Origin: Christensenella sp. UBA6880 | GTDB taxonomy: Bacteria; Bacillota; Clostridia; Christensenellales; CAG-917 | Direction of reading: 5' to 3' | DNA length: 64,000 nt | Assembly: GCA_002449145.1 (NCBI GenBank) | Contig: DKCG01000024.1 | Coordinates: 14,266-78,265, forward strand | In this document: piece after piece, positions 1-64,000 of the stretch | Position numbering within the stretch: the first letter of the stretch is position 1 | Layout: every line of letters begins with the position of its first letter | Notes under the pieces: generated by a model | Seen by the model: only the letters and a program-made list of their open reading frames with translations | Databases searched by the model: none | What the model was told of the DNA's origin: nothing | Translations under genes and position numbers: made by a program

Positions 1-393
1 GAGATTATCAAACGCGAAGGGCTTGTCGAGGACATTCAAAACAAGTTTAGAATCGTGGTGTGCGGGCCGACCACGATTGCGGCGTTGCTCAATAGTTTGC
101 AAATGGGATTCAGAAGCGTCGCAATCGAAAAACGAAGCACCGAAATTGGCAAACTTTTGCAAGGATTTATGAGCGATTTTGCGCTGTTCACGAAGTACTT
201 AAAGCAGACGGGCGACCGTTTGGACACCGTGAAAAAGTCGCTTGAAAACGCCGAAGAACGTACGAGAATCATCGGCAAAAAACTCAACAAAGTCAACAGC
301 CTTTCCGACGAGAAAGGACCTGATATGGAACAACTTATAGCGTCGTCTACAGATGACGAAATCACGTTTGAGGGCGGAACGTATGAAGGCTGA
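1..393 (+). CDS. rmuC: DNA recombination protein RmuC, C-terminal part (5' end outside window)
   Basis: Frame 1 is open from nt 1 (EIIKREGLVEDIQNKFRIVVCGPTTIAALLNSLQMGFRSVAIEKRSTEI...). This pattern is typical of the conserved RmuC C-terminal region plus a helical tail. TGA at 391-393. Confidence 0.65.
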   Translation, partial: EIIKREGLVEDIQNKFRIVVCGPTTIAALLNSLQMGFRSVAIEKRSTEIGKLLQGFMSDFALFTKYLKQTGDRLDTVKKSLENAEERTRIIGKKLNKVNSLSDEKGPDMEQLIASSTDDEITFEGGTYEG

Positions 394-1171
394 TTTGCAC
401 ATTCACACAAACAAAAGCGACGGCTCTCTCTCGCCCGGAGAAGTCGTGCGCTGGGCAAAAAGCAAGGGCTTGGACGTTATGGCAATCACCGACCACGACA
501 CCGTAGCGGGGCTTGACGAAGGGCGCGACGAGGCGCGGAAAGTCGGCATAAAATTTGTCGACGGAATAGAACTGAGCACCTTTTCAATTTGCGAAATCCA
601 CATTTTAGGATACAATATCGACTACAAAAACCCCGATTTCGTGCAAGAACTGCAAAAAGTGCAGGATATGCGCAAGGATAGAAATATCCGCATAGGTCAA
701 AAACTCAAAGACCTCGGAATCAACGTCGACGTCGACTTTTCGGCAAACGGACTCGGGCGTATGAATATTGCGCGCCAACTCGTGAAAGAAGGGTATTGCA
801 GAGATATTAACGACGCTTTCGACAGATACCTTAAACCCGGGGCAAAAGCGTATTGCGAGGCAAAAAGACTTACGCCCGTCGAGGCGGTGAAACTCATAAA
901 AAAATACGGCGGTTTCGCTTCCGTAGCGCACCCGAAAAAATACTTGCTCGACAAACGCCTCGATATGTTGCTCGGCGGTCTTAAACAATTCGGACTCGAC
1001 GGAATGGAACTCAACTATCCCTCGCACAACGAACAGGACAAAAAGAACTTTGCCGCACTTATGGAAAAGCACCGCTTGTTGCCTACGGGCGGAAGCGATT
1101 TCCACGGCGACGAGGACAAGAACTTCGTCTACGACCTCGACCAAAGAACGGCAAGAAGATTGCACGTTTAG
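383..1171 (+). CDS. PHP-domain metal-dependent phosphoesterase (TrpH/YciV-like)
   Basis: MKADLHIHTNKSDGS, ITDHDTVAGL, VAHP and GGSDFHG are PHP His/Asp ligand motifs. ATG 383 is preceded by GAGGG; the ORF-track start at 353 lacks an SD. Confidence 0.8.
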   Translation: MKADLHIHTNKSDGSLSPGEVVRWAKSKGLDVMAITDHDTVAGLDEGRDEARKVGIKFVDGIELSTFSICEIHILGYNIDYKNPDFVQELQKVQDMRKDRNIRIGQKLKDLGINVDVDFSANGLGRMNIARQLVKEGYCRDINDAFDRYLKPGAKAYCEAKRLTPVEAVKLIKKYGGFASVAHPKKYLLDKRLDMLLGGLKQFGLDGMELNYPSHNEQDKKNFAALMEKHRLLPTGGSDFHGDEDKNFVYDLDQRTARRLHV

Positions 1172-1201
1172 CAGAGATTTTCTGCCAAACACGCAATCAA
1201 C

Positions 1202-1290
1202 TATATCGTTGCTTTCGCAACGGTGAGATTCTCGCTTTGCGAGAGTGAAATTGTGACTTGCGTCACAATGAAATTGCGGCTTTGCCGCAG
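1202..1290. repeat. Tandem array of ~22-nt units: TGAAAT-like box plus a variable 5-bp-stem mini-hairpin
   Basis: Successive units have stems GTTGC/GCAAC, CTCGC/GCGAG, GTGAC/GTCAC and GCGGC/GCCGC. TGAGAT/TGAAAT boxes lie at 1224, 1246 and 1269. Confidence 0.7.
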
Positions 1291-1380
1291 TTGCGGATGA
1301 TTTGAAATCAATTCTTCAGTTTGTCCTTGCGAGGAATAACGAATATTGCGACGTGTAGGTCAAGGCGAAGCCACATTACG

Positions 1381-1438
1381 CTACGCTAGATTCCCACGCT
1401 TACGCTCGGAATGACGAAATGGTGGGACACCCACACCC
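1381..1438. repeat. Dispersed intergenic element, copy 1 (35-nt box plus bulged GGGYGGG..CCCRCACCC hairpin)
   Basis: ctacgctagattcccacgcttacgctcggaatgac matches 4869-4903 at 33/35 positions. ggtgggacacccacaccc is related to 4908-4926, 55669-55689 and 57386-57409. Confidence 0.7.
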
Positions 1439-1548
1439 GATTGTGACTTGCGACACAGCGATATTGCGGCTTTGCCGCAGTGAAATTCTCGCTGTGCGAG
1501 AGTGAAATCCTCACTGCGTTCGGGTGAAATCCACGCTGTGCGTGGGTT
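1437..1548. repeat. Second tandem array of 22-nt TGAAAT mini-hairpin units (exact 22-nt period)
   Basis: Boxes sit at 1459, 1481, 1503 and 1525 (period 22). Stems are GCGGC/GCCGC, CTCGC/GCGAG and CACGC/GCGTG. Several units repeat those of 1202-1290 in permuted order. Confidence 0.7.
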
Positions 1549-1629
1549 GAGGAAGATTTAGATGTCCTAAATGCAATTAACCAACAGAGTTAACGCCGTA
1601 GTTGAGGAATATTCAAATATGTAATCAAA

Positions 1630-1682
1630 AATAACCCCTAACGCTGGCAACGCCGCAGTTAGGGGTTATTTGAATTTTTTTT
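1630..1682. terminator. Bidirectional intrinsic terminator between PHP gene and copA
   Basis: 13-bp stem aataacccctaac / gttaggggttatt, flanked by an A-run upstream and a T-run downstream. Confidence 0.7.
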
Positions 1683-1743
1683 GCTTGATTTTTGCTTGAT
1701 TTTTTCGTTTGTTATTTTGCCTTATTTACGTCGTTATTCCGCG

Positions 1744-4431
1744 TTATTTTATGCCTTTTACGTCGTAGCCGGCGTTCTCGACGGCGGACTTCAAGACGGA
1801 ATCGTCTACGTTCGTCGCAAGCGTGACTACCGCGTTTTTATCGTCGAGCGATACCTCGACGTCCGTTACGCCGCTTACCTTTGAAAGTGCGTCCTTGACG
1901 TGCTTTACGCAGTGCATACACATCATTCCTTCGATTGAAATCGTTTTTTGCATAGTGTTTCCTTCCTTTTGATTATTTTGTGCCGAATTTGTTTGATTTG
2001 CGCTTGCAATATCGCCGTTTGCGACTTCGCCGCATGCTTCGTTTGCCGCTTGATTTTCTGCGCCCGAAACGTTGATATTTTGCGGGTTTTCGGCAGTTAT
2101 AGTTTGAGTTTGTTCGCTGTCTTTATGCGCGGATTCGTTTGATTTTACCGCTTGTATAACCTCATTCACGTCAAAGTTTACGGGCGGTTTTTTGCGCTTG
2201 GTGTGCTTGTTTAAATTGACGAGGTTGAGTCTCAATGCGTTTAGCACCACGCATACGCTGGAAAGGCTCATCGCGCCTGCGGCAATCATAGGATTGAGCG
2301 TGACGTTTATCGGGTCGAAAGACAGCACGCCAGCCGCAATCGGTATGCAAATGACGTTGTATATGAACGCCCAGAACAGGTTTTCTTTTATGTTGAGAAG
2401 GGTGCGCCTCGAAAGGGTGACGGCTTTTGCCACGTCCGAAAGGCTCGACTTCATAAGCACGACGTCCGCGCTGTCTATGGCGATGTCCGTGCCTGCGCCG
2501 ATTGCTATGCCGACGTCCGCGCGAGAGAGGGCGGGCGCGTCGTTGATTCCGTCGCCGACCATAACGACTTTGCCGTACTTTTTGAGGGAAGATATCACGC
2601 GGTCTTTGTCTTGCGGCAATACGTCGGAAATGACCGCGTCTATGTTACACTCGTCTGCAATGGCTTTTGCGCTGAGCGAGTTGTCGCCCGTGAGCATAAC
2701 CACGCGCAAACCTTGCTTTTTGAGGGTGGAAATTGCTTGCGCGCTGTCGGGTTTTATCTCGTCCGCAACCGCAATCACGCCCGCTATTTTGCCGTCGAGA
2801 GCGAAGTAAAGCGGCGTTTTGCCTTGCTTCGAAAATGCGTTTGCAACGTCTTGCGCCTCGTCCGTAAGCAAGGAATTCTCACGCATTAACGAGGCGTTGC
2901 CGATGAGTGCGTCGAGTCCGTCGAGAGTGCCTTTTATGCCGTGTCCCGACAAGTTTTGAAAGTTGTCGGCGGCAGGAATTTCGCCGTTTGAAATCTCTTT
3001 TGCGCGGTTGACGATTGCCGAAGCGATGGGGTGTTCGCTTCCCGATTCCAGCCTTGCGGCAAGCAAAATCAAGTCGTTTTGTCCGATCGTTCCGAGCGAC
3101 TTTACGTCGGTTACGACGGGCGTTCCTTTGGTTATCGTGCCCGTCTTGTCAAGCACGATTATATCCGTTTTGCCCGCTTCTTCGAGGGCGGTTGCGGTCT
3201 TGAAAAGCACGCCCGCTTTTGCGCCTTTTCCGTTGCCTACCATAATCGCGACGGGGGTTGCGAGACCGAGCGCGCAAGGGCAACTTATGACCAAAACGCT
3301 GATTGCGTGTTTGAGGGATTGTTCGACGTCTTTGGTGATTGAAATCCAGACTATGAAAACGAGCAAAGCAACCAAAATGACGGTTGGTACGAATATTCCC
3401 GACACTTTATCTGCCGTTTTTGCAATCGGGGCTTTCGACGCGGACGCGTCCTCGACGAGTTTTACTATGCCCGAAAGGGTGGTGTTTTCGCCCACTTTTT
3501 GCGCTCTTACGGTTACGAATCCGTTGAGGTTGGTAGTGCCCGAAATGACGCTCGAACCCTCGCTCTTGTCAACGGGCATACTCTCGCCCGTGACGGACGA
3601 TTCGTTGACAGTCGTTTCGCCGCTCACTATCACGCCGTCGGCGGCGAAGTTCTCGCCCGGGCGCACCGTGAACAAGTCGTCCACGCTCAAATCGGATACG
3701 GGGATTTCCGTTTCGATTCCGTCTTTAAGCACTCGCACCGTCTTGGGCGCAAGATTCATAAGTCCTTTGATTGCGGAAGTGGTTTTGCCTTTGCTGTACG
3801 CTTCCAAAGTTTTGCCGAGCGTTATGAGCGCGAGTATCATCGCCGCCGACTCGAAGTACAAGTTGTGCGCGAGGTGGTGAAGATGCTCGGGGTGTACGCC
3901 CGCTTGTATCATAAGCGCGACGCTGTATACGAAGGATATTGCGCTGCCCATCGATACGAGCGTGTCCATATTCGGCGCGCGGTGGATAAGGCTCTTTGTG
4001 CCGCTCACGAAAAACTTGCCGTTGACAACCATAATCACGAGCGACAGCACGAGTTCGTATACGGCAATCGCCATCGGGTCGTCCTTGAACGACAGCGGCC
4101 AGTCCCACATAACCACGCCCATCGAAACGTACATAAGTGGCAAGAGCAGTGCGATAGAAATCGCAAGGCGAATCACCATAACGAGTATGGGATTCATTTT
4201 GTCTTTCTTTTCGGATTTGTCGCTCGCGAGGGCGGCTTTGTAACCCGCTTCCGCCACCGCTTTGCATATGTCTTTTGCCGTGAGCGGTGCGTCGTACTCG
4301 ACGAGCATAGAGTTGGTCAAAAGACTTACGCTTACGCTCTTTACGCCGTCGAGCGCGCCCACGACTTTCTCGACTCTCGCCGAGCAAGCCGAACACGACA
4401 TTCCCGATACGTTGAATTTTTGTTTTTCCAT
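1744..4431 (-). CDS. copA: Copper-translocating P1B-type ATPase with N-terminal and extra C-terminal HMA domains
   Basis: 895 aa. Motifs: GMSCSACSARVE (HMA), CPC, DKTGT and GDGINDAP. A second HMA (GMMCMHCVKHV) follows a Q/N-rich linker at the C-terminus. Confidence 0.9.
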   Translation of the reverse strand: MEKQKFNVSGMSCSACSARVEKVVGALDGVKSVSVSLLTNSMLVEYDAPLTAKDICKAVAEAGYKAALASDKSEKKDKMNPILVMVIRLAISIALLLPLMYVSMGVVMWDWPLSFKDDPMAIAVYELVLSLVIMVVNGKFFVSGTKSLIHRAPNMDTLVSMGSAISFVYSVALMIQAGVHPEHLHHLAHNLYFESAAMILALITLGKTLEAYSKGKTTSAIKGLMNLAPKTVRVLKDGIETEIPVSDLSVDDLFTVRPGENFAADGVIVSGETTVNESSVTGESMPVDKSEGSSVISGTTNLNGFVTVRAQKVGENTTLSGIVKLVEDASASKAPIAKTADKVSGIFVPTVILVALLVFIVWISITKDVEQSLKHAISVLVISCPCALGLATPVAIMVGNGKGAKAGVLFKTATALEEAGKTDIIVLDKTGTITKGTPVVTDVKSLGTIGQNDLILLAARLESGSEHPIASAIVNRAKEISNGEIPAADNFQNLSGHGIKGTLDGLDALIGNASLMRENSLLTDEAQDVANAFSKQGKTPLYFALDGKIAGVIAVADEIKPDSAQAISTLKKQGLRVVMLTGDNSLSAKAIADECNIDAVISDVLPQDKDRVISSLKKYGKVVMVGDGINDAPALSRADVGIAIGAGTDIAIDSADVVLMKSSLSDVAKAVTLSRRTLLNIKENLFWAFIYNVICIPIAAGVLSFDPINVTLNPMIAAGAMSLSSVCVVLNALRLNLVNLNKHTKRKKPPVNFDVNEVIQAVKSNESAHKDSEQTQTITAENPQNINVSGAENQAANEACGEVANGDIASANQTNSAQNNQKEGNTMQKTISIEGMMCMHCVKHVKDALSKVSGVTDVEVSLDDKNAVVTLATNVDDSVLKSAVENAGYDVKGIK

Positions 4432-4441
4432 ACGTCACCTA

Positions 4442-4771
4442 TTATTTCATTTTCTTGATGAGTTCAATCGCTTCGTCGAGAATTTGTACGTTGCCGTCTT
4501 GCACGTTTTCCACCACGCACGTTTTGAGGTGTTCGCCCAGTATCTCGTAGCCGAAACTTTCAAGCGCGCGCTGTACCGCCGACAACTGTATGAGTATGTC
4601 GCCGCAATAGCGATTGTCGTTGAGCATATTTTTGATTCCGCCGAGTTGCCCGATTATGCGATTGAGCCTCGAATTGAGCGATTTCAATTCTTCGTCGCTG
4701 CGGGGCGTGTGCTTTTGATGAGTGCAACACGAGCAACAAGCCGTACATTGTTGTTTTTCGTCGTTTTCCAT
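4442..4771 (-). CDS. csoR: CsoR-family copper-sensing transcriptional repressor
   Basis: 109 aa from ATG 4771 (MENDEKQQCTACCSCCTHQKH...NRYCGDILIQLSAVQRAL), matching the DUF156/CsoR pattern. The stop lies 10 nt upstream of the copA start. The ORF-track N-terminal extension was trimmed. Confidence 0.85.
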   Translation of the reverse strand: MENDEKQQCTACCSCCTHQKHTPRSDEELKSLNSRLNRIIGQLGGIKNMLNDNRYCGDILIQLSAVQRALESFGYEILGEHLKTCVVENVQDGNVQILDEAIELIKKMK

Positions 4772-4783
4772 TGTGTACCTCGT

Positions 4784-4800
4784 ATACCCTATGGGGGTAT
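4784..4800 (-). promoter_or_regulatory. Putative CsoR operator
   Basis: ATACCCTATGGGGGTAT is a GC-rich pseudo-palindrome of the TACCC-N-GGGGTA type known from the B. subtilis copZA operator. It lies immediately downstream of the -10. Confidence 0.6.
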
Positions 4801-4804
4801 ATTG

Positions 4805-4833
4805 AGTATAAATCCGCATAGCGCGATAGTCAA
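4805..4833 (-). promoter_or_regulatory. SigA-type promoter of csoR-copA
   Basis: On the minus strand: TTGACT (4833-4828), 17-nt spacer, TATACT (4810-4805). Confidence 0.6.
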
Positions 4834-4868
4834 CGGAATTTCGGAATTTTTTGAAAAAAAACATTTCG

Positions 4869-4970
4869 CTACGCTGGATTCCCACGCTTATGCTCGGAAT
4901 GACAAGAGGGCGGGAACACCCGCACCTGATTTGCAATTTCGCTGCGCTGGATTGCCACGTCACAATTTCA
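4869..4970. repeat. Dispersed intergenic element, copy 2, plus partial third box and inverted TGAAAT unit
   Basis: The 35-nt box is at 4869-4903 and the hairpin gggcgggaacacccgcacc at 4908-4926. A partial box ctgcgctggattgccacg is at 4942-4959. gtcacaatttca (4959-4970) is the reverse complement of tgaaattgtgac at 1246-1257. Confidence 0.65.
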
Positions 4971-5112
4971 TTGTTCCTCGCAATGATATAAGGAAAAACG
5001 CGCCTATTGTGCGCTGTCGAGCAAATAAGTTGTTTAAATTACCGTTTGAGCAATGTTGTATAGCGTTTGCATTACATTTGCATTAAAAATGCGCACAAAG
5101 TGTCAAAATGTA

Positions 5113-5141
5113 TTGACAATGTGTGTATAATGTGATACATT
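5113..5141 (+). promoter_or_regulatory. Possible promoter of the toxin-antitoxin operon
   Basis: TTGACA (5113-5118), 17 nt, TACATT (5136-5141). A TATAAT at 5126-5131 is too close to the -35. The palindrome tgcattaaaaatgca lies upstream. Confidence 0.3.
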
Positions 5142-5170
5142 TTGCATAGAATATAGAAGGAGGAAGGCTT

Positions 5171-5443
5171 ATGGCGAGCAAATCTATTTGCATAAGAACC
5201 GATGAAGAAGTAAAAAAAGATGCCGAAGTGCTTTTTGACAGTATGGGTATGTCGTTGTCGACGGCGGTCAACGTCTTTTTGAAACAGGCTATTCGCGTCA
5301 ACGGTATGCCTTTTGAATTGAAAGGATATACCCCCAACGACACCACGAGAGCGGCAATAAAAGAAAGCGACGAAAAAGTCCTTTCGGGCAAAAGCAAAGG
5401 TTATGACGATATTGATAGTCTTAGGTCTGCTTTGGAACTATGA
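5171..5443 (+). CDS. Type II antitoxin, RelB/DinJ family
   Basis: 90 aa. ICIRTDEEVKKDAEVLFDSMGMSLSTAVNVFLKQAIRVNGMPFEL is a typical DinJ ribbon-helix-helix N-terminus. Strong SD GAAGGAGG. Confidence 0.85.
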   Translation: MASKSICIRTDEEVKKDAEVLFDSMGMSLSTAVNVFLKQAIRVNGMPFELKGYTPNDTTRAAIKESDEKVLSGKSKGYDDIDSLRSALEL

Positions 5444-5715
5444 AGTATATCGTTGACTTTACCACGCAGTTCAAAAAGGATATAAAACTTGCAAAAAAGC
5501 AAGGCAAAGACACAGAAAAGATATTTGAAGTGGTCGAAAAACTTGCAAACGACGAAGTTTTGGAAGCAAAATACAAGGACCATAGTTTGACAGGGGATTA
5601 TAAAGATTGCAGAGAATGTCATATCGAGCCGGATTGGCTTTTGATATACAAAAAGTATGAGTCCGAACTGATATTGATGCTTGTCAGAACGGGCAGTCAT
5701 TCGGATTTGTTTTAA
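5440..5715 (+). CDS. yafQ: Type II toxin, YafQ/RelE-family mRNA interferase
   Basis: 91 aa. FKKDIKLAKKQGKD, YKDHSLTGDYKDCRECHIEPDWLLIY and RTGSHSDLF are present. ATGA overlap with the antitoxin stop. Confidence 0.85.
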   Translation: MKYIVDFTTQFKKDIKLAKKQGKDTEKIFEVVEKLANDEVLEAKYKDHSLTGDYKDCRECHIEPDWLLIYKKYESELILMLVRTGSHSDLF

Positions 5716-5745
5716 GATACAAACGTAAAATAAATAGCGTTTCGG

Positions 5746-5775
5746 GCGAGGTGTTGGAAGACGTCTCGCTTTTTT
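5746..5775 (+). terminator. Intrinsic terminator after the TA operon
   Basis: gcgaggtgt..acgtctcgc stem (9 bp including 2 wobble pairs) followed by TTTTTT. Confidence 0.6.
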
Positions 5776-5816
5776 GTTGAAAATTTTTTGAAAAAATTTG
5801 CAAATCGTCCAATAAA

Positions 5817-5860
5817 ACGATTGCTTGGATTGTATATATAATATAAAATATATAAAATAG
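5817..5860 (+). promoter_or_regulatory. Promoter-like module A (TTGCTT-17-TAAAAT) upstream of the four-helix-bundle gene and giant ORF
   Basis: aataaaacgaTTGCTTggattgtatatataatataaaatatataaaa. It closely resembles module B at 27564-27612. Confidence 0.45.
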
Positions 5861-5885
5861 TGCGTGTATGCGCAAGGCAATGATG

Positions 5886-5965
5886 CAATGATATCGCCAA
5901 AGGCGATGATATCACTTCGTGATGATATCGCGCCAAACGGCACGATGATATCCAAACGGTGTTTG
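5886..5965. repeat. Left array of (A/G)ATGATATC boxes separated by mini-hairpins
   Basis: Boxes end at 5895, 5913, 5929 and 5952. Hairpins are cgcc-aaa-ggcg, atcac-ttc-gtgat, cgcgcc-aaac-ggcacg and ccaaac-ggt-gtttgg. Confidence 0.75.
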
Positions 5966-5999
5966 GGTTGCGGAATATCTGAAATGATAGGAGAGGCAA

Positions 6000-6356
6000 G
6001 TGAAAGGTAATATTTTGGTTGAAAAGTCAAAACAGTTTGCCAAAGAGATTGTCTTTACGGCAAAAGAGATACAACAAACTCATAAGGAGTATGCTCTTAC
6101 AGACCAATTGATGAGGTCGGGCACCAGTATCGGTGCAAATATACACGAAGCAAACTATGCACAAGGCAGAGCGGATTTTATATCAAAGCTTGAAATAGCA
6201 TTGAAAGAATGTTATGAAAGCGACTACTGGCTTGAATTGATGACCGAAACAGGTTATTTGGACGAAGCAAAATACAAAAAACTCAACCACGACTGCGGTG
6301 AATTGCGAAAACTGTTGATAACGTCTTGCACGACGGCAAAAGCGAATAAAGTGTAA
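6000..6356 (+). CDS. Four-helix-bundle protein (23S rRNA intervening-sequence protein / Avd family)
   Basis: 118 aa, GTG start with SD GGAGAGG. RSGTSIGANIHEANYAQGRADFISKLEIALKECYESDYWLEL is the family signature. Confidence 0.8.
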   Translation: MKGNILVEKSKQFAKEIVFTAKEIQQTHKEYALTDQLMRSGTSIGANIHEANYAQGRADFISKLEIALKECYESDYWLELMTETGYLDEAKYKKLNHDCGELRKLLITSCTTAKANKV

Positions 6357-6380
6357 TTATTCCACAATCAGAGTGAAGCG

Positions 6381-6505
6381 AGGATATCATCCGAACGAAG
6401 AGAAGGATATCAACCGAGCAACGGCGAGGATATCATCCACATAGTGGATATCATTGTGCAAAAGGCACAAGAGAAGCCAAAGGCGAACGAAGTGCCAAAG
6501 GCACA
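6381..6505. repeat. Right array of GATATCAT(C/T) boxes (inverted orientation) plus mini-hairpins
   Basis: GATATC occurs at 6383, 6406, 6429 and 6447, and each box is the reverse complement of the left-array box. It is followed by hairpins gtgc-aaaa-ggcac, gcc-aaa-ggc and gtgcc-aaa-ggcac. Confidence 0.75.
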
Positions 6506-6522
6506 TAAATACGGAGAGTAAG

Positions 6523-9500
6523 ATGAGAAGTACAAGGATAGGACAAAACAAACTGAAAAAGTGTATGAAGTTGACTGCGAGCGGATTGCTGCTTGCGGTG
6601 ATGTTTGTCCTCGTCTTTGCCGGCACGCTCTCCGGTGCTTTCGGCATTGAAAATTCCCTTCAACAAAACGGCATAATTGAAAATAACGTTGCAAGTGCGG
6701 ATGCAGCAATTAATTCGAGTACGATAACTCTTTCTAGCTATTTTAATCCAACTGTTACGACGCTTAATATTACCAATAACGTCTCTAATTATTATGCTAG
6801 TCGCGGTAAACTTTACACAACCAGTAATAGCAATTGCGATAATGCGGTTGGAACATGGTCAAATACAAGTTGGTATATGGGTGGTGGTGGCAATCATTCT
6901 GGAACCGACTATGCGCATTGCTGGTTTGATTTTGATTTGGGCGATTTTTATACTCTTAGTGACAGTGCTACAATATCTGTAAAAATTGGGTCGGTGTCGC
7001 GTTCAAATATGGACGGTTTTATTGTTGCTATAAACAGTAGCTCGACGGAATTTGCACAGTATAGCACGAGTAATGGGGAAAAAGCGTATGACAATGATGT
7101 GAAAAAAAATGACAACTGTGATAAGACTTCAGAAAATCCTTCGAATGGTGCGAGCATCACACACACTGTAAAAGGGCGCTATGTGAGAATTTATTTGGTG
7201 ACATATGATTATGCGTTTATTTCTAGTGGATATGGACAATTAAAATTGACCAATGTTAGCATAATTCTCACGCGTACGCTTAAAACATATTCTGTCACTT
7301 ACGACAAAAACGCAAGCGATTCAACGGGAACAGTGAGTAATACAAGTCACAAATTTATGGCCGCTTCCAACATCTCGTCGAATTTCTATGTCGGAAACAG
7401 ACAGTATTTCACCGAGTGGAACACAAGTGCAGACGGCAACGGCATTCATATGGGAATCGGGGCTAGTACGGGAACTTCCGTTGCTGCAAACACTTTCGGA
7501 AACGTCGTAAAGGCAAATCTTGCAGCGGGAAATACAACAACCACGCTGTACGCTCAATACACGGGAATTTCATTTGTTTTCAATCGACAGAATTATTCGA
7601 TTTACAATAATGAAGTGTTGCAAGTGTTGCAAGGAAAGAGCGGATATTTGACATCTACTGTCGATTCGTCCTATACAACAACCATAACGTACAAAGATTC
7701 AAGCAATTCGACAATTTCGGAGCCGACTTCAATAGGTGTTTATTCTGCGACAATCACGGTTACGAAAGACGGAAAAACAAGAGGTTCCGTCACGTTGCCT
7801 TTTGAGATTATCGAAGGCGATTTCGGAAAACTTGACGGCGCAAGCGGAAAATGGGGAAGTTTGTCCAACCCATACGTCATAAAAAACGCTACGCATTTGA
7901 AAAACTTGTCGCGTATTGTCAACAGTGACACACCAGGCACGCAAACGGCACTCAACAGTATTGTCGGAAGTGATGGCGGCGCGGTTACGGCAGACAAAGT
8001 CGTTGCAGTGGATAATAAATTTGCAAACTGCTATTTTGTCATTTCTGCAGATATAGGATCGGCAAGCGCGCCTGTGTCGCTTACGCCAATCGGTAACAAT
8101 GCAAGTAACTATTTTGCAGGTACAATTTACGGTGGAAGTCTTAATAATGTAAATGCTCGTAATTTGAGGACAATATATTTGAATATCCAACAGAGCGGCG
8201 TGAATAACGTTGGATTGTTCGGATATGCAAGCGGTGCGAACATATCTTACATAAAGATAGCCGGTTCGATTTTCGGTGGCGCTTACACCGGCGGTGTTGT
8301 CGGATATGCTGACGGCGTGGCGATTTCACACGTTGTGAACGAGGCGTTTGTCAGAGGTACAAGTGTAGCTTCAAATAGCGAAATATCGGCAAGCGGTGTG
8401 TTTGTCGGCGGTATTGCAGGTTTTACGCACGGAAGTGCGCCGGTTTCTTATTGTTATAATTCCGGTTACGTTTCGGCTTTGACGGAAAGCGGCAATTATT
8501 TGTCCAATTCTAATTTCGTTGGCGGTATCGTCGGATATGCACGAACAGAGGTTTCATATTGCGCAAATATTTACGATTCTTCTATCACATTTGATTCGTC
8601 CGAAGCAAGAAGCGCACGAATCGAAGGCAACGATTATTTGGGCGGTATTGTAGGAAATTCGTCAAGCACGATTAAGTATTGCTACGATGTGCAAGGGCAG
8701 CGCAAATATCGCTACAACACGGGTCGTATCGGCGCAATCACCGGCTCTGGCGGTACGGTTGAAAATTCGTGGGTAGTAAACGAGTCGACTGCGGAAACAA
8801 CGGCTTCAAATCCGAACGCCGTTGTCAGTACGTTAGGAAAAAAACTTGTGACAAGTTTCGCAGTTACCCCGATTGTCATAAACAGCGGTGAAACGGAAGT
8901 GACTTGGACGGACATTTTGAGCCAAAATATCAATGGCTTCAAGATTTCTACGAGCGTTGCAAGCGGCTATTATCTCAAACTTTCGAACAACAACGGCAAC
9001 GGCGTGCTTCCGTATAAGGTCGGCAACGGTTATACGGCGCAAAACAGCACGAGTTCAACCGCAATTACGCAAGGCAATATAAGTTGTGATGTATATTATA
9101 ATGCTACAACTTCAAATGATATATATGTGCAAGTCGAAGCGATAAACCCAAACACGGATAGCAAAACATACAATGCAAACGCACAGCAAATCGGAAGCTT
9201 TGCATTGCCGACAGGCTATGAAACACTCGCAACGTTCTATTTCGACCGCGACGACAACGGCAATCCAACAGGCACGCCGTTATTAAGCAAAACAAATGCA
9301 GGCACATACGCCGTTATTTCAGATGTGAAAATTAAAGTCGGCAATGTAACATACGTTGTCGGTCGGAAACAGGCGAATTGGACAATCACGCCTTTGTATT
9401 TGCGTGTGTCGAATGCAACTTTCAATTACGGTGTAAACGTTGAGAAACAACTGCAAAACAACATCGTTATATCTGCAACAAGCGGTGGTACAGCATTGAC

Positions 9501-12500
9501 AAGTCATCCGTTCAGCGTTGTTATAGATTCGAGCGCTTACAATTTTTATAAATCTATAACTTCAGGTCAAAACACGTTTGCGATTACAAGTGATAAGATT
9601 ACCGTTAAAAGCGGTGATAATATTGTCACTGGAAACTTTGTCATATCGGGCTTCGAAGTCGTCATAAAAGAAAGCGATTTCGGCGTTGAAAACAGTGGAA
9701 TTAACGGAAACAATATCGATAACAACAAATGGGGCAGTCGGAACAATCCGTACATAATTCGCACGTTCATACAACTTGACAAATTGTCGAGCATTGTGCG
9801 CAACGGCGGTGCAGTCAACAGTATAAAAACAGGACTATATGAGTATGTCACCGCAACTGACAAAACGTACGCAGGCGCATATTTCAAACTCGCCGTTTCA
9901 TTGTCGGCAGGTAATATTACGCCTATCGGCACGAATACGGCGGTATTTTCGGGATTCTTCGACGGCAACAATAAAACGTTGAGCGGAATCAACATCAACA
10001 AGGCGGGCAGTTACGTCGGCCTTTTCGGCTATACGAGCGGCGCAACCATTCAAAACCTCACGATTTCGGGGGCGGTGAAAGGCTCGAAGTACGTCGGTGG
10101 CGTTGTGGGTTACGCGCTCAACACGACGATTTACAACGTAACCAACAACGCAACCGTAACCGCAAGATATTCGGTGGATAAAGATTTGTCAACGAGTATC
10201 AGACAATACGACGGCGGCAACCAAACGAACGAGGGTTTCGATAAGGTGTTTGACGGAAAGACGAGTACGAAGTTCTGCGGCACGCAATCGGGTATGAGTT
10301 TCGTTGCGGATTTGAGAAGCAGGTTGGCGATTTCGGGCTTTGCAATCACAAACGCAAACGACACGGAAAGCAATTCAAACAGACGCCCGAAAAAGATTCA
10401 AATTTGGGGTTCTAACACTGAAAATAATTGGCCGTCCGATAGCCCTAACGATAAGGGAAACGCGGGCGCGTGGCCTGCGCTCTACAATTATAAAAACTGG
10501 AATCTCGTATTTTCCCTCGATACGAGCAATTTCTCTTCAAGGAACTATGAGAGAGTCGAGTTCGCTTTTGACGGAAACAAAACTTACAAATACAGATACT
10601 ACTGGGTTTATATCATAAGCGCGGGCGGCAGTATTCAGTTTTCCGAGTTCGATTTCTTGGCAGCAGGCGAGGACGTAGGCGGCGTTGTCGGCTACGCTTC
10701 GGGTACGAGCGGAAACGGCACGGTCATTTCAAACGTCAAAAACAACGCAAGCGTTACGGGCAGTAACTATACGGGCGGTCTCGTCGGCAGAGCAAGCGGC
10801 AATTTTGCAATCATCGATTCGTCAAACGCGGGCGGCATTATGGGCTTCGACGGCGTTGCGGGCGTGCTCGGCGCAATGACGAACAATGCTAACGTCACGA
10901 TTACGAGTTGCCACAACAGCGGAACGGTGTCGAGCAGTCCCGAATCCAACGGCGTTGCGGGTATCATCGGTCATACGGAATCGGCTTCAAACAGATTGGT
11001 CGTTCAAGGCTGTAAAAACAATGCTGCCATAACGGGCGACAGAAACGTCGGCGGCATAGGCGGACGTATCGAAACCACGAGAAACGCAAAAGACTCGTTG
11101 GTTTTTGCAAACTGCTACAACGACGGCAGTATCGCCGCAACAACGTACGGCACGGTGGGCGGCATTGCCGGTTATTTCTTTGCCAACGGAACGTCGATAG
11201 CGGACGTTGCGACGATTTCGTATTGCTTCAGTTCGGGCGCGGTTTCGTCCAACAGCACCGCTTCCGACAAGAATATCGGCGGTATCGTCGGCAATCCGAG
11301 GGCAAGCACGTTGACTTCCACGCGCGTGTATAACTGCTATACGACCAACACGACTTATGCGATTTCGGGCACGGCAAACGCAACTATCGACAACACCAAC
11401 TACGTCATTGCAAGCGGCGCATCCGCACCGTCCACGACGAACGGCGGTAAATACTTGGTGTATAACTCTGCGCTCACTTTCAAACCCGCAATTATCGAAG
11501 ATGGTTCGGAAACGCCGTTCGATAGTTGGACTGTGATTGCGGAATACGTTAACGCAACCGTAAACGGCGAAGTCGTCAGATTGTTCAACGACATCAACGG
11601 ATTTATGGTGTCGGGCGACGTCGCGCCGAGTTCGAGTCAATACTTCCTTTCAAGAAAAGGCGTGTCGAGTTCGGAATATCTCACGCCGAGCAAGGTTGAA
11701 AACGGCAATCCCACGAACGCCGCAGACAGAAGCAATACCGCGACGTTTACCGTTACCGCGTGGTACGGCGCAAACGCAAATAGCAATATTCAGTGCACGA
11801 TAAGCACAGTCACGATAAACGATTCAAAAAACAATATTTACAACGGTCAACAGCAAGGCTTTGCAAGAAGCGCGGTGAGCAATCCGAACACCAACAATAG
11901 CGTATACGGCGTCGTGTTCGACTACTTGCTTACTTCGCCGTCCGAGCATTTCGTCAAGACGTTTGCATTCGATTCCAACGGCAACCTTACCGAAAGCGGA
12001 AGCAATCCGTATCAAGTGGGCGCGTATAATACGACCGTATTCGTAAAAATCGGCGACGTTATCGTCGGTAAGAGAGTAAACAGAGTTTTTGAAATCGCGC
12101 AAGAAACGATTAACGTCGCGTGGGAATGGACGGACGGCAAACAATCGACTCTGTTCAGCCGTATCGGCACGGGCGACGGCATTCAGTTCGTATACAACAA
12201 AGCGGAACAAGGTTTGGGTTCGGTGACGTTCGCTTACAATCAAAACTTGTTCTATACGGCGGCGGAATATATGTTTACCTCAAGCGGTAATTTGAAGTAT
12301 ACGAACGCAAGCAGCAACGCGTATTCCCGTACGTACACGCTGAACGACACGAGAAACTTTAAGATTCATTCGACGAATACCAACGCGGATTTGTCGGGTA
12401 CGACGGTTACGTTCGAGTGGATTATCCGCAGAAACAAACTCACAATCGAAAATAGGTGGGTGAGAGAGGACTTCGGAAAAGACTCGACGATTTATACCTT

Positions 12501-15500
12501 TGAATACAACGCGGCACATCAAGGCTTGCTCGCGACGGACGGTATAACTTATATCGTCGAAAACGATACGGCGGGTAAGTCGCACGAGATTTATTCGTGG
12601 GTTTTGTATACCGATAATCACGCGAACACCATAAACGTCGGCAGATATTCTCGCAGTATTTATCTTAACGATCAGACCAACTACGTGATTGCTTACACAA
12701 ATTCGTACGTCGGAAACAGCACTGCCAAACTTTCGAGCAGCAAGGGCGTGAGCGTAAACGATACGCAGTCTTCCGTGATGTATTCGTGGCAGATTCTCGC
12801 ATACAACATACTCGACAACTTTAATTCGGATTCGAGCAAGACGAAAGTATGGTTCGGCGCAAACACGGACGTTATCGTCGGCAATCAGTTGACTTCCGTC
12901 ATTTCGGGGGCGACGAGAGACGGCAATAGCGTGAGCGTAGACTATTATCCGTTGCAATACGCTCAAAGCGGCGTGCAACAAGTGCTTGTCTACGGTCAAA
13001 ATACGACGGAAGTTCAGCACTATTTGCCCAAAAACTTTATTGTTTACGTTCAGTACAACGACGGCACGATTGCACGACTCGTCAGCGGCAACGAATACAC
13101 GCTGTCCGACCTCAAAGCACCCACAGCCGCAAATCCCGCGCCTATAAACACGAGCGTGACGGCAAGCGGTCAAGGCAACTTCGCGGGCGACCTCAGCAAA
13201 TATTATACGGTTTTGTACAGCGATTTCGGCTGGAAGTCGGGCAAGAATCCCAACTCGGCAAACTGGGGCACTGCGGACAATCCCTACGTCATCGACAGAC
13301 CCGAATATTTGCTCAGACTCAGCCAAATCGTAAACGGCAAGGACAAGGCGTGGAACTCTATTGCAAACACCGCATACTGCTATGCGCCGCAATCCACCGC
13401 AACCGCGCAAAACGCAACTTATAAGGGCGCGCACTTCCTCGTGACCGCAAATATCGATATGTCGGATTACGTCAGCACGGACGGATTGACCAACTTCTTG
13501 CCCGTGGGCGACGGTTCGGCAAACGGCGAACGCCTGTTCTCGGCTACGTTCGACGGCGGTAATAATGAGATTAAATATATATATAATATCGGTTATTTCG
13601 TAAATAAAGCGAATCCGAGCGGCGAAGAAAAGTACGATTACGTCGGCCTTTTCGGCTATATCGACGGCGCGACGGTCAAGAACTTGACGGTTACGAGCGA
13701 GCGCAGTATTTCCTTCACCGTGGGCGACGTGACGTATAAGGGCGGCGTAAACGGCAGAGATTACGTCGGCGGCATAGTCGGCAAAGCGGTGGATTCCACC
13801 CTCGAAGAAGTCGTATTGAGATACGGCGATTGCGTGTACGGCAACGATTACGTCGGCGGCGTGGTCGGCTTTGCGAAAAACACGACGATTGCGAACTCGG
13901 GCAAGATTTTCAACGCGAGCGTGAGCGGCAGATTCTACGTCGGCGGTATCGCGGGCGAGTGGCAAGTTTACGACAAATCTCAACTCGGATTGAACAATCA
14001 ACAGAGCCTTACGCCTATCGACAGCAGCAGCGTAAGCGGCGCGAAGTACGTCGGCGGTCTCGTCGGCTGGCTGGATTTGTCGAATTGTTCGGGAAGCGTA
14101 ACCTTTACGCCGCAATACGACAACGGCACGAGCAAAACTCTCGAAGTTAAGGGCACGGAATACGTCGGCGCGCTGTTCGGCACGCTCGTAGGCAACGGAT
14201 ACCGTCAAACCGCAAACAGCACTGGCTTGACTTCAATCGTCATCGAATCGAGCAAAGTGGGCAACGTTACGCTAAAACCCGTGCCATACACGGACGGAAA
14301 TTCGACTTATTTGCCCAAAGTTGTGGGCGGACTCGTCGGATTTATCGAGAGCGCGGCACTCGTTTTCGGCACGAGTTGGAACACAAGCAATATCAAATTC
14401 GAGTTTGACAAGACTTCGACGTCGTTCCTCGGCGGCGTGGTCGGCGTTATGAGCAAAAATTCGACAATCGAAATGTTCGTCTTGACCAAAAACGACGGCT
14501 CGCAACTAACCGCAGTCGACGGAAAAATCACGGCGAATACGCAGTTCGGACACGTGGGTTCGCCGAGTTCGAGCAACTACAACGCAGGCAGTTTCGTCGG
14601 CGGTATCGTGGGCTACGTTTCCTCGCAAGCGGGCTCGTTCTGGCGCGAGGGTACGACCGTTTTCGGCAACGCGGTTCAATTTGAAAACACGGCAAACATT
14701 TACGCAACGGGCTTTGTCGGCGGCATTTTCGGCGCGCTCGGAAATATTGCGCTCTCGAAGATAGAGCAGAGCATAGGCGCAGTTTACGACGAAATATCCG
14801 TTGCGCAAAATCAAGATAACAGAACTAATATTCTTCAAAAAATCCTCGTTGGCGGCGTTCGCGAAGGCTTGTCCGGCTCAACGCTCGGCATTGCGCCGAC
14901 CACCGACAGCGACTACGTTTCGGGCGCAAACGGCAAACTCAGAAACATCGCAAGCGTACAAGTGACCAAATCGAACGGCATTGGCGGCGAATACGTCGGC
15001 GGTATCGTTGGCTACAGCGGCGCAAACGTGCGTCTTGTGCTTCGCAACAAACCGCAAACGGGCGATATTGACGTGAGCGCGCTAAACGTGTACAGCGGCG
15101 GCGCAAACGTGGCGATTGCGGGAAGTTATGCGGGCGGTATCGCAGGTTTCATCGACAATCTCGAACACGAATTGCAATATATCGTCGTTCAAGCCAAGTT
15201 TACGGACTCGAACGCCACGAGAGTGGGCGGTCTTATCGGCGAAATGATGAGCGGCGCGATTGACGGTTGCGTGGTCGTGAGCGCAATGGCGGTAGGCGAG
15301 AGTATATCCTTTGACACGGACAACTTCCAAGGCAAGGAATACGTCGGCGGTCTTGTTGGCAGAACGGAAAACGCAAGCATAAGAAACAGCCTTGCAACGG
15401 GATTCAACCTTCAAAGCACGTCTATCACCAAAGGCGGCGTGCTCGGCGGCGGTACGAACCCGACAATCGAGGCAAGTTGGACGTTCTACATCGCTCGCGA

Positions 15501-18500
15501 GGGCGCGACTTATTCCACAATCAGCGCAAACGAATACGGCAAATATATCCTCGTCGACAAGGACACCATAACGTCAAACGGCTCGTCTTATCCGTATTTT
15601 GAAAAACTCTGCGCTTTTGCAGGCATTGCAAACACGGCGACGGAAGGTGCTGTCGGCGTACTCGAATTTGCCCTCAACGTTCCCACGCAAAGACAACTTG
15701 CATTCTACGACGCGAGCGGAAGCGACAGTGTTACGACCAACGGCGGAGAATCAGGCGATTTTGAAAGCATAAACGGCGTATTGACAATCAAACTCGATAT
15801 GGAAACGGGTACGAGCATGCAAGTGTGCCTTATCCCGATAGAGTTTGTCAACGTGCCGAAACACTATGCAAACGACGACGAGAGAATATCTATTGTAGAG
15901 GGCAGATACAAAAAGCCGTCCGACTCGTCAAGATATATTGTTCAAGTGCAAGACGCTCACTTTGATGTGGGTGTGACAAACCAAGTGGACAGAATCCAAG
16001 CACTTGTGTATTTTGACTGGAACAACGACGGGCATGCCACGCTTGTCGGCGAAAGCGGCACCGCAAGCGAAAAAACCGGCGATTATAACGCTTCTTTCCA
16101 ACCGGGCGACGACCCTGCTTCGCCGTTAACCATAAGCAATCAGAAAGAGTGGAACGATTTTGCGTACAGCATCTATTCGGGCGCAAACGACTATGCAGGC
16201 AAATACGTCAAGTTGCTCACCGACGACATCGTCATCGACAACAGCGCACACTACGGCACGGCGAGCGGCACCGTTCCGCTGAATTTCAGCACGACTTGTA
16301 CGCCAAACAATAACAGCGATGACAGCAAGAACGCCACGTCGAATTTAGGCTACAATTTTGCAGGCAACATTTCGCAAGGCAGCAGCAAAGTCGAAAAGAT
16401 ATACTTTGGCACAAGCAAGAATTTGAGTGCAAAAACGCCGTCTTTCAAAGGCCACTTTGACGGCAACGGACACACGATTGAGATTCGATATACAAGCGGC
16501 GGTCATCACCGCATAAGCGTGTTTCCGAATGCGTCGAATGCTACTTTCCAAAATTTGACCATAAAAGGCAGTATTAAAGCAGGAACAAACAAAGACAATT
16601 CCGGTTATGACATTGCGGCATTTGTCGGCAAGCCGTTTGGCGCAATCACGTTTGAAAACTGCACGGCGGCGGTCGACATTCAGGGTTTGCGTGTTATTGC
16701 AGGCTTTGCAGGATGCAGTACGAAAAATGCGCCTATTACTTTTATCGGATGTGTCAATAAAGGTGATATTCATTCGTTTGAATGGTCTACTTGGACAAGA
16801 GGCGGAACACAAACGTTGGGCAACCAGTATGACTACGCATATGGTACAGGTGGATTTGTTGCCTATGCAAGTAGTAACATAAACTTTGAAAGTTGTCTTA
16901 ACACAGGTGATATTACCGGAGGTTCCAAAATAGGCGGACTTGTAGGCAGAGTCACAAACGAAAATAAAAATAAAACTATTCTAACAATAAATAACTGCGC
17001 AAATATGGGTAGGATTTATTCCGAAGAGTATAATCCATATAATGCAGATAATGAAACTAATAAATCCGGTAACGTTTGGTCAAAGGCAGGGGGACTTGTT
17101 GGGGAAGTTGACTACTATACAGAAATGTCAATGTATGCAAGTTACAATACCGGCGAAGTACGTGCAATAGGAAATGTTGCGGGTGGTTTGGTAGGTATCA
17201 TAGGTACTATTCCAGGCGGCGATTCAGATAATAAAGCAGGTTACACAGAAACACAATACTACTCAACAATTGCATACTGCTATAATACTGGCGAAGTTAA
17301 AGTCGGTAATGTAGAATGGGGTGGCATTACAATGTATGTTCCGGATCAAATCGGCGGTAGCGGCGTTAATTTTAACGGATCTAATGCCGGCGGTATAATA
17401 GGAACAACAGGAGGCGTAAAAGTTTCGTATTGCTACAATGCAGGCAAAATTACTGGACTTGGCGGTGTCGGTTATATTACAACTTGGCAGGCAAGAAACG
17501 GTGGTATCATAGGTGAATTGACATCTCACAACAATAGCAATGTTGGAAGCGTGAAAAACATTGGATATGCATACGTTAGAAATTGTTATAACGTCGGTGT
17601 AATCGAATTAAAAGAAAGTAAAAAAAGCGCAACCCGTTATAGTGCGGATATTATCGGTTATATCCAAGGGAATGCAGGTGACCATTCAGAAATTAAAAAC
17701 TGTTACGGCGTTGCAAATAACATAATTAACTATACGGACGGTAAAGGTAATCCCGCATATTATTCGGGCGTAAACAAAGCCGGAGGTGGTGACAATACAT
17801 CGTATGTTGCAGGTATTACGCTCAATTCTCGTTCGGATTTGACTGCTATTATGCAATCGGACGGAACGGTAAAACCGAAAGCATATTCCGGCACTAACGA
17901 GCAAACATTGTGGAATCCGAGCATTAAAACAATCGGTGCGCAAGATTCTACCGCTTACAAAAACGGAACGCTCGGCGGATACGTCTATGTTTACGGTTGC
18001 TTGCCTCAACTTGCGGTGTTTGCCGTTGACACATACAACGGTTTGAGCATGAACTCGCAAAACTTCGGCAAGGACGAAACCTACGGCGAAGACGGAACAT
18101 ACACGGCGCAAGCGGCAGGCGAAAGATTGAGCCCGTACGTCATTCGCGACGGCATAGACCTTTTGGGCGTGCAAACGCTTGTCGGACTCGGCTATTCGTT
18201 CAAGGGCGAGTACATCGAGTTTGCAAACGGCAAAAACAATATTACTCTCGACCAAAATTTGAGTTCCGACATTGCAAAAGAGATAAAGTTGCCGACAAAA
18301 GTCAGCCAAACCGCTAAGGTCAATGTCGCCGACGGCGCATATAAAGCAAAGTCGGATTTAGGAGAAGAAAACTACACGCATACAGGCAAAAGTTATCATT
18401 TGTTTGCGCAGAGTGCGGTGTGTTCGGGCGACAATAACGCAGGCGTAAACGCTGCCTACGTGAATTGGCTTTCGGAAAATTACTATTACAACGGCGATAA

Positions 18501-21500
18501 CGGCAAATATGCAAATAATGCGACGTACAGCGTCCAAAACATGTTCCCGATCGGCAAAAGCAATCGCCCGTTCAGGGGCAGTTTGAGCGGAAAACAAAAG
18601 GACGGCTCAAACACGATTATAAGCAATCTGCATATATCCGCTCATGCAAATAGCGGCGATACATATGCCGGTTTGTTTGGCAGAACGGAAGACGCATATA
18701 TAGGTTTTGTGGAAATTGGCGGCGCAAGCAAAGTTTGTGCGTATTCTTCGGGCGGAAATCAAATCGCTTCGTCGGGAGCGGTCGTCGGCTATGCGACAGG
18801 AAGCACCGAAGTAGAGCATTGCGCTGTGAACGGAACAACTTCGATCGGGGCTTACGGAAAAAATAAAGGCGAAATCGTCGCAGCGGACAAAACCGTTTTT
18901 GCGGGCGGTATCGTCGGTATCGCAGATCCTAAACGCAGTGCTTCCTACAGCGCAGGTGCTATGGCGATCATTCGCAACTGCAACGTTTCGACGACGGGCA
19001 ATATCGAGAGCGCAAAAGATTATATCGGCGGCATACTCGGTTACGTCGACGGCTTAAGCAATGCGGAAGGCAAAGGCAACAGCGTTCGCATCGAAAACTG
19101 CAACGTGCAAAACGCGGTCATTCAAGCGGCGGACAGCGCAACCACGTCGAGTTATATCGGCGGCGTGTTAGGATTCGGTTCGCAATACGTTTCCGCATTC
19201 GTCACGGGTTGCTCGGTGGGCGTAGGCGGCAAGGTTGCGATTAAAGGCGAACACAGCCTCGGCGGCATTGCGGGCGGTATGTCCAACGCACAAGGCGGTT
19301 ATATCGATTCTTGCACGGTCGGCGGCGGCACGAGCATAACTCGTATAGACCAAGGCGGCGACAAACAAGTTGCCGAAAGCGCGAATCACGGCACTGCAAT
19401 CGGCGGTCTTGTCGGATTTACGCAAAACTCGGCCGACACGGTCAGCCCGCTCACCACGACGTTCAGCGGTACGTCTTCGTTCGGCGGCACGATTACGGTG
19501 GGCATTGCGGCTACCAACCAATCGCAAGATTCCGACGCGGCAATAAGCTGTATCGGCGGTATCGTGGGCGATATGGGCAGCGGCGCAAACTTCGCTTCGG
19601 GCTCTGTCGTAACGGTCGGCGGTACGATTTCCATTCCGCTTGCGGCGGCAAACGTCGGCGGCGTTGCGGGTCGTACGAACACCGCTACGTTCATAGGCAA
19701 GTTCGACGTCAGCCCGAATATGAGTACGTCGCACACCGAAAACGTCGGCGGCTTCATCGGCAAGAATATCGGCACGGTGTATATCCTCGCCGACAACACC
19801 GACAAACTCGTAAACGGACTTAAAGGCACGCAAATTTCAATCGGCGGTACTATCGTCGGCACAAGCGAAGTGGGCGGCTTTATAGGCGTAAACAATGCGC
19901 AAAGCACTCTCAATATCGGCTCAAACGTCGCAAACGCAAAGCCGTATAAGTCGGGTACGCTCAACATCACCATTTCCGCAAAAGTTATAGGTTCGGGCGA
20001 GAACGTCGGCGAGAACGTCGGCGGTATCGTCGGCAAGAACGAGGGCGCAAGTTCGCTCGGCGCAACCGACTATGCAACCATAGACATCGTCAAAGGCGTT
20101 ATTCTGCAAAAGGGCGACATAGAAGGTCAAAAATACGTCGGCGGCATCATCGGTCTCAACCAAGGCTTGCTCACGACCGGCGGCGGCGAGGCAGACACCG
20201 CGATCGGCGGCGCAACGCTCTCGACAGAACAAATAAATTCAATCAAAAATCTTTCCATAACCAACGAAGGCAACGTCAAGGGCGGCGCATTGAACGGCAC
20301 GACATACGAAAACGGCGACTACGTTGGCGGCGTTATCGGATTGCTCGATTCTCCGAGCGCACTCCAAGCCACTGACGAGGGCAAGGGCGCAATCGCAGGT
20401 ACGTTCACCAACAAAGGTACGGTCGAGGGCGGCAGATTCGTCGGCGGCTCGATAGGCTTGGTGGGCAAAAACGTCACGATTACCGCAAAAGATACCGACA
20501 CGCTATTCGTCAACAGCGGCGAGGTTACGGCGCACGGCTACTTCGCAGGCGGCTCTATCGGCGCGCTCGTCGGCACAATCGAGGGCGTAAGCACCGATTA
20601 TATGATCAACTTCGAGAACGAAGGCAACGTCAACGCGACAGGTTTCGTGGGCGGCTCTATCGGCGTGCTTGCAGGTCCCGTTAAATTTGCGCAATTCGTC
20701 AACAAATCTAACGGTTTGACGGTCAATGCGGTCAACTCGGTCGGCGGCTCGGTCGGCTACATCGGCTTGCCTTCTATGCTCAAAACCGTGCTCGATACGC
20801 TCGGTATCACAATTTCAAGCGATTACGTTCAAATCGTCAACACGCACTTCGAGGCAAAAGGCAATCTCACCGTCAACGCAAATCAAACCGCAATAGACGA
20901 AGCAAAAGGCAACGCTTCCGACTCGTCTACGGGGTGGGGCGGCGTTGGCGGCGCAATCGGCGTCATCGGCGCAAACGTTGCAAAGTGGGGCTCTGACGAT
21001 AAAGAAAGAAACACCTACTACGCAAACGGCAACGTCGAGGCAAGCGGCATAAACAACGTCGGCGGTATCGTCGGTCTTGTCAACGCAGACAACGTCACCA
21101 TAAGCAATATGCTTGCGCACGGCACGACCGTCAAGGGCGGCGCAAACGTCGGCGGTATCGTCGGCGCAACGACGGGCGCAGGCACGGTTATCAAGTCGGC
21201 ATACGCGGTCGAGGGTACGTTCGAAGGCTCGGAAACGGTGGGCGGCATCATAGGTCTTAGCGAATCCGACACCGACGCGAAATCTTCCTACTGGGTCAAA
21301 GGCTATCCCAACGCAACCCTCGCAGGTACGGACGTAGGAAAACTGCAAACGGACCTCGGCAAGTTTGAAACCATAGTCGAGTATGTCGACAGTCAACCCG
21401 TCGTGTTCACCGAAGAATTCTGCACGATGTACACGCCCAAGACCTATTACGACGACTACACCGGCACGCATAAATACGACGGAAAGACCATAACCGCAGT

Positions 21501-24500
21501 AACCGACGCCAATATGACGTGGGAACAATACTTCGCTTCGAGCCTCGGCATCTCAAATGCGGAAGAGAAGAACGGTGCGTGGGTCAAACCCATTGCGGGC
21601 GCAAAGTCGTACACGACGGGTGCAAGCGACACGGGCTGGTACTTCGTTTACGCAACCGATACCACGATAGGCACCATAACCGATACCACGATAGGCACTA
21701 TCAGCGCGGAACATTCCGTCAACGCAAACGAATCATACTGGAAACGCATTGCCGACGCATACACCGCAAGCGAACGCGAAGCGGGCGACGATACGAAAGA
21801 ACTCGAAAAATCGGCAATTGTTTTGGGCGATAACGGTCAACCTCAAAAATCCACGCTTTACGCCACCGCGACTTCCGCGGGCGAAAACAGCGGATATTAT
21901 CTGTATATGGCAACGTCGGGCAACTCTCGTCCGAGCGCGACGTATTCGGGCGATAAGTTCTTCATCAAGACGCTCACCGTCAACAATAACACTGTGACAG
22001 ACGGCAATACAACTGCCGATGACGAGGAAAAGTTGGCGGGCAACGTCGCCGTGTACTATCGCACCATTTCGAGAGGCAAAACGCTCACCTACAACGGCTA
22101 CGACCGCTTCGCACCCGTCGGAATCACCGCTTCGGAAGGCGACGAAGTTCCGTTCATTAAAGAACCGTCAACAGACACGACAAAGGCGGATTCATATTGC
22201 TACTCGTCCGACATGTCGGCAGACAGTATAAAAGCCGAACCCGGCACATTCAAGTCCAAAGTCAAGATTTACTACTTTGACAGTGAAGGCACGCCTCACG
22301 TAGTCGGCGGCGTCGAAATCGATTGGGAAATCAAAAAGCGCGACCTCGAAGCCTCTTTGTCCGTTCCGTCGGGTACGTTGACGTACGGCGACCCCGACAT
22401 CGACGCGGTTTTGACAATCGAAAATATTGCGCCGATTGACGGCAACAATCTTGGAATTGCGGGCAATATCCGCTTCGAGATAGTCATAAAGGACGAGGAC
22501 GGCAAAGAAATTGCGAAGTTCACTTGGAACGGCACGGAATTCGTCGGTCAATCGGCAGACGGCAAAGTCGTTTCCAACAACATAACCGTTTCAAACGGCG
22601 GCTTCGGAATCGGAAGCAACTTAAGCGGCGACGATTTGCTGTTCAATGTCGAAGACATCGACTCTCTCGATTTGGCTACGAGAACGTTCAGTTGCAGCAT
22701 AAACTTCAAGGACGCAAAGACGTACAAAATCAGCGTCGTTACGCCGAATATGGACGACAAATACAATCCCTCGCCCATAGTCGAGGACCAGACTATAACC
22801 GTCAATCCCGCAACGCTCACGTTGAGAAGAACGTCGGCGCCTTCGCACGACTTCGATAACACCTACGCAAATAAGGGCGCGACGTGGACGGTTTCGGGCT
22901 TCAAATTCAATGACGGCGAGGCGCAATTCGCTGCATTCGAGCCTGAGTTCGTAATGGCTCTCGGAAAAATCAACGAAACAAAAACTGTCACGAAAACAGC
23001 AATGCAAAAAGACGGTGCTTTGATAAATCCGGTGAAAATTGACAGTTTGATACAAGTCAATCTTCGTGTAAATGAAGAACAAACCGGCAAGATATTGAGT
23101 TTTGATTTGACAGGCGTATCAAAAGTCGGCGATTACTACATTAAGATTGCGGGCGGAAAGGGCTATCGCGTGGGCAACTATACGCTTACGTTCGAGGGCA
23201 CGAGTGAGCCGACGTATTCGATAAACGAAAATAAGATTACAATCAGCGGCACGACGAACGGAACACACCAATATGACGGCAGTACGAAAGGAACGATTAC
23301 GGTGACGTTCACTGCGGACAAGAACATCGTCAATCTCGGTCAGTTCGTCGAACAGTTCTTTGCCGCAAGCATAAACAACGGCGTAACGGTAAAAACAAAA
23401 CCGTCCGCCTCGTCGAGCAGTAAGGCCGTAACGTGGGTGTTTGAAACGGGTGTAAACGCAAACAAATACACCGTAACGCTCAAAAAAGGCGACGGCTACG
23501 AGGAAGCGGCAAAGAGTTGTTCGCACATGCCTTCTGCGTTGCCGACGTATAGTTACGAGATTACGAAGCGACCGCTCACCGTCGAATTTGCACAAACAGG
23601 CAGTTCGCCCTATGAGTACAACACGTATCATCAAGGACTTTCCACCGTCAAGATCTCAAATCTCTGCCAGATCGGCAGCGTGTGGGATCATGTCGATATT
23701 ACGCTTTACGTCGGCGACAATCAATACGTCGTTTCGTCGAATCGCAACAACGCCGTTGACGTGAAGAACTTGGTAAGCACAATAAACGTCGGAACGTACG
23801 CCGCAACGATAAGCGCTTCGCTCGGCGGAAAGAGCAGCGGCAACTACTATATATCCAACTACGACGAAAGCACGAGTTGGACGATCAAGAAGCATAAACT
23901 CACGCTCAGCGGTCTCAAACAGGACGACGGCAAGATTTACGACGGCACGCCCGTTACGCCCGTCCTCAAAGTCAACGGAAGCGACATCTCTAACGGCGAG
24001 ATTACGTACGGCGCGGATACCATAAAGATCAAGTATTCCGCAACCGTTGACGGCGCAACGACGGACACGATCGTTAATGCGGGAACGTACAAAATAGGCA
24101 TCGGCGGCAACGCAACCGATGCGATTATCGCAATGCGCGGCAGTGAAAACACCACGCAAAACTACGAAATCGACGGCACGGACGAGGCGGAATACACCAT
24201 TCAACCCAGACAAATCAAACTCACTTGGAAGAATGCCCCGTCGTTCGTGTTCAGTAATGCGGCGCAAGGCTTGATAGTCACGGGCGTTGAGGGTATCGAC
24301 GGCAACGGAAGCCTCGCAATCGTAAACGGTTCGAGCACGATAGACGGCGTGAATATCAAGGGATATGCAGGAAACGACGTCATCGAAATCACAATATCGG
24401 GCGCGGCGACTCACGTTGCGGACGGCAAGAAGTTTATGACTGCGGTCATAAGCAAAGTGACGGGAACGAATGCCGACGGCTCGGATTCCATTCTCAAAAA

Positions 24501-27387
24501 CTACGAAATCGTCGACGGTATAACGAGCGGCGAGTTCGAGATAACGCCGTCCGTCGTGTCCGTAAGCTTTACGGCTACGAACGCAACGCTCGAAAAGGTA
24601 TACGACGGCAACAACAGGGTGACGGCGCAAATTCTCGACAGTTACTTCAAGTTGGAAGCAACTGGACACGTTCCCACGAAATTCCCATTCACGATCGGCG
24701 GAACGTACGACGACGAAAACGTGCTTTACGATTCGAGCAACAACGTCATAAGAGGCAAAGCGGTCACGTTCTCGTATACGTTCGCCGACCCGACGAACGT
24801 AGGCGACTACGCTTTGGGAAGCGTCGATACGGCGGCGTACAACGTGGGCAAGATTACGCCGAAACATATTCAAGTTTTCCTTGACAAACTGCGCTCTAAC
24901 AAGGCGACGAGGACGTACACCGACGGCACGACCTACGGCGGCAGCGGCGTAAGCGGCAACGGCACGACTAAACCTTATCGAGCGGGCGAAGGCTTCAGAG
25001 TAAGCGGCGTTTTGACGGGCGACGTAGTGACCGTCTTCGCAAATTATTCGGAATCCGAAAACTTGCGCAACACTTCTACTAACGGCGGTTTCGACTTTGC
25101 AAAATACGTCAACGACGTGTACAAAGACTCGGACGGCACGTTCAAGAAAGCAACTTCGGGCACATATCTCAAGAAACTCGTGTTCGAGATGAACGGCGCG
25201 GACGCAGGCAACTATACGTTCAACGTATATCATTCGAGCGACGGCGCATACAGCGATACGGACGGCAACTTTGCGACTAAAGTCACCGTGTACGACAGCA
25301 GAGAAAGCGACCAAAACCGCAAGAATAAGAGCGGTTCGCCGCAAATCCAAATCGAAATAACCGTAAAATCCGTCAAAGTGGAATACTCGAACACCGCTCA
25401 AAGTTACGCCAACGACGACAACACCTACAACACCGACTGGGCGCGCGTTACGGGTACGAACAAGGAAACGGACAAGGCGGGCGCGGACATCATCGTCACG
25501 AACGGCTGGATGTACGACGACGGCAAAGACCGCCCGATAGATTCCACCGACAAAAAGAGAGAATACCACGGCTACACGGTCATTCAGGGTAGGTCGGGCA
25601 ATTCCCGACTCGGTGCGTCCGTGTCCACGACCAACGGTATGAATCTCAACTATCGTTTGAGCAATCAGCCGACTCTCACCATTGCGTACTTCGTGTCCAC
25701 AGAGAGCAACGAATACAAGATAACTTCGCTTGCGCGTTTGCTCATCGCGTCCTTCTACTATACGGCGCATCAGAATCCGCAAAACCTCGATATGATCAAG
25801 ATCGTATCGTCGGGTTACGCGTGGGTTAAGGTCGTCAGCGTGGGTGAGGACGGCGCATACGTCGGCGACTACAAGAAGCCCGACAATTCGCCTATCAAGG
25901 ATTCTACGGCAACCACTTGGGACGAGTATCTTGCCCAATTGCAAGCGGCGGATTACGCGGTGTTCTTCGACACCGAAAAGAACGAATGGGGCTACTATAG
26001 TTCCAACGAATCCACGCAAAACGACATTCCGTTGAAGTTCGTGCAAACGAAAGACATAACGGGTACGTTCACGGCGCAAGACATCGAAATACTCAACGCG
26101 TTCTTCACGACCTCGTCCGTAGACGACAACGGCGTCGTTACGCAAAAGCAGTATAACTGGAACGGAAACAACAAGGACTTCCTCACGAACGTACTCAAAG
26201 CGAGAGTGGGCGCAAACGTGACGATAGACGGCAGTCTGTTCGTATCGACGGTGACGTCGAAAGTGAACGGAAGCGACGTTTTGACGGGCTTTGACGGCAC
26301 TTACGACGGAAACGGCTACGTCATCGAATATCTCAATATAATGGGTTATGGCAAGACGAACGTCGGCTTGTTCGACGTGATCGGCGAAAGCGGCATCGTA
26401 AAGAACGTGCATTTGAGAAACGTCACTATCAACGCAAATCGAGGCAACGTAGGCGCAATCGCGGGTAGCGTTTACGAATCGAAAACAACCGAAACGAGCG
26501 TAAAGAACGTGTCCGTACACGGCGCAATCAACGTGAGCGGCGGCACGGTGGGCGGATTGTTCGGCACGAGCGCGAGAGATATTGAAAACGCAATCGTTCT
26601 CGGCACGATAACCTCTCAAAACGCAAACGTCGGCGGCGTTGTCGGCACGACGAGCGCAAGCGTAAAGAACGTCGTTTCCCTCGTGCAAATCACCGCATAC
26701 GGCGGCACGGCAAAAGCGTTTACGACGTCGGGCGCAACGATTGAAGATTCCTATCATATGACGAACGCCGTATGGCAAAAGAGAAGCGGATTCGACAATG
26801 TTTCTGGCAAGTCAAAGACGTTCAACGAGTTGATGTCGGGTTCGATTTCGGGTTACGGCACGCAAAACAAGTATTACTACACGGGCGATACCGCACCGAA
26901 CAAAGGCGAATTCGACGTACTCGACGACGTGCATATTACCGAACTGTCGGCAATAGGTGAGCCGAGCGAAGAAAATCCAAGACAGAGTATGCGCCTCAAA
27001 GATATAGTTTCCGTATATCTAATGATGTATTCTTTGTCAAAGACGACGGGAATGCTCACGAGCGACGGCAAGAGTTTCGGCGTGAACGTATACTCGCTCA
27101 GTTCGTCGAGTTGGCTCGTAGGCACGGCGGACGGCACGCAAAGCAATCCGATTGCAATCGCAAACAAGCAAAACGTATCGCTTTTAAGACAACTTCCGTT
27201 TGCGACGTTCACGCTCAAAACCAATATCGCGCTCGACGTTGCAAGCACGTTTGCAGGCGCGTTCTTCGGAACGGTTACGAGCGAGACGGATAGCACGGGC
27301 AATTCGCTCGGATACAAGATAACTTGCGACAAGGATATGTTCGAGGCGTACGCCGAGAGCAATCCGAGTTGGATAGAAGTCGCATAA
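6523..27387 (+). CDS. Giant secreted repeat protein (~6,954 aa): GLUG-like beta-helix modules, MBG/YDG-type Ig-like runs, CBM/discoidin-like domains; putative adhesin
   Basis: The frame stays open for 20,865 nt. GGAG lies 6 nt before ATG 6523. The N-terminus is signal-like (MRSTRIGQNKLKKCMKLTASGLLLAVMFVLVFAGTLSGAFG). There are dozens of GG[IVL][VI]G turns, repeated NPY[VI]I..L..LS.IVN module starts, and KIYDGTPVTPV / KVYDGNNRVTAQ units. Confidence 0.9.
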   Translation: MRSTRIGQNKLKKCMKLTASGLLLAVMFVLVFAGTLSGAFGIENSLQQNGIIENNVASADAAINSSTITLSSYFNPTVTTLNITNNVSNYYASRGKLYTTSNSNCDNAVGTWSNTSWYMGGGGNHSGTDYAHCWFDFDLGDFYTLSDSATISVKIGSVSRSNMDGFIVAINSSSTEFAQYSTSNGEKAYDNDVKKNDNCDKTSENPSNGASITHTVKGRYVRIYLVTYDYAFISSGYGQLKLTNVSIILTRTLKTYSVTYDKNASDSTGTVSNTSHKFMAASNISSNFYVGNRQYFTEWNTSADGNGIHMGIGASTGTSVAANTFGNVVKANLAAGNTTTTLYAQYTGISFVFNRQNYSIYNNEVLQVLQGKSGYLTSTVDSSYTTTITYKDSSNSTISEPTSIGVYSATITVTKDGKTRGSVTLPFEIIEGDFGKLDGASGKWGSLSNPYVIKNATHLKNLSRIVNSDTPGTQTALNSIVGSDGGAVTADKVVAVDNKFANCYFVISADIGSASAPVSLTPIGNNASNYFAGTIYGGSLNNVNARNLRTIYLNIQQSGVNNVGLFGYASGANISYIKIAGSIFGGAYTGGVVGYADGVAISHVVNEAFVRGTSVASNSEISASGVFVGGIAGFTHGSAPVSYCYNSGYVSALTESGNYLSNSNFVGGIVGYARTEVSYCANIYDSSITFDSSEARSARIEGNDYLGGIVGNSSSTIKYCYDVQGQRKYRYNTGRIGAITGSGGTVENSWVVNESTAETTASNPNAVVSTLGKKLVTSFAVTPIVINSGETEVTWTDILSQNINGFKISTSVASGYYLKLSNNNGNGVLPYKVGNGYTAQNSTSSTAITQGNISCDVYYNATTSNDIYVQVEAINPNTDSKTYNANAQQIGSFALPTGYETLATFYFDRDDNGNPTGTPLLSKTNAGTYAVISDVKIKVGNVTYVVGRKQANWTITPLYLRVSNATFNYGVNVEKQLQNNIVISATSGGTALTSHPFSVVIDSSAYNFYKSITSGQNTFAITSDKITVKSGDNIVTGNFVISGFEVVIKESDFGVENSGINGNNIDNNKWGSRNNPYIIRTFIQLDKLSSIVRNGGAVNSIKTGLYEYVTATDKTYAGAYFKLAVSLSAGNITPIGTNTAVFSGFFDGNNKTLSGININKAGSYVGLFGYTSGATIQNLTISGAVKGSKYVGGVVGYALNTTIYNVTNNATVTARYSVDKDLSTSIRQYDGGNQTNEGFDKVFDGKTSTKFCGTQSGMSFVADLRSRLAISGFAITNANDTESNSNRRPKKIQIWGSNTENNWPSDSPNDKGNAGAWPALYNYKNWNLVFSLDTSNFSSRNYERVEFAFDGNKTYKYRYYWVYIISAGGSIQFSEFDFLAAGEDVGGVVGYASGTSGNGTVISNVKNNASVTGSNYTGGLVGRASGNFAIIDSSNAGGIMGFDGVAGVLGAMTNNANVTITSCHNSGTVSSSPESNGVAGIIGHTESASNRLVVQGCKNNAAITGDRNVGGIGGRIETTRNAKDSLVFANCYNDGSIAATTYGTVGGIAGYFFANGTSIADVATISYCFSSGAVSSNSTASDKNIGGIVGNPRASTLTSTRVYNCYTTNTTYAISGTANATIDNTNYVIASGASAPSTTNGGKYLVYNSALTFKPAIIEDGSETPFDSWTVIAEYVNATVNGEVVRLFNDINGFMVSGDVAPSSSQYFLSRKGVSSSEYLTPSKVENGNPTNAADRSNTATFTVTAWYGANANSNIQCTISTVTINDSKNNIYNGQQQGFARSAVSNPNTNNSVYGVVFDYLLTSPSEHFVKTFAFDSNGNLTESGSNPYQVGAYNTTVFVKIGDVIVGKRVNRVFEIAQETINVAWEWTDGKQSTLFSRIGTGDGIQFVYNKAEQGLGSVTFAYNQNLFYTAAEYMFTSSGNLKYTNASSNAYSRTYTLNDTRNFKIHSTNTNADLSGTTVTFEWIIRRNKLTIENRWVREDFGKDSTIYTFEYNAAHQGLLATDGITYIVENDTAGKSHEIYSWVLYTDNHANTINVGRYSRSIYLNDQTNYVIAYTNSYVGNSTAKLSSSKGVSVNDTQSSVMYSWQILAYNILDNFNSDSSKTKVWFGANTDVIVGNQLTSVISGATRDGNSVSVDYYPLQYAQSGVQQVLVYGQNTTEVQHYLPKNFIVYVQYNDGTIARLVSGNEYTLSDLKAPTAANPAPINTSVTASGQGNFAGDLSKYYTVLYSDFGWKSGKNPNSANWGTADNPYVIDRPEYLLRLSQIVNGKDKAWNSIANTAYCYAPQSTATAQNATYKGAHFLVTANIDMSDYVSTDGLTNFLPVGDGSANGERLFSATFDGGNNEIKYIYNIGYFVNKANPSGEEKYDYVGLFGYIDGATVKNLTVTSERSISFTVGDVTYKGGVNGRDYVGGIVGKAVDSTLEEVVLRYGDCVYGNDYVGGVVGFAKNTTIANSGKIFNASVSGRFYVGGIAGEWQVYDKSQLGLNNQQSLTPIDSSSVSGAKYVGGLVGWLDLSNCSGSVTFTPQYDNGTSKTLEVKGTEYVGALFGTLVGNGYRQTANSTGLTSIVIESSKVGNVTLKPVPYTDGNSTYLPKVVGGLVGFIESAALVFGTSWNTSNIKFEFDKTSTSFLGGVVGVMSKNSTIEMFVLTKNDGSQLTAVDGKITANTQFGHVGSPSSSNYNAGSFVGGIVGYVSSQAGSFWREGTTVFGNAVQFENTANIYATGFVGGIFGALGNIALSKIEQSIGAVYDEISVAQNQDNRTNILQKILVGGVREGLSGSTLGIAPTTDSDYVSGANGKLRNIASVQVTKSNGIGGEYVGGIVGYSGANVRLVLRNKPQTGDIDVSALNVYSGGANVAIAGSYAGGIAGFIDNLEHELQYIVVQAKFTDSNATRVGGLIGEMMSGAIDGCVVVSAMAVGESISFDTDNFQGKEYVGGLVGRTENASIRNSLATGFNLQSTSITKGGVLGGGTNPTIEASWTFYIAREGATYSTISANEYGKYILVDKDTITSNGSSYPYFEKLCAFAGIANTATEGAVGVLEFALNVPTQRQLAFYDASGSDSVTTNGGESGDFESINGVLTIKLDMETGTSMQVCLIPIEFVNVPKHYANDDERISIVEGRYKKPSDSSRYIVQVQDAHFDVGVTNQVDRIQALVYFDWNNDGHATLVGESGTASEKTGDYNASFQPGDDPASPLTISNQKEWNDFAYSIYSGANDYAGKYVKLLTDDIVIDNSAHYGTASGTVPLNFSTTCTPNNNSDDSKNATSNLGYNFAGNISQGSSKVEKIYFGTSKNLSAKTPSFKGHFDGNGHTIEIRYTSGGHHRISVFPNASNATFQNLTIKGSIKAGTNKDNSGYDIAAFVGKPFGAITFENCTAAVDIQGLRVIAGFAGCSTKNAPITFIGCVNKGDIHSFEWSTWTRGGTQTLGNQYDYAYGTGGFVAYASSNINFESCLNTGDITGGSKIGGLVGRVTNENKNKTILTINNCANMGRIYSEEYNPYNADNETNKSGNVWSKAGGLVGEVDYYTEMSMYASYNTGEVRAIGNVAGGLVGIIGTIPGGDSDNKAGYTETQYYSTIAYCYNTGEVKVGNVEWGGITMYVPDQIGGSGVNFNGSNAGGIIGTTGGVKVSYCYNAGKITGLGGVGYITTWQARNGGIIGELTSHNNSNVGSVKNIGYAYVRNCYNVGVIELKESKKSATRYSADIIGYIQGNAGDHSEIKNCYGVANNIINYTDGKGNPAYYSGVNKAGGGDNTSYVAGITLNSRSDLTAIMQSDGTVKPKAYSGTNEQTLWNPSIKTIGAQDSTAYKNGTLGGYVYVYGCLPQLAVFAVDTYNGLSMNSQNFGKDETYGEDGTYTAQAAGERLSPYVIRDGIDLLGVQTLVGLGYSFKGEYIEFANGKNNITLDQNLSSDIAKEIKLPTKVSQTAKVNVADGAYKAKSDLGEENYTHTGKSYHLFAQSAVCSGDNNAGVNAAYVNWLSENYYYNGDNGKYANNATYSVQNMFPIGKSNRPFRGSLSGKQKDGSNTIISNLHISAHANSGDTYAGLFGRTEDAYIGFVEIGGASKVCAYSSGGNQIASSGAVVGYATGSTEVEHCAVNGTTSIGAYGKNKGEIVAADKTVFAGGIVGIADPKRSASYSAGAMAIIRNCNVSTTGNIESAKDYIGGILGYVDGLSNAEGKGNSVRIENCNVQNAVIQAADSATTSSYIGGVLGFGSQYVSAFVTGCSVGVGGKVAIKGEHSLGGIAGGMSNAQGGYIDSCTVGGGTSITRIDQGGDKQVAESANHGTAIGGLVGFTQNSADTVSPLTTTFSGTSSFGGTITVGIAATNQSQDSDAAISCIGGIVGDMGSGANFASGSVVTVGGTISIPLAAANVGGVAGRTNTATFIGKFDVSPNMSTSHTENVGGFIGKNIGTVYILADNTDKLVNGLKGTQISIGGTIVGTSEVGGFIGVNNAQSTLNIGSNVANAKPYKSGTLNITISAKVIGSGENVGENVGGIVGKNEGASSLGATDYATIDIVKGVILQKGDIEGQKYVGGIIGLNQGLLTTGGGEADTAIGGATLSTEQINSIKNLSITNEGNVKGGALNGTTYENGDYVGGVIGLLDSPSALQATDEGKGAIAGTFTNKGTVEGGRFVGGSIGLVGKNVTITAKDTDTLFVNSGEVTAHGYFAGGSIGALVGTIEGVSTDYMINFENEGNVNATGFVGGSIGVLAGPVKFAQFVNKSNGLTVNAVNSVGGSVGYIGLPSMLKTVLDTLGITISSDYVQIVNTHFEAKGNLTVNANQTAIDEAKGNASDSSTGWGGVGGAIGVIGANVAKWGSDDKERNTYYANGNVEASGINNVGGIVGLVNADNVTISNMLAHGTTVKGGANVGGIVGATTGAGTVIKSAYAVEGTFEGSETVGGIIGLSESDTDAKSSYWVKGYPNATLAGTDVGKLQTDLGKFETIVEYVDSQPVVFTEEFCTMYTPKTYYDDYTGTHKYDGKTITAVTDANMTWEQYFASSLGISNAEEKNGAWVKPIAGAKSYTTGASDTGWYFVYATDTTIGTITDTTIGTISAEHSVNANESYWKRIADAYTASEREAGDDTKELEKSAIVLGDNGQPQKSTLYATATSAGENSGYYLYMATSGNSRPSATYSGDKFFIKTLTVNNNTVTDGNTTADDEEKLAGNVAVYYRTISRGKTLTYNGYDRFAPVGITASEGDEVPFIKEPSTDTTKADSYCYSSDMSADSIKAEPGTFKSKVKIYYFDSEGTPHVVGGVEIDWEIKKRDLEASLSVPSGTLTYGDPDIDAVLTIENIAPIDGNNLGIAGNIRFEIVIKDEDGKEIAKFTWNGTEFVGQSADGKVVSNNITVSNGGFGIGSNLSGDDLLFNVEDIDSLDLATRTFSCSINFKDAKTYKISVVTPNMDDKYNPSPIVEDQTITVNPATLTLRRTSAPSHDFDNTYANKGATWTVSGFKFNDGEAQFAAFEPEFVMALGKINETKTVTKTAMQKDGALINPVKIDSLIQVNLRVNEEQTGKILSFDLTGVSKVGDYYIKIAGGKGYRVGNYTLTFEGTSEPTYSINENKITISGTTNGTHQYDGSTKGTITVTFTADKNIVNLGQFVEQFFAASINNGVTVKTKPSASSSSKAVTWVFETGVNANKYTVTLKKGDGYEEAAKSCSHMPSALPTYSYEITKRPLTVEFAQTGSSPYEYNTYHQGLSTVKISNLCQIGSVWDHVDITLYVGDNQYVVSSNRNNAVDVKNLVSTINVGTYAATISASLGGKSSGNYYISNYDESTSWTIKKHKLTLSGLKQDDGKIYDGTPVTPVLKVNGSDISNGEITYGADTIKIKYSATVDGATTDTIVNAGTYKIGIGGNATDAIIAMRGSENTTQNYEIDGTDEAEYTIQPRQIKLTWKNAPSFVFSNAAQGLIVTGVEGIDGNGSLAIVNGSSTIDGVNIKGYAGNDVIEITISGAATHVADGKKFMTAVISKVTGTNADGSDSILKNYEIVDGITSGEFEITPSVVSVSFTATNATLEKVYDGNNRVTAQILDSYFKLEATGHVPTKFPFTIGGTYDDENVLYDSSNNVIRGKAVTFSYTFADPTNVGDYALGSVDTAAYNVGKITPKHIQVFLDKLRSNKATRTYTDGTTYGGSGVSGNGTTKPYRAGEGFRVSGVLTGDVVTVFANYSESENLRNTSTNGGFDFAKYVNDVYKDSDGTFKKATSGTYLKKLVFEMNGADAGNYTFNVYHSSDGAYSDTDGNFATKVTVYDSRESDQNRKNKSGSPQIQIEITVKSVKVEYSNTAQSYANDDNTYNTDWARVTGTNKETDKAGADIIVTNGWMYDDGKDRPIDSTDKKREYHGYTVIQGRSGNSRLGASVSTTNGMNLNYRLSNQPTLTIAYFVSTESNEYKITSLARLLIASFYYTAHQNPQNLDMIKIVSSGYAWVKVVSVGEDGAYVGDYKKPDNSPIKDSTATTWDEYLAQLQAADYAVFFDTEKNEWGYYSSNESTQNDIPLKFVQTKDITGTFTAQDIEILNAFFTTSSVDDNGVVTQKQYNWNGNNKDFLTNVLKARVGANVTIDGSLFVSTVTSKVNGSDVLTGFDGTYDGNGYVIEYLNIMGYGKTNVGLFDVIGESGIVKNVHLRNVTINANRGNVGAIAGSVYESKTTETSVKNVSVHGAINVSGGTVGGLFGTSARDIENAIVLGTITSQNANVGGVVGTTSASVKNVVSLVQITAYGGTAKAFTTSGATIEDSYHMTNAVWQKRSGFDNVSGKSKTFNELMSGSISGYGTQNKYYYTGDTAPNKGEFDVLDDVHITELSAIGEPSEENPRQSMRLKDIVSVYLMMYSLSKTTGMLTSDGKSFGVNVYSLSSSSWLVGTADGTQSNPIAIANKQNVSLLRQLPFATFTLKTNIALDVASTFAGAFFGTVTSETDSTGNSLGYKITCDKDMFEAYAESNPSWIEVA
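7282..7563 (+). other. Listeria-Bacteroides (Flg_new)-type repeat inside the giant ORF
   Basis: KTYSVTYDKNASDSTGTV...YFTEWNTSADGNG...TTLYAQYT. Confidence 0.45.
10159..10668 (+). other. Discoidin/F5-8 type C-like (CBM32-like) domain inserted in a beta-helix module of the giant ORF
   Basis: DGGNQTNEGFDKVFDGKTSTKFCG...ISGFAITNANDTESNSNRRPKKIQIWGSN...YRYYWVYIIS...IQFSEFDF. Confidence 0.5.
16500..17950 (+). other. AT-rich, differently codon-biased island inside the giant ORF
   Basis: Hand-counted 60-nt lines give 35-40% GC here against 58-60% in the flanks. Gly is encoded GGT/GGA here and GGC elsewhere. Confidence 0.55.
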
Positions 27388-27563
27388 TCGCAACATAAAT
27401 CGCAATCGGGCGGCAAAAAAAGCCGTCCGTGAGCGAGAAAAACGTGCGAAAAAACAACTCGCTCGAAAATCCAAAGAATTGCGAAAATATCGCAAAATCG
27501 TGATTCTAACCGCACGTTTTCAAAAAGTTGAAATATCGTGCAAAAAAATCGACGAAAAATCAA

Positions 27564-27612
27564 ATAAAACGCCTTGCTCGATTGTAGTTTATATATAAAT
27601 ATATAAAAAATC
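27564..27612 (+). promoter_or_regulatory. Promoter-like module B upstream of the three-gene operon
   Basis: ataaaacgccTTGCTCgattgtagtttatatataaatatataaaaaa. It shares aataaaacg / ttgct / gattgta / tatatataa / atatataaaa with module A. Confidence 0.45.
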
Positions 27613-27646
27613 CGCAAGGTACGAACAAAAGAAACAAGGATAAACT

Positions 27647-28735
27647 ATGCAAGCAAGCAAAAGCAAAAACTTCAAAATCGTAATGTCAGTTATGATTCCG
27701 CTTTTGATAATCGTGACCACCGTCGTTATGGTGGGCGCGTCCTTTGCGTGGTTTACCAACGCCGACAAGGTCACCGTTGCTGAAATAACGATGTCTACGG
27801 CGGATTCTTACAGAATCGACTTTACACGCCAACCTTTGTCCACTGACGGCAAGTTGTTGTTTGACAATATGCAGTACGTCGGACAGACCGCATTTTGCGC
27901 AAGCGGCGCAAACGCGGGCAAACTTATGACCGAAGCCATCGCGGCGGGCAACGCCGTCGACACGAGCGACCGTGCGTATTACTTCATCAACACGGTTGCG
28001 CTCGACACGCAAGGCAAGACGTTCGATATGAGTATGGCGTTCGACGGCGTGAAGATAGTGAAGTACAAGCGCAACGCCGACGGCTCGATTGCCAAAGATG
28101 AAAACGAGCAAAACGTCGTTGAAAAAATCAACAAAATCTACGCCGCTACGGGTTCTAACGTATCGCCCGTGAGTGACATTCCGTTTGCGTTCACGTGGTT
28201 TTTCAAGGCGCACGGCGAAACCGATAACGACGGCGTAGTGAGAAACTACGAAACGTACAAAATCGACGATTCAACCAACGCTCAGCGACTTTTGCAACTC
28301 GAACCGCAAAAGAACGAAGTTTGGTACACGCCCTACGGCAAACTCACCTTCGGCGACGACAATCTCGTTGCGCGCGTAAACGACGACGATTCAATCGACT
28401 CTGCGAGTATAAAGGGCGTTGACAAGCGAATTATCAACGACTTCGGCACGAACGGCATAGGCAACGCCACGTCGCAATTATTCGATTTCTACATCGTTTT
28501 CGCACCCGAAAAACTGTTCTGGATGCAGTTTTTCTCGGCAGACAGGGACAAATACACCGCAACCGATATCTACACAACCACGGTGGACGGCGAAACGACA
28601 AACGACGACACTAAAAAGATTTTTGAGGAATTGTCCAATCAGATGTACTATTCGCATATGGATTATTCGGGTTCTACGTTTGAATTTTCGGCGGTACTCA
28701 ACGTAACGAACGTACACGAGGAGGCGCAAGGATAA
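27647..28735 (+). CDS. Secreted protein with TasA/camelysin-like (SipW-type) signal peptide, putative
   Basis: 362 aa. The N-terminus KNFKIVMSVMIPLLIIVTTVVMVGASFAWFTNADKVTVAEITMST resembles the GGT-x-A-x-F-[ST]-D class. The C-terminal ..YSGSTFEFSAVLNVTN resembles the last strands of TasA-like proteins. Confidence 0.75.
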   Translation: MQASKSKNFKIVMSVMIPLLIIVTTVVMVGASFAWFTNADKVTVAEITMSTADSYRIDFTRQPLSTDGKLLFDNMQYVGQTAFCASGANAGKLMTEAIAAGNAVDTSDRAYYFINTVALDTQGKTFDMSMAFDGVKIVKYKRNADGSIAKDENEQNVVEKINKIYAATGSNVSPVSDIPFAFTWFFKAHGETDNDGVVRNYETYKIDDSTNAQRLLQLEPQKNEVWYTPYGKLTFGDDNLVARVNDDDSIDSASIKGVDKRIINDFGTNGIGNATSQLFDFYIVFAPEKLFWMQFFSADRDKYTATDIYTTTVDGETTNDDTKKIFEELSNQMYYSHMDYSGSTFEFSAVLNVTNVHEEAQG

Positions 28736-29532
28736 TGAACAAGACCAAACGCACTCTAATCGTATCTTCCGTCGTTATGGCTCTCATATTCGTCGTCACT
28801 ATAGTCAGCGTGACCGCCGCGTGGTTTACGAACGTCGCGGACAGCAACGAGGACGGATTCACAACCGATTCCGCGCTTTTGCAAGAGAGCGCAAGCATAT
28901 CCATCGACGAGAACGCCGCAAGCGATTACGGCACTTCGATTTGGCCTGCCGTGGCTACGCCCGGGTACCTTTCAAAAGGCAACGTCGCCCCGTACGGCAC
29001 CGATTTGAAGCAGAAGCAGACGAGCAAAATCGACATTGCGGCAAAATGCGCCGTGTTGTATTTTCCAATAACGTTTGTCGGCTCGTCGGACGCGGGGTAT
29101 AAAGACGGAAGAAAATCGCTTATGCTCAGCGCACTTTCGGCGCACCTCGACAATGACGAAGAAAACAAAGATTATCTTTCCGATTTCAACGTCGAAATGG
29201 AACTCGTCACCTTGAAAGAGGAGTCCAAAACCAGCGAAACCATAACGCCGACTGCGCCGAGCGATTTTTCGGGCAATCCGAGCGCAATATACTACAACCA
29301 ACCGTTCAAAGACGTCGAACGTAAATTGCCGAGTTGCAAACTCTATATGCTTGTAATCCCCGGCGAAACCTACTATGTCAAAGCAACCGTTTATTTCAAC
29401 CGAATCGACGAGGAATGCAACGAGAAACTCATATACCTCGCCAACACGCAAAAGAATATAACGTTCCAGTTCGAAATCAAGGACAACGTTGCGCAAGGCG
29501 TGAATATCAGAGAAGGAAATATGCCCGTATGA
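28735..29532 (+). CDS. Secreted protein with TasA/camelysin-like (SipW-type) signal peptide, putative (paralogue-like)
   Basis: 265 aa. N-terminus: LIVSSVVMALIFVVTIVSVTAAWFTNVADSNEDGFT. Also LVIPGETYYVKATVYF and ANTQKNITFQFEIK. The start overlaps the upstream stop (TAATG). SD GAGGAGG. Confidence 0.75.
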   Translation: MNKTKRTLIVSSVVMALIFVVTIVSVTAAWFTNVADSNEDGFTTDSALLQESASISIDENAASDYGTSIWPAVATPGYLSKGNVAPYGTDLKQKQTSKIDIAAKCAVLYFPITFVGSSDAGYKDGRKSLMLSALSAHLDNDEENKDYLSDFNVEMELVTLKEESKTSETITPTAPSDFSGNPSAIYYNQPFKDVERKLPSCKLYMLVIPGETYYVKATVYFNRIDEECNEKLIYLANTQKNITFQFEIKDNVAQGVNIREGNMPV

Positions 29533-30212
29533 CATCACTTCGCAAAAACAAAATAGCGATGATAGTCGCAATAATAGTGCTTTTTGCAGTCGCAGTTTCG
29601 GCGACGGGCGTTTCCTATGCGGTTTGGATTTCCCCGGACGGTCCGATAGGCGGCGGCTCGTCCAAAGCGTCCCCGTCCGTTACGCCCGACTCGAACAACG
29701 TCTGGGCAAAGTATTTCAATTATAAGGAAATAACCGTCGAGGGGTTGGATGGCAAATACGTCGAAATATCCACGTTCTACACCGACGGCGAAAACGCACA
29801 AGGACTCAATTTGTCCGACTTGTATATCCCCGAGGTCATTTGGGTGGAAAAGGGCAGCGGAAAAGTGCTTGCAACGCTTGACGGCGTAAGCGAAAACGCG
29901 TACGAAACCTACAACGTTTACCGCATCACCAACAGCATTTTTGCGGATTCGTCCCTCAAAAGTTTGCCCGTAACGATTCATATCCCTGCAAGCGTATGCG
30001 AAATCGACGCCGCCGCTTTTGCAGGTCTGCCCAATCTTAAAGCCGTGTATTTTGAAAACAGAATGCCGTGTACGTTAGGTGCGTATGCGTTTGCAGGTTG
30101 CTCGAGTCTCGAATACGTCTACAACGTCAGAAACGGCGGCGTAACGCCCGACGACACCTCTTTCGTCGGCACACAAATCAACGTCATCGACGGTCAAATT
30201 AGGTTTGCGTAA
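29529..30212 (+). CDS. N-terminally anchored/secreted protein with BspA-type leucine-rich repeats
   Basis: 227 aa from ATG 29529 (ATGA overlap with the upstream stop). N-terminus: KIAMIVAIIVLFAVAVSATGVSYAVWISPDG. C-terminal LRR_5-like IPASVCEIDAAAFAGLPNLKAVYF..LGAYAFAGCSSLEYVY. Confidence 0.7.
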   Translation: MTSLRKNKIAMIVAIIVLFAVAVSATGVSYAVWISPDGPIGGGSSKASPSVTPDSNNVWAKYFNYKEITVEGLDGKYVEISTFYTDGENAQGLNLSDLYIPEVIWVEKGSGKVLATLDGVSENAYETYNVYRITNSIFADSSLKSLPVTIHIPASVCEIDAAAFAGLPNLKAVYFENRMPCTLGAYAFAGCSSLEYVYNVRNGGVTPDDTSFVGTQINVIDGQIRFA

Positions 30213-30262
30213 AAATAAATTGCAAAACGTTGCAAGTTTTTTAGCAAATTTAACGGCAATGT

Positions 30263-30291
30263 TTGACACAATCGCAAACTCTTGCTATACT
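30263..30291 (+). promoter_or_regulatory. Near-consensus SigA promoter of the tRNA operon
   Basis: TTGACA (30263-30268), 17-nt spacer ending TGC (extended -10), TATACT (30286-30291). Confidence 0.7.
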
Positions 30292-30298
30292 AAATAGG

Positions 30299-30560
30299 CT
30301 TGATAGCGAAACGATTTGCTTGAAGTGATACGAAAGCGTATAAACGTAGGCATACGAGCGTGTCTTGCTTGATAGCGAAGCGTCAAACCGTTTGGATAGA
30401 AAACGGTTTCAAAAATAAAAGAAACGATTTGCTTTGATTTTATATGGAAGCGTATCGAAGCGGTCATAGCAGGCGTGTCTTGCTTGATAGCGAAGCGTCA
30501 AACCGTTTGGATAGAAAACGGTTTCAAAAATAAAAGAAACGATTTGCTTTGATTTTATAT
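30299..30560 (+). repeat. 115-bp tandem repeat (2 identical units plus 1 degenerate unit) forming the tRNA-Ser leader
   Basis: 30358-30468 and 30473-30583 are identical over 111 nt. 30299-30357 is a degenerate copy lacking the aaaccgttt/aaacggttt hairpin. Confidence 0.9.
30446..30510 (+). pseudogene. Truncated tRNA-Ser pseudogene (5' two-thirds, with 17-nt insertion in the anticodon loop)
   Basis: ggaagcgtatcgaagcggtcata equals nt 1-23 of the genuine tRNA. gcaggcgtgtcttg resembles its anticodon stem, and aaaccgtttgg is shared. There is no T-arm. An older, degenerate copy lies at about 30331-30395. Confidence 0.55.
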
Positions 30561-30649
30561 GGAAGCGTATCGAAGCGGTCATAACGAGGCGGTCTTGAAA
30601 ACCGTTTGGGTGAAAGCCCACGGGGGTTCGAATCCCTCCGCTTCCGCCA
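30561..30649 (+). tRNA. tRNA-Ser (anticodon TGA)
   Basis: 89 nt. Acceptor GGAAGCG/CGCTTCC, anticodon loop CTTGAAA, long variable arm tgggtgaaagcccacg, GGTTCGAATCC T-loop and an encoded CCA. Confidence 0.85.
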
Positions 30650-30656
30650 AAAATAT

Positions 30657-30732
30657 GCTGATGTGGCTCAGGTGGTAGAGCACATCCTTGGTAAGGATGA
30701 GGTCACCAGTTCAAGTCTGGTCATCAGCTCCA
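30657..30732 (+). tRNA. tRNA-Thr (anticodon GGT)
   Basis: 76 nt. Acceptor GCTGATG/CATCAGC, anticodon stem-loop catcc-TTGGTAA-ggatg, T-arm accag-ttcaagt-ctggt and an encoded CCA. Confidence 0.9.
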
Positions 30733-30766
30733 AATCCGTGAACGAAATTCGTTCACGGATTTTTTA
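30733..30766 (+). terminator. Intrinsic terminator of the tRNA operon
   Basis: 12-bp stem aatccgtgaacg / cgttcacggatt followed by TTTTT. Confidence 0.8.
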
Positions 30767-30815
30767 TATCTTCGTGTACGAAGATATAAAAGCGCGGCTT
30801 TCAACCGCGCGGCGC
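30751..30815. repeat. Direct repeat copy A (includes the 3' arm of the tRNA terminator)
   Basis: gttcacggatt ... acgaagatataaaagcgcggctttcaaccgcgcggcgc. The 11-nt and 38-nt blocks are identical to copy B. Confidence 0.85.
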
Positions 30816-30906
30816 GCTCGTCGTCATCGCACGACGATTGAGAATACTTCGTGCTCTCATCGCCTTTGCTTGCCGTCATCAGCATAAAAAGTGGACGAGA
30901 TTAGTA

Positions 30907-30972
30907 GTTCACGGATTGTTCATATTTTTGAGTAACGAAGATATAAAAGCGCGGCTTTCAACCGCGCGGCGC
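30907..30972. repeat. Direct repeat copy B
   Basis: The same 11-nt and 38-nt blocks recur 156 bp downstream of copy A. Confidence 0.85.
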
Positions 30973-31117
30973 AATTATTTTCACATCGAAATTCAAGCGC
31001 AGAGAAGGGCGAGATATATGGTTTCTAATATCGACCGTTGCGCATATTTGCATATCAGAGTTCTCGTATTCGTGTATGCGCAAATATACATATGTCTAAA
31101 AAAGTTACAGTCAAGTG

Positions 31118-31146
31118 TTTACGAGTGAAATTTCGTGTGCTATAAT
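31118..31146 (+). promoter_or_regulatory. Promoter of the GDPD gene (extended -10)
   Basis: TTTACG, 17 nt, then TGC-TATAAT (31141-31146). Confidence 0.5.
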
Positions 31147-31184
31147 GTCAATATTATAGATTTTATATTGTGATAAGGTGAAAA

Positions 31185-32303
31185 ATGAAAATCAAACTGA
31201 ATGAATTTTTCAGACGTGACGTTGACGGCGTCGACGTGTTGCTTACGGATTCCCCCGAAGTCAAAGCGCAAGTGAAAAAGCACAAAAAAACCGTGAAAGA
31301 CGCAATCGTATGGTCGATTGTGGGTACGCTTTTGTTCGTGTTGGTGCTCAACGTCGTGATTTTGCCGCTTACGGGCAAGTGCGCGCGCGTCGAACGAGTC
31401 ACCGATTATGTCGGCGACAATCAATATATCGCTTTCCACAAGCCCGAAGGTTTGATGCTTTCCGCTCACCGTGCGGGCGGCGTTCTCGAACCCGAAGAAA
31501 CTATGGCGGCGTTCAAGCAATGTATGGAAGAAGCGCAAAGAGAGAATTACAAAGTCGACATTCTCGAATTTGACTTGCACCTCACAAAAGACGACGTACT
31601 CGTGCTTATGCACGACCACGAAATCGACCGCACTTCAAACGGCACGGGCAAGATTTGCGATATGACTCTTGCCGAACTCAAAACCTACAATTTCGGCTAT
31701 AACTTCCAAACCGAAGACGGCGTATACAAATATCGCGATAAGTCCGACGCGGAACTCGAAAACGTGCGTATCGTTACGCTCAAAGAAGTTTTGGATTACG
31801 TCGAAAAGGTCGCTCGCCCCGACAAAACTATGAATTACGTCATAGAAATCAAGGACGGCGGCGATGCGGGCAGACGCGCTATGAACAAACTTTATCGCAT
31901 GATGGTTGAGTATAAAATGATAGATCGCACGGTGTTTGGAACGTTTCAAAGCGAAATAAGCAAATACGTCGACGAGTGCAATGCTTTGGGCGTATTCGAG
32001 CAAGAAGTGGTGCGCTCTGCGGGTATAACCGAAGTGCTCGATTTTTATTTCGCATTCCTTTACGGTAATACGAACGCAAAATTCAACTTTGAAGTTTTGC
32101 AAATTCCGATGGGCTTCAACGGCTTCTTCGATTTGTCCACGAAAGAGTTTATCGACTTTGCGCACAGCATGGGCATTGCGGTGCAGTACTGGACGATAAA
32201 CGACCCCGACGACGTTGCCAAACTTCAAGCCAACGGTGCGGACTGCATAATGACGGACAACCCGAAAATGGCATACGAAGTTCTGCACAGAAACGACAAA
32301 TAA
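31185..32303 (+). CDS. Membrane-anchored glycerophosphodiester phosphodiesterase
   Basis: 372 aa with an N-terminal TM segment. Motifs: SAHRAGG..EPEETMAAF and EFDLHLTKDDVLVLMHDHEIDRTSNGTG. Confidence 0.85.
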   Translation: MKIKLNEFFRRDVDGVDVLLTDSPEVKAQVKKHKKTVKDAIVWSIVGTLLFVLVLNVVILPLTGKCARVERVTDYVGDNQYIAFHKPEGLMLSAHRAGGVLEPEETMAAFKQCMEEAQRENYKVDILEFDLHLTKDDVLVLMHDHEIDRTSNGTGKICDMTLAELKTYNFGYNFQTEDGVYKYRDKSDAELENVRIVTLKEVLDYVEKVARPDKTMNYVIEIKDGGDAGRRAMNKLYRMMVEYKMIDRTVFGTFQSEISKYVDECNALGVFEQEVVRSAGITEVLDFYFAFLYGNTNAKFNFEVLQIPMGFNGFFDLSTKEFIDFAHSMGIAVQYWTINDPDDVAKLQANGADCIMTDNPKMAYEVLHRNDK

Positions 32304-32416
32304 GTTTGCAAATAAACTCGGTTTTGACGAAACGCAATTTTGTAGAAACGACAAATTTCTGAAAAAATAAACGATAATTGGTTTTCGAAAAGCAAACGAT
32401 TTTCAAAACGAATTAT

Positions 32417-32446
32417 AAAAAAGGCACTCTTTCGAGTGCCTTTTTC
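32417..32446. terminator. Bidirectional terminator between GDPD and GH3 genes
   Basis: aaaaaggcactc-tttc-gagtgccttttt. Confidence 0.75.
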
Positions 32447-32460
32447 AATTTGTCGAGCGA

Positions 32461-34911
32461 TTATTTCTTTTCGTTCTTTTCTTCCTTTTCCTTGCCGAAG
32501 CCTTTGAGGAATCTGCGGAAGCCGCCTTTTCTGCCGTTGAGCATATCCACGAGTCCGTCAAGCGAACGCTTGGATATAAGCCCCATCGACCACGCCGCTA
32601 TCGTGCGGTAGGGCATATCTTTGACGGAATTGGTGAGCATTTCGGGGTTCTCGGACGAGAGTGCGACGAGGTTGACGACGCCCACGCAGAGATTGTACAT
32701 AAACTTGCCGAATGGCGAAACTCTGCATTGACCGATCGTGTTGTTTGCAAGCAATTCGCCTTTTTCGTAAGGTCTGTTTTCGATCATCTTTGCGCCGTAG
32801 AGTGCTTCGAATTGCTCGACGGGGATCTCGGTTGCGTTTGCGATGTCGTAATAGCAAGGCGCGGCTGCCTTGTAGTCGGGGATAGGTGCGTCGGGATTCT
32901 TGGACGTAACGTTTACGATACCTTCGAGTTTGATGTCGCGAGAGGACGCGCCCACCAAAATCTTGAAGTCGCCGCTTTCGACGTGCCAGTCTTTGATTTC
33001 GACGTTGTAGTATGCGAACGCTCTTGAATCGAGAGTGATTTCGACGTCTTTTTCTTCACCCGGTTGCAAGAATACTTTTTTGAAGCCTTTGAGTTCTTTT
33101 TCGGGGCGATAGAGAGTGCTTTCGATGTCCGAAACGTAGAGTTGCGCGATTTCCGCACCGGCGACTTTGCCGACGTTCTTGACGGTGAAAGTGACGGTGA
33201 GCGGGTCGCCTTCGTTGATTGCGTTTGCGCTTATGCGAAGATTCGAGTACTCGAATTGCGTGTAGGAAAGACCGTAGCCGAAGGGATATTTGACTCTCTT
33301 TTTCGCACTGTCGTAATAGCGATAGCCGACGTAAATGCCTTCGCGGTATTCAACCGTTCTCGGTCCCATACGGAAGTATTTCGAGCCGAGATAATCGTCT
33401 TCGTGGACGGGGAAGGTTTCTGCGAGTTTGCCCGACGGATTGACCTTGCCGTAGAGAAGGTTGTACGCCGCTTCGCCGCCTGCCTGACCGCCGAGATATA
33501 GGTTGAGAATGCCTTTGACGCTCTTGTCCCAGTCGCCGATTTCGACGGGCGAACCGCAAGAAAGCACGACGACGACGTTTTTGTTGACTTTCAAAATCTC
33601 GTTGATGAGAGTGACGTGCGATGACGGCATTTTGATGTGGCGACGATCGTAGCCTTCCGATTCAAACGCATCTGTAAGACCGACGAACAAAAGCACGACG
33701 TCCTTGCCTTTTGCGACTTTTACTGCCTTGTTTATGAGGCTCTTTTTGTAGCCTTCGCCTTTGAGAACGTAGCCGTCTGCGTACTCGTAGGGTTGAGCGA
33801 CTCTATCGAGTGCGTCGGTGAAAGATGTGAGTTTTGTGGGAAGAATGTGGCTCGAACCACCGCCTTGATAGCGGATTTTCTTTGCGAGTTTGCCGATGAC
33901 GGCGATGTTTTGCTTTTTGCTTAAGGGAAGTATGCCGTCGTTTTTGAGAAGAACCGCGCCGCCTTCAGCCGCTTTGCGAGCGATTGCGTTGTGTTTTTCG
34001 ATGTCAAAGGTTACGCCTTCGATTTCGCGCACGATGTTTTCGTATGCGAATCTGATGAGGCGGAGCACCACTTTGTCGATGTCTTCTTCGGTGAGAGTGC
34101 CTGCTTTGAGTGCCTTGTAAACGGTGTCGTCGTTAAGACCCTTGCTGCCGGGCATTTCAAGGTCCATACCTGCCTTGACGCCTTCGGCGCGGTCGTTAAC
34201 TGCGCCCCAGTCGCTCACGACGATGCCTTTGAATCCCCATTCGTCGCGAAGAATATCGGTGAGGAAGCGTTTGTGGTCGCTAAGGTACGTTCCGTTGAGG
34301 CGGTTGTAGGAACACATAACGGTCGTGGGTTGTTCCTCTTTGACGATATGCTCGAAAGCGGGCATATAGATTTCGCGCAAAGTGCGCTCGTCAACGATGG
34401 AATCGATTGTCATTCTTATGTATTCTTGGTTGTTTGCAAGATAGTGTTTGAGGGAAGTGCCGACGTTTTTCTTCTGTACGCCGTGAACCCACGCGCCGCC
34501 CATACGACCTGCAAGGAACGGGTCTTCCGAGAAGTATTCGAAGTTTCTTCCGCACAACGGACTTCTTTTGATGTTTACGCCGGGTCCGAGAACGGTCGAA
34601 ACGCCGAGAGATTGAGCCTCGACGGCGATAGCCTCGCCGACTTCTTCAACGAGGTCTACGTCCCAACTCGAAGCGGTGGTGACTGCGCCGGGGAAGCAAG
34701 TTGCCGGTTCGGGCGTTTGCATAATGTTGACGCCTTTGCCGATTTTTTCACGTCTGAGTCCGCTCGGCCCGTCGCTCATACGCACGGCGGGAATGTCGAT
34801 TCCGTCGCGTTTGACGGGTTGAGTGAGCCAGTTTGTAGAACCGGAAAGCATAGACACTTTTTCGTCAAGCGTCAACTTGCCCAGTATTTCCAAATAGTCC
34901 TTGTCGTTCAT
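32461..34911 (-). CDS. Glycoside hydrolase family 3 beta-glucosidase
   Basis: 816 aa from ATG 34911 (SD GGAGGA; the ORF-track start is a TTG 12 nt upstream). Motifs: SDGPSGLR, GPGVNIKRSPLCGRNFEYFSEDP, VVSDWGA and a fibronectin-like C-terminal region. Confidence 0.9.
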   Translation of the reverse strand: MNDKDYLEILGKLTLDEKVSMLSGSTNWLTQPVKRDGIDIPAVRMSDGPSGLRREKIGKGVNIMQTPEPATCFPGAVTTASSWDVDLVEEVGEAIAVEAQSLGVSTVLGPGVNIKRSPLCGRNFEYFSEDPFLAGRMGGAWVHGVQKKNVGTSLKHYLANNQEYIRMTIDSIVDERTLREIYMPAFEHIVKEEQPTTVMCSYNRLNGTYLSDHKRFLTDILRDEWGFKGIVVSDWGAVNDRAEGVKAGMDLEMPGSKGLNDDTVYKALKAGTLTEEDIDKVVLRLIRFAYENIVREIEGVTFDIEKHNAIARKAAEGGAVLLKNDGILPLSKKQNIAVIGKLAKKIRYQGGGSSHILPTKLTSFTDALDRVAQPYEYADGYVLKGEGYKKSLINKAVKVAKGKDVVLLFVGLTDAFESEGYDRRHIKMPSSHVTLINEILKVNKNVVVVLSCGSPVEIGDWDKSVKGILNLYLGGQAGGEAAYNLLYGKVNPSGKLAETFPVHEDDYLGSKYFRMGPRTVEYREGIYVGYRYYDSAKKRVKYPFGYGLSYTQFEYSNLRISANAINEGDPLTVTFTVKNVGKVAGAEIAQLYVSDIESTLYRPEKELKGFKKVFLQPGEEKDVEITLDSRAFAYYNVEIKDWHVESGDFKILVGASSRDIKLEGIVNVTSKNPDAPIPDYKAAAPCYYDIANATEIPVEQFEALYGAKMIENRPYEKGELLANNTIGQCRVSPFGKFMYNLCVGVVNLVALSSENPEMLTNSVKDMPYRTIAAWSMGLISKRSLDGLVDMLNGRKGGFRRFLKGFGKEKEEKNEKK

Positions 34912-35106
34912 AATTTCCTCCAACAGAGTGTTTATATTTTGGTTTTTCGGCGATAAAGTACCGATTGTGTGTTTTTCGTCTTTTTGTCGCGAGACTTAAT
35001 TCGCGTGCGCGTTATTTATATAATCAAACAAGTTTTGAAAACTATATTTCATTATATCATTTTTGCCCTCAACGTTCAATATGAATTTTTGCAATCGCAG
35101 ATACGA

Positions 35107-35790
35107 TTATTTTTTAGCGGCGAGTTTTTCTTTTTCACGGATAGAGAGCGGCATTTCGTCGTTTATATAGGTGTTCCAAACGTCGATTCTATCCTTGTCG
35201 TCGAGATAGCGAAGCACTCTTGCGGGCGAGCCTACCGCAATGCAGTTGGCGGGCAAGTCGCGAGTCACAACGCTTCCTGCGCCCACGACCGTGTTTTCGC
35301 CAATCGTAACGCCGCCGCAAATCGTCACGTTCGAGGCAATCCAGCACCCTTTCTTGATTGTAACGGGTTTTGAATATTCGAGGTCGTGGAAGCCGTCGGG
35401 ATATTGTTGATTGAGGCGTTCGCTTGCCAAAAACGGGTGACAAGGCGTTGCGATTGTTACGTTTGCGCCGAGCCATACGCCGTCTTCGAGCGTTATGGGC
35501 GAAATGTCCAAAAGCGTGCAGTTGTAGTTGAAAAATGTATCGTTTCCGACGTGAATATTTACGCCGTATTCGCAATAAAACGGCGCGAAAATCCAAACGG
35601 ATTTGCCCTTTGAAGACGGAATGAGTTTGTTGAGAAGTCGTTTTTGTTTTGGTGCGTTCCAAACGGGGCATTTGTTGAATCTTTGCGTCAGCCACATACC
35701 CCTTGCGTGTTGCCAGAAAATGTCTTTGCTCGACGAGTTGTAGAGTTTGCCCTCAACCATATGAGTCCAGTCTTTCTTTTCCTTGCTCAT
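35107..35790 (-). CDS. Sugar O-acetyltransferase (maltose/galactoside acetyltransferase family)
   Basis: 227 aa. Hexapeptide repeats (GANVTIATPCHP.., IASNVTICGGVTIGENTVVGAGSVV) and a Maa-type N-terminus. Confidence 0.85.
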   Translation of the reverse strand: MSKEKKDWTHMVEGKLYNSSSKDIFWQHARGMWLTQRFNKCPVWNAPKQKRLLNKLIPSSKGKSVWIFAPFYCEYGVNIHVGNDTFFNYNCTLLDISPITLEDGVWLGANVTIATPCHPFLASERLNQQYPDGFHDLEYSKPVTIKKGCWIASNVTICGGVTIGENTVVGAGSVVTRDLPANCIAVGSPARVLRYLDDKDRIDVWNTYINDEMPLSIREKEKLAAKK

Positions 35791-35919
35791 ATCAAAACCC
35801 CCTTTCGATATTTTTTTACGATACCATTTTATTTTATAAAAGGATAGATTTATATCAAAATTTATTACAAAATATCAAAAAACCGTTGTAAAATACAAAA
35901 AGTATGATATTATCTTCGT

Positions 35920-36681
35920 ATGAGCAACGACGACAACGCAAAACTTAACGTCCGATTCCTTCCCAAAGGCGTGCAAAATCCGCAATTCGAGCAACGAGAA
36001 AGCGGCGTTGCGCATACGCCGTACAGTCGCGAAGTGGCGTTTTATACCTGCATTAAAAACGGTGACCTCGAAGGACTCAAAAGCAATATGGCGAGTTTTA
36101 TGAGCGAAGCGTTGGTCGTGGGCAGAATGAGCGACGACAATTTGCGCCAAGTCAAGTATCTTGCCGTCAGTTGTATTACGCTTGCCACGCGCTACGCCGT
36201 CGAAGGCGGACTTATGGAAAGCGAGGCGTACAACCTCTCGGACGCGTACATTCAAACCGTAGATAAGACGGATTCGCCTGAAGAAATAATGAATTTTCTC
36301 ATCGAAAAGGCGACCGAACTTACTATGCTCGTGAAAAGTCACCGCCAAAGGCTGGAATATCCGCCGTATATCCGCAAGGCGATAAAAGTTGTGAACGCGA
36401 GGCTCCACGAAAGACTGACTTGCGACGACGTTGCGAGCGAGTGCGGCGTGAGCGCGGATTATCTGTCGCAAAAATTCAAAAAGTACGTCGGCGTAAGTTT
36501 GCACAAATACATCGTTACGCAAAAACTCGAAGCGTCCAAAACTCTGCTTGCAAGTGGTGTGGAATACGGCGAAATCGGCTATTATTTCGGGTTCTGCTCG
36601 CAAACGCACTACATTCAGTGCTTCAAAAAAGAGTACGGAATGACCCCCAAAGAGTATATCGCCTTAAACGCAACCGTTTGA
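35920..36681 (+). CDS. AraC-family transcriptional regulator
   Basis: 253 aa. C-terminal double HTH: LTCDDVASECGVSADYLSQKFKKYVGVSLHKYI...GFCSQTHYIQCFKKEYGMTPKEY. Confidence 0.85.
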   Translation: MSNDDNAKLNVRFLPKGVQNPQFEQRESGVAHTPYSREVAFYTCIKNGDLEGLKSNMASFMSEALVVGRMSDDNLRQVKYLAVSCITLATRYAVEGGLMESEAYNLSDAYIQTVDKTDSPEEIMNFLIEKATELTMLVKSHRQRLEYPPYIRKAIKVVNARLHERLTCDDVASECGVSADYLSQKFKKYVGVSLHKYIVTQKLEASKTLLASGVEYGEIGYYFGFCSQTHYIQCFKKEYGMTPKEYIALNATV

Positions 36682-36791
36682 GTGCGCCTTAAATTAGCGA
36701 AAAAAGTGCGAAAATGTCGCGTTTTTTTGAAAAAATTTAGCAAAAATCGGTAACCGAAATAGGATACGAACGTTTTTATAGTGAGGAATGA

Positions 36792-37271
36792 ATGAAAAAC
36801 ACCGCTTGGGAAAACCTGTTTAAGAAATACTACAACGAGGCTCTCTTGTACGTGTTTTCGTTCTGCCACAATCGCACGCTCGCCGAGGACATCGTGCAGG
36901 AAGCGTATATGCGCGCAATCCGCTCTATCGACGAGGAAAAAGACGGATTTAAGTTCTGGCTGTTCAAGGTGTGTCGCAATCTCTACTTCGATATGCTCAG
37001 AAAAAACAAGAGAATCGAAGGGATAGAGGGCGACGTGCAGTCGGACGATTCGCTTGTGGACGACGTGATTCAAAAGGACGAATACCGCGCGCTCTACAAG
37101 GCTATATCACTATTGAAAGACGGCTATCGCGAGGTCGTGCGGCTCTATTATTTCGACTCGATGTCCGTCAAGGAAATAGCGTCCATCGTCGGCGAATCCA
37201 CGGACAACGTGAAGATTCAACTGTATAGAGCGAGGCTCAAACTCAAAGAAATTTTGGAGGCAAATATATGA
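36792..37271 (+). CDS. ECF-type RNA polymerase sigma-70 family factor
   Basis: 159 aa. Region 2 (LAEDIVQEAYMRA) and region 4 (YREVVRLYYFDSMSVKEIASIVGESTDNVKIQLYRARLKLKE). Confidence 0.85.
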   Translation: MKNTAWENLFKKYYNEALLYVFSFCHNRTLAEDIVQEAYMRAIRSIDEEKDGFKFWLFKVCRNLYFDMLRKNKRIEGIEGDVQSDDSLVDDVIQKDEYRALYKAISLLKDGYREVVRLYYFDSMSVKEIASIVGESTDNVKIQLYRARLKLKEILEANI

Positions 37272-37831
37272 ATTTTGACGAAGCGTTCAACCACTGTCGG
37301 GACGGTGTCGCCACCGAAGAAGAAAAACAATTCGTAAAAGAGCAACTTGCAAAAGCCAACGAGTTTTTGCAAAACGAGTCCGTGCGCGAGGAATCGCCGG
37401 TTAAGGAAGCGGACGCGGAAGACGTGAAAAAAGCCAAAAAGAAATTCAAATGGAAATATATCGTCATTCCGTTCTGCTCGCTCGTATGTGCGCTTGCGGT
37501 CATTGCCGCAATCCTGGGCGGTGTGTTCGGATCGGCGGCGTCGTACGCCAAAAAGTCGGCTGTGTATTCAAAATCCGCTTGCATCGATATTGCAAAGGCA
37601 AAAGCATTCGAATTTGTCAGCGATTCCAACAACTTCACGTATGTCAACGCTGCAAGCAAAGACGACTTCCAAACCGAAGACGCGGAAGCGGACTTCAACT
37701 ACAACGGCAAGGATTTGAAAAACAGTTATTACACGTATATCATCGAACTCGAAGTCAAGCGCAGCGATTTCGAAATCAAAATCGAGGTCGACACGAGAAA
37801 CGGCGATTGCAAGGTTATAAAAGTAGATTGA
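37268..37831 (+). CDS. Membrane protein with C-terminal PepSY-like domain, putative anti-sigma factor
   Basis: 187 aa with a 4-nt overlap with the sigma gene. It has a central TM segment (YIVIPFCSLVCALAVIAAILGGVF) and a PepSY-like end (YIIELEVKRSDFEIKIEVDTRNGDCKVIKVD). Confidence 0.55.
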   Translation: MNFDEAFNHCRDGVATEEEKQFVKEQLAKANEFLQNESVREESPVKEADAEDVKKAKKKFKWKYIVIPFCSLVCALAVIAAILGGVFGSAASYAKKSAVYSKSACIDIAKAKAFEFVSDSNNFTYVNAASKDDFQTEDAEADFNYNGKDLKNSYYTYIIELEVKRSDFEIKIEVDTRNGDCKVIKVD

Positions 37832-37863
37832 CCTTTCAAGACGCAAAGCGAAAAATAGCATTT

Positions 37864-37897
37864 AAGGAACGTTTTTTCAAGGCGTTCCTTTCTTTTT
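37864..37897 (+). terminator. Intrinsic terminator after the sigma/anti-sigma operon
   Basis: aaggaacg ... cgttcctt stem followed by TCTTTTT. Confidence 0.6.
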
Positions 37898-37952
37898 GTA
37901 TTCTACAAAATATTCCACTAATTTTTGTATAGCGTTTGCATACAATAGTTGT

Positions 37953-38666
37953 ATGTGGTCAAACGTGATTAGCATCGGCAAAGAGTACGGAAAGGAAATC
38001 GACTATATCCTTAAAAAACTTCAATGCACAAAAGACGTGTCCTATGCAACGGAAGAAAACGACGAGAGAATATGGATATATCTTGCGTCGTCTTGCGACG
38101 TTTCGCAAAAAATCGAAAACGAAATGTATCGCACGCTTGCGGTCGTGTTTTTGTCGTATCTAAAACTCAGATTCTTTCTGGAAAGATTGCCCGTTCACCG
38201 TATGTCGTACGCAAAGTGCGCACTGATTTGTTCGATGCTTCATTTTGACAAGGACTTTGAAGAAAACGTCGTGGCAAAGGTGTTGTCCGATTCGATGGAC
38301 TACAACATTGACGGACTTTTCAATTTTCGTATGCGCTCATTAAAAGACGCTTGGGCGGAAATTGCGGACGTGGCGTCGAGATTGCTCGAAGGAAGCGAGG
38401 GCGACAAGGACGTTTTCGACATAGCGGCGTTTATATCGGGAAGCGACGGCGGAAAGAACAGAATCGCAACCGACGGCAAAATCGTCGAGAATCTGACCGA
38501 AAGACGCAGGGTTGAAATCGTGAGATTGTTCAACGAGGAAGAATACAATTTGCTCGACGCGATAATAAAAGAAAAACCTTGCGAAATATACGTCGAAAGG
38601 AACGGTTTTTCGGACGGACTCAACAACGCTTTGCGAAAAATCGCAAAAGTGATAGAGAAAGCCTAA
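37953..38666 (+). CDS. YtxC-like sporulation protein, putative
   Basis: About 237 aa from ATG 37953 (the ORF-track start is a TTG inside the upstream terminator). NIDGLFNFRMRSLKDAW resembles the YtxC-family G-x-x-x-FRL motif. No SD was seen, so the start is uncertain. Confidence 0.4.
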   Translation: MWSNVISIGKEYGKEIDYILKKLQCTKDVSYATEENDERIWIYLASSCDVSQKIENEMYRTLAVVFLSYLKLRFFLERLPVHRMSYAKCALICSMLHFDKDFEENVVAKVLSDSMDYNIDGLFNFRMRSLKDAWAEIADVASRLLEGSEGDKDVFDIAAFISGSDGGKNRIATDGKIVENLTERRRVEIVRLFNEEEYNLLDAIIKEKPCEIYVERNGFSDGLNNALRKIAKVIEKA

Positions 38667-38790
38667 AACACGATTTGTGTCGCAATTTGTTGTTTTTAGA
38701 AGAAAAATGGCAAAAAATATTGTTTTTTGAGAGCAATAATACACGATAAGTGTATAACGCAAACAAATTGCGACACAAATCGTGTTTTAG
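38663..38790. repeat. Perfect 29-bp inverted repeat flanking a 70-bp AT-rich spacer
   Basis: ctaaaacacgatttgtgtcgcaatttgtt (38663-38691) is exactly reverse-complementary to 38762-38790. The left arm overlaps the ytxC-like stop codon. Confidence 0.9.
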
Positions 38791-39128
38791 TAAAACTTGT
38801 TCGAAGACGGAACGCGAGCCGCAAGGCGGCGAGGAAGCGAGCGCCGAACTTGACGGAAAGTACAAGTGAACGGGCGAGTGTAGATTTTTTTCGCCCGTGA
38901 ACGAGTGGCATAAGTAGAGAACGATACCTTTTTATGTGAGTGCCGAGTGTTGCCCCACGCGAAGCGGACGCCGTGGGTTCCCTCAAAGTATGCAGAGGGG
39001 GAACGGCGGGCGGGGAAACACGTGAGGAAGGGGAAATTTTTATTTAGAGTTTACGCCGCCAAAATTTTGTAGAGAAAGAACAAAACACGTGATAGATGGA
39101 AAATTATATTTTGGTGTGTTTTTACACA

Positions 39129-39158
39129 ATAAAAAAGGCAGGCGCTGCGCCTGCCTTC
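39129..39158 (-). terminator. Intrinsic terminator of serC-serA
   Basis: ggcaggcgc/gcgcctgcc stem, with a T-run on the minus strand (A6 at 39131-39136). Confidence 0.7.
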
Positions 39159-39175
39159 TCAAAAGTTTTAACTTA

Positions 39176-40261
39176 TCAATAAACTTTTCTCGCTCTTATC
39201 ACGTCGTCGCCGTCGATTGTCAAATCGGTGTCGGTGTCGATAATCGTGTAGCGAAGCCCGTTTCTCGTCGCACTGATTCCGCCGAATCTGTTTTCGCCCG
39301 TATCCGTCGAAATGACGGTGTAGCGATGAGCCGCGCTCATTGGCGCTTTGACGTTGGGCAAATTGACAGAGTTGGTGACGTTTCCGTTTTCGAGATAATC
39401 TTTAAGTTCGCCTGCCGCCATAACCGCGCAGTTGTCTTCGGCTTCTTCGGTGGACGCGCCGAGGTGCGGTATTGCAACGATTCCGTGTACGCCTATGCAA
39501 TTTTCGTCGGGGAAATCCACGACGTATTTGCGAAGTTTTTTGCTTTCGAGAGCGGCTTTTATTGCGTTTACGTCGCAAAGTTCACCGCGTGCGGCGTTGA
39601 TTATAATCACGCCGTCTTTCATCGTCGCAAGGCTTTCGGCGTTTACGAGACCTTTCGTTTGCGGTGTCATAGGCATATGAAGGGTCACGAAGTCTGCGTC
39701 TGCCCAAGCGGATTGCATAGTGTCGAAAATCGTTACGAAGGGGATTTCCGCTTTTGCCGCTTCGGATATGAACGGGTCGTAACCCACGATATTCATTCCG
39801 AGCGCGTGCGCGGATATTGCGACTTTTCTGCCAATCGCGCCGAGACCCAAAACACAAAGTGTTTTGCCTGCGATTTCGCTGCCTGCAAACTGACCTTTGC
39901 CTTTTTCCACTTGTTTTGCAACGTCGTCGCCTTTAAGGGTGCTTGCCCATTCGATTGCTTCGGACACGTTGCGCGCGCCGATAATAAGTGCGGCAATGAC
40001 GAGTTCCTTGACGGCGTTTGCGTTTGCGCCGGGGGTGTTGAACACGCAGATACCTTTTTTAGCGTAGTCCGCGTGCGGAATATTGTTCACGCCCGCGCCC
40101 GCTCTTGCGACTGCCAAAAGCGAGGACGGAACGGCGTATTCTTCCATTTTGAAAGAGCGTACGAGTATGCCGACGGGGTTCTCGCTCGAATCGGTGAGAT
40201 TGTAGCCGTCAAGCACGGGATTTGCGAGTTTGGATATAGAATTGAGTTTGAGTACGTCCAT
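39176..40261 (-). CDS. serA: D-3-phosphoglycerate dehydrogenase
   Basis: 361 aa. NAD-binding GLGAIGRKVA, AGAGVNNIP and ARGELCD motifs of 2-hydroxyacid dehydrogenases. Adjacent to serC. Confidence 0.85.
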   Translation of the reverse strand: MDVLKLNSISKLANPVLDGYNLTDSSENPVGILVRSFKMEEYAVPSSLLAVARAGAGVNNIPHADYAKKGICVFNTPGANANAVKELVIAALIIGARNVSEAIEWASTLKGDDVAKQVEKGKGQFAGSEIAGKTLCVLGLGAIGRKVAISAHALGMNIVGYDPFISEAAKAEIPFVTIFDTMQSAWADADFVTLHMPMTPQTKGLVNAESLATMKDGVIIINAARGELCDVNAIKAALESKKLRKYVVDFPDENCIGVHGIVAIPHLGASTEEAEDNCAVMAAGELKDYLENGNVTNSVNLPNVKAPMSAAHRYTVISTDTGENRFGGISATRNGLRYTIIDTDTDLTIDGDDVIRARKVY

Positions 40262-40279
40262 AGTTTGCCTCGCTTGCGA

Positions 40280-41356
40280 TTATTTGTTTTCGAGTTCGAA
40301 TTTCTTCATAAACTCGATGAGTGCTTTCACGCCTTCTACGGGCATTGCGTTGTAAATCGACGCTCTCATACCGCCCACGAGTTTGTGACCTTTGAGGCTG
40401 ACAAGTCCCGCTTGTTCTGCTTCTTTGACGAATTTTGCGTTGAGTTCGTCGCTCGGCGACACGAAAGGCACGTTCATAAGCGAGCGGCTTTGTTTCTCGA
40501 CGAAGTTGTTGTAGAAGTCGCTCTCGTCGATGAAGTCGTAAAGCATTTTGGCTTTTTCGCGGTTGATTTGTTCCATAACCTTAACGCCGCCGAGTTTTTT
40601 GAGGTGACGAAGGTTGAGCATCATCATATAAATCGACCAGCAAGGCGGTGTGTTGTACAAACTGTTTGCGTCGATTTGCGTGCGATATTTGAGCATAGTG
40701 GGGCAGATGGGAAGTTCGCCGCCGAGCATATCCTCTTTGACGATGACGAGGGTTACGCCGGCGGGGGCGAGATTCTTTTGCGCGCCCGCATAAATGAGAG
40801 AATACTTTTTGGGGTTGATGACCTCGCTCATAATGCACGAGGACAAGTCCGCAACGAGGGGGACGTCGCCGGTGTCGGGCAACGTGTTGTATTTCAAGCC
40901 GAAAATGGTGTTGTTTTCGGTGATATGAACGTAACTTGCGTCTTGTCTGAAATCTTCGCGCGCGGTTTTGGGAATATAGGTGAATTTTTTGTCTTCACTC
41001 GAAGCGACGAGGCGAATATCGCCGTATTTTTGCGCTTCTTTGTAGGCTTTTTTGGCAAAGTTACCGGTCACGATATAGTCTGCTTTTCCCGTCTTCAAAA
41101 GGTTGAGCGGAATCGCCTCGAATTGCGTGGACGCGCCGCCCTGAACCATAATGACGTGATAGTCGTCGGGAAGATTCATAAGTTCGCGCACGAGGTCGAG
41201 GGCTTCGGTGTTGATGGCGTCGTACCATTTCGAGCGGTGGCTCATTTCCATAACGCTCATACCCGAACCGTTGTAATCGGCGATATTTTTGCCCGCTTCC
41301 TCGATGACTTCGAGCGGAAGCATGCTCGGACCTGCCGAGAAATTGTAAACTCTCAT
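40280..41356 (-). CDS. serC: Phosphoserine aminotransferase
   Basis: 358 aa. Motifs: MRVYNFSAGPSMLPLEV, GAQKNLAPAGVT and GGMRASIYNAMP. Confidence 0.9.
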   Translation of the reverse strand: MRVYNFSAGPSMLPLEVIEEAGKNIADYNGSGMSVMEMSHRSKWYDAINTEALDLVRELMNLPDDYHVIMVQGGASTQFEAIPLNLLKTGKADYIVTGNFAKKAYKEAQKYGDIRLVASSEDKKFTYIPKTAREDFRQDASYVHITENNTIFGLKYNTLPDTGDVPLVADLSSCIMSEVINPKKYSLIYAGAQKNLAPAGVTLVIVKEDMLGGELPICPTMLKYRTQIDANSLYNTPPCWSIYMMMLNLRHLKKLGGVKVMEQINREKAKMLYDFIDESDFYNNFVEKQSRSLMNVPFVSPSDELNAKFVKEAEQAGLVSLKGHKLVGGMRASIYNAMPVEGVKALIEFMKKFELENK

Positions 41357-41654
41357 AAAATTCTCCTTTTTATAGTCATAATCGCATTCGCAAACGCGAC
41401 TTTGTATACTATAATCGTAAAGGCAAAAACGAGGTTTGTAAAGATTTATTTTCGCACAAACGTATGCTTTTCGGCACTTTTTGGCGAAACTCTTGCGTAA
41501 GCGCGCGTTTTGGTGTAATATAGTAAATTAGAAAAATATGCGTGCAAAATCAAAACTTATTGTTATACATTAATAACTTTGAGTGACGTCGAGCGAGCGT
41601 CGCTTAAAATGAAATTTACCGCATAGAAAAATACGAATTTAACGGAGATATATA

Positions 41655-43301
41655 ATGGCAAAAAACGCAAAAACAGTTAAGGTGACCTTCCTCGGCGGCG
41701 TAGGCGAGGTGGGCAAAAATATGACCGCAATAGAGTGCGGCGACGATATGATTATCGTCGATTGCGGCGTTTCTTTCGCAACGAGCGAGGAAGCCCCCGG
41801 CATCGACGCAATCATACCCGACATAACCTACGTAAAAGAGAATATATCAAAACTTCGCGGCATCGTGCTCACTCACGGTCACGAGGACCACATCGGCGCA
41901 ATCCCGTACTATGCCGACGAACTCAAAAACATACCGATTTACGGCACTGCGCTCACAATCGGACTTTTGAAAAGAAAACTCGACAAAAGCGGCAAAAAAT
42001 GCAATCTCGTCGTGGTGTCTGCGGGCGATACGATAACGCTCGGAGCATTCAAAGTCGAGTTTATCAAAGTTTGTCACTCGATGGCGGGTGCGTGCGCGCT
42101 TGCGATAACCACGCCAGTGGGTACGGTGTTCGTCACGGGCGACTTCAAGATTGACAATACGCCCATCGACGGCAAGAAAACCGACATCGGCCGCATTGCG
42201 GAAATCGGCGCAAAGGGCGTGCTTCTTATGCTCGGCGAGTCCACGAACGTGGAAAGAAAGGGCAGTTCCACGTCCGAAAAAGTCGTGGGGCAAACGCTTG
42301 AAAACATCTTTGCTTCGAACCCCGACAAGAGAATCGTCATTGCGTGCTTCGCATCGTCCAACTACCGCGTGCAACAAGTGCTTACTCTCGCTCACAAGTA
42401 TCACAGGAAAGTCGTGCTTGCGGGCAGAAGTATGAAAGGTATGGTCGACGTTGCGTCCGCTTGCGGCGAGTTGCAAGTTCCAAAGGGCGTAATTGCGGAC
42501 AGCGTGGGCAAACTGCTTCCGAGCGAAACGGTTATTTTGGCAACCGGTTCGCAAGGCGAACCGCTTTCCGCTCTCAACAAACTCTCGAAAGGCGAGTTCA
42601 ACAAGATTAACATCGGACCGCAAGACCTCGTCGTCTTGTCATCGTCGCCTATCCCCGGCAACGAAAAATCCGTGTACGACGTCATAAACGACCTTTTCAG
42701 AAAGGGCGCAAACGTCATATACGACGCAATGAACGACATTCACGTTTCGGGTCACGCTTACGAGGAAGAACTCAAACTTATGCTCACCCTCGTGCAACCC
42801 GAGTACTTTATGCCCGTACACGGGGAATATCGTCATCAGTTCAAGCACGCCGAAATCGCAAAAACGTTGGGCGTACCGTCAAAGAATATCGTCATTCCCA
42901 ACATCGGCGAGTGCTACGGCGTGAATCACAAGGGGATAAAGCAACACTCTAACGTCACGGCGGGCAACGCCTACGTTGACGGCGTAGTTCTCGAAGACGG
43001 CAAATCCGTCGTAAACGACAGAAAATCGCTTGCCGAATACGGTATGCTCGTGGTGCTTTGCGCCGTCGATACCGACCAAGGCAAGGTCGTTGGCGACGTG
43101 GACATCGTGGCAAGAGGATTCAACCTCACCGACGACGTGGTAAATTCCATAAAGAGCGCAACCGTGGACACGATAAACGGCGCAGACTTCGACAAAGCGG
43201 ACGTCAACGAGATTGCGAGAATGGTCAAAAAAGCGGTGAGAAAGTTGTTCTACAAGGACAGACAATTCCCCATAATCATTCCCGTCATCGTCGAGGACTG
43301 A
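41655..43301 (+). CDS. rnj: Ribonuclease J
   Basis: 548 aa. Motifs: VTFLGGVGEVGKNM, LTHGHEDHIGAIP, beta-CASP and HVSGHAYEEELKLM. Confidence 0.9.
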   Translation: MAKNAKTVKVTFLGGVGEVGKNMTAIECGDDMIIVDCGVSFATSEEAPGIDAIIPDITYVKENISKLRGIVLTHGHEDHIGAIPYYADELKNIPIYGTALTIGLLKRKLDKSGKKCNLVVVSAGDTITLGAFKVEFIKVCHSMAGACALAITTPVGTVFVTGDFKIDNTPIDGKKTDIGRIAEIGAKGVLLMLGESTNVERKGSSTSEKVVGQTLENIFASNPDKRIVIACFASSNYRVQQVLTLAHKYHRKVVLAGRSMKGMVDVASACGELQVPKGVIADSVGKLLPSETVILATGSQGEPLSALNKLSKGEFNKINIGPQDLVVLSSSPIPGNEKSVYDVINDLFRKGANVIYDAMNDIHVSGHAYEEELKLMLTLVQPEYFMPVHGEYRHQFKHAEIAKTLGVPSKNIVIPNIGECYGVNHKGIKQHSNVTAGNAYVDGVVLEDGKSVVNDRKSLAEYGMLVVLCAVDTDQGKVVGDVDIVARGFNLTDDVVNSIKSATVDTINGADFDKADVNEIARMVKKAVRKLFYKDRQFPIIIPVIVED

Positions 43302-43401
43302 CGGTCAAGCGCAACGAAAAACCAAAGTAAAAAATCGGCAAACGAATTTTCAAAAAACGTGCAAAAACGGCGTCGTTTTTTAGGAAAAAGAAGGTGCAAA
43401 A

Positions 43402-44490
43402 ATGTATAGAAAACGCATTATTTTGATACTCACTTCACGCGACGAAAGCGACGGCATATCGCAAAAAATCGCGGAAGCAATACGCAAAATCGGCACGCAT
43501 AACGTCGTGGTCATAAGCGACGACAAGTACGGTTCGGCAACAAAACTTTCCGCGCTCGACAGACTTATGGACAGCGGAAGCGAGTATCAGTATCTGCTCG
43601 AAAAAAAGGACAAGGGCGTTATCCGCGATATATTCAAACTCAAAAGTTTGTCAAAGCGCGTCAACCGCATAAACAACCTCATAAAGCGTTTTCACCCCGA
43701 GTACATTTTGTGCGTTACGCCGTACGCTCATCATTGCGCCGTCGAGGCAAAACGCAGAGCGCGTTTTGGCACGCAAATCATATATATTCTTCAATCCTTC
43801 ACGCTTCCAAAACGCGTACACGATGACGCAACCAACGTGTTTATCGTCGAAAACGCGGACGTAAAAGCCGATTTGGTGCGACAAGGCATAAAATCGAAGG
43901 ACGTTATGGTTATGGGACTTCCTTACGAGGCAGTGCCCAAAACGAGGGAAGAAATCATACTCAAAAAGCAAGAGGCAGGGCTTCCCAAAGTCAAAACCGT
44001 CTACGTCAACGTGCAGGAAAAAAAACAACTCGAAAACGTGTTCTCGCTTCTTCTCGACCAAGGCGAAATCGCAAATCTCGCCGTGTACGTCAAAGACGAG
44101 CGTATGCTTCAAACGTTGTCGTCTATGGCGGTTAAAGCACCCGAAACCAAAGTTTTGTTTTTGCAAAACGGCGAGCAAGCTGACGATTGTCTGCCCGTAT
44201 GCGACGTGGCAATCACGCAGTACGACCCCGCAACGCTTTACAAGTGCTTCAAACTCGGCGTGCCGAGCATAGTTGCAAAGAGCGGCGAACACGAGCAAGC
44301 GGACATATCCTATCTTGCCTCGCACGAACTCTGCCTCGTTGCCAAAAACGACCTCGACATAGTGGGACTTTTGTACAGACTCTTGCAGTCGGACGTCGGC
44401 GAGAAAATCGCCTCGAACGGCAAAAAATGGGTGGAAATGAGTTCGCTCGAAAATATTGCTAATTTCTTAACCGCCTACATTGCCGTTTGA
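43402..44490 (+). CDS. MGDG-synthase/UgtP-like glycosyltransferase family protein (divergent)
   Basis: 362 aa. The layout KRIILILTS...HPEYILCVTP...FIVENADVKADLVRQGIKSKDVMVMGLPY parallels the N-terminal domain of UgtP-type enzymes. The C-terminal nucleotide-sugar motifs look degenerate. Confidence 0.4.
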   Translation: MYRKRIILILTSRDESDGISQKIAEAIRKIGTHNVVVISDDKYGSATKLSALDRLMDSGSEYQYLLEKKDKGVIRDIFKLKSLSKRVNRINNLIKRFHPEYILCVTPYAHHCAVEAKRRARFGTQIIYILQSFTLPKRVHDDATNVFIVENADVKADLVRQGIKSKDVMVMGLPYEAVPKTREEIILKKQEAGLPKVKTVYVNVQEKKQLENVFSLLLDQGEIANLAVYVKDERMLQTLSSMAVKAPETKVLFLQNGEQADDCLPVCDVAITQYDPATLYKCFKLGVPSIVAKSGEHEQADISYLASHELCLVAKNDLDIVGLLYRLLQSDVGEKIASNGKKWVEMSSLENIANFLTAYIAV

Positions 44491-44871
44491 GCAAAAATCG
44501 TCGCCGAGGCAACGACAACACGCAGGTGTGCGCATTGCCGAGAGCCTCGCTCGATTTATTGCTCTGCTAACCGCGCAGAGAATTTGCGCTATCGGTTCAA
44601 GCAGGGATAAAAACTCACGCCGCAGTTTCGCCAAATTATCTGCTTGGTGAAGCGCACTGCGTGCGCAAGCGGTAAATTTGAACGGCGGTTGGGCGCGACG
44701 CGTCAAACAATACATTCGGTGAATGTGTTGTAGCCAAAGCGAACGAGGCGGATTGCCTCGCAAACGCCGAAGTCCAAACACGTGAGGAAGGGGGAAACTT
44801 AAATTAAAGTTATAGTTCTTGCGCGTAGAGGAAGAACGCAGCATAGATATAAACGGAAAACAGGATTCGAT

Positions 44872-46149
44872 ATGCCAAAGATAACCAAACTCAACGACAT
44901 TGCAAAAAAACAAGGATTCAGGCTCGGCGACGACGTGCTGCGTATCGGCGGCTACAAAATGGTCGACGAACTCGATTACCTTTTCTACGACAACGAAAAG
45001 AAATTTTCGGTGGATATTTTGCGCGACGGAAAAGAGCATACCGTAAAAGTCCACAAAAAAGAAGGGCAGTCGCTCGGACTCGAATTTGCAATCGATATGA
45101 AACCCGTCGTGTGCAAAAACAAGTGCATTTTTTGTTTCGTCGACCAACTTCCCAAAAATATGCGCCCAAGCCTTTACGTCAAGGACGACGACTACCGCTA
45201 CAGTTTTATGTGCGGCTCGTACGTCACTATGACCAACGTCACGGAAGAAGAAATTGAAAGAGTGATTCGCTTGAAACTCAGTCCGCTTTACATTTCCGTA
45301 CACGCGTGGGACGACGATATAAGGACGTATATTCTCAAAAATCCAAACACGAGAAAGTTGCCCGACCAAATGCGCAGACTCGGCGCAAACGGCATAAAAA
45401 TGCACACGCAACTCGTTGTCGTTCCCGACGTGAACGACGGCAAAGTGCTTGAAGACAGCATACGAGGATTGCACTCGGTCGAGGGCGTGGAAACGGTTGC
45501 GGTCGTGCCCGTGGGTATGACGGGGCATAGAGAAACGCTTGCCAAACTCAAAGCCGTTGACGAGCAGAATGCGAGAGACACCATAAAACTCGTCGAGGGA
45601 TTGAACGCCGAATACGGCGGCAATTTTTGTTGGTGCAGCGACGAGTATTACGTCAAGGCGAACATAGACGTTCCGAGCAGTTCATACTACGGCGCGTTCG
45701 ACCAAATCGAAAACGGCGTGGGACTTATCGCCGACTGGAAAGACAATTTCGAGTACAGCCTTTCGGAAGTGCCGACTATGAATCTCGGCAAAAAAATAGA
45801 CCTCATAACGGGCGTATCGTTTGCGCCCATACTCAAAGAGTACGCAAAGAAACTCGAAGCAAAACTCGGTCTGAAAGCGGAAGTGCACGCAATCGTAAAC
45901 AACTTTTTCGGCAAGAGTGTGACGGTTGCGGGGCTTGTGACTGCGGGCGATATAATCGACCAAGTGGGCGGCGTAAAGTCGGACGCATTCGTGATTCCCG
46001 ACAATATGCTTCGCGAATTTACCGACACTTTCCTCGACAACAAAACCGTCGAAGAAGTGGAAGCCGCACTCGGCGCGCCGATTATCGTCGTATCGCACAG
46101 CGGCAGCGACACGGCGCAAAAAATCGTCGAACACTTTGAAAACAAATAA
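44872..46149 (+). CDS. DUF512 protein (PDZ plus radical-SAM-like), the conserved upstream neighbour of der in Clostridia
   Basis: 425 aa. Motifs: GDDVLRIGGY (PDZ-like), CKNKCIFCFVDQLPKNMRPSLYVKDDDYRYSF. Confidence 0.75.
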   Translation: MPKITKLNDIAKKQGFRLGDDVLRIGGYKMVDELDYLFYDNEKKFSVDILRDGKEHTVKVHKKEGQSLGLEFAIDMKPVVCKNKCIFCFVDQLPKNMRPSLYVKDDDYRYSFMCGSYVTMTNVTEEEIERVIRLKLSPLYISVHAWDDDIRTYILKNPNTRKLPDQMRRLGANGIKMHTQLVVVPDVNDGKVLEDSIRGLHSVEGVETVAVVPVGMTGHRETLAKLKAVDEQNARDTIKLVEGLNAEYGGNFCWCSDEYYVKANIDVPSSSYYGAFDQIENGVGLIADWKDNFEYSLSEVPTMNLGKKIDLITGVSFAPILKEYAKKLEAKLGLKAEVHAIVNNFFGKSVTVAGLVTAGDIIDQVGGVKSDAFVIPDNMLREFTDTFLDNKTVEEVEAALGAPIIVVSHSGSDTAQKIVEHFENK

Positions 46150-46254
46150 AGAAAAACGATAAAACCGGTTTTGCGGCAAAAGTTCGCAAAACCGATAAAA
46201 ACGGCGTTTAATACGTCGAAAATAATAGATAAAATACGGAAACGGTGAAATAAT

Positions 46255-47571
46255 ATGAAACCTTTGGTGGCAATCGTAGGAAGACCAAACGTCGGAAAAT
46301 CGACGCTTTTCAACAGACTGGTAGGCGACAGAATCGCTATCGTCGAAAACATGCCCGGCGTAACTCGCGACAGAATTTATGCGGATTGCGAGTGGTGCGG
46401 CAGATCGTTTACGCTCATAGATACGGGCGGTCTCGAACTTAAAAGCGACGACGAAATGTGGGGACATATCCGCACGCAAGTGGAAATCGCTGTCGATACG
46501 GCAAATGCGATTTTGTACGTCGTTGACGGAAAAACCGGACTTACGACGGACGACAATCTCGTGTGTTCGTTTTTGAGGAAATCCAAACTTCCCGTAATTC
46601 TTGCGGTAAACAAAATCGACAACAACGATTTAAGCAACGTATACGACTTTTACGCACTCGGATTCGGCGAGCCTCACGCCGTCAGCGCAGAGCAGGGCAA
46701 GGGACTCGGCGATTTGCTCGACGCAATCCTCGAAGTTATACCCGAGCATATGGCGGACGAAGACCCGGAACGTATAAAAATCGCAATCGTAGGAAAGCCG
46801 AACGCGGGCAAGAGTTCGATCACCAACAGACTTTTGGGATACGATAGATGTATCGTCAGCGACATTGCGGGCACGACGCGCGACGCAATCGACACCGAAC
46901 TCGACGTGGGCGAGGACAAGTACCTCATCATCGACACGGCAGGTATGCGCAAGAAAAAAGTCGTAAACGAGGACCTTGAAAGATACTCGGTTATGAGAAG
47001 TTTGCTCGCCGTGCGCAGGGCGGACGTGGTGCTCGTCGTGTGCGACGCAACCGAAGGTCTCACCGAGCAGGACGTCAAAATCGCAGGCTTCGTTCACGAG
47101 GAAGGCAAACCGTCCGTCATCGTTATGAACAAGTGGGATTTGGTGGACAAAAACACGCACACCATTTACGAATTCGAAAAGAAACTAAAAGAAGATTTGA
47201 AGTTTATGGATTATTTCAAATCCGTGTATATATCCGCGCTCAGCGGCAAGCGACTCGACAATCTGCTCCCGCTTTGCAAAGAGGTCGTGGCAAATTCGAG
47301 AAAGCGTATCCCGACGGGACTTCTCAACGAAGTCGTGGGCGACGCTATCCGCATAAGCGAGCCGCCGTCCTATCTCGGCAAAAAACTCAAAATTTTCTAC
47401 GTCACGCAAGTGTCCGTCGCGCCGCCGACTTTCGTGCTTAAAGTCAACGACCCCACGATTATGCACTTCAGTTACAAACGCTATCTCGAAAACGCGTTGC
47501 GAAAGAGTTTCGACTTTTCTGGAACGCCTATCCGCTTGCTCGTCAGAGCCAACGGCGAAAGCGACAAATAA
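46255..47571 (+). CDS. der: Ribosome-associated GTPase Der (EngA)
   Basis: 438 aa. Two G domains (GRPNVGKSTLFN, GKPNAGKSSITN) and a KH-like C-terminus. Confidence 0.95.
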   Translation: MKPLVAIVGRPNVGKSTLFNRLVGDRIAIVENMPGVTRDRIYADCEWCGRSFTLIDTGGLELKSDDEMWGHIRTQVEIAVDTANAILYVVDGKTGLTTDDNLVCSFLRKSKLPVILAVNKIDNNDLSNVYDFYALGFGEPHAVSAEQGKGLGDLLDAILEVIPEHMADEDPERIKIAIVGKPNAGKSSITNRLLGYDRCIVSDIAGTTRDAIDTELDVGEDKYLIIDTAGMRKKKVVNEDLERYSVMRSLLAVRRADVVLVVCDATEGLTEQDVKIAGFVHEEGKPSVIVMNKWDLVDKNTHTIYEFEKKLKEDLKFMDYFKSVYISALSGKRLDNLLPLCKEVVANSRKRIPTGLLNEVVGDAIRISEPPSYLGKKLKIFYVTQVSVAPPTFVLKVNDPTIMHFSYKRYLENALRKSFDFSGTPIRLLVRANGESDK

Positions 47572-47765
47572 CGGCGACGAATTGCGATTTTTCCGTGCGT
47601 TTAATTAAAGAAAATTAACGTCGAAAAACTGCTCGAAAACGATTGCCGAATAGGCGATTCGGTGATATATTCTTACGCGTGATAAAAAGACGCGGAAAAG
47701 CGTGCGCCGCTTGCGGCACTCTTTGAGCGCGCGCGACGTATAGTGTACAAGTGTAGAGGTGTAAT

Positions 47766-49061
47766 ATGAATTACAATTCATTGCCCGCAGACGAACTCGA
47801 AAAACTGCTTAAACAAGAGCAAAAAGCCTACAAAAAACTGCAAAAAGCCGACAGAAGCGTGGATATGACGAGAGGCAAGCCTTCAAAAGAGCAACTCGAC
47901 ATCGCTATGCCTATGCTCGAAAATGCCGCAAAATGCGACTTTTTTATGAGCGGCGTGGACGCGAGAAACTACGGCGAACCCGCAGGCGTAAAGCAGGCAA
48001 GAGAACTTTTCGGCGAACTTTTGGGCGTGAAAGCGGACGAAGTTATCGCCCTTGACGGCTCGTCGCTCGACATTATGTATAACGTTGTGCAGTTTGCAAT
48101 GCAATTCGGCGTTTTGGGGTCTACGCCTTGGAACAAACTCGAAAAAGTCAAATTCATTTGCCCTGCGCCCGGTTACGACAGACATTTCGCCATTTGCGAA
48201 AACTTCGGCATAGATATGATAACCGTGCCTATGCTTTCGGACGGTCCGGATATGGACCTCGTCGAGCAACTCGTGCGCGACGACGAGAGCGTAAAGGGCA
48301 TTTGGTGCGTGCCGAAATACTCGAATCCGACGGGTATCGTGTTCTCGGACAAAGTGGTCGAGCGTATGGCGAACCTCAAGCCAAAAGCGAAAGATTTTCG
48401 CGTTTTCTGGGATAACGCATATTGCGTACACTCGCTCTACGACACCGACGACAAACTCAAAAACATCTTCGACGTTGCAAGAAAAGCAGGCACGCTCGAT
48501 ATGATATACTGCTTCGCTTCCACCGCAAAAATCACGTTTGCCGGCAGCGGCGTAGCAGTGTTTGCTTCCTCTCAAAACAACGTGAAAGATATGCTCAAAC
48601 GTCTTTCTTTCAAGAGAATCAATCCCAACAAGGTCAATCAGATTTTGCACGTCGAGTTTTTGAAAAACGTCGACAACATAAAGAAGATTATGGCGCAACA
48701 CGCGGCGATTCTTCGTCCGAAGTTCGACCTTTTCAGAGTGAGAATGGAAGAAGCGTTCCCCGACGACCAAAACGTGACGTGGTCAACGCCGAGAGGGGGC
48801 TATTTCATTTCCCTCGACGTTCAGGGCGCGGCAAAGCGCATCGTGGAACTTGCAAACGAGGCAGGCGTAAAGTTTACGGCGGCAGGTTCGACGTTCCCGT
48901 ACAGAATAGACGACAACGACGCTAACATTCGTATCGCGCCGAGCGTACCCTCGCTTGAAGAAATGGATTTTGCAATCGACGTGCTTATAAGTTCGATAAA
49001 GATTGCGCTTATTGAAGAGAGTTTGAAAATTGCGACTGACGACGCTTTTTTTAATGAATAA
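47766..49061 (+). CDS. Class I/II PLP-dependent aminotransferase
   Basis: 431 aa. Motifs: DMTRGKPSKEQLD, YSNPTG and SFKRINPNKVNQ. Family-level call only. Confidence 0.7.
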   Translation: MNYNSLPADELEKLLKQEQKAYKKLQKADRSVDMTRGKPSKEQLDIAMPMLENAAKCDFFMSGVDARNYGEPAGVKQARELFGELLGVKADEVIALDGSSLDIMYNVVQFAMQFGVLGSTPWNKLEKVKFICPAPGYDRHFAICENFGIDMITVPMLSDGPDMDLVEQLVRDDESVKGIWCVPKYSNPTGIVFSDKVVERMANLKPKAKDFRVFWDNAYCVHSLYDTDDKLKNIFDVARKAGTLDMIYCFASTAKITFAGSGVAVFASSQNNVKDMLKRLSFKRINPNKVNQILHVEFLKNVDNIKKIMAQHAAILRPKFDLFRVRMEEAFPDDQNVTWSTPRGGYFISLDVQGAAKRIVELANEAGVKFTAAGSTFPYRIDDNDANIRIAPSVPSLEEMDFAIDVLISSIKIALIEESLKIATDDAFFNE

Positions 49062-49164
49062 TAAATCGGCAATCTATAATTGCGAGCGGTTTTTCAAACG
49101 AAAATCGAGTTTGCTTGTAGATCGAACGAAGAATAAACTTAGAGATTAATAGAAGACTAAAATA

Positions 49165-49200
49165 AAAACTCGTCGCATCGTTTGTTGCGACGAGTTTTTA
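49165..49200. terminator. Bidirectional terminator between aminotransferase and metQ
   Basis: aaaaactcgtcgc ... gcgacgagttttt. Confidence 0.75.
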
Positions 49201-49220
49201 TATTTTAATATTGGATATGT

Positions 49221-50123
49221 TTATGCAATATTGCCTCTTAAATCTATTTGAGTGGTAGAATCGCAGGTCATTGCACCGAGATACTTGGTCTTGAAGTAAT
49301 CCGCCACTTCTTTTGAAAGCATTACGTCGGTGAGTGCGTCGATTTTCGCTTTGTATTCTGCATTGTTTTTATAATCGTCAAGTCTTGCCGCAATAACGTT
49401 TGCCTTGCCCGAAACCTGCGCCGGATCGTCTTCAACCGCGGCACGTCTGTCGGACGAAATTTTTCCCGTATATGCGGTGTTGCAGGGAAGAAGTGCGAAA
49501 TCATAGTCGCTCATAGAAGAAACAAGCAAATTTTCGGCTACGAGAGTAACGGTGACGGATTTGTCTTTGCTCGTCCAAGTTTTGGCTGCTTTGCCGATGT
49601 TAAGGTTGTCGCCCGCAGCGTTCACGGGGAAGTTGTCGCCTTCGGTTTCTCTGCTTATCACGCCTTTTTGTTCAAGCAATTGAAATGCTCTTATCGCATT
49701 GGAAACATCGTCGCATATTTCAAATGTTTTGCCTGCGGTAACGGCAGTGCCTACCGCTGCTTTTCCGTAGTAAATTCCCAACGGTTCGTAGTGTACTTTG
49801 CAAGTGGCGAAAAGTTTTGTTTTTCCGGTGTATGCGTTGAGATAAGGTATGTGTTGGAAGTAATTTGCGTCATAGTCGCCGTTTGCAACCGCGTCGTTTT
49901 GCATCGTCCAGTCGAGAACAGTGACTTTTAAGGTGTAACCTTTTTTTGCGAGTTCACTCTTGACGACGCCGTTAAGAACTTCCGCATGAGGCACGTCGGA
50001 TGCGCAAACGCTTATTTCCTTTGCGGAATTGTTCGAACAACCGCCGGCAAAGCAAACCGTCAATACGGTTGCCGCCAGAATGAAGACGGTGCAAATGCTT
50101 TTCAAAATCTTTTTCTTATTCAT
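49221..50123 (-). CDS. metQ: Methionine ABC transporter substrate-binding lipoprotein (MetQ/NlpA family)
   Basis: 300 aa. Lipobox FAGGC and NYFQHIPYL. Confidence 0.85.
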   Translation of the reverse strand: MNKKKILKSICTVFILAATVLTVCFAGGCSNNSAKEISVCASDVPHAEVLNGVVKSELAKKGYTLKVTVLDWTMQNDAVANGDYDANYFQHIPYLNAYTGKTKLFATCKVHYEPLGIYYGKAAVGTAVTAGKTFEICDDVSNAIRAFQLLEQKGVISRETEGDNFPVNAAGDNLNIGKAAKTWTSKDKSVTVTLVAENLLVSSMSDYDFALLPCNTAYTGKISSDRRAAVEDDPAQVSGKANVIAARLDDYKNNAEYKAKIDALTDVMLSKEVADYFKTKYLGAMTCDSTTQIDLRGNIA

Positions 50124-50791
50124 TTCAATAATCTCCTTTTATCTAATAATTTTGCTATTTTAAGTCCTGCTTCCTGAATGATTTGGACTATTATAACCAC
50201 AATGACAATAAGCACCCAGAACGAAGGGGAAGAGAGATAATCCCCGGTGTTCCTCGTGTAGAACGTATAGACGCCGGAAATAAGCCCTCCTGCGCCGATG
50301 TTATATGCAAACGACGTGTACCCCAAAATGCTCACCGCAACCACGGCAACGCCGGTGATAAGCGAAACTTTTGCTTCGGGCAAAATAACTTTGGTTATGA
50401 GTTGAAAATCCGTTGCGCCGAGCGATTTGACCGCTTCTATTTCGCCTGCAGGCACTTCGGCAAGCGATTGCTCAACCATTCTCGCAACAAATCCGAATGC
50501 GCATACGGTCATAGGAATTATTATAGTAAACCATTCCCCAGTGCCTTTTCCAAACCATGCTCTCGTCCATGGTATGCAAAGCACGATGACGATAAGGCAA
50601 GGCACCGAACGCAGAATGTTTACTGCAAGTCCTAACGTAAAATTCAACCACCTGCAGGGCTTCAATCCGTGTTTGCTCGTTGCGTTCAAAAGTATGCCGC
50701 AAGGAAGTCCGAGAATATAGGCAAACAATGTGGACAGCAATGTCATTGCAAGCGTTTCGCCCGTCATGGTCATTATTTCAGCAAAAGTCAT
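50120..50791 (-). CDS. metI: Methionine ABC transporter permease
   Basis: Start set at ATG 50791 (SD GAGGAGG 9 nt upstream; the ORF-track start is a TTG). Polytopic membrane protein with an EAxxxLGA-type loop (EAVKSLGAT). Confidence 0.85.
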   Translation of the reverse strand: MTFAEIMTMTGETLAMTLLSTLFAYILGLPCGILLNATSKHGLKPCRWLNFTLGLAVNILRSVPCLIVIVLCIPWTRAWFGKGTGEWFTIIIPMTVCAFGFVARMVEQSLAEVPAGEIEAVKSLGATDFQLITKVILPEAKVSLITGVAVVAVSILGYTSFAYNIGAGGLISGVYTFYTRNTGDYLSSPSFWVLIVIVVIIVQIIQEAGLKIAKLLDKRRLLK

Positions 50792-51770
50792 CGCTTTCAA
50801 CCTCCTCGAATGGAATCCCTTTTTTGTCAAGATAATCGCAGAGTTTTTTTATGTCTTCGTCATAATAGGGAAGTCTGAAAATAATCTGCCCGTATGTCTT
50901 GCCGTTGATTGCTTTCGTTTCGGCGTAGAACACGGAAAGCAAAATATTGCACTCTTGTATGATGTTGGTTATTATGGGCTTGTCTGTGGTGCCGTCGAAC
51001 ATCAGTTTTACGAGTTTTTCACCTTTTATGCCGGCGTTTATTTTGCCCGAGTAGATAAGTTTTTTTGCAATCGGTTCTTTTGGGGAAAGGAACACGTCTT
51101 GCAAATCTCCTTGCGTAACGATTTCCGATTTGTCTATTATCGCTACTTTGTTGCAAATTGCTTCTATCACGGACATCTGGTGAGATATTATCACAATCGT
51201 AAGATTGAGCGATTTGTTGAGTTCTTTCAGAAGTTCGAGAATAGACTTTGTGGTTTCGGGGTCGAGTGCGGAAGTAGCTTCGTCGCACAAAAGCACTTTC
51301 GGATCTGTCATAAGTGCGCGCGCTATCGCAACTCGTTGTTGTTGCCCTCCGGAAAGTTCCGAGGGATACGCTTTGAGTTTGTCGCCGAGTCCGACCGTTT
51401 CCAAAAGCCTGATTGCCTTTTGTTTTCTGTTTTCGTCGCCGCTTATTTCGCCGGCAAGTTCCACGTTTTTCAACACGTTTCTTTGCTGAAGAAGGTTGAA
51501 TTGCTGAAAAATCATCGAAACTTTTCTGCGTATGGTTCTCAGCCTCTTTTTGTTGGCGCCGACGAGATCCTCGCCGTCTATAATAACACTGCCGCAAGTC
51601 GGCTTTTCAAGCAGATTTATGCATCTGACGAGAGTGCTTTTCCCCGCGCCGGACAAGCCGATTATTCCGAAAATATCGCCGTCGTCTATTTTTAGGTTTA
51701 TGTTGTGTAGTGCGGTAAAGTCACCCGATTTTGAAGGATAGACTTTGCCGAGGTTTATAAGTTCGATCAT
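50778..51770 (-). CDS. metN: Methionine ABC transporter ATP-binding protein (with C-terminal NIL domain)
   Basis: 330 aa from ATG 51770 (MIELINLGKVY). Walker A GLSGAGKST, signature LSGGQQQRV and Walker B LLCDEATSALD. Confidence 0.9.
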   Translation of the reverse strand: MIELINLGKVYPSKSGDFTALHNINLKIDDGDIFGIIGLSGAGKSTLVRCINLLEKPTCGSVIIDGEDLVGANKKRLRTIRRKVSMIFQQFNLLQQRNVLKNVELAGEISGDENRKQKAIRLLETVGLGDKLKAYPSELSGGQQQRVAIARALMTDPKVLLCDEATSALDPETTKSILELLKELNKSLNLTIVIISHQMSVIEAICNKVAIIDKSEIVTQGDLQDVFLSPKEPIAKKLIYSGKINAGIKGEKLVKLMFDGTTDKPIITNIIQECNILLSVFYAETKAINGKTYGQIIFRLPYYDEDIKKLCDYLDKKGIPFEEVESDDFC

Positions 51771-51984
51771 TATAAACTCTCCCGTAATTAATAAAAGCCC
51801 GGAACTTAACGAAAAAGTCCCGGGCAAAATTTTGCATTAAGGCTTATTTTTCCGAAGAGCAATCGGAAAAATGCCCGTGCATAAATGCCCGAGACGTTAA
51901 CATTCGCATTCCGAATTCAAAATGTTTCTTCATAACGATTGCCACTCCTGAAAGATTTCAAAAATCGATTTCCGTTTTTGATAG
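51771..51984 (-). promoter_or_regulatory. ~214-nt metNIQ leader with intrinsic terminator and competing antiterminator (unclassified riboswitch-like element)
   Basis: On the minus strand, hairpin gcccgggac..gttccgggc plus TTTTATT (51825-51790) lies just before the SD. The upstream gtctcgggc (51895-51887) can pair with the 5' arm instead. Confidence 0.5.
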
Positions 51985-51990
51985 AATCAT

Positions 51991-52018
51991 ATTATCATCG
52001 CCAGCACAAAGTTGTCAA
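51991..52018 (-). promoter_or_regulatory. SigA-type promoter of metNIQ
   Basis: On the minus strand: TTGACA (52018-52013), 16 nt, GATAAT (51996-51991). Confidence 0.55.
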
Positions 52019-52106
52019 TCGTTTTTTTGACGATATTTCAGATAAGACGAGTAGAGAAAACTTTGGCGATTTTTTTGAGATTATTAAAATCGTCAGAACT
52101 TTTTTT

Positions 52107-52135
52107 GCATATTCAATGAGGATTATTCATAGAGT
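52107..52135 (+). promoter_or_regulatory. Sigma-E-type sporulation promoter of spoIVA
   Basis: GCATATT, 14 nt, CATAGAGT. This compares with the B. subtilis sigma-E consensus kmATATT / CATACA-T. spoIVA is sigma-E dependent in B. subtilis. Confidence 0.45.
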
Positions 52136-52160
52136 TTAGCAAACAGAATCGGAGGAGTTT

Positions 52161-53639
52161 ATGGATAAATTTGACCTTTATCGCGATATTGCCTCACGAA
52201 CCGGCGGCGATATTTACGTCGGTGTCGTAGGCCCCGTGCGTACCGGCAAGTCTACGCTTATCAAACAAGTGATGCAACAATTCGTCATCGACGGCATCGC
52301 AAATCCCGACGAACGCTCGCGCGCAATCGACGAAATTCCGCAGTCCGCTGACGGCAAAACCATTATGACCACGCAACCGAGATTCGTTCCAAACGAGGCG
52401 GTCAGAGTGTCCGTGGGCGAGAATATCGCCGTCAATATGCGCCTTATAGATTGCGTGGGTTATCTCGTGGACGGCGCGCTCGGCGCGGAAGAAGACGGCA
52501 AAGAACGTATGGTTTCCACGCCGTGGTCGAGCGAAGATATGCCTTTTTCAAAAGCCGCCGAAATCGGCACGCAAAAGGTTATAAAAGAGCATAGCACGAT
52601 TGCGCTTGCAGTCACCACGGACGGTAGTTTCGGCTCGATATCGAGGCAAGACTACGTCAAGGCAGAGGAAAGAGTCATATCCGAACTCAAAGAGTGCAAA
52701 AAGCCGTTCGTCATCGTCCTCAACGTTGCCGACGTCAACGCTCAAAGCGCGCTTGACCTCAAAGACGAACTCGAAAAGAAGTACGACGCGCCCGTTATCG
52801 TCAAAAACGCGTTGACCCTCGACGAGAACGACATCAGCGAGATTCTCGAAACGATATTGCTTGAATTTTCCGTCAAAACCATAGACTTCGATTTGCCGCG
52901 CTGGGTGCAGGCTTTGCCTATGGATTGCGACGTCGTGCGCGAAATCGTGGACAGAGTGAAAAATATGCTCGACGACATCGACAAGATGCGCGACTACGAC
53001 AAAATCGACGCGTACTTCGAGAATGCGGAGTTCTGGAAACAACCGTCCGCAATCAGCCTCGACGCAGGAAAGGGCAGAGTGCAAGTGAAGATGGCAACGG
53101 GCGACGACGTGTTCTTTAAGGTTGCGAGCGAGCAATGCGGCATAGACGTCAAGGACGATTTCGACTTGCTTTGCGAACTCAAAACGCTTTGCAAAGACAG
53201 AGAAAAGATACAAAAAATTCAATCCGCAATGGAACAGGTGGAAACGCTCGGCTACGGAATCGTTGCGCCCACTCTCGACGAAATCGAACTCAAAGAACCC
53301 GAAATCTTGCGACAAGGTCAGCAATACGGCGTGAAACTCTCGGCAAAAGCACCGTCCCTTCACATAATGAAAGTGGACGTCGAAACCGAAGTCAGCCCCA
53401 TTATCGGAAGCGAGCAACAAAGCAAAGATATGGTCGAGGGTATGCTTCAAGACTTTGAAAGCGACAAGCAAGCGATTATGAACACCAACATTTTCGGAAG
53501 GTCGCTCTCGACGCTCGTCGCAGACGGAATCAACAACAAATTGCAAACCGTACCCACCGACGCAGAGCAGAAACTTCGCAAAACTTTGGGACGTATCGTC
53601 AACGAGGGAAAAGGCGGCGTAATTTGTATCTTGTTGTAA
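52161..53639 (+). CDS. spoIVA: Stage IV sporulation protein A
   Basis: 492 aa. MDKFDLYRDIASRTGGDIYVGVVGPVRTGKSTLIK (Walker A) and the conserved C-terminus NEGKGGVICILL. Confidence 0.95.
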   Translation: MDKFDLYRDIASRTGGDIYVGVVGPVRTGKSTLIKQVMQQFVIDGIANPDERSRAIDEIPQSADGKTIMTTQPRFVPNEAVRVSVGENIAVNMRLIDCVGYLVDGALGAEEDGKERMVSTPWSSEDMPFSKAAEIGTQKVIKEHSTIALAVTTDGSFGSISRQDYVKAEERVISELKECKKPFVIVLNVADVNAQSALDLKDELEKKYDAPVIVKNALTLDENDISEILETILLEFSVKTIDFDLPRWVQALPMDCDVVREIVDRVKNMLDDIDKMRDYDKIDAYFENAEFWKQPSAISLDAGKGRVQVKMATGDDVFFKVASEQCGIDVKDDFDLLCELKTLCKDREKIQKIQSAMEQVETLGYGIVAPTLDEIELKEPEILRQGQQYGVKLSAKAPSLHIMKVDVETEVSPIIGSEQQSKDMVEGMLQDFESDKQAIMNTNIFGRSLSTLVADGINNKLQTVPTDAEQKLRKTLGRIVNEGKGGVICILL

Positions 53640-53682
53640 CAAAACGCAGTTTACAATACCGTTTGTAAAGGATAAAACACGA

Positions 53683-53721
53683 AATCCGTCGACAAAGCGA
53701 TTTGTCGGCGGATTTTGTTTT
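53683..53721 (+). terminator. Intrinsic terminator after spoIVA
   Basis: aatccgtcgacaa ... ttgtcggcggatt followed by TTGTTTT. Confidence 0.65.
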
Positions 53722-53881
53722 GAGTTTGCAAAGCGCGGAATCGAGAAGACGAAAACGAAAAAAACTATGCAAATTCGATATATTGTATCGACATTATTTT
53801 TTATATTATATTTATTTGACTTTACGAAAAACAAATTCTAAAATATGGGCGCAATAAAGTTAATGTAAAAGAAGGCATCGT

Positions 53882-55360
53882 ATGCAAAAAGATTTGACCG
53901 TCGGCAAACCTATGAGCGTGATTTGGAAGTTTTGCTTGCCACTTTTCGGTAGCATAATTTTTCAACAACTTTATAATCTCGCCGACAGTTTCGTAGCGGG
54001 AAAATTTATCGGCGACAACGCGCTCGCCGCAGTCGGCAACAGTTACGAAATAACACTTATCTTCATTGCTTTTGCTTTCGGTTGCAACATCGGTTGCTCG
54101 GTTATCGTTTCAAAGTTTTTCGGCGCAAGAAAGTTCAACGATATGAAAACCGCCGTGTTTACCACTTGGATTGCGGGCGGGGTTCTGTGCGCGATTCTTA
54201 TGATTCTCGGGCTTACGCTCAGCGAGGCTCTTTTGAAACTTATCCGCACGCCGAGCATCGTTATGGCGGATTCCAAACTTTATCTCGACATCTACGTTTG
54301 GGGTTTGCCGTTCGTGTTCTTCTACAACATCGCAACGGGTATTTTCTCGGCAATGGGGGATAGCCGCACGCCGTTTATATTCCTCGCTTGCTCGTCGCTT
54401 GCGAATATCGGTATGGACATACTGTTCGTCGCAACTTTCAAAATGGGCGTGGCGGGCGTTGCGTGGGCGACGTTCCTTTGTCAAGGCGTAAGTTGCGTTC
54501 TTGCCGTCGTGTTCGTTTTGATTCAACTCAAAAAGGTCAAAACCGAAGGCAAAATCAAAGTCTTTTCTTGGCGTATTTTGCGCGATACGGCGGTGATTGC
54601 CGTTCCGAGTATCTTCCAACAAAGTTTCATTTCGGTGGGCAACATCATCATTCAAAGTATGGTCAACTTTCTCGGCACGGTGGTTATGGCAGGCTACTCG
54701 GCAAGCATAAAACTCAACAACCTCGTCGTAACGTCGTTCACCACGCTCGGCAACGGTATTTCAAACTACACGAGCCAGAATCTCGGCGCAAACAAGCCCG
54801 AGCGTATTCGCCCCGGGTTTATGTCGGGTCTGATTTTCGTTTGGATACTGTGCGTGCCTATCGTGCTTTTATATATGCTCGCGGGCAAGCCGCTTCTTCT
54901 CATATTCCTCGAAGACGGCGGAAGCGAGTCCATACAAGTCGGCTTGCAGTTCTTGCGTATCGTGTCGCCGTTCTACTTTATGGTCGCGGTCAAAATCATT
55001 GCGGACGGCGTGCTTCGCGGCGGCGGAAAGATGGGAAGATTTATGATAACCACCTTTACCGACCTCATTCTTCGCGTAGTTATATCCGCATTCTTGTACA
55101 AACCTATGGGAGCGACGGGTATATGGTGGTCTTGGCCTATCGGTTGGGCGGTCGGAACAATCCTTTCGGCGGCGTTCTTCTTCACGATAAAGTGGAAAAA
55201 GCACCTTCCCGAAGAAGTGTATATCCGCGAGCCGAATTTGCCTCAGTCGCTCGTAGATTGCGATGAAGAACACGCTACGGAAGTTCTCGAATCCGAGCGG
55301 GAAGCAACCGACGACGCGCTTGCCGCCGTTGAAACGGACAGCGAAAACGTCACCGAGTGA
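53882..55360 (+). CDS. MATE-family efflux transporter
   Basis: 492 aa, with 12 predicted hydrophobic segments. The N-terminus KFCLPLFGSIIFQQLYNLADSFVAGKFIGDNALAAVG is typical of MatE. It has an acidic C-terminal tail. Confidence 0.85.
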   Translation: MQKDLTVGKPMSVIWKFCLPLFGSIIFQQLYNLADSFVAGKFIGDNALAAVGNSYEITLIFIAFAFGCNIGCSVIVSKFFGARKFNDMKTAVFTTWIAGGVLCAILMILGLTLSEALLKLIRTPSIVMADSKLYLDIYVWGLPFVFFYNIATGIFSAMGDSRTPFIFLACSSLANIGMDILFVATFKMGVAGVAWATFLCQGVSCVLAVVFVLIQLKKVKTEGKIKVFSWRILRDTAVIAVPSIFQQSFISVGNIIIQSMVNFLGTVVMAGYSASIKLNNLVVTSFTTLGNGISNYTSQNLGANKPERIRPGFMSGLIFVWILCVPIVLLYMLAGKPLLLIFLEDGGSESIQVGLQFLRIVSPFYFMVAVKIIADGVLRGGGKMGRFMITTFTDLILRVVISAFLYKPMGATGIWWSWPIGWAVGTILSAAFFFTIKWKKHLPEEVYIREPNLPQSLVDCDEEHATEVLESEREATDDALAAVETDSENVTE

Positions 55361-55415
55361 TTGCACCGCAAACGGAAAAACGCATAAGATAATGAACAAA
55401 TTAGTCGAATAACAA

Positions 55416-55446
55416 AGAAAAACGCACCGTCGGGTGCGTTTTTTGA
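55416..55446. terminator. Bidirectional terminator
   Basis: aaaaacgcacc-gtcg-ggtgcgtttttt. Confidence 0.75.
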
Positions 55447-55466
55447 TGGATTCTTACGAGAGGGGA

Positions 55467-55649
55467 TTACCAGTCTTCACGATGATTGATTTTGACATCG
55501 TCGTAATACTCAAAGTACTTTTGTTTGTATCTTTGAGTTTCGTTGCGGTGGCGTTTTAGTTCTTCACGCGCCGCCTTTTCGGCTTCATTTTTCGGCTCTG
55601 CACCCTTTACTTCGTCAATAGGGGTGAGGCGAGTTTTTTCGTAATCCAT
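55467..55649 (-). CDS. Hypothetical 60-aa K/E-rich protein
   Basis: MDYEKTRLTPIDEVKGAEPKNEAEKAAREELKRHRNETQRYKQKYFEYYDDVKINHREDW. There is no clear SD. It lies between the yhbY hairpin and a good terminator. Confidence 0.3.
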   Translation of the reverse strand: MDYEKTRLTPIDEVKGAEPKNEAEKAAREELKRHRNETQRYKQKYFEYYDDVKINHREDW

Positions 55650-55668
55650 AAGAAAAAATCTACTCTTC

Positions 55669-55689
55669 GGGTGTGGGCAGAGCCCACCC
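55669..55689 (-). repeat. Bulged GGGYGGG..CCCRCACCC hairpin, copy 3
   Basis: The minus strand reads gggtgggctctgcccacaccc. It is preceded by an AATTAATAATTAATAAT run that contains the yhbY stop. Confidence 0.6.
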
Positions 55690-55713
55690 AAAATTATTAT
55701 TATTAATTATTAA

Positions 55714-56007
55714 TTAAATTTGTATATGTTCCACGTCGTCGCGGGTGCTGCGCTTGTATATTACGATTTTGTTGCCGATTGCAGTTACGGGTTCTGCACC
55801 AGTCTTTTGGCATACCTCGTCCAAAACGTCTTTGGTGTTTGCCTCTGCGTTGCGAAGGACGGATATTTTGACAAGTTCGTGAAGTTCGAGCGCAAGACAA
55901 ATGTCCTTGACTTGGTTGTCGCCCACGCCGTTTTTGCCGATTTGGAAGATTGGATTTATCGTTTGCGCCATACTGCGAAGTTTTGCGCGTTGTGCACTTG
56001 TTATCAT
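55714..56007 (-). CDS. yhbY: Ribosome assembly RNA-binding protein YhbY (CRM domain)
   Basis: 97 aa. LRSMAQTINPIFQIGKNGV...LVKISVL...IGNKIVIYKRS. Confidence 0.85.
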   Translation of the reverse strand: MITSAQRAKLRSMAQTINPIFQIGKNGVGDNQVKDICLALELHELVKISVLRNAEANTKDVLDEVCQKTGAEPVTAIGNKIVIYKRSTRDDVEHIQI

Positions 56008-56099
56008 TTTTACCTCGATTGTTCGATTGCGCCGTGCAATCTGTTAAAACTGTATTTTGTCACCGCTATATTAGCATTTTTGACGGCACTATGCAAGCG

Positions 56100-57281
56100 T
56101 CACGACATTTTTCTGTCAACGTCGATGACGAAAAAGTATTTGACGGGGTCGTTTGCAAATTCTCGTTTCATAGCGTTTTTCACATCGCCGAGAGAAAGTT
56201 TGCTGTCGTAGGGAATTACGACGTCGAAAAGCATATTCGTGTGCGTTTGTCCGCTGACGATTCTGAAATCGTGCAAAGAGAGTCCCTCGTCGAGGTTGGC
56301 AAGCGCGTTTTGCGCGCGAAGTTTGAGTTCTGCAAGTTTCTCGTTTTTGGTGTCCACGGGGTCCATATGTATGGTGATTCTCACGTGCATTTCGTTCCAA
56401 AAGTCGTGTTCGATGTTGTCTATGACGTCGTGGCTCTTGGTTATTTCAACGTCTTGCGGCACTTCGACGTGCGCAACGACGAAGCAATGGTTCTCGCCGT
56501 AACTGTGCACGACGAGGTCGTGAACGCCTATAACGCCGTCGTAGGAAAGTATTTTAGCCGTGATTTTGTCAACGAGTTCCTTGGGCGGCTTTTCGCCGAG
56601 AATAGGGGATATGGATTCCTTGATTAGAAGTATGCTCGACACGATGATAAACGCCGACACCGCGATACCCATTATGCCGTCCACGCTCACTTTGGGGCTG
56701 ATTTTGTCGCCCGCAACGTCGATGACAATCGTTGATATTAAGACGGCGACGGTTGCGAGCACGTCGTTTCTGCTGTCCGCCGCAGAGGCTTTGAGTGCGC
56801 CGCTGTTTATCGCCTTCGAGAAGTCAAGATATATGAGCATTTGCACGAGTTTCATTGCGATTGCCGCGCCCAACACGACGTACGTGTACACGCTTACGCT
56901 CACTGCTTCGGGCGTGATACACTTTTCGATTGACGATTTCAAAAGCAGTATGCCGATAAAAAGCACCGTGACCGACACGAGCAGAGAGGTTACGTATTCG
57001 TACCTTGCGTGACCGAACGGGTGATCCTTGTCGGGCGGTGTGGCGGAAAGTTTGAATCCGACGAGCGTAACGACGCTGCTTCCCGCGTCCGACAAGTTGT
57101 TTATTGCGTCCGCAACGATTGTTATGCTGTTGCCGACGATACCTACGATAAGTTTGAATACGCAAAGCAAAGCGTTTGATATTATGCCGAACACGCCTGC
57201 GACAAGCCCGTAACGAAAGCGCACTTTCGGGTTTTTCGTATCTTGATAATCCTTTATAAGCAGTTTGCGAATGAATTTCAT
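56100..57281 (-). CDS. Cation diffusion facilitator family transporter
   Basis: 393 aa from ATG 57281. Six TM segments, ITIVADAINNLSDAGSS, HPFGHARYEY and a C-terminal cytoplasmic domain. Confidence 0.85.
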   Translation of the reverse strand: MKFIRKLLIKDYQDTKNPKVRFRYGLVAGVFGIISNALLCVFKLIVGIVGNSITIVADAINNLSDAGSSVVTLVGFKLSATPPDKDHPFGHARYEYVTSLLVSVTVLFIGILLLKSSIEKCITPEAVSVSVYTYVVLGAAIAMKLVQMLIYLDFSKAINSGALKASAADSRNDVLATVAVLISTIVIDVAGDKISPKVSVDGIMGIAVSAFIIVSSILLIKESISPILGEKPPKELVDKITAKILSYDGVIGVHDLVVHSYGENHCFVVAHVEVPQDVEITKSHDVIDNIEHDFWNEMHVRITIHMDPVDTKNEKLAELKLRAQNALANLDEGLSLHDFRIVSGQTHTNMLFDVVIPYDSKLSLGDVKNAMKREFANDPVKYFFVIDVDRKMS

Positions 57282-57385
57282 AGTTTTATATTCTCTCTCG
57301 GTTGTTATTATTAAAATATTCCCCGAAAATCTCGATGTCAAGATTTTCGGGGAATTATGTGTTTTTATAATGATTAATATGTTTT

Positions 57386-57409
57386 GGGGTGTGGGGTGAA
57401 ACCCCGCCC
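57386..57409 (-). repeat. Bulged GGGYGGG..CCCRCACCC hairpin, copy 4
   Basis: The minus strand reads gggcggggtttcaccccacacccc. It is preceded by AATTAATAATTAATAATTT, which contains the potD stop. Confidence 0.6.
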
Positions 57410-57416
57410 GAAATTA

Positions 57417-58880
57417 TTAATTATTAATTTTTTTAGTTTTAATCGGTCTGAGTTTAATTGCTTGCACAATGAAGTACACGCCGACGACAACCGCGATTAC
57501 GCCGACTATCGCCAAAATGACGTACCAAAGGTTTACATCCACGCCTTCGCCCGATTTTGCTCTTTGCCACATATTGACCACGACGTCGTTACGCTTTCCG
57601 AAGTCGCGCATAACGCCCAAAGTTTCGTTGATGACAGGGTAGCGACCCTCGTCGGCAAAGTATTCTTCGACGTCGTATTCGCAATCTTCGAGGTATGCGC
57701 AAACATCCTCGTCGGCTTGAAGCAACGCCTTGTCGGTTGCCGAAGTGTAGCCGATTGCAACCGAGTTGCGCACCGAACTCATAGGATTGCACATATAGTC
57801 GATAAACATCATTGCGGCGAGTTTGTTGTTGACGGAAGTTGGAATACACCAGCCGTCGTACCAAATGTTGCTTGCGATGTCGGGGACGTAGTAGCCGAGT
57901 TGATATGTGTCCGTTTCCTCGTCGTAGTCGCCTTCTTCGATTGCCCAGAGCGCATCGCCGCTCCACGCAAAGTCGGCGTAAACGATTTCGTTTATCATAT
58001 CGTCCTTGCCGAAGTCGACTTCGTATCCCGATATATGTTCGCGTTGCTCGGTAAGCACTTTTTCCGCTGCCGCAACCATTTCGTCGTCGGTGCAGTTGAT
58101 GAGTTCTTGCACGGAATAGGATTTATATTTTTCGGGAAGAAGGTTGTATTCGTACATATAAAAGATTGCGGCGGCGTAGGTATCGCGCACGCTGTCTTTC
58201 ATAAGGATTTTGTTTTCGAGTTTCTCGTTTTTCTGCACGTTCCAAAGCACGCCCCAGCCGTATTGTTCGAGTTCTTCGAGGCTGACGACGGACGTGTTGT
58301 AGAGTATGCCGAGCGTGCCGTACATATAGGGAACCATATATTCGGTCATATCGTGGATAGCGCCGTCTTGCGATTTGACGTCGCCGAACATACTCTCGAT
58401 TTTGTCCATAACTTCGGGGTCGATGTTGCCCCAACCCGACCTTAAACTGCTCATATTGTCAAGTGAAATGTCGTATTTGGTCAAATCGTCCTGAATTTCC
58501 GCTTTTATGTCGTTGTGATTGAGAAGGCAGTTTGCGGTGAGTAGTTTTTCGATTGCGTATTCGCTCGGGCAAATCAAATCGACTTTCGCATCACCTTTAA
58601 GAACCTTTGTCATCATCGTTTCGTTGGTGTCGAAAGTGGTGTAAGTGATAGAAAGCGCGCGCCCCGTTTTTTCTTTGTAGTAGTCGGCAAATTCGTCGAG
58701 CAAAGTCTTGCCCGTTTCCTCGTCGATTTCCGCGTCGATATAGTCTTCCCAGTTGTAGATGACGAGTCTGTCGCCGCCGCTTTCGCCCTTCGTGCCGTTG
58801 TTGCAAGCGGTGAGGACGGGAAGCAGAATCGCACTCAAAACGAGGACGAGTACAATCAAAGTTGAAATGCGTTTTTTCAT
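57417..58880 (-). CDS. potD: Spermidine/putrescine-type ABC substrate-binding lipoprotein with extra C-terminal TM helix
   Basis: 487 aa from ATG 58880 (SD AGGAGG). Lipobox LTAC, LVIYNWEDYID, and the C-terminus LWYVILAIVGVIAVVVGVYFIVQAI. The long ORF-track N-terminal extension was trimmed. Confidence 0.8.
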   Translation of the reverse strand: MKKRISTLIVLVLVLSAILLPVLTACNNGTKGESGGDRLVIYNWEDYIDAEIDEETGKTLLDEFADYYKEKTGRALSITYTTFDTNETMMTKVLKGDAKVDLICPSEYAIEKLLTANCLLNHNDIKAEIQDDLTKYDISLDNMSSLRSGWGNIDPEVMDKIESMFGDVKSQDGAIHDMTEYMVPYMYGTLGILYNTSVVSLEELEQYGWGVLWNVQKNEKLENKILMKDSVRDTYAAAIFYMYEYNLLPEKYKSYSVQELINCTDDEMVAAAEKVLTEQREHISGYEVDFGKDDMINEIVYADFAWSGDALWAIEEGDYDEETDTYQLGYYVPDIASNIWYDGWCIPTSVNNKLAAMMFIDYMCNPMSSVRNSVAIGYTSATDKALLQADEDVCAYLEDCEYDVEEYFADEGRYPVINETLGVMRDFGKRNDVVVNMWQRAKSGEGVDVNLWYVILAIVGVIAVVVGVYFIVQAIKLRPIKTKKINN

Positions 58881-59704
58881 ACGTTCGCCTCCTTGTTCTT
58901 TTTCTTCTCGCGCGAGATCTTGACGAGGTTTATCGAAAGCACGACGGCAAGAACGATTACGAATATAATCGAGAATATCGCATACCAGAAAGGTTCGAGA
59001 CCTTGCACGCGCGCGTCCGAATAAATATAGGTGGACAATGTGTTGATGCCTGTTGCCGCGCCCTTGTTGATCTGGGTGATGATGAAGTCGTCCATAGACA
59101 TTATGAATGCCATAACGAATCCGCTGACGATACCGGGGGTTATGATGGGAATCATAACTTTGACCAGAGCCTTGAACGGATTTGCGCCGAGGTCGAGAGC
59201 CGCTTCGTAAATGTTGGGATCCATAGATTCGAGTTTTGGAAGCACGCTCAGAACGACGTAGGGGGTGCAGAACGCTATGTGCGCAATGATGAGGCGCAAA
59301 TATCCTTCGGGGAAAGCGAACGTGATGAAGAACACCATCATAGAAACCGCCATAACGATTTCGCTGTTGATGATGGGGAACTGGTTGACGTTTTCCACGA
59401 TACGTCTTGCGCGCTTGCCGAGGTTGAAGATGCCTATAGAGGCGAACGTGCCCATAATCGTTGCTACGACGGAAGATATGCTCGCGATGATAAACGTATT
59501 TGCGATTGCGCTCCACAGATCCGGCGATTTGTCGGATTTAAATATCGAAACGTATGCTTCGAAACTGAATCCGTTGTCGAAATTGAAGTTGGAACTGTTG
59601 GAAAACGAGTATATGAAGAGAAGAATTATCGGCGCATACAATATTGCGAGGATAATCAAAAGATAGAACTTTTCAAAAAAGCCTATAATTTTTTCTTTTA
59701 CCAT
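58877..59704 (-). CDS. potC: Spermidine/putrescine ABC transporter permease
   Basis: 275 aa polytopic protein with the EAALDLGANPF permease signature. 4-nt overlap with potD. Confidence 0.85.
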   Translation of the reverse strand: MVKEKIIGFFEKFYLLIILAILYAPIILLFIYSFSNSSNFNFDNGFSFEAYVSIFKSDKSPDLWSAIANTFIIASISSVVATIMGTFASIGIFNLGKRARRIVENVNQFPIINSEIVMAVSMMVFFITFAFPEGYLRLIIAHIAFCTPYVVLSVLPKLESMDPNIYEAALDLGANPFKALVKVMIPIITPGIVSGFVMAFIMSMDDFIITQINKGAATGINTLSTYIYSDARVQGLEPFWYAIFSIIFVIVLAVVLSINLVKISREKKKNKEANV

Positions 59705-60498
59705 AGTGACCTCCTCACAGCGTTGCTGTTGCGATTGAATTTGTTCATAACAAAGTTGGATATAAGCACGAATATAAGCATAACGATGCTCATTATCGAG
59801 CCGACGCCGTACATACCTTGCTCGAAACTCAGTTGTATCGAATCGCCGAAAAGGAATATCTTTCCGTTCGAGAGCAGTTGCGAGATTGCGTACGTCGAAA
59901 TCGTGGGGATAAACACCATCGTGATTCCGCTGAATATGCCGCTCATAGAGAGAGGAAGCGTGGTTTTCAAAAAGACGGTCGCTTTGTCCGCGCCCAAGTC
60001 TTGCGCTGCTTCGATATAACTCTTGTCTATGCCCGAAATGGTGGTGTGCAAGGGAAGTATCATAAACGGAAGATAGTTGTACACCATACCGAAAAGCACC
60101 GTTCCCATACCCAGTTCGATGTCAAGAGCAATGAAGATTGCCTTCGTCGCGAGCGTGCGGATAAGGAAGTTTACGCCCATAGGAATGACGTACAAAAGCA
60201 CGAGTATGCGTCCGCTCGGCATCTTTGAGAGAAAGTAGGCGACGGGATAGCCTATTACAAGGCACAAAGCCGTCGTTATTACACCAACGAGCAGAGAATT
60301 GCCAAGCACGACAAGGCTTGATTTTGATGTAAAGAATATCTTGAAGTTTTCAAGAGTCAGATTGTTGTCGCTGTCGAGAAACGCATTTACGAGGATAAGC
60401 ACGAGTGGCGTTACCACGAACAGCAGTAGGAAAAGGATGTAGGGAATCGAAAACACCTTTTTCGTCAATCTGAACTTTTTGCGAGAGGTGTTTTTCAC
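59698..60498 (-). CDS. potB: Spermidine/putrescine ABC transporter permease
   Basis: 266 aa, GTG start with SD AGGAGG. EAAQDLGADKATVF signature. Confidence 0.85.
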   Translation of the reverse strand: MKNTSRKKFRLTKKVFSIPYILFLLLFVVTPLVLILVNAFLDSDNNLTLENFKIFFTSKSSLVVLGNSLLVGVITTALCLVIGYPVAYFLSKMPSGRILVLLYVIPMGVNFLIRTLATKAIFIALDIELGMGTVLFGMVYNYLPFMILPLHTTISGIDKSYIEAAQDLGADKATVFLKTTLPLSMSGIFSGITMVFIPTISTYAISQLLSNGKIFLFGDSIQLSFEQGMYGVGSIMSIVMLIFVLISNFVMNKFNRNSNAVRRSLW

Positions 60499-62123
60499 TC
60501 TTTATCCTCCTTTTTATCGTTGCACGATTGCTCGTCTTCTTGTTGTTCGGCTTCGGTTATGATTTCCTCAACCGCGTCGAATTTTTCGGGTTCGGTGAGG
60601 CGCGCCTCTTCGATTGCTTCTTGTTCCTCTTTGGTGAGGGTTTCGTCCTTGACAACGTTTTCCACGGCGGTTTCATCTTCGTTGCGTTGTTCGATGACGA
60701 TCTTTTCGGGCGCGATCTTGATGCCTACGCGGTCGCCTTTGAGCCAATCGTCGTCGGTGTCCGCAAAGAAGATATAGTGATCGTCCGTCGAGAGTATGGC
60801 TTGATAGTAACTGCCCTTGTATATGGACGAAAGCACGGTTGCGCCGATTTGTCCGTCTTCCTCGTCGTCGGTGATTTCCACGTCGTCGAAGTCGACGAAC
60901 ACCTTTACGGGCGTTTCGACGGGAAGGTCGGTTTTGCACTCGAAGTCCGTTCCGCAAATTTCGACGAGGTTTTCGCCCGTGATATAGGTGTCGATTTCGT
61001 TGATAATGCGGGTCTTGTGCATAATGTGAAGGTCAAACGGCTTGATGTAGATTCCAACCGTTTCGCCCACGTCGTAAGTGTCGGTGTCGTGCGCCACGAT
61101 TTCGTTGCCGTTGGCAAGCAGGGTGATTTGATAATGGTCGCCCTTGAACACGGACGAGATAACCTCTGCCGTGAGTATCGTGCGCTTGTCGTCGACCTTT
61201 TTGATTTTCACGTCTTCGGGACGAATGATGACGTCGATGGGTTCGTTGTGTTTGAATCCTTTGTCCACGCACTCGAAAACGGTGTCGCAGAACTCGACCT
61301 TAAAGTCTTCGAGCATGGTTCCCGAAAGAATGGTGCTTTCGCCGATAAAGTCCGCAACGAACGCGTTTGCAGGCTCGTCGTATACCTTTTCGGGTGAAGC
61401 GATTTGCTGAATTTCACCAAGACGCATAACCACGATTTTGTCGGACATCGTGAGCGCTTCTTCCTGATCGTGCGTGACGTAAATGAAGGTTATGCCCAGT
61501 CTTTTGTGCATATCCATAAGTTCAAGTTGCATATCCTTGCGCATTTTGAGGTCGAGCGCGCCCAAAGGTTCGTCCAAAAGCAACACTTCGGGTTCGTTGA
61601 CAAGCGCGCGTGCGATTGCGACGCGTTGTTGTTGACCGCCGCTGAGCGAGGATACGTTTCTGTGTCCGTAGTCTTCGAGGTCAACCATTTTGAGAGCGTT
61701 GTTCACTTTTTCTTTGATTTCCGCTTTGGTGTACTTTCTGAAAAGTTGGATTGTTTCGCCTTTCTTGTTGGTTTTCGTGCCGTTTGGAATGACTTTGAGT
61801 TTAAGCCCGAACGCGATGTTGTTAAAGACATTCAAATGAGGGAAAAGCGCGTATTTTTGGAATACGGTATTTACGGGGCGAAGGTGGGGCGGTGTGTCCG
61901 TGATGTCCTTGCCGTTGAAAATGATTTTTCCGCTCGTGGGCATTTCGAAGCCGGCAATCATACGAAGGGTCGTAGTTTTGCCGCAACCGCTCGGACCGAG
62001 CAGCGTGACAAATTCGCCGCGCTTTATCGTAAGGCTGGCGTTTTTGACCACTTGTTTGCCGTCATACTCTTTGTAGACGTTGCGAAGTTCGATGATGTTG
62101 TCAACAGGTGTTTTGTTTGTCAT
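60495..62123 (-). CDS. potA: Spermidine/putrescine ABC transporter ATPase with duplicated TOBE-like region and acidic tail
   Basis: 542 aa from ATG 62123. GPSGCGKTT, LSGGQQQRV and LLLDEPLGALD are present. Two TOBE-like segments follow (VISSVFKGDHYQI.., VLSSIYKGSYYQA..), then a tail of about 70 aa rich in E/D. Confidence 0.85.
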   Translation of the reverse strand: MTNKTPVDNIIELRNVYKEYDGKQVVKNASLTIKRGEFVTLLGPSGCGKTTTLRMIAGFEMPTSGKIIFNGKDITDTPPHLRPVNTVFQKYALFPHLNVFNNIAFGLKLKVIPNGTKTNKKGETIQLFRKYTKAEIKEKVNNALKMVDLEDYGHRNVSSLSGGQQQRVAIARALVNEPEVLLLDEPLGALDLKMRKDMQLELMDMHKRLGITFIYVTHDQEEALTMSDKIVVMRLGEIQQIASPEKVYDEPANAFVADFIGESTILSGTMLEDFKVEFCDTVFECVDKGFKHNEPIDVIIRPEDVKIKKVDDKRTILTAEVISSVFKGDHYQITLLANGNEIVAHDTDTYDVGETVGIYIKPFDLHIMHKTRIINEIDTYITGENLVEICGTDFECKTDLPVETPVKVFVDFDDVEITDDEEDGQIGATVLSSIYKGSYYQAILSTDDHYIFFADTDDDWLKGDRVGIKIAPEKIVIEQRNEDETAVENVVKDETLTKEEQEAIEEARLTEPEKFDAVEEIITEAEQQEDEQSCNDKKEDKE

Positions 62124-62267
62124 ATTTGTGTCCTCGATGATGCGGTTTGCCGCAGTTGAATTCTTATTTACGATATTGATACGCACGCAATGCGTGCGCG
62201 CTTGCATGCAAGCGTAAGAATCTATTCTTTTCGCCTGATATTACACAAAGCGATAGAGTTGCTTAAA

Positions 62268-62801
62268 TCAAAATGTCGGCGGGGAAGCAACCCACAATAC
62301 GACCGCTTTTTCGTTCGTGCGATTTTCGAGACGGTGCGGCTTAGAGGAAGTGAAGTAAAACACTTCGCCCTTTTTCACGCAGTACGCCGCCTGTCCGATG
62401 TGAAGCCATATTCTGCCCGATATGACGTATCCGAATTCCTCGCCCTCGTGAGGCACGTCTTCTTCGAGATTCGTGTGCGGCTCTATGGTCACTCGTAGTG
62501 GTTCCATCTCGTTCTTTTGCGCATTGGGGACAAGCCATTCGATTTTGTACGAGTCCGCAACCTTTTCGATAAACTCTGCTTCTGTGAAAACGACCTTTTC
62601 TTCCTTTTCGTCCTTAAAGAAGTCCGCAAACGTCGTTCCGAGCGCGTTGAGGATGTCTTCCAAAGTGGTGATGGAGGGTGAAGTGAGTTCGTTTTCGAGT
62701 TGCGAAATATAACCTTTTGTCAATTCGCATCTGTCGGCGAGTTCCTCTTGCGTGAGGTTGTTTTGAAGCCTCAGTCTTTTGATTTTCGTGCCAAGTTCCA
62801 T
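62268..62801 (-). CDS. XRE-family HTH regulator with C-terminal cupin domain (PuuR-like)
   Basis: 177 aa from ATG 62801 (SD GAGGGA; the ORF-track start is a TTG). HTH: KIKRLRLQNNLTQEELADRCELTKGYISQLEN. Cupin: HEGEEFGYVISGRIWLHIG. Confidence 0.8.
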   Translation of the reverse strand: MELGTKIKRLRLQNNLTQEELADRCELTKGYISQLENELTSPSITTLEDILNALGTTFADFFKDEKEEKVVFTEAEFIEKVADSYKIEWLVPNAQKNEMEPLRVTIEPHTNLEEDVPHEGEEFGYVISGRIWLHIGQAAYCVKKGEVFYFTSSKPHRLENRTNEKAVVLWVASPPTF

Positions 62802-62844
62802 AAGTTCCCTCAAAAGCGAAAACGGTACACGAAGCGTGCGTTCC

Positions 62845-62877
62845 GTTTAGGCCGGCTAAACTTTCGGCTTAGTTTAG
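62845..62877. promoter_or_regulatory. Operator-like palindrome GTTTAG-N5-CTAAAC plus a third GTTTAG arm
   Basis: gtttag gccgg ctaaac (62845-62861), and agtttag at 62871-62877. Confidence 0.45.
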
Positions 62878-62924
62878 GCAAAATCGACCGAGAGTTTAAT
62901 AGGTTTCGCATTTTTTAACAAAAA

Positions 62925-62941
62925 GTTTAGCAAAACTAAAC
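62925..62941. promoter_or_regulatory. Operator-like palindrome GTTTAG-N5-CTAAAC
   Basis: gtttag caaaa ctaaac. It lies about 10-25 nt downstream of the predicted start site of the regulator-pot operon. Confidence 0.45.
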
Positions 62942-62957
62942 TTGTTTATCAAAATCG

Positions 62958-62986
62958 ATTATATATATTTGCAAAGGCTATGTCAA
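62958..62986 (-). promoter_or_regulatory. Consensus SigA promoter of the regulator-potABCD operon
   Basis: On the minus strand: TTGACA (62986-62981), exactly 17 nt, TATAAT (62963-62958). Confidence 0.7.
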
Positions 62987-63278
62987 TTGTTTTGATATAA
63001 TTTTTCGACAAATTTTTTTATTATTCCGATTCTTGGATGCAAGAGCAATCGATATTCAATACTTGCCGTTTTATACATGCAATAATGCGCAACACTCGCA
63101 AGCGTTGTCTTTTATGCAGGCAGAGCATTGCGCTTTCGGTGCGGATAAGCCATCGGATCGGTAAAGTCGGCAGAGATATTTTTATTTGATTTTTTTAATT
63201 GTTATTTGTTATAACTAAATATAATCAGTATTAATTTGAAACAAAATTTCCGCAAATAAATCGTTTGCGTCTTTGCAT

Positions 63279-63315
63279 AAAAAATCCTTGCAAAAATTTT
63301 GCAAGGATTTTTTAT
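63279..63315. terminator. Bidirectional terminator downstream of the TldD/PmbA gene
   Basis: aaaatccttgc-aaaaatttt-gcaaggatttt with flanking A and T runs. Confidence 0.7.
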
Positions 63316-63364
63316 CGTTTGAGTGAATTACACTTCTGTAATAGCGTAATGCAGGTTCAAAGTT

Positions 63365-64000
63365 TTAGTCCGCCGTGCCTGCGACCGCTATATCCGTGAA
63401 CTTGACCGCATAAGGACCTTCGTAGTTTGCGGACGAGAATCTTTCCGTCGAGAACGTCATATTTTGTTGTGCCTCGATGAGGTTGCCGTTTATCGAGCCG
63501 CCCGTAACGGGGGTGACTTTGCCGTCTTCGATGAGGTAGGCAAGACGGATTTCGCCGCCGAAGTGACCCGAGAACGTGTCCATTTGGAAGTCGGAAAACG
63601 CAACCGCCCAAAGGCAAGGCTTTTTCTTCATATCCTCGAATGACACGCTGCCGAGATTGTCGCATTTTGCTTTTTCGTACGCGCCGGTCGGTTCGATTCC
63701 GAGATAGCGGCAGAAGGGGGTGCTGCCGTGTATTGCCGAAAGTTTGCCGTCTTTTACGACCGCAAGGTCTTGCATCTTTATGCCGTCGCCGCTGAAAGGT
63801 CTCGTTGCAACCATAGTGAGGTCGAGAGCGTCGCCCTTGACGTCGCCTTGCACGCCGTCGCCCGTTTTCCACGAGGAATAACCAGGGTAAATCATATCCG
63901 CCGCCGATTTTTCTTCGTAGTAGGACAGCACTTCCGCAAGGTTTTTGCCGCTCAGAATCACGTCGTATTTGCCGCTCTTAAGCACTCTTTGCGCCAAAGC
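63365..64000 (-). CDS. TldD/PmbA-family metallopeptidase-like protein, C-terminal part (5' end outside window)
   Basis: The frame is open to the window edge. ...FSGHFGGEIRLAYLIEDGKVTPVTGGSINGNLIEAQQNM... is typical of the TldD/PmbA C-terminal region. Confidence 0.75.
   Translation of the reverse strand, partial: ALAQRVLKSGKYDVILSGKNLAEVLSYYEEKSAADMIYPGYSSWKTGDGVQGDVKGDALDLTMVATRPFSGDGIKMQDLAVVKDGKLSAIHGSTPFCRYLGIEPTGAYEKAKCDNLGSVSFEDMKKKPCLWAVAFSDFQMDTFSGHFGGEIRLAYLIEDGKVTPVTGGSINGNLIEAQQNMTFSTERFSSANYEGPYAVKFTDIAVAGTAD

Follow-up and report, generated by a model that had tools for sequence, protein, structure and literature searches.

Four adjacent genes of Christensenella sp. UBA6880, one coding for a giant exoprotein and three for small proteins that we call P1, P2, and P3, constitute a real and conserved surface module that is evolving fast. 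They lie within 5.8–30.2 kb of the window, that is, of the whole 64,000-nt stretch of contig DKCG01000024.1 that was analyzed. Co-occurrence of the giant gene and the trio in relatives had been put forward as a check on the original prediction, and the order giant-P1-P2-P3 was present in 34/34 related loci with enough flanking sequence, down to 29% P1 identity, as well as in L042, the locus of a remote P2 relative. In all related loci, which came without exception from uncultured gut Clostridia, colinear giant homologues were located upstream of P1, and the trio was never seen without the giant gene in 39 loci. Identity within the four-gene module was 37–58%; for the flanking GDPD and GH3 genes it was 81–92%. 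The trio and the giant protein had matching divergence rates, and one locus (L012) was a mosaic, with 89% identity at the giant N-terminus, 78% at the giant C-terminus, and 58–61% in the trio. In diverging this fast, the module behaves as an exposed surface antigen would.

Real genes in this interval were found exclusively on the + strand, the minus-strand ORFs being shadows within the giant ORF, and their order was promoter-like module, IVS cassette, giant ORF, second copy of the module, P1, P2, and P3. The single-strand layout was as predicted, and so were the start/stop overlaps joining the trio: the P2 start overlaps the P1 stop in TAATG (28733–28737), and the P3 start overlaps the P2 stop in ATGA (29529–29532), both exactly. 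The giant gene (6523..27387, +), whose start codon is the ATG at 6523 and not 6524, codes for 6,954 aa, 40% of them G, S, T, or N. The lack of a recognizable anchor was also borne out, there being no C-terminal TM segment, no LPXTG motif, and no SLH or other wall-binding domain in Pfam; the single hydrophobic segment is N-terminal (aa 13–37), and the signal-like N-terminus ends in ..FAGTLSGA/FGIEN.. (the slash here and below marking the putative cleavage point). Glug, for which a profile search had been suggested, was the sole Pfam match, and a weak one (22.2 bits vs. a cut-off of 20.5); 45 hGGhhG motifs, relative to 0.5 expected, were arranged in arrays with ~30–45 aa spacing, and these GLUG-type arrays showed up as DNA repeat families too. 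No sequence in the PDB matched the giant protein. Aligned with the relative L041, giant residues 23–59 were ~78% identical (estimated by eye) vs. 44% across the first 200 aa.

P1 (27647..28735, +; 362 aa) and P2 (28735..29532, +; 265 aa) belong to orphan families: none of the 154 P1 homologues and none of the P2 homologues (261 and 293) had a Pfam domain, and P2 was represented by only 57 clusters out of 1.84 billion representative proteins. P1 consists of a signal/TM segment ending in ..VGASFA/WFTN.., a conserved but unmodelled segment (aa 37–61), and a beta-sandwich body with many invariant polar and aromatic residues (YTPYG, FDFYIVFAPE, NQMYYS); P2 has a near-invariant N-terminus, MNKTKRTLIVSS..VTAA/WF[ST]N, and then a beta-sandwich body. 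The AF2 models had a pLDDT of 73.8 and pTM of 0.76 for P1, with residues 1–61 disordered, and a pLDDT of 76.8 and pTM of 0.74 for P2, with residues 4–24 in a single helix. P3 (29529..30212, +; 227 aa) carries BspA-type LRRs, as had been proposed; LRR_5 matched at 30.2 bits (cut-off 27.7; E=4.7e-7), and the BspA-like LRR structures 4fs7 and 4gt6 matched at ~1e-7. After its signal/TM segment, which ends in ..GVSYA/VW[IT]S.., come a linker rich in G, S, T, and P, then the conserved motif VWAKYF, and lastly the LRR domain; the N-termini of its orthologues read G-x-[ST]-x-A-[VI]-W-T. The linker begins straight after the hydrophobic segment, in the style of type II anchored proteins.

These proteins are best read as an accessory module, either TasA/TapA-like or anchored in the membrane, by which the giant protein is assembled or retained. 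In the form that we tentatively favor, this would be a dedicated four-gene surface module in which a P1/P2 stalk together with P3 displays or retains the anchorless giant adhesin. The signals of all four proteins would be cut at an [ST]-x-A site, like that of TasA (GTWA/AF), by an enzyme encoded elsewhere in the genome, either SipW-type or a general one as in the archaeal Abp system, and the freed N-terminal segments would serve as donor strands. P1 and P2, as jelly-roll-like beta-sandwiches, would form a short heteropolymer or stalk comparable to TasA/TapA, BsaA/BsaB, and AbpA/AbpB; the giant protein would join by means of the conserved segment at its own N-terminus, serving as the tip or initiator adhesin, and the LRR protein P3 would be the adaptor or base. 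In this way the giant adhesin, which otherwise has no anchor, would be displayed or retained at the cell surface of uncultured gut Clostridia; that a fibre accomplishes this is something we purely infer.

The N-terminal motifs named for the small proteins were present and proved to be where P1 and P2 are most conserved. All four proteins share an unusually conserved signal end in which [ST]-x-A is followed by an aromatic/hydrophobic pair (SFA/WF in P1, TAA/WF in P2, SYA/VW in P3, and SGA/FG in the giant protein) and then by ~20 conserved residues; SFAWF is invariant in the P1 family and AAWF in the P2 family, and similarity between P1 and P2 in hhalign was confined to the first ~65 aa (E=2e-4). 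AF2 gave no placement to the conserved segment beyond the motif in either monomer model (P1 or P2), as expected for a strand needing a partner. The P1 and P2 signal ends have an aromatic residue at cleavage-site position P2′, which is the reported cause of TasA being a poor LepB substrate (PMC10269814); P1 and P3 also have one at cleavage-site position P2.

A somewhat less likely alternative is that P1–P3 remain uncleaved as type II (N-in) single-pass proteins, forming a heterotrimeric TM complex that docks or retains the giant protein, or helps its export and folding, at the membrane-wall interface; the receptor would be made up of the P3 LRR domain with the beta-sandwich ectodomains of P1 and P2, and the AWF/VWT motif an interfacial aromatic belt instead of a cleavage site. 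The hydrophobic helices and the cytoplasmic n-region (MNKTKRTLI) are near-invariant and are the best-conserved parts of P1 and P2 (P18, L20, T25, and M28 of P1 and K3–L8 of P2 being invariant), which is unusual for a cleaved signal and compatible with a retained membrane anchor. The small −1 and −3 residues conserved in P1, P2, P3, and the giant protein are nevertheless characteristic of processing by signal peptidase I, and a combined n, h, and c length of 29–34 aa is normal for Gram-positive cleavable signals. Retention in the membrane would also account for the ~16–25-residue, V/I-rich hydrophobic stretches, the single P2 helix, the flexible linker between TM and LRR in P3, and translational coupling, which fits an equimolar complex. 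The profile searches and fold comparisons that follow bear on both readings: P2 and P3 fail the SipW-cognate model and a dedicated peptidase was found neither in the window nor in the ±10 kb around 39 loci, as uncleaved anchors would predict, whereas the P1 N-termini match that model consistently and the top fold match of P2 is a secreted pilin, as cleavage would predict.

SipW-cognate signals had been predicted for the first two small proteins and, as a weaker match, for the giant protein; the claim stood in part for P1 and failed for P2 and the giant protein. Model positions 3–33 of TIGR04088 aligned with P1 residues 20–51, which put the TasA cleavage point at A34/W35, that is, at SFA/WF. 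The window P1 scored 13.5 bits, below the cut-off of 19 (the TasA control scored 38 bits); among P1-family N-termini, 17/20 matched at E≤1, with a best E of 5.6e-4. There were no matches in P2 (0/20), remote P2 (0/10), or the giant protein, and a match in 1/20 P3 members (E=0.5). A TasA/SipW-class signal on P1 is, as judged from these alignments, partly supported. The suggested Peptidase_M73/TasA profile (PF12389) did not match P1 or P2, nor did TIGR04089, TIGR04090, or NF046066; hhalign of P1 and P2 against TasA gave probabilities <1%, and the family profiles matched no TasA or AbpA sequence, nor any other sequence, in the PDB. As to a TasA-like fold, Foldseek against 350,542 PDB chains yielded nothing below 1e-3 for either protein. 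The top match of P2 was AbpA (7ueg; E=0.01, probability 0.33, TM ~0.25), a bundling pilin and a TasA homologue that can be recognized solely by profile or structure comparison and polymerizes by donor strand (PMC9245690); P1 gave only jelly-roll matches, none significant, and its best TasA match, the fibre 8aur at rank 32 (E=0.88), adds little. The TasA-fibre connection is weakly supported. In agreement with the original prediction, Pfam of large ORFs, phmmer with an approximate B. subtilis SipW query, and a motif scan turned up no window ORF for a signal peptidase I, SipW-like or otherwise, and sipW was absent within ±10 kb in 39 loci.

The TasA/TapA/SipW systems of Bacillus (tapA-sipW-tasA and sipW-tasA-calY) resemble the tentatively favored stalk in having tandem genes for small secreted beta-sandwich proteins, a small-x-A signal end with an aromatic residue at P2′, and a conserved N-terminal segment past the cleavage site, which is the donor strand in TasA; P1 is in register with TIGR04088, and the TasA fibre is among its weak fold matches. 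They differ in that our locus has no PF12389 or NF046066 match, no significant hhalign result, and no sipW among the operon genes or in the ±10 kb around them, in that P1 is far bigger than TasA and an LRR protein is among the members, and in that the ~7,000-aa GLUG partner has no Bacillus counterpart. AbpA/AbpB of Pyrobaculum (PMC9245690) is the closest structural match of P2; AbpB is a proposed initiator bearing distal adhesin domains, a part that our favored reading would give to the giant protein. The archaeal operon, like ours, has no dedicated signal peptidase, but the match is weak, the host is archaeal, and the operon content is other, lacking both a giant partner and an LRR protein. 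The sipW-bsaABCRSD operon of C. perfringens, a Clostridium, contains divergent TasA-like paralogues (the polymers BsaA and BsaB) beside a larger accessory surface protein (the vWA protein BsaC), with a disordered N-terminal loop as the proposed donor strand and polymers that are membrane-associated, not sortase-anchored (PMC7395162; 10.1101/2024.11.04.621531). Unlike our locus, it has sipW and a two-component regulator in the operon and no giant GLUG protein, and our proteins have no match to TIGR04090 (the BsaA family) or TIGR04089. In both Bacillus and C. perfringens sipW sits in the operon; none is near the genes here. Giant adhesins of Firmicutes that are anchorless or carry GLUG repeats, and surface proteins with BspA-type LRRs, share the GLUG arrays and G/S/T/N-rich composition and the LRR_5 domain of P3. 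To our knowledge, none of these proteins has been described as accompanied by three invariably linked small genes whose products share an N-terminal module, and our literature searches found no such case. The four-gene module appears, as predicted, to be undescribed, but this must be tempered in view of a 2025 preprint reporting operons, in many genomes, where several divergent paralogues of TasA/BsaA sit beside genes for surface filaments (10.1101/2024.11.04.621531).

The predicted duplication of the promoter-like module was confirmed. Copy 1 (5799..5869, +; core motif 5811–5834) is made up of AAATCGTCC-AATAAAA-N11-ATTGTA, then a TATATAATATAAAATATATAAAAT tract rich in A and T, and last a short GC hairpin whose loop is GCAA. 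Copy 2 (27551..27620, +; core motif 27563–27586), with which it can be aligned, lies past the giant stop codon and before P1, and these were the only two matches to AATAAAA-N9-13-ATTGTA in 64 kb, vs. 0.01 expected. A sigma-70 consensus scan called neither copy as a promoter. Each of 25 related loci had one cis-module 60–100 nt 5′ of P1, with AATAAAA and ATTGTA invariant, and in the two relatives with sequence 5′ of both genes (L040 and L041) it preceded the giant gene and P1; the cis-module is common to both transcription units in the window's clade. Its separate copy before the trio would suit a reading in which the trio makes its own TasA- or BsaA-like fibre or matrix and shares only regulation and inheritance with the giant adhesin, within one surface or biofilm regulon, having no physical attachment to it; TasA and BsaA fibres are self-sufficient polymers (PMC7395162), and the giant C-terminus has no especially conserved docking tail. 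We consider this improbable, given that the linkage is absolute over deep divergence, even in the most distant clades, where the cis-module is absent and P1 begins merely ~20–50 nt after the giant stop, that giant protein and trio diverge at an equal pace, and that the giant N-terminus bears a similar conserved signal-end block. Very improbable is the view that P1–P3 are not structural partners but help the giant protein to mature, be secreted, or fold, whether as extracytoplasmic chaperones or as an enzyme that processes it: giant beta-solenoid proteins often require helpers and the invariant polar and aromatic residues of the P1 body are compatible with a binding or catalytic site, but Pfam, NCBIfam, and the PDB gave no similarity to an enzyme or chaperone family, and the trio changes at the pace of the giant protein, unusually fast for enzymes or chaperones.

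The predicted IVS-like four-helix-bundle cassette occupies the 5′UTR of the giant gene (5870..6510, +, boundaries approximate), its ORF (6000–6356, +) matching PF05635 (E=2.9e-29) and TIGR02436 (E=9e-32). The ORF is flanked by a 5′ array of GATGATATC repeats (5886–5970) and a 3′ inverted array (6378–6459), which fold together as a long stem (z=−4.0); the five exact copies of GATGATATC in the window are all beside this ORF. Assignment of the ORF as a DGR Avd protein was rejected (20 bits vs. a cut-off of 80, with no TR/VR-like repeat). The cassette is an insertion and no component of the surface system. It is present in L040, and in L041, which lacks it, the cis-module lies ~65 nt from the giant ATG.

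The giant gene and the three genes that follow it (P1 to P3) form a surface cassette that is conserved, co-inherited and fast-evolving, and a specialised N-terminal module is common to their products. Every gene in the interval 5.8-30.2 kb lies on the plus strand, as the original prediction held, and the minus-strand ORFs there are shadows within the giant ORF. With a small correction of its start, the giant ORF runs from an ATG at 6523 to 27387 and encodes 6,954 aa, of which 40% are G, S, T or N and in which the sole hydrophobic segment is N-terminal. The protein had been described as having no recognisable anchor, and we likewise found no C-terminal TM segment, no LP.TG motif and, with Pfam, no wall-binding domain. 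An LPXTG, SLH or C-terminal TM anchor was therefore rejected on Pfam, motif and hydrophobicity searches, and membership of the sortase (LPXTG) or SLH/CWB wall-bound class found no support, LP.TG being absent anywhere in the protein and a C-terminal hydrophobic segment likewise absent. GLUG repeats (PF07581) were confirmed as the sole Pfam match, a marginal one at 22.2 bits (cut-off 20.5); hGGhhG motifs number 45, where 0.5 would be expected, and form arrays that repeat every ~30-45 aa, and the repeats are also visible in the gene as DNA repeat families. BLAST detected no strong internal repeats, only the short GLUG motifs. A conserved C-terminal docking tail was not seen, identity being uniform at 0.25-0.48, and PDB sequence searches with both halves of the protein gave no match. 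The host is a spore-forming Firmicute, with SpoIVA, RNase J and EngA encoded within the window.

P1 (27647-28735), P2 (28735-29532) and P3 (29529-30212), all on the plus strand, are joined by the overlaps TAATG (P1/P2) and ATGA (P2/P3), exactly as claimed, and an Rfam scan of the locus returned no RNA family. The assignment of BspA-type leucine-rich repeats to P3 was borne out (PF13306, LRR_5, 30.2 bits; cut-off 27.7); P3 also matched PDB entries 4fs7 and 4gt6, both at ~1e-7, and LRR_5 is present in its orthologues at two related loci, L001 and L042. Database searches yielded 154 homologues of P1 and 261 of P2 (293 when a distant orthologue was the query), none with a Pfam domain or an informative name; even the 100%-identical copy of P1, from an uncultured MAG called 'Clostridiales bacterium', is labelled merely as a hypothetical protein. 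A P2 profile search of 1.84 billion representative proteins gave only 57 clusters, of about P2 length or shorter, and no cluster that connected P2 with a large family. P1 and P2 each constitute an orphan family. A genome scan placed P1 in 35 species-level genomes, all of them MAGs of uncultured gut Clostridia or Christensenella-like bacteria from human, mouse and rabbit. The proposal that the giant gene and the trio belong together was strengthened by synteny: the order giant-P1-P2-P3 was kept in all 34 loci with sufficient contig, down to 29% P1 identity, and again around a remote P2 relative (L042; E=6e-10 to the profile), where the third gene once more encodes LRR_5.

Sequence divergence is much faster in the cassette than in its flanks. 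At L016 the flanking GH3 and GDPD genes are 92% and 86% identical to those of the window, against 56% for P1 and 48% for the C-terminus of the giant protein, and at L025 GH3 is 86% identical against 37% for P1. L012, which lies with L040 on one contig (CAVBBF010000008.1), is a mosaic in which the giant N-terminus is 89% identical, the giant C-terminus 78%, the trio 58-61% and GDPD 93%; this pattern suggests that the trio was replaced by recombination between lineages. Even close relatives such as L005 contain unalignable blocks inside the giant gene. We infer that the divergence resembles that of surface structures which are exposed and subject to diversifying selection and recombination. Because the cassette is the locally fastest-evolving segment, it probably helps to determine how these bacteria interact with host, phage or immunity. 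In a strain-level copy (L044, 3357-4355; GCA_003522765.1) the called start of the giant gene is shifted ~830 nt downstream and a 62-aa ORF lies in the gap; a frameshift, a misassembly or an additional insertion close to the giant N-terminus could account for this.

In both orphan families the N-terminus is the most conserved part. That of P1 reads ..IPLLI.VVT.VMVGASFAWF[TS][ND].., with SFAWF invariant, and that of P2 reads MNKTKRTLIVSS..VTAAWF.., of which the remotest members keep G[VI]TAAWFGD; P3 orthologues carry the signature G-[VF]-[ST]-[YA]-A-[VI]-W-T-[SDE]. When the P1 and P2 family profiles were compared, similarity was confined to the first ~65 residues (E=2e-4). In the giant protein, residues 23-59 (..FVLV.AGTLSGAFG.E..L.QNG.IE.NVASA) share, by eye, ~78% identity with L041, compared with 44% over the first 200 residues. 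Taken together, the P1-P3 motifs and this block indicate that all four proteins share a putative signal end, [ST]-x-A and then an aromatic or hydrophobic pair. The [ST]-x-A end conforms to the -3/-1 rule of signal peptidase I. It is like that of TasA (GTWA↓AF) in having an aromatic residue at subsite P2', and in proteins P1 and P3 also at subsite P2; these aromatics are reported features that make TasA a poor substrate of LepB and dependent on SipW (PMC10269814). A type IV pilin or pseudopilin reading was rejected on direct reading of 60 N-termini (alignments A5-A7), which have no G↓FTLIE-type (G↓F..E) motif and no Glu at +5. Elsewhere in P2, family alignments A2 and A4 show N33 (N or D), E51 and K81/K92 to be invariant or nearly so, an order that resembles, by eye alone, the N-E-K isopeptide triad of BsaA (10.1101/2024.11.04.621531). 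The window was said to contain no SipW-type peptidase, and this held for any signal peptidase I in searches of ORFs of at least 80 aa with phmmer (query B. subtilis SipW) and a [GSAT][SG]SM.P scan, with Pfam run on the large ORFs; nor was such an ORF present within 10 kb on either side of 39 related loci. The archaeal Abp operon is likewise without a dedicated peptidase (PMC9245690).

The original prediction went further and likened P1 and P2 to TasA, with SipW-cognate signals. At the level of the mature domain this likeness was not recovered: neither P1 nor P2 matched Peptidase_M73/TasA (PF12389) or the NCBIfam models NF046066, TIGR04090 (BsaA) and TIGR04089 at E<=1, hhalign of the two family profiles against B. 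subtilis TasA gave probabilities below 1%, and PDB sequence and profile searches with P1 and P2 found nothing relevant. TasA itself, used as a positive control, scored 513.8 bits with NF046066 and 38 bits with the SipW-cognate signal model TIGR04088. With TIGR04088 (cut-off 19), P1 of the window aligned in the correct register but fell below the cut-off (13.5 bits, E=0.063); a homologue, P0099, reached 17 bits, and 17 of 20 P1-family N-termini matched at E<=1, the best at 5.6e-4. The claim failed for P2 (0/20 members and 0/10 remote members), for P3 (1/20, at E=0.5) and for the giant protein (no match). From these scores and the number of members matching, the P1 signal appears borderline for the SipW-cognate class, and P2, P3 and the giant protein appear to be without it.

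AF2 gave usable models of P1 (pLDDT 73.8, pTM 0.76) and P2 (76.8, 0.74), both predicted to be beta-sandwiches. In structure comparisons P2 retrieved the archaeal fibre protein AbpA (7ueg_A) first, yet with E=0.01, a probability of 0.33 and a TMt of 0.25; for P1 the TasA fibre (8aur_A) was listed, but at rank 32 with E=0.88 and a TMt of 0.27, below generic jelly-roll capsids. As no fold match of either protein fell below E=1e-3, a TasA-type fold is suggestive and non-significant. The conserved segments that follow the motif (P1 37-61, P2 25-47) are disordered in the monomer models, which is compatible with donor-strand polymerisation but not diagnostic of it.

The reading that we favour, at somewhat less than an even chance, is a TasA/TapA-like heteropolymer in which every step is conjectural. 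The signals would be cut at [ST]-x-A, the conserved N-terminal segments would then act as donor strands, and P1 and P2 would form a short TasA/TapA-like heteropolymer. The giant protein, joined on by its own N-terminal segment, would be the tip or initiator, and P3 the LRR adaptor or base. The role suggested for the giant protein parallels that of AbpB and TapA, which have been proposed as initiators (PMC9245690), and the arrangement of giant gene and trio parallels operons in which several divergent BsaA/TasA paralogues lie beside surface-filament genes (10.1101/2024.11.04.621531; PMC7395162). The main rival, possible although we think it rather unlikely, is that the helices are kept as anchors and that the trio is a membrane complex docking the giant protein; TM and n-regions that hardly vary, together with the P3 linker, speak for it. 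It is improbable that the trio is an independent, co-regulated fibre, and P1-P3 as maturation factors is a very weak candidate.

Literature searches for a described equivalent of the giant-plus-trio module found none. The claim that the system is undescribed thus stands for the module itself but not for the general idea, since divergent TasA-like paralogues that cluster with surface-filament genes are already known (10.1101/2024.11.04.621531). In its fullest form, which we regard as doubtful, the proposal would be that the locus is an undescribed branch of donor-strand (TasA/TapA-like) assembly, with a ~7,000-aa GLUG beta-solenoid adhesin as tip or initiator and an orphan jelly-roll pair plus an LRR protein, sharing one specialised, strongly conserved signal/donor-strand module, as the stalk and base that hold the adhesin on the cell, the whole being a hypervariable, recombining antigenic cassette of abundant uncultured human-gut Clostridia. 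How anchorless giant adhesins are retained on Gram-positive cells is poorly understood, and a fixed set of three partner proteins offers a concrete, testable answer. Were the TasA-like logic true, donor-strand fibres would be not only matrix scaffolds but also carriers of giant adhesins, and two orphan families, P1 and P2, would join a superfamily that is extremely divergent in sequence; were it to fail, what is left would be an uncharacterised accessory module for a giant adhesin.

In the clade of the window, both promoter regions of the cassette carry the same cis-element. The predicted duplicated module is real: the 64 kb contain exactly two matches to AATAAAA-N9-13-ATTGTA (0.01 expected), one 5' of the IVS and giant genes (5811-5834) and one 5' of P1 (27563-27586). 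Each of 25 related loci has one copy 60-100 nt ahead of P1, and at L040 the module is found upstream of the giant gene too. An alignment of 27 copies showed C-n-AATAAAA and ATTGTA to be invariant and followed by an AT-rich tract, beyond which there is usually a small GC hairpin. A scan for the canonical sigma-70 consensus called neither copy, and fits to sigma-70, extended -10, SigD, SigE/K, sigma-54 and ECF promoters, made by eye on the 27 sequences, were inconsistent across clades; the module is a conserved cis-element and plausibly serves as a promoter or operator. The most distant clades lack it, and there ~20-50 nt separate the giant stop codon from the start of P1, from which it follows that the four genes were probably a single operon ancestrally.

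Between the first module copy and the giant gene, ORF 6000-6356 encodes the four-helix-bundle IVS protein that had been recognised there (PF05635, 101.9 bits against a cut-off of 33.8; TIGR02436, 109.5 against 24). Its inclusion among the components of the surface system did not survive, since it belongs to a 5'UTR insertion that is missing from L041, where the giant N-terminus is 49% identical and the module lies ~65 nt from the giant ATG. The identical IVS protein, on 23 contigs, was found in no other context. L040 (89% identical) has the cassette with one extra repeat unit. All five exact copies of GATGATATC in the window flank the IVS ORF in inverted orientation, and the inverted arrays pair into a long stem enclosing it (z=-4.0). 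The insertion is discrete (5870-6510) and looks like an rRNA intervening sequence that has moved into the leader of an mRNA; excision of the stem by an RNase III-type activity is conceivable. A reading as the DGR accessory protein Avd (NF033474) was rejected at 20 bits against a cut-off of 80, and a DGR was rejected on finding no TR/VR-like long repeat in the window and no RT among the ORFs scanned.

Several features lie close to the locus. Just upstream is a RelB/YafQ toxin-antitoxin pair (5171-5712), which is inverted at L040 (2278-2822). Downstream of P3, within 30263-30762, a strong sigma-70-like promoter (TTGACA-17-TATACT) is followed by a stretch of 115 nt duplicated in tandem (30358-30472 and 30473-30587, 97% identical) and then, in order, by tRNA-Ser(tga), tRNA-Thr(ggt) and a terminator; the second copy of the duplication extends ~27 nt into the start of tRNA-Ser(tga). 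Two identical terminator-like hairpins on the minus strand (GCGCGGTTGAAAGCCGCGC plus a T-run; 30792-30810 and 30949-30967) lie ~157 nt apart in the interval that separates the tRNA genes from the GDPD gene. Near the start of the window, two copies of Gut-1 RNA (RF01706; 1198-1279 and 1456-1535), each scoring above the gathering threshold, are located between the PHP-domain and P-type ATPase genes, and a 55-nt direct repeat (1373-1427 and 4861-4915, 87% identical) brackets the heavy-metal P-type ATPase gene.

Follow-up and report, generated by a model that had tools for sequence, protein, structure and literature searches.

A four-helix-bundle protein gene between inverted Gut-1-like hairpin arrays forms a strain-variable insertion in the leader of a giant gene

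The window, meaning the whole 64-kb stretch of DNA that was analysed, contains a giant ORF preceded by csoR, relB and yafQ genes (assigned by Pfam), and between yafQ and the giant ORF lies an insertion cassette of ~629 bp (5875..6503, plus strand, delimited by comparison of filled and empty alleles) that encodes a protein of 118 amino acids. Outside the cassette, an intrinsic terminator-like hairpin with a T run (5744..5781, +) is located 3' of yafQ, and an AT-rich promoter-like module of the giant gene that includes TATAAT (5821..5849, +) was recognised from its sequence and is conserved in two cassette-free alleles (L218 and L293) and in a sister species (L210). The module is followed by a small host hairpin, GTGCG-TGTAT-GCGCA(C) (5860..5874, +), at the 3' arm of which the cassette is inserted, the left junction falling after the GCA at 5872-5874. 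Beyond the cassette, the RBS (GGAGAG) and start codon of the giant ORF (6513..6525, +; ATG at 6523, ORF to 27387) are host sequence that is kept in the empty alleles. The giant ORF is a gene for a large protein of secreted or surface type, and no Pfam family was matched by its first 2000 amino acids.

The four-helix-bundle protein gene (6000..6356, +) is preceded by an RBS recognised by sequence (AGGAGAGG, 5989..5996, +) and begins with GTG in the window and ATG in L210. Its product matches PF05635 (E=2.9e-29, 101.9 bits with a cut-off of 33.8, residues 5-107), which is its sole Pfam match, as well as TIGR02436 (109.5 bits with a cut-off of 24), in agreement with an earlier note on this DNA that had placed it in the IVS/four-helix-bundle family. 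The closest solved relatives are PDB 2rld (E=8e-31) and 2gsc, each with five chains per entry, and the family protein of X. campestris is a pentamer (as cited in PMC4990558). The dN/dS of the gene relative to the sister species is 0.19, a value that places it under purifying selection. Avd forms a pentameric barrel and functions together with structured RNA, and by analogy with Avd and the solved relatives the 118-aa protein is probably a homopentameric nucleic-acid-binding ring. We know of no catalytic activity on record for the PF05635 family, and to our knowledge no function of the 23S-IVS or "S23p" four-helix-bundle family has been established since the early 1990s outside the Avd of DGRs. 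A DGR reading of the locus was rejected, the match to the Avd equivalog model NF033474 being 20 bits with a cut-off of 80, and no RT-sized ORF being present among the neighbours. PADLOC gave no defence-system match.

GATATC occurs 11 times in the window (shuffle mean 11.1), and eight of these sites make up two inverted four-box arrays around the 118-aa gene, at the positions already claimed for them (5890, 5908, 5924 and 5947 on the left; 6383, 6406, 6429 and 6447 on the right); the Poisson chance of at least eight sites in two 70-nt stretches is ~3e-18. On the plus strand the left boxes read (A/G)ATGATATC, and the right boxes read GATATCATC, GATATCAAC, GATATCATC and GATATCATT, i.e. in the opposite orientation. 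The F (forward) array (5886..5966, +; supported by the Gut-1 CM and by hairpin covariation) has its boxes at 5887-5895, 5905-5913, 5921-5929 and 5944-5952, and its left spacers form four clear mini-hairpins (5893-5907, 5911-5923, 5927-5946 and 5952-5966, +). The R (reverse) array (6371..6455, +), an inverted copy of a second array subfamily designated F', has boxes at 6383-6391, 6406-6414, 6429-6437 and 6447-6455; its hairpin at 6435-6449 is good and the remaining right spacers are weak, so that the mini-hairpins said to lie between the boxes are clear on the left but hold for one spacer on the right. The mirror-image spacing that had been reported is a rough match, and since the spacings are unequal (18/16/23 on the left, 23/23/18 on the right) the symmetry is approximate only. 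The tail of the F array, GGGTTGCGGAATAT (5965..5978, +), which in gene-less copies pairs with its inverted partner as a hairpin, would be the 5' arm of an innermost helix, with the inverted tail TTATTCCACAATCA (6357..6370, +) as its 3' arm; this tail:tail helix has 17 bp without a mismatch in L210, and a single C.A mismatch in the window. Three more small hairpins (6456..6504, +) follow the R array: GTGCAAAAGGCAC at 6456-6468, GCCAAAGGC at 6476-6484, and GTGCCAAAGGCAC at 6492-6504, which spans the right junction of the cassette and is similar to the host hairpin at 5860-5874. The forward array is 97.4% identical to that of the sister species, against a dS of 0.19, and is thus better kept than synonymous sites. 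A CRISPR-like reading of the arrays was ruled out by inspection, the boxes being 9 nt long and the spacers 7-14 nt and self-complementary.

The cassette is a discrete, strain-variable indel at the base of the small hairpin in the leader of the giant gene. It is missing exactly, with one common junction, from L218 (flanks 97% identical) and L293 (95%), two mutually independent contigs from metagenomes, both of this lineage or one close to it, which have CACAG between GCGCA and ACGGAGAG in its place; it is carried by nine other contigs of the same species and by the sister species (87% identical). These empty sites confirm the earlier suggestion of a discrete insertion, and they establish its suggested location in the leader between the promoter-like module and the giant ORF, the module being conserved there, although a consensus promoter scan did not detect 5821-5849. 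A leader of about 100 nt had been predicted for a strain without the cassette; such alleles exist, but their leader is ~50 nt or less, an estimate made with the transcription start unmapped. The cassette ends are ambiguous by the junction repeat, GCA, which is 3 nt only (5872-5874 and 6501-6503), and the 3-5 nt past the right junction differ between alleles. Neither a transposase nor a recombinase was found inside the cassette, and no terminator was found inside it on the plus strand. Because the promoter-like module is unchanged in cassette-free alleles, it is part of the host gene rather than of the cassette, and the intactness of both this region and the RBS in those strains argues that any effect of the cassette on the giant gene is incidental.

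Both cassette arrays align over the full length of the Gut-1 (RF01706) CM (model positions 1-77), with UGAUAU replacing UGAAAU, at scores of 30.9 bits (5886-5956, +) and 21.0 bits (6379-6456, -) that are under the gathering score of 50; judged by this alignment, they are divergent members of that orphan Rfam family. Two bona fide Gut-1 copies are also present in the window, a solitary array with UGAAAU boxes (1198..1279, +; 60.1 bits, gathering score 50) and a second copy (1456..1535, +; 51 bits), both of which share the tail GTTGCGGAWGATT with the cassette arrays. The region around the second copy (1307-1695) is absent from L293, and solitary Gut-1 copies traced via their PHP-domain neighbour were found only in the unchanged arrangement, with no polymorphism.

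In the sister genome, GATGATATC arrays constitute a multi-copy dispersed repeat, mostly solitary. An exact-pattern scan located 68 array stretches, in only 9 MAGs and nearly all intergenic, with a density of about one per tens of kb; the sister MAG has at least 28 arrays and another MAG at least 27, these per-genome copy numbers being lower bounds obtained from a 64-kb window and metagenome fragments. Only one of the arrays of the sister MAG adjoins a cognate four-helix-bundle gene, and a tblastn search for such genes beside solitary arrays found essentially none. The tie of the arrays to four-helix-bundle genes thus failed in this direction, for they mostly occupy intergenic sites without such a gene, an outcome named beforehand as refuting; that most arrays are solitary and far from these genes also speaks against a cognate partnership. 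Solitary arrays are found in both orientations to neighbouring genes, with 36 of 53 pointing the same way as the gene upstream, in many cases immediately beyond its terminator, and F arrays often begin directly 3' of a -10 box. Insertions are located beside hairpins or terminators, and L136, L153 and L186 show duplication of hairpins as well as tandem duplications. Solitary copies of F' occur in L269 and L244, whereas L239 has a gene-less inverted F-R pair, closed by the tail hairpin whose loop holds the gene in the window, and L240 has the same kind of pair with another repeat sequence in the loop. Two solitary arrays in L229 are inverted with respect to each other and 5.6 kb apart.

Arrays with other box sequences are adjacent to the gene at 76 of 80 homologous loci in other gut Clostridia, consistent with the expectation that relatives of the gene would also have arrays. 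No GATATC boxes surround the 80 closest homologues, where the matching architecture is present with other boxes. The closest homologue clusters (74-77% identity) have the F-gene-R arrangement and TGATATC boxes, and other genes surround them. The F-gene-R architecture is also present in L168 and L192; the commonest architecture is F-R-gene (51/80), in which the gene is not enclosed. Protein clades track box type among these loci: L163 contains two adjacent cassettes of different box types, each with the matching protein clade, and in the sister MAG as sampled the arrays are of the TGATAT and TGAAAT types, with TGAATT absent, and the four-helix-bundle paralogues fall into just these two types. 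This match of clade to box type could reflect simple co-descent. Among viral contigs there is one distant F-R-gene locus of TGAAAT type, located at a contig end and therefore no guide to carriage by phages. The pairing of the gene with a hairpin-array repeat recurs across gut Clostridia and seems not to have been described before.

Folding of the F-array hairpins is borne out by 57 copies, in which the hairpins are 97.9% paired and 12 of 25 pairs show compensatory double changes, a result reached by 0 of 500 shuffles. The stems are almost purely Watson-Crick (G.U ~2.7%), and no strand asymmetry was detected either in the spacer sets, by G.U versus A.C counts and sense versus antisense hairpin energies (FWD p=0.8, REV a 75/75 split), or in the 57-copy alignment (14 G.T versus 8 A.C, p=0.29). 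Over longer distances, the MFE fold of the window includes box:box helices (5888-5895/6447-6454 and 5944-5953/6428-6437), and for each of the four F-gene-R loci that were folded (the window, L210, L168 and L192) the predicted MFE structure contains box:box plus tail:tail helices. The whole cassette region folds with z = -5.1 relative to shuffles, and the left array alone (z = -1.4) does no better than shuffles because the palindromic GATATC boxes let these fold too. In arrays of TGAATT type, the F boxes are all TGAATT but the R boxes are fixed as AATTCA or AAATCA (R3 and R5 being AAATCA), so in-register complementarity of F and R is not maintained, and the complementarity of the boxes is attributable to two copies of one repeat class being situated head to head. 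The pairing of left with right boxes around the ORF that the earlier note envisaged is therefore predicted by folding, but fine-scale covariation gives it no support.

On balance, and with a little better than even confidence, the cassette is interpreted as a REPIN/BIME-like repeat pair that carries a cognate four-helix-bundle gene in an IVS-like geometry. The ~630-bp insertion would consist of two head-to-head arrays of the Gut-1 class (box UGAUAU) with the PF05635/TIGR02436 gene in their apical loop. With no terminator in the cassette and no promoter of its own identified, it would be transcribed from the promoter of the giant gene. In the resulting RNA, or in single-stranded DNA, the array hairpins would display the boxes, and the two arms could zip into a long interrupted stem around the ORF. 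The protein most likely recognises its own box type, for autoregulation, for formation of an RNP, or for upkeep or spread of the repeat, and an influence on the giant gene, if there is any, is probably a side effect of the insertion site.

Other explanations fit portions of these data. It is unlikely that the cassette is an intervening sequence of an mRNA leader in which the arrays pair and RNase III cuts the stem, freeing the four-helix-bundle mRNA and resetting the giant mRNA in its 5' end, stability or translation. The predicted enclosure of the ORF by box:box helices at all four F-gene-R loci folded, the 17 perfect base pairs of the innermost helix in L210 and the z of -5.1 for the whole region are consistent with such processing, as are the co-transcription credited to a cassette without an internal terminator and the family of the protein, which is that of RNase III-excised 23S IVSs (PMC4990558). 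However, the box helices are 7-10 bp each with multi-way junctions between them, unlike a classical RNase III substrate; their complementarity is trivial where a single repeat class is present as two inverted copies, and it lacks fine-scale covariation; the gene is left unenclosed in the commonest architecture (F-R-gene, 51/80); and the giant gene can do without the cassette, since cassette-free strains keep its promoter-like region and RBS. Somewhat less probable again is a selfish DNA repeat, with MITE/REPIN-like arrays moved in trans by an unlinked transposase (e.g., RAYT/IS200-like) and the ORF as cargo that lodges in hairpin loops without any functional tie to the boxes. Such a repeat would account for dispersed, multi-copy, near-identical arrays, for the indel polymorphism of the cassette and of the Gut-1 region 1307-1695, for insertion beside hairpins and terminators with duplications (L136, L153, L186), and for Watson-Crick-only stems as DNA-level hairpins would give, but not for sparse arrays that nevertheless adjoin 76 of 80 homologous genes, for clades that track box type even where two cassettes are adjacent in one genome, or for purifying selection on the gene, and the array loci inspected showed no transposase nearby.

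Two further possibilities would treat the arrays as sites in duplex DNA or for recombination. Self-complementary spacers with compensatory changes are needless for duplex-DNA sites, the spacing of 16 to 23 bp lacks helical phasing, and dozens of solitary arrays lie 3' of genes and terminators and not at promoters; it is therefore very improbable that the arrays are dsDNA operators or iterons, with boxes bound by a transcriptional repressor of the promoter region (the four-helix-bundle protein being one candidate) and with the inversion as a symmetry of the site. In favour of such operators, one box is found both ways round, 5' of the gene or surrounding it, an F array often directly follows a -10 box, and protein clade and box type go together. 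The inverted repeats around a ~570-bp segment directly 5' of a large gene of secreted or surface type might also be recombination sites that flip the gene segment in the leader for phase variation; this has the slightest probability of all, given that all cassette-bearing contigs read agree in orientation, with collinearity at 99-100%, that a nearby recombinase gene is absent, and that the variation observed is presence or absence and not inversion.

A broader generalization of the REPIN/BIME-like interpretation is offered tentatively, as possible rather than probable: PF05635/TIGR02436 proteins would be sequence-specific partners of Gut-1-class arrays, each clade reading boxes of its own type, on ssDNA or folded RNA, perhaps with one box or hairpin per subunit of a pentamer; gene and repeats would form a self-propagating or domesticated system like RAYT-REPIN with a non-HUH protein; and ORF-bearing rRNA IVSs would be a special case that landed in the loop of an rRNA helix. 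The locus ties together two orphans, the Gut-1 RNA motif (since 2010) and the 23S-IVS or "S23p" protein family (since the early 1990s): Gut-1-like arrays are a dispersed, indel-prone repeat, and one large Clostridial subfamily of the protein (thousands of members) nearly always occurs in physical linkage with arrays whose boxes match. The function of IVS proteins thereby becomes a concrete experimental problem, and the cassette offers a non-rRNA model for the origin and movement of ORF-bearing intervening sequences. For annotation, it accounts for one class of intergenic sequences in gut Clostridia that are highly structured, and it flags strain-variable insertions in gene leaders such as that of the giant secreted protein.

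The 23S rRNA IVSs of Leptospira, Coxiella and Xanthomonas, which encode S23p, have in common with the cassette the PF05635/TIGR02436 family and an ORF in the loop of a stem of inverted flanks (a stem that is predicted here); ORF-bearing 23S IVSs and the cassette are both ~0.4-0.7 kb, sporadic and strain-variable, and such occurrence of IVSs suggests a selfish or mobile origin (PMC4990558). Unlike these IVSs, the cassette is located in an mRNA leader between protein genes (yafQ and the giant ORF), no rRNA being detected in the window at Rfam gathering thresholds, and its arms are arrays of boxed mini-hairpins that are also present as a dispersed repeat. The IVS ORF of Coxiella is decaying, whereas the cassette ORF has a good RBS and is under purifying selection. 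Gut-1 is an orphan ncRNA candidate from human gut metagenomes, for which no neighbours, function, repeat nature or protein link were stated (Weinberg et al. 2010, PMC2864571). Its series of short hairpins (at least three), with a conserved UGAWWU box between successive ones, and its CAAUGA start are found in the cassette arrays too, which differ in their box, UGAUAU(C), in a fourth hairpin, and in scores of 30.9 and 21 compared with 50 bits.

Avd shares with the cassette protein a distant homology and a fold family, reflected in the weak match to the Avd model; no reverse transcriptase adjoins the cassette gene, which has relB/yafQ and the giant ORF as neighbours. The arrays resemble REP, BIME and REPIN sequences in being short extragenic palindromic units beside a conserved single-stranded motif, with tens of copies per genome, and they resemble REPINs in that the subfamilies F and F' pair in inverted orientation to form a larger hairpin (the gene-less pairs of L239 and L240, and F-R upstream of the gene at 51 of 80 loci). 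REPs are single palindromes, whereas the units of the cassette are ordered arrays of four to five different hairpins. As in RAYT-REPIN systems, a single-copy gene is situated between inverted copies of a repeat that is dispersed elsewhere in the genome; but RAYT is an HUH Y1 (IS200/IS605-like) transposase, and the cassette gene encodes a helical-bundle protein of 118 amino acids.

The cassette, some 629 bp at 5875-6503 with the four-helix-bundle gene between a left, forward array (F) and a right, inverted array (R), is a clean, strain-variable insertion in the leader of the giant gene, as the earlier note had suspected. The exact 118-aa protein is found on many metagenome contigs, in identical context on all of them. 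A look-up of YafQ led to ten places, nine of which are collinear with the window at 99-100%, and the tenth (contig L218, flanks 97-98% identical) is without window 5875-6510. A search pattern made from this empty junction recovered a second empty allele on an independent 360-kb contig (L293, flanks 95% identical), with the same junction, GCGCA-CACAG-ACGGAGAG. Both empty alleles are known from assemblies, but they are independent of each other, and the junction offers 3 nt of microhomology only, too little for a k-mer assembler to jump. In the filled allele, GCA 5872-5874, part of the 3' arm of a small hairpin of the host sequence (5860-5874), immediately precedes the insertion, whose own final bases are again GCA (6501-6503); the last cassette hairpin, GTGCCAAAGGCAC, is similar to the host hairpin. 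The sister species (L210, giant gene 87% identical in nucleotides) has the cassette at this site too, but its F array (2330-2400) is longer by two tandem repeats of the first box and hairpin unit (23-nt period). Arrays can thus vary in unit number; another locus, L227, has three tandem partial arrays with an 88-nt period. The cassette-free leader is short and contains a promoter-like region, a hairpin and a ribosome-binding site (RBS), so the promoter-like region and RBS are those of the giant gene. On the + strand the cassette contains no terminator-like site and is therefore expected to be co-transcribed with the giant gene.

The window contains 11 GATATC sites (shuffle mean 11.1), of which eight form the two arrays (5890, 5908, 5924 and 5947; 6383, 6406, 6429 and 6447), where a chance occurrence of at least eight within two 70-nt stretches is about 3e-18. 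The boxes read (A/G)ATGATATC on the + strand at the left and GATATCAYY in inverse orientation at the right, and the outermost two are exactly complementary over 10 nt (CAATGATATC vs GATATCATTG). Thus the opposed orientation of the arrays that had been described is borne out, but the mirroring of their spacings is approximate, not exact. Four clean mini-hairpins on the left (5893-5907, 5911-5923, 5927-5946 and 5952-5966) each have at their base the ATC of a box paired with the GAT of the box that follows; the sole good one on the right is at 6435-6449.

The cassette gene (6000-6356, GTG start, RBS AGGAGAGG at 5989-5996) belongs, as had been proposed, to the IVS four-helix-bundle family (PF05635, E=2.9e-29; TIGR02436 "four helix bundle protein", 109.5 bits), and the closest solved structure is 2rld (E=8e-31, five chains). 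Its dN/dS of 0.19 relative to the sister-species copy indicates that it is maintained. With 20 bits against a cut-off of 80, the protein falls outside the DGR Avd equivalogs, and no reverse transcriptase is adjacent, so the cassette was rejected as a DGR; with no PADLOC match, it is also not a known defence system. Its neighbours are copA and csoR (minus strand), relB-yafQ upstream and the giant ORF (ATG 6523) downstream. The csoR-like gene (4442-4963) is called at 61, 109, 113 or 125 aa, varying by strain (compared with L201, L213 and L216), and the copA/csoR region differs in length by about 212 bp between strain groups. The relB-yafQ pair (5171-5715) is also variable, window 4861-5677 having no counterpart in L293, and in L210 this RelB/YafQ toxin-antitoxin pair is encoded on the other strand and its distance to the cassette differs. 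The giant ORF (6523-27387) encodes 6,954 aa from its ATG; the N-terminus looks like a signal peptide, repeats of GG[IV]VG type are numerous, no Pfam family matches residues 1-2,000, and the first 326 aa are 91% identical in the sister species. Two adjacent tRNA genes are located at 30561-30729 (Rfam tRNA, 53.5 and 68.3 bits).

Box-pattern scans across 185,579 species genomes found the GATGATATC array in nine gut Bacillota/Clostridia MAGs only; among the MAGs of this study, several taxon labels appear unreliable. It is multi-copy, with at least 28 copies in the sister MAG, while two other MAGs have at least 27 and 11 copies, respectively, numbers that are lower bounds because the data comprise the 64-kb window and MAG or metagenome fragments. 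The 57 distinct copies (about 100 nt each, 79% identity per column) vary mostly in loops, and their four hairpins are 97.9% paired, with both-sided changes in 12 of 25 pairs, a degree of pairing matched by 0 of 500 shuffles and compared with 20-60% in slid controls; this is a structurally constrained repeat family. Nearly all copies are solitary and intergenic amid ordinary housekeeping genes (crude ORF calls), often right after a terminator, and 36 of 53 point the same way as the gene upstream of them. The arrays are thus not exclusive to the four-helix-bundle gene, an outcome that the earlier note had named as counting against its reading; in the sister MAG, a single copy adjoins its cognate gene (L262, which is the L210 locus). 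A second subfamily, F', supplies the right array of the cassette, in inverted orientation, and is also present in solitary form in L269 and L244. Inverted pairs exist with and without the gene: L239 is a gene-less F-R pair closed by the hairpin GGGTTATGGAATATT-caa-ATCTTCCGCAACCC, L240 is the same pair but its loop contains some 150 nt of a different repeat, and in the window and L210 the ORF sits exactly in the apical loop, above a tail helix of 17 perfect base pairs in L210 and with one C.A mismatch in the window. Other repeats were observed nearby. A second dispersed family (hairpin plus ACCAAGCAGATAATTTGGCGAAAYTGCGG) occurs once in the window (~44635, -), at L210 2180-2230, and downstream of arrays in L010, L071, L003 and L033. 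A third (GTCATTCCGAGCG...GGGAATC with GGGTG...CCCAC hairpins) is intergenic in the window (~1380-1410 and ~4870-4900, both -) and lies in array loops of L269 and L240, the latter being the apical loop of the gene-less pair. Solitary GATGATATC arrays at L010 30-150 and L028 7220-7340 directly follow four to five extra hairpins with GTGAAATT, AGTAATATT or AGTGATATT boxes; thus arrays that differ in box type can be joined end to end over some 200 nt.

The Rfam Gut-1 model (RF01706) aligns full length with the left array (+ strand, 30.9 bits) and the right array (- strand, 21 bits); the arms are similar in design, yet both score below the gathering threshold of 50. Where the consensus of the model, CAAUGAAAU-hairpin-GUGAAAU-hairpin-GUGAAAU-hairpin-UGAAAU, has UGAAAU, the cassette arrays have UGAUAU. 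Two copies above threshold, at 1198-1279 (+, 60.1 bits) and 1456-1535 (+, 51 bits), have the GTTGCGGAWGATT tail of the cassette arrays. A PHP-domain gene (353-1171) and the 3' end of copA bound the 573-nt spacer in which both are found, and window 1307-1695, containing the second, is missing from L293. The original publication presents Gut-1 as an orphan candidate ncRNA from human gut metagenomes only and says nothing of its function, neighbours or repetitiveness (PMC2864571); the literature searched yielded no later mention of it and no description of four-helix-bundle genes linked to arrays of this type.

Relatives of the protein number at least 7,790 at E<=1e-20. Among the best 80 genome loci (54-61% identity, gut and rumen Clostridia), none has GATATC boxes, and 76 have adjacent arrays of the same design with other boxes, so that the link between gene and arrays is a general one. 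The order is F-R-gene at 51 of the 80 and F-gene-R, as in the window, at L168 and L192; further variants have a second near-identical F downstream or tandem duplications. Box types are UGAWWU variants (TGAATT/AATTCA, TGAAAT/ATTTCA and TGATAT/ATATCA), L174 having AGCTAA/TTAGCT. The closest protein clusters (74-77% identity) come from cassettes of F-gene-R order whose boxes are TGATATC; these have other neighbours, following an EAL-domain gene and one of ~370 aa. Gene-repeat linkage is family-wide and the types match: box type tracks protein clade, L163 has two adjacent cassettes with different box types and divergent proteins, and in ~115 kb sampled from the sister MAG (29 TGATAT, six TGAAAT and no TGAATT arrays) the paralogues are flanked by exactly TGAAAT and TGATAT types. 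The L163 cassettes (3001-3348, and ~5175-5510, ~1.8 kb apart) are of TGAATT and TGATAT type, with proteins in different clades. Many F arrays start directly after a -10 box, and R always ends 10-60 nt ahead of an RBS and start codon, which is that of the four-helix-bundle gene at F-R-gene loci and of the next host gene at F-gene-R loci. Upstream of F in L136, L153, L127 and L124 is the 3' end of a gene ending HVE[ST]V.., presumably resembling a RumA/RlmD-type methyltransferase C-terminus; the hairpin ahead of F overlaps this coding end. Downstream of the cassette, L136 has a duplicate of the 21-bp hairpin and L153 one of ~130 bp including the coding end.

The long-range pairing of the arrays around the ORF that the earlier note expected is predicted, box:box helices enclosing the ORF in minimum free energy folds of the window, L210, L168 and L192 (whole-region z = -5.1), but such complementarity is automatic when two copies of one repeat class stand head-to-head. 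In the TGAATT type, a common one, F boxes are all TGAATT and R boxes are fixed as AATTCA, AATTCA, AAATCA, AATTCA, AAATCA, and thus no selection on in-register complementarity is visible. The mini-hairpin stems are nearly all Watson-Crick (G.U ~2.7%) with no strand bias, a composition that agrees as well with hairpins at the DNA level as with RNA stems of very short length. Compared with L210, the F arm of the window differs at three of 117 nt, every one in loops, and R is 90.6% identical; with a synonymous divergence of 0.19 in the gene, the F array is thus under strong constraint or homogenisation.

The cassette is very probably a PF05635 gene carried by two inverted repeats of Gut-1 class and inserted in the leader. 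The promoter of the giant gene would drive its transcription, and the arrays would fold as hairpins exposing UGAWWU boxes. Around the ORF the arms may zip up to give a stem with interruptions, in effect multi-way junctions stacked on one another. The protein is probably a homopentameric ring that binds nucleic acids, on the model of its solved relatives and of Avd. The Xanthomonas campestris relative is cited as a pentamer (PMC4990558). That the protein specifically recognises its box is a tentative suggestion, somewhat doubtful at present; if so, recognition of its own box type would serve autoregulation or ribonucleoprotein formation or, alternatively, the upkeep and mobility of the repeats, a role that RAYTs have for REPINs. 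For the giant gene, the consequences are probably incidental, since cassette-free strains retain an intact promoter-like region and RBS.

The cassette is neither an inverton nor a CRISPR array. It is like ORF-bearing 23S rRNA intervening sequences in geometry and protein family, but does not lie in rRNA, the location that defines them. In behaviour it is like the REP/BIME/REPIN elements around a RAYT gene, although its gene, by contrast, does not encode an HUH transposase.
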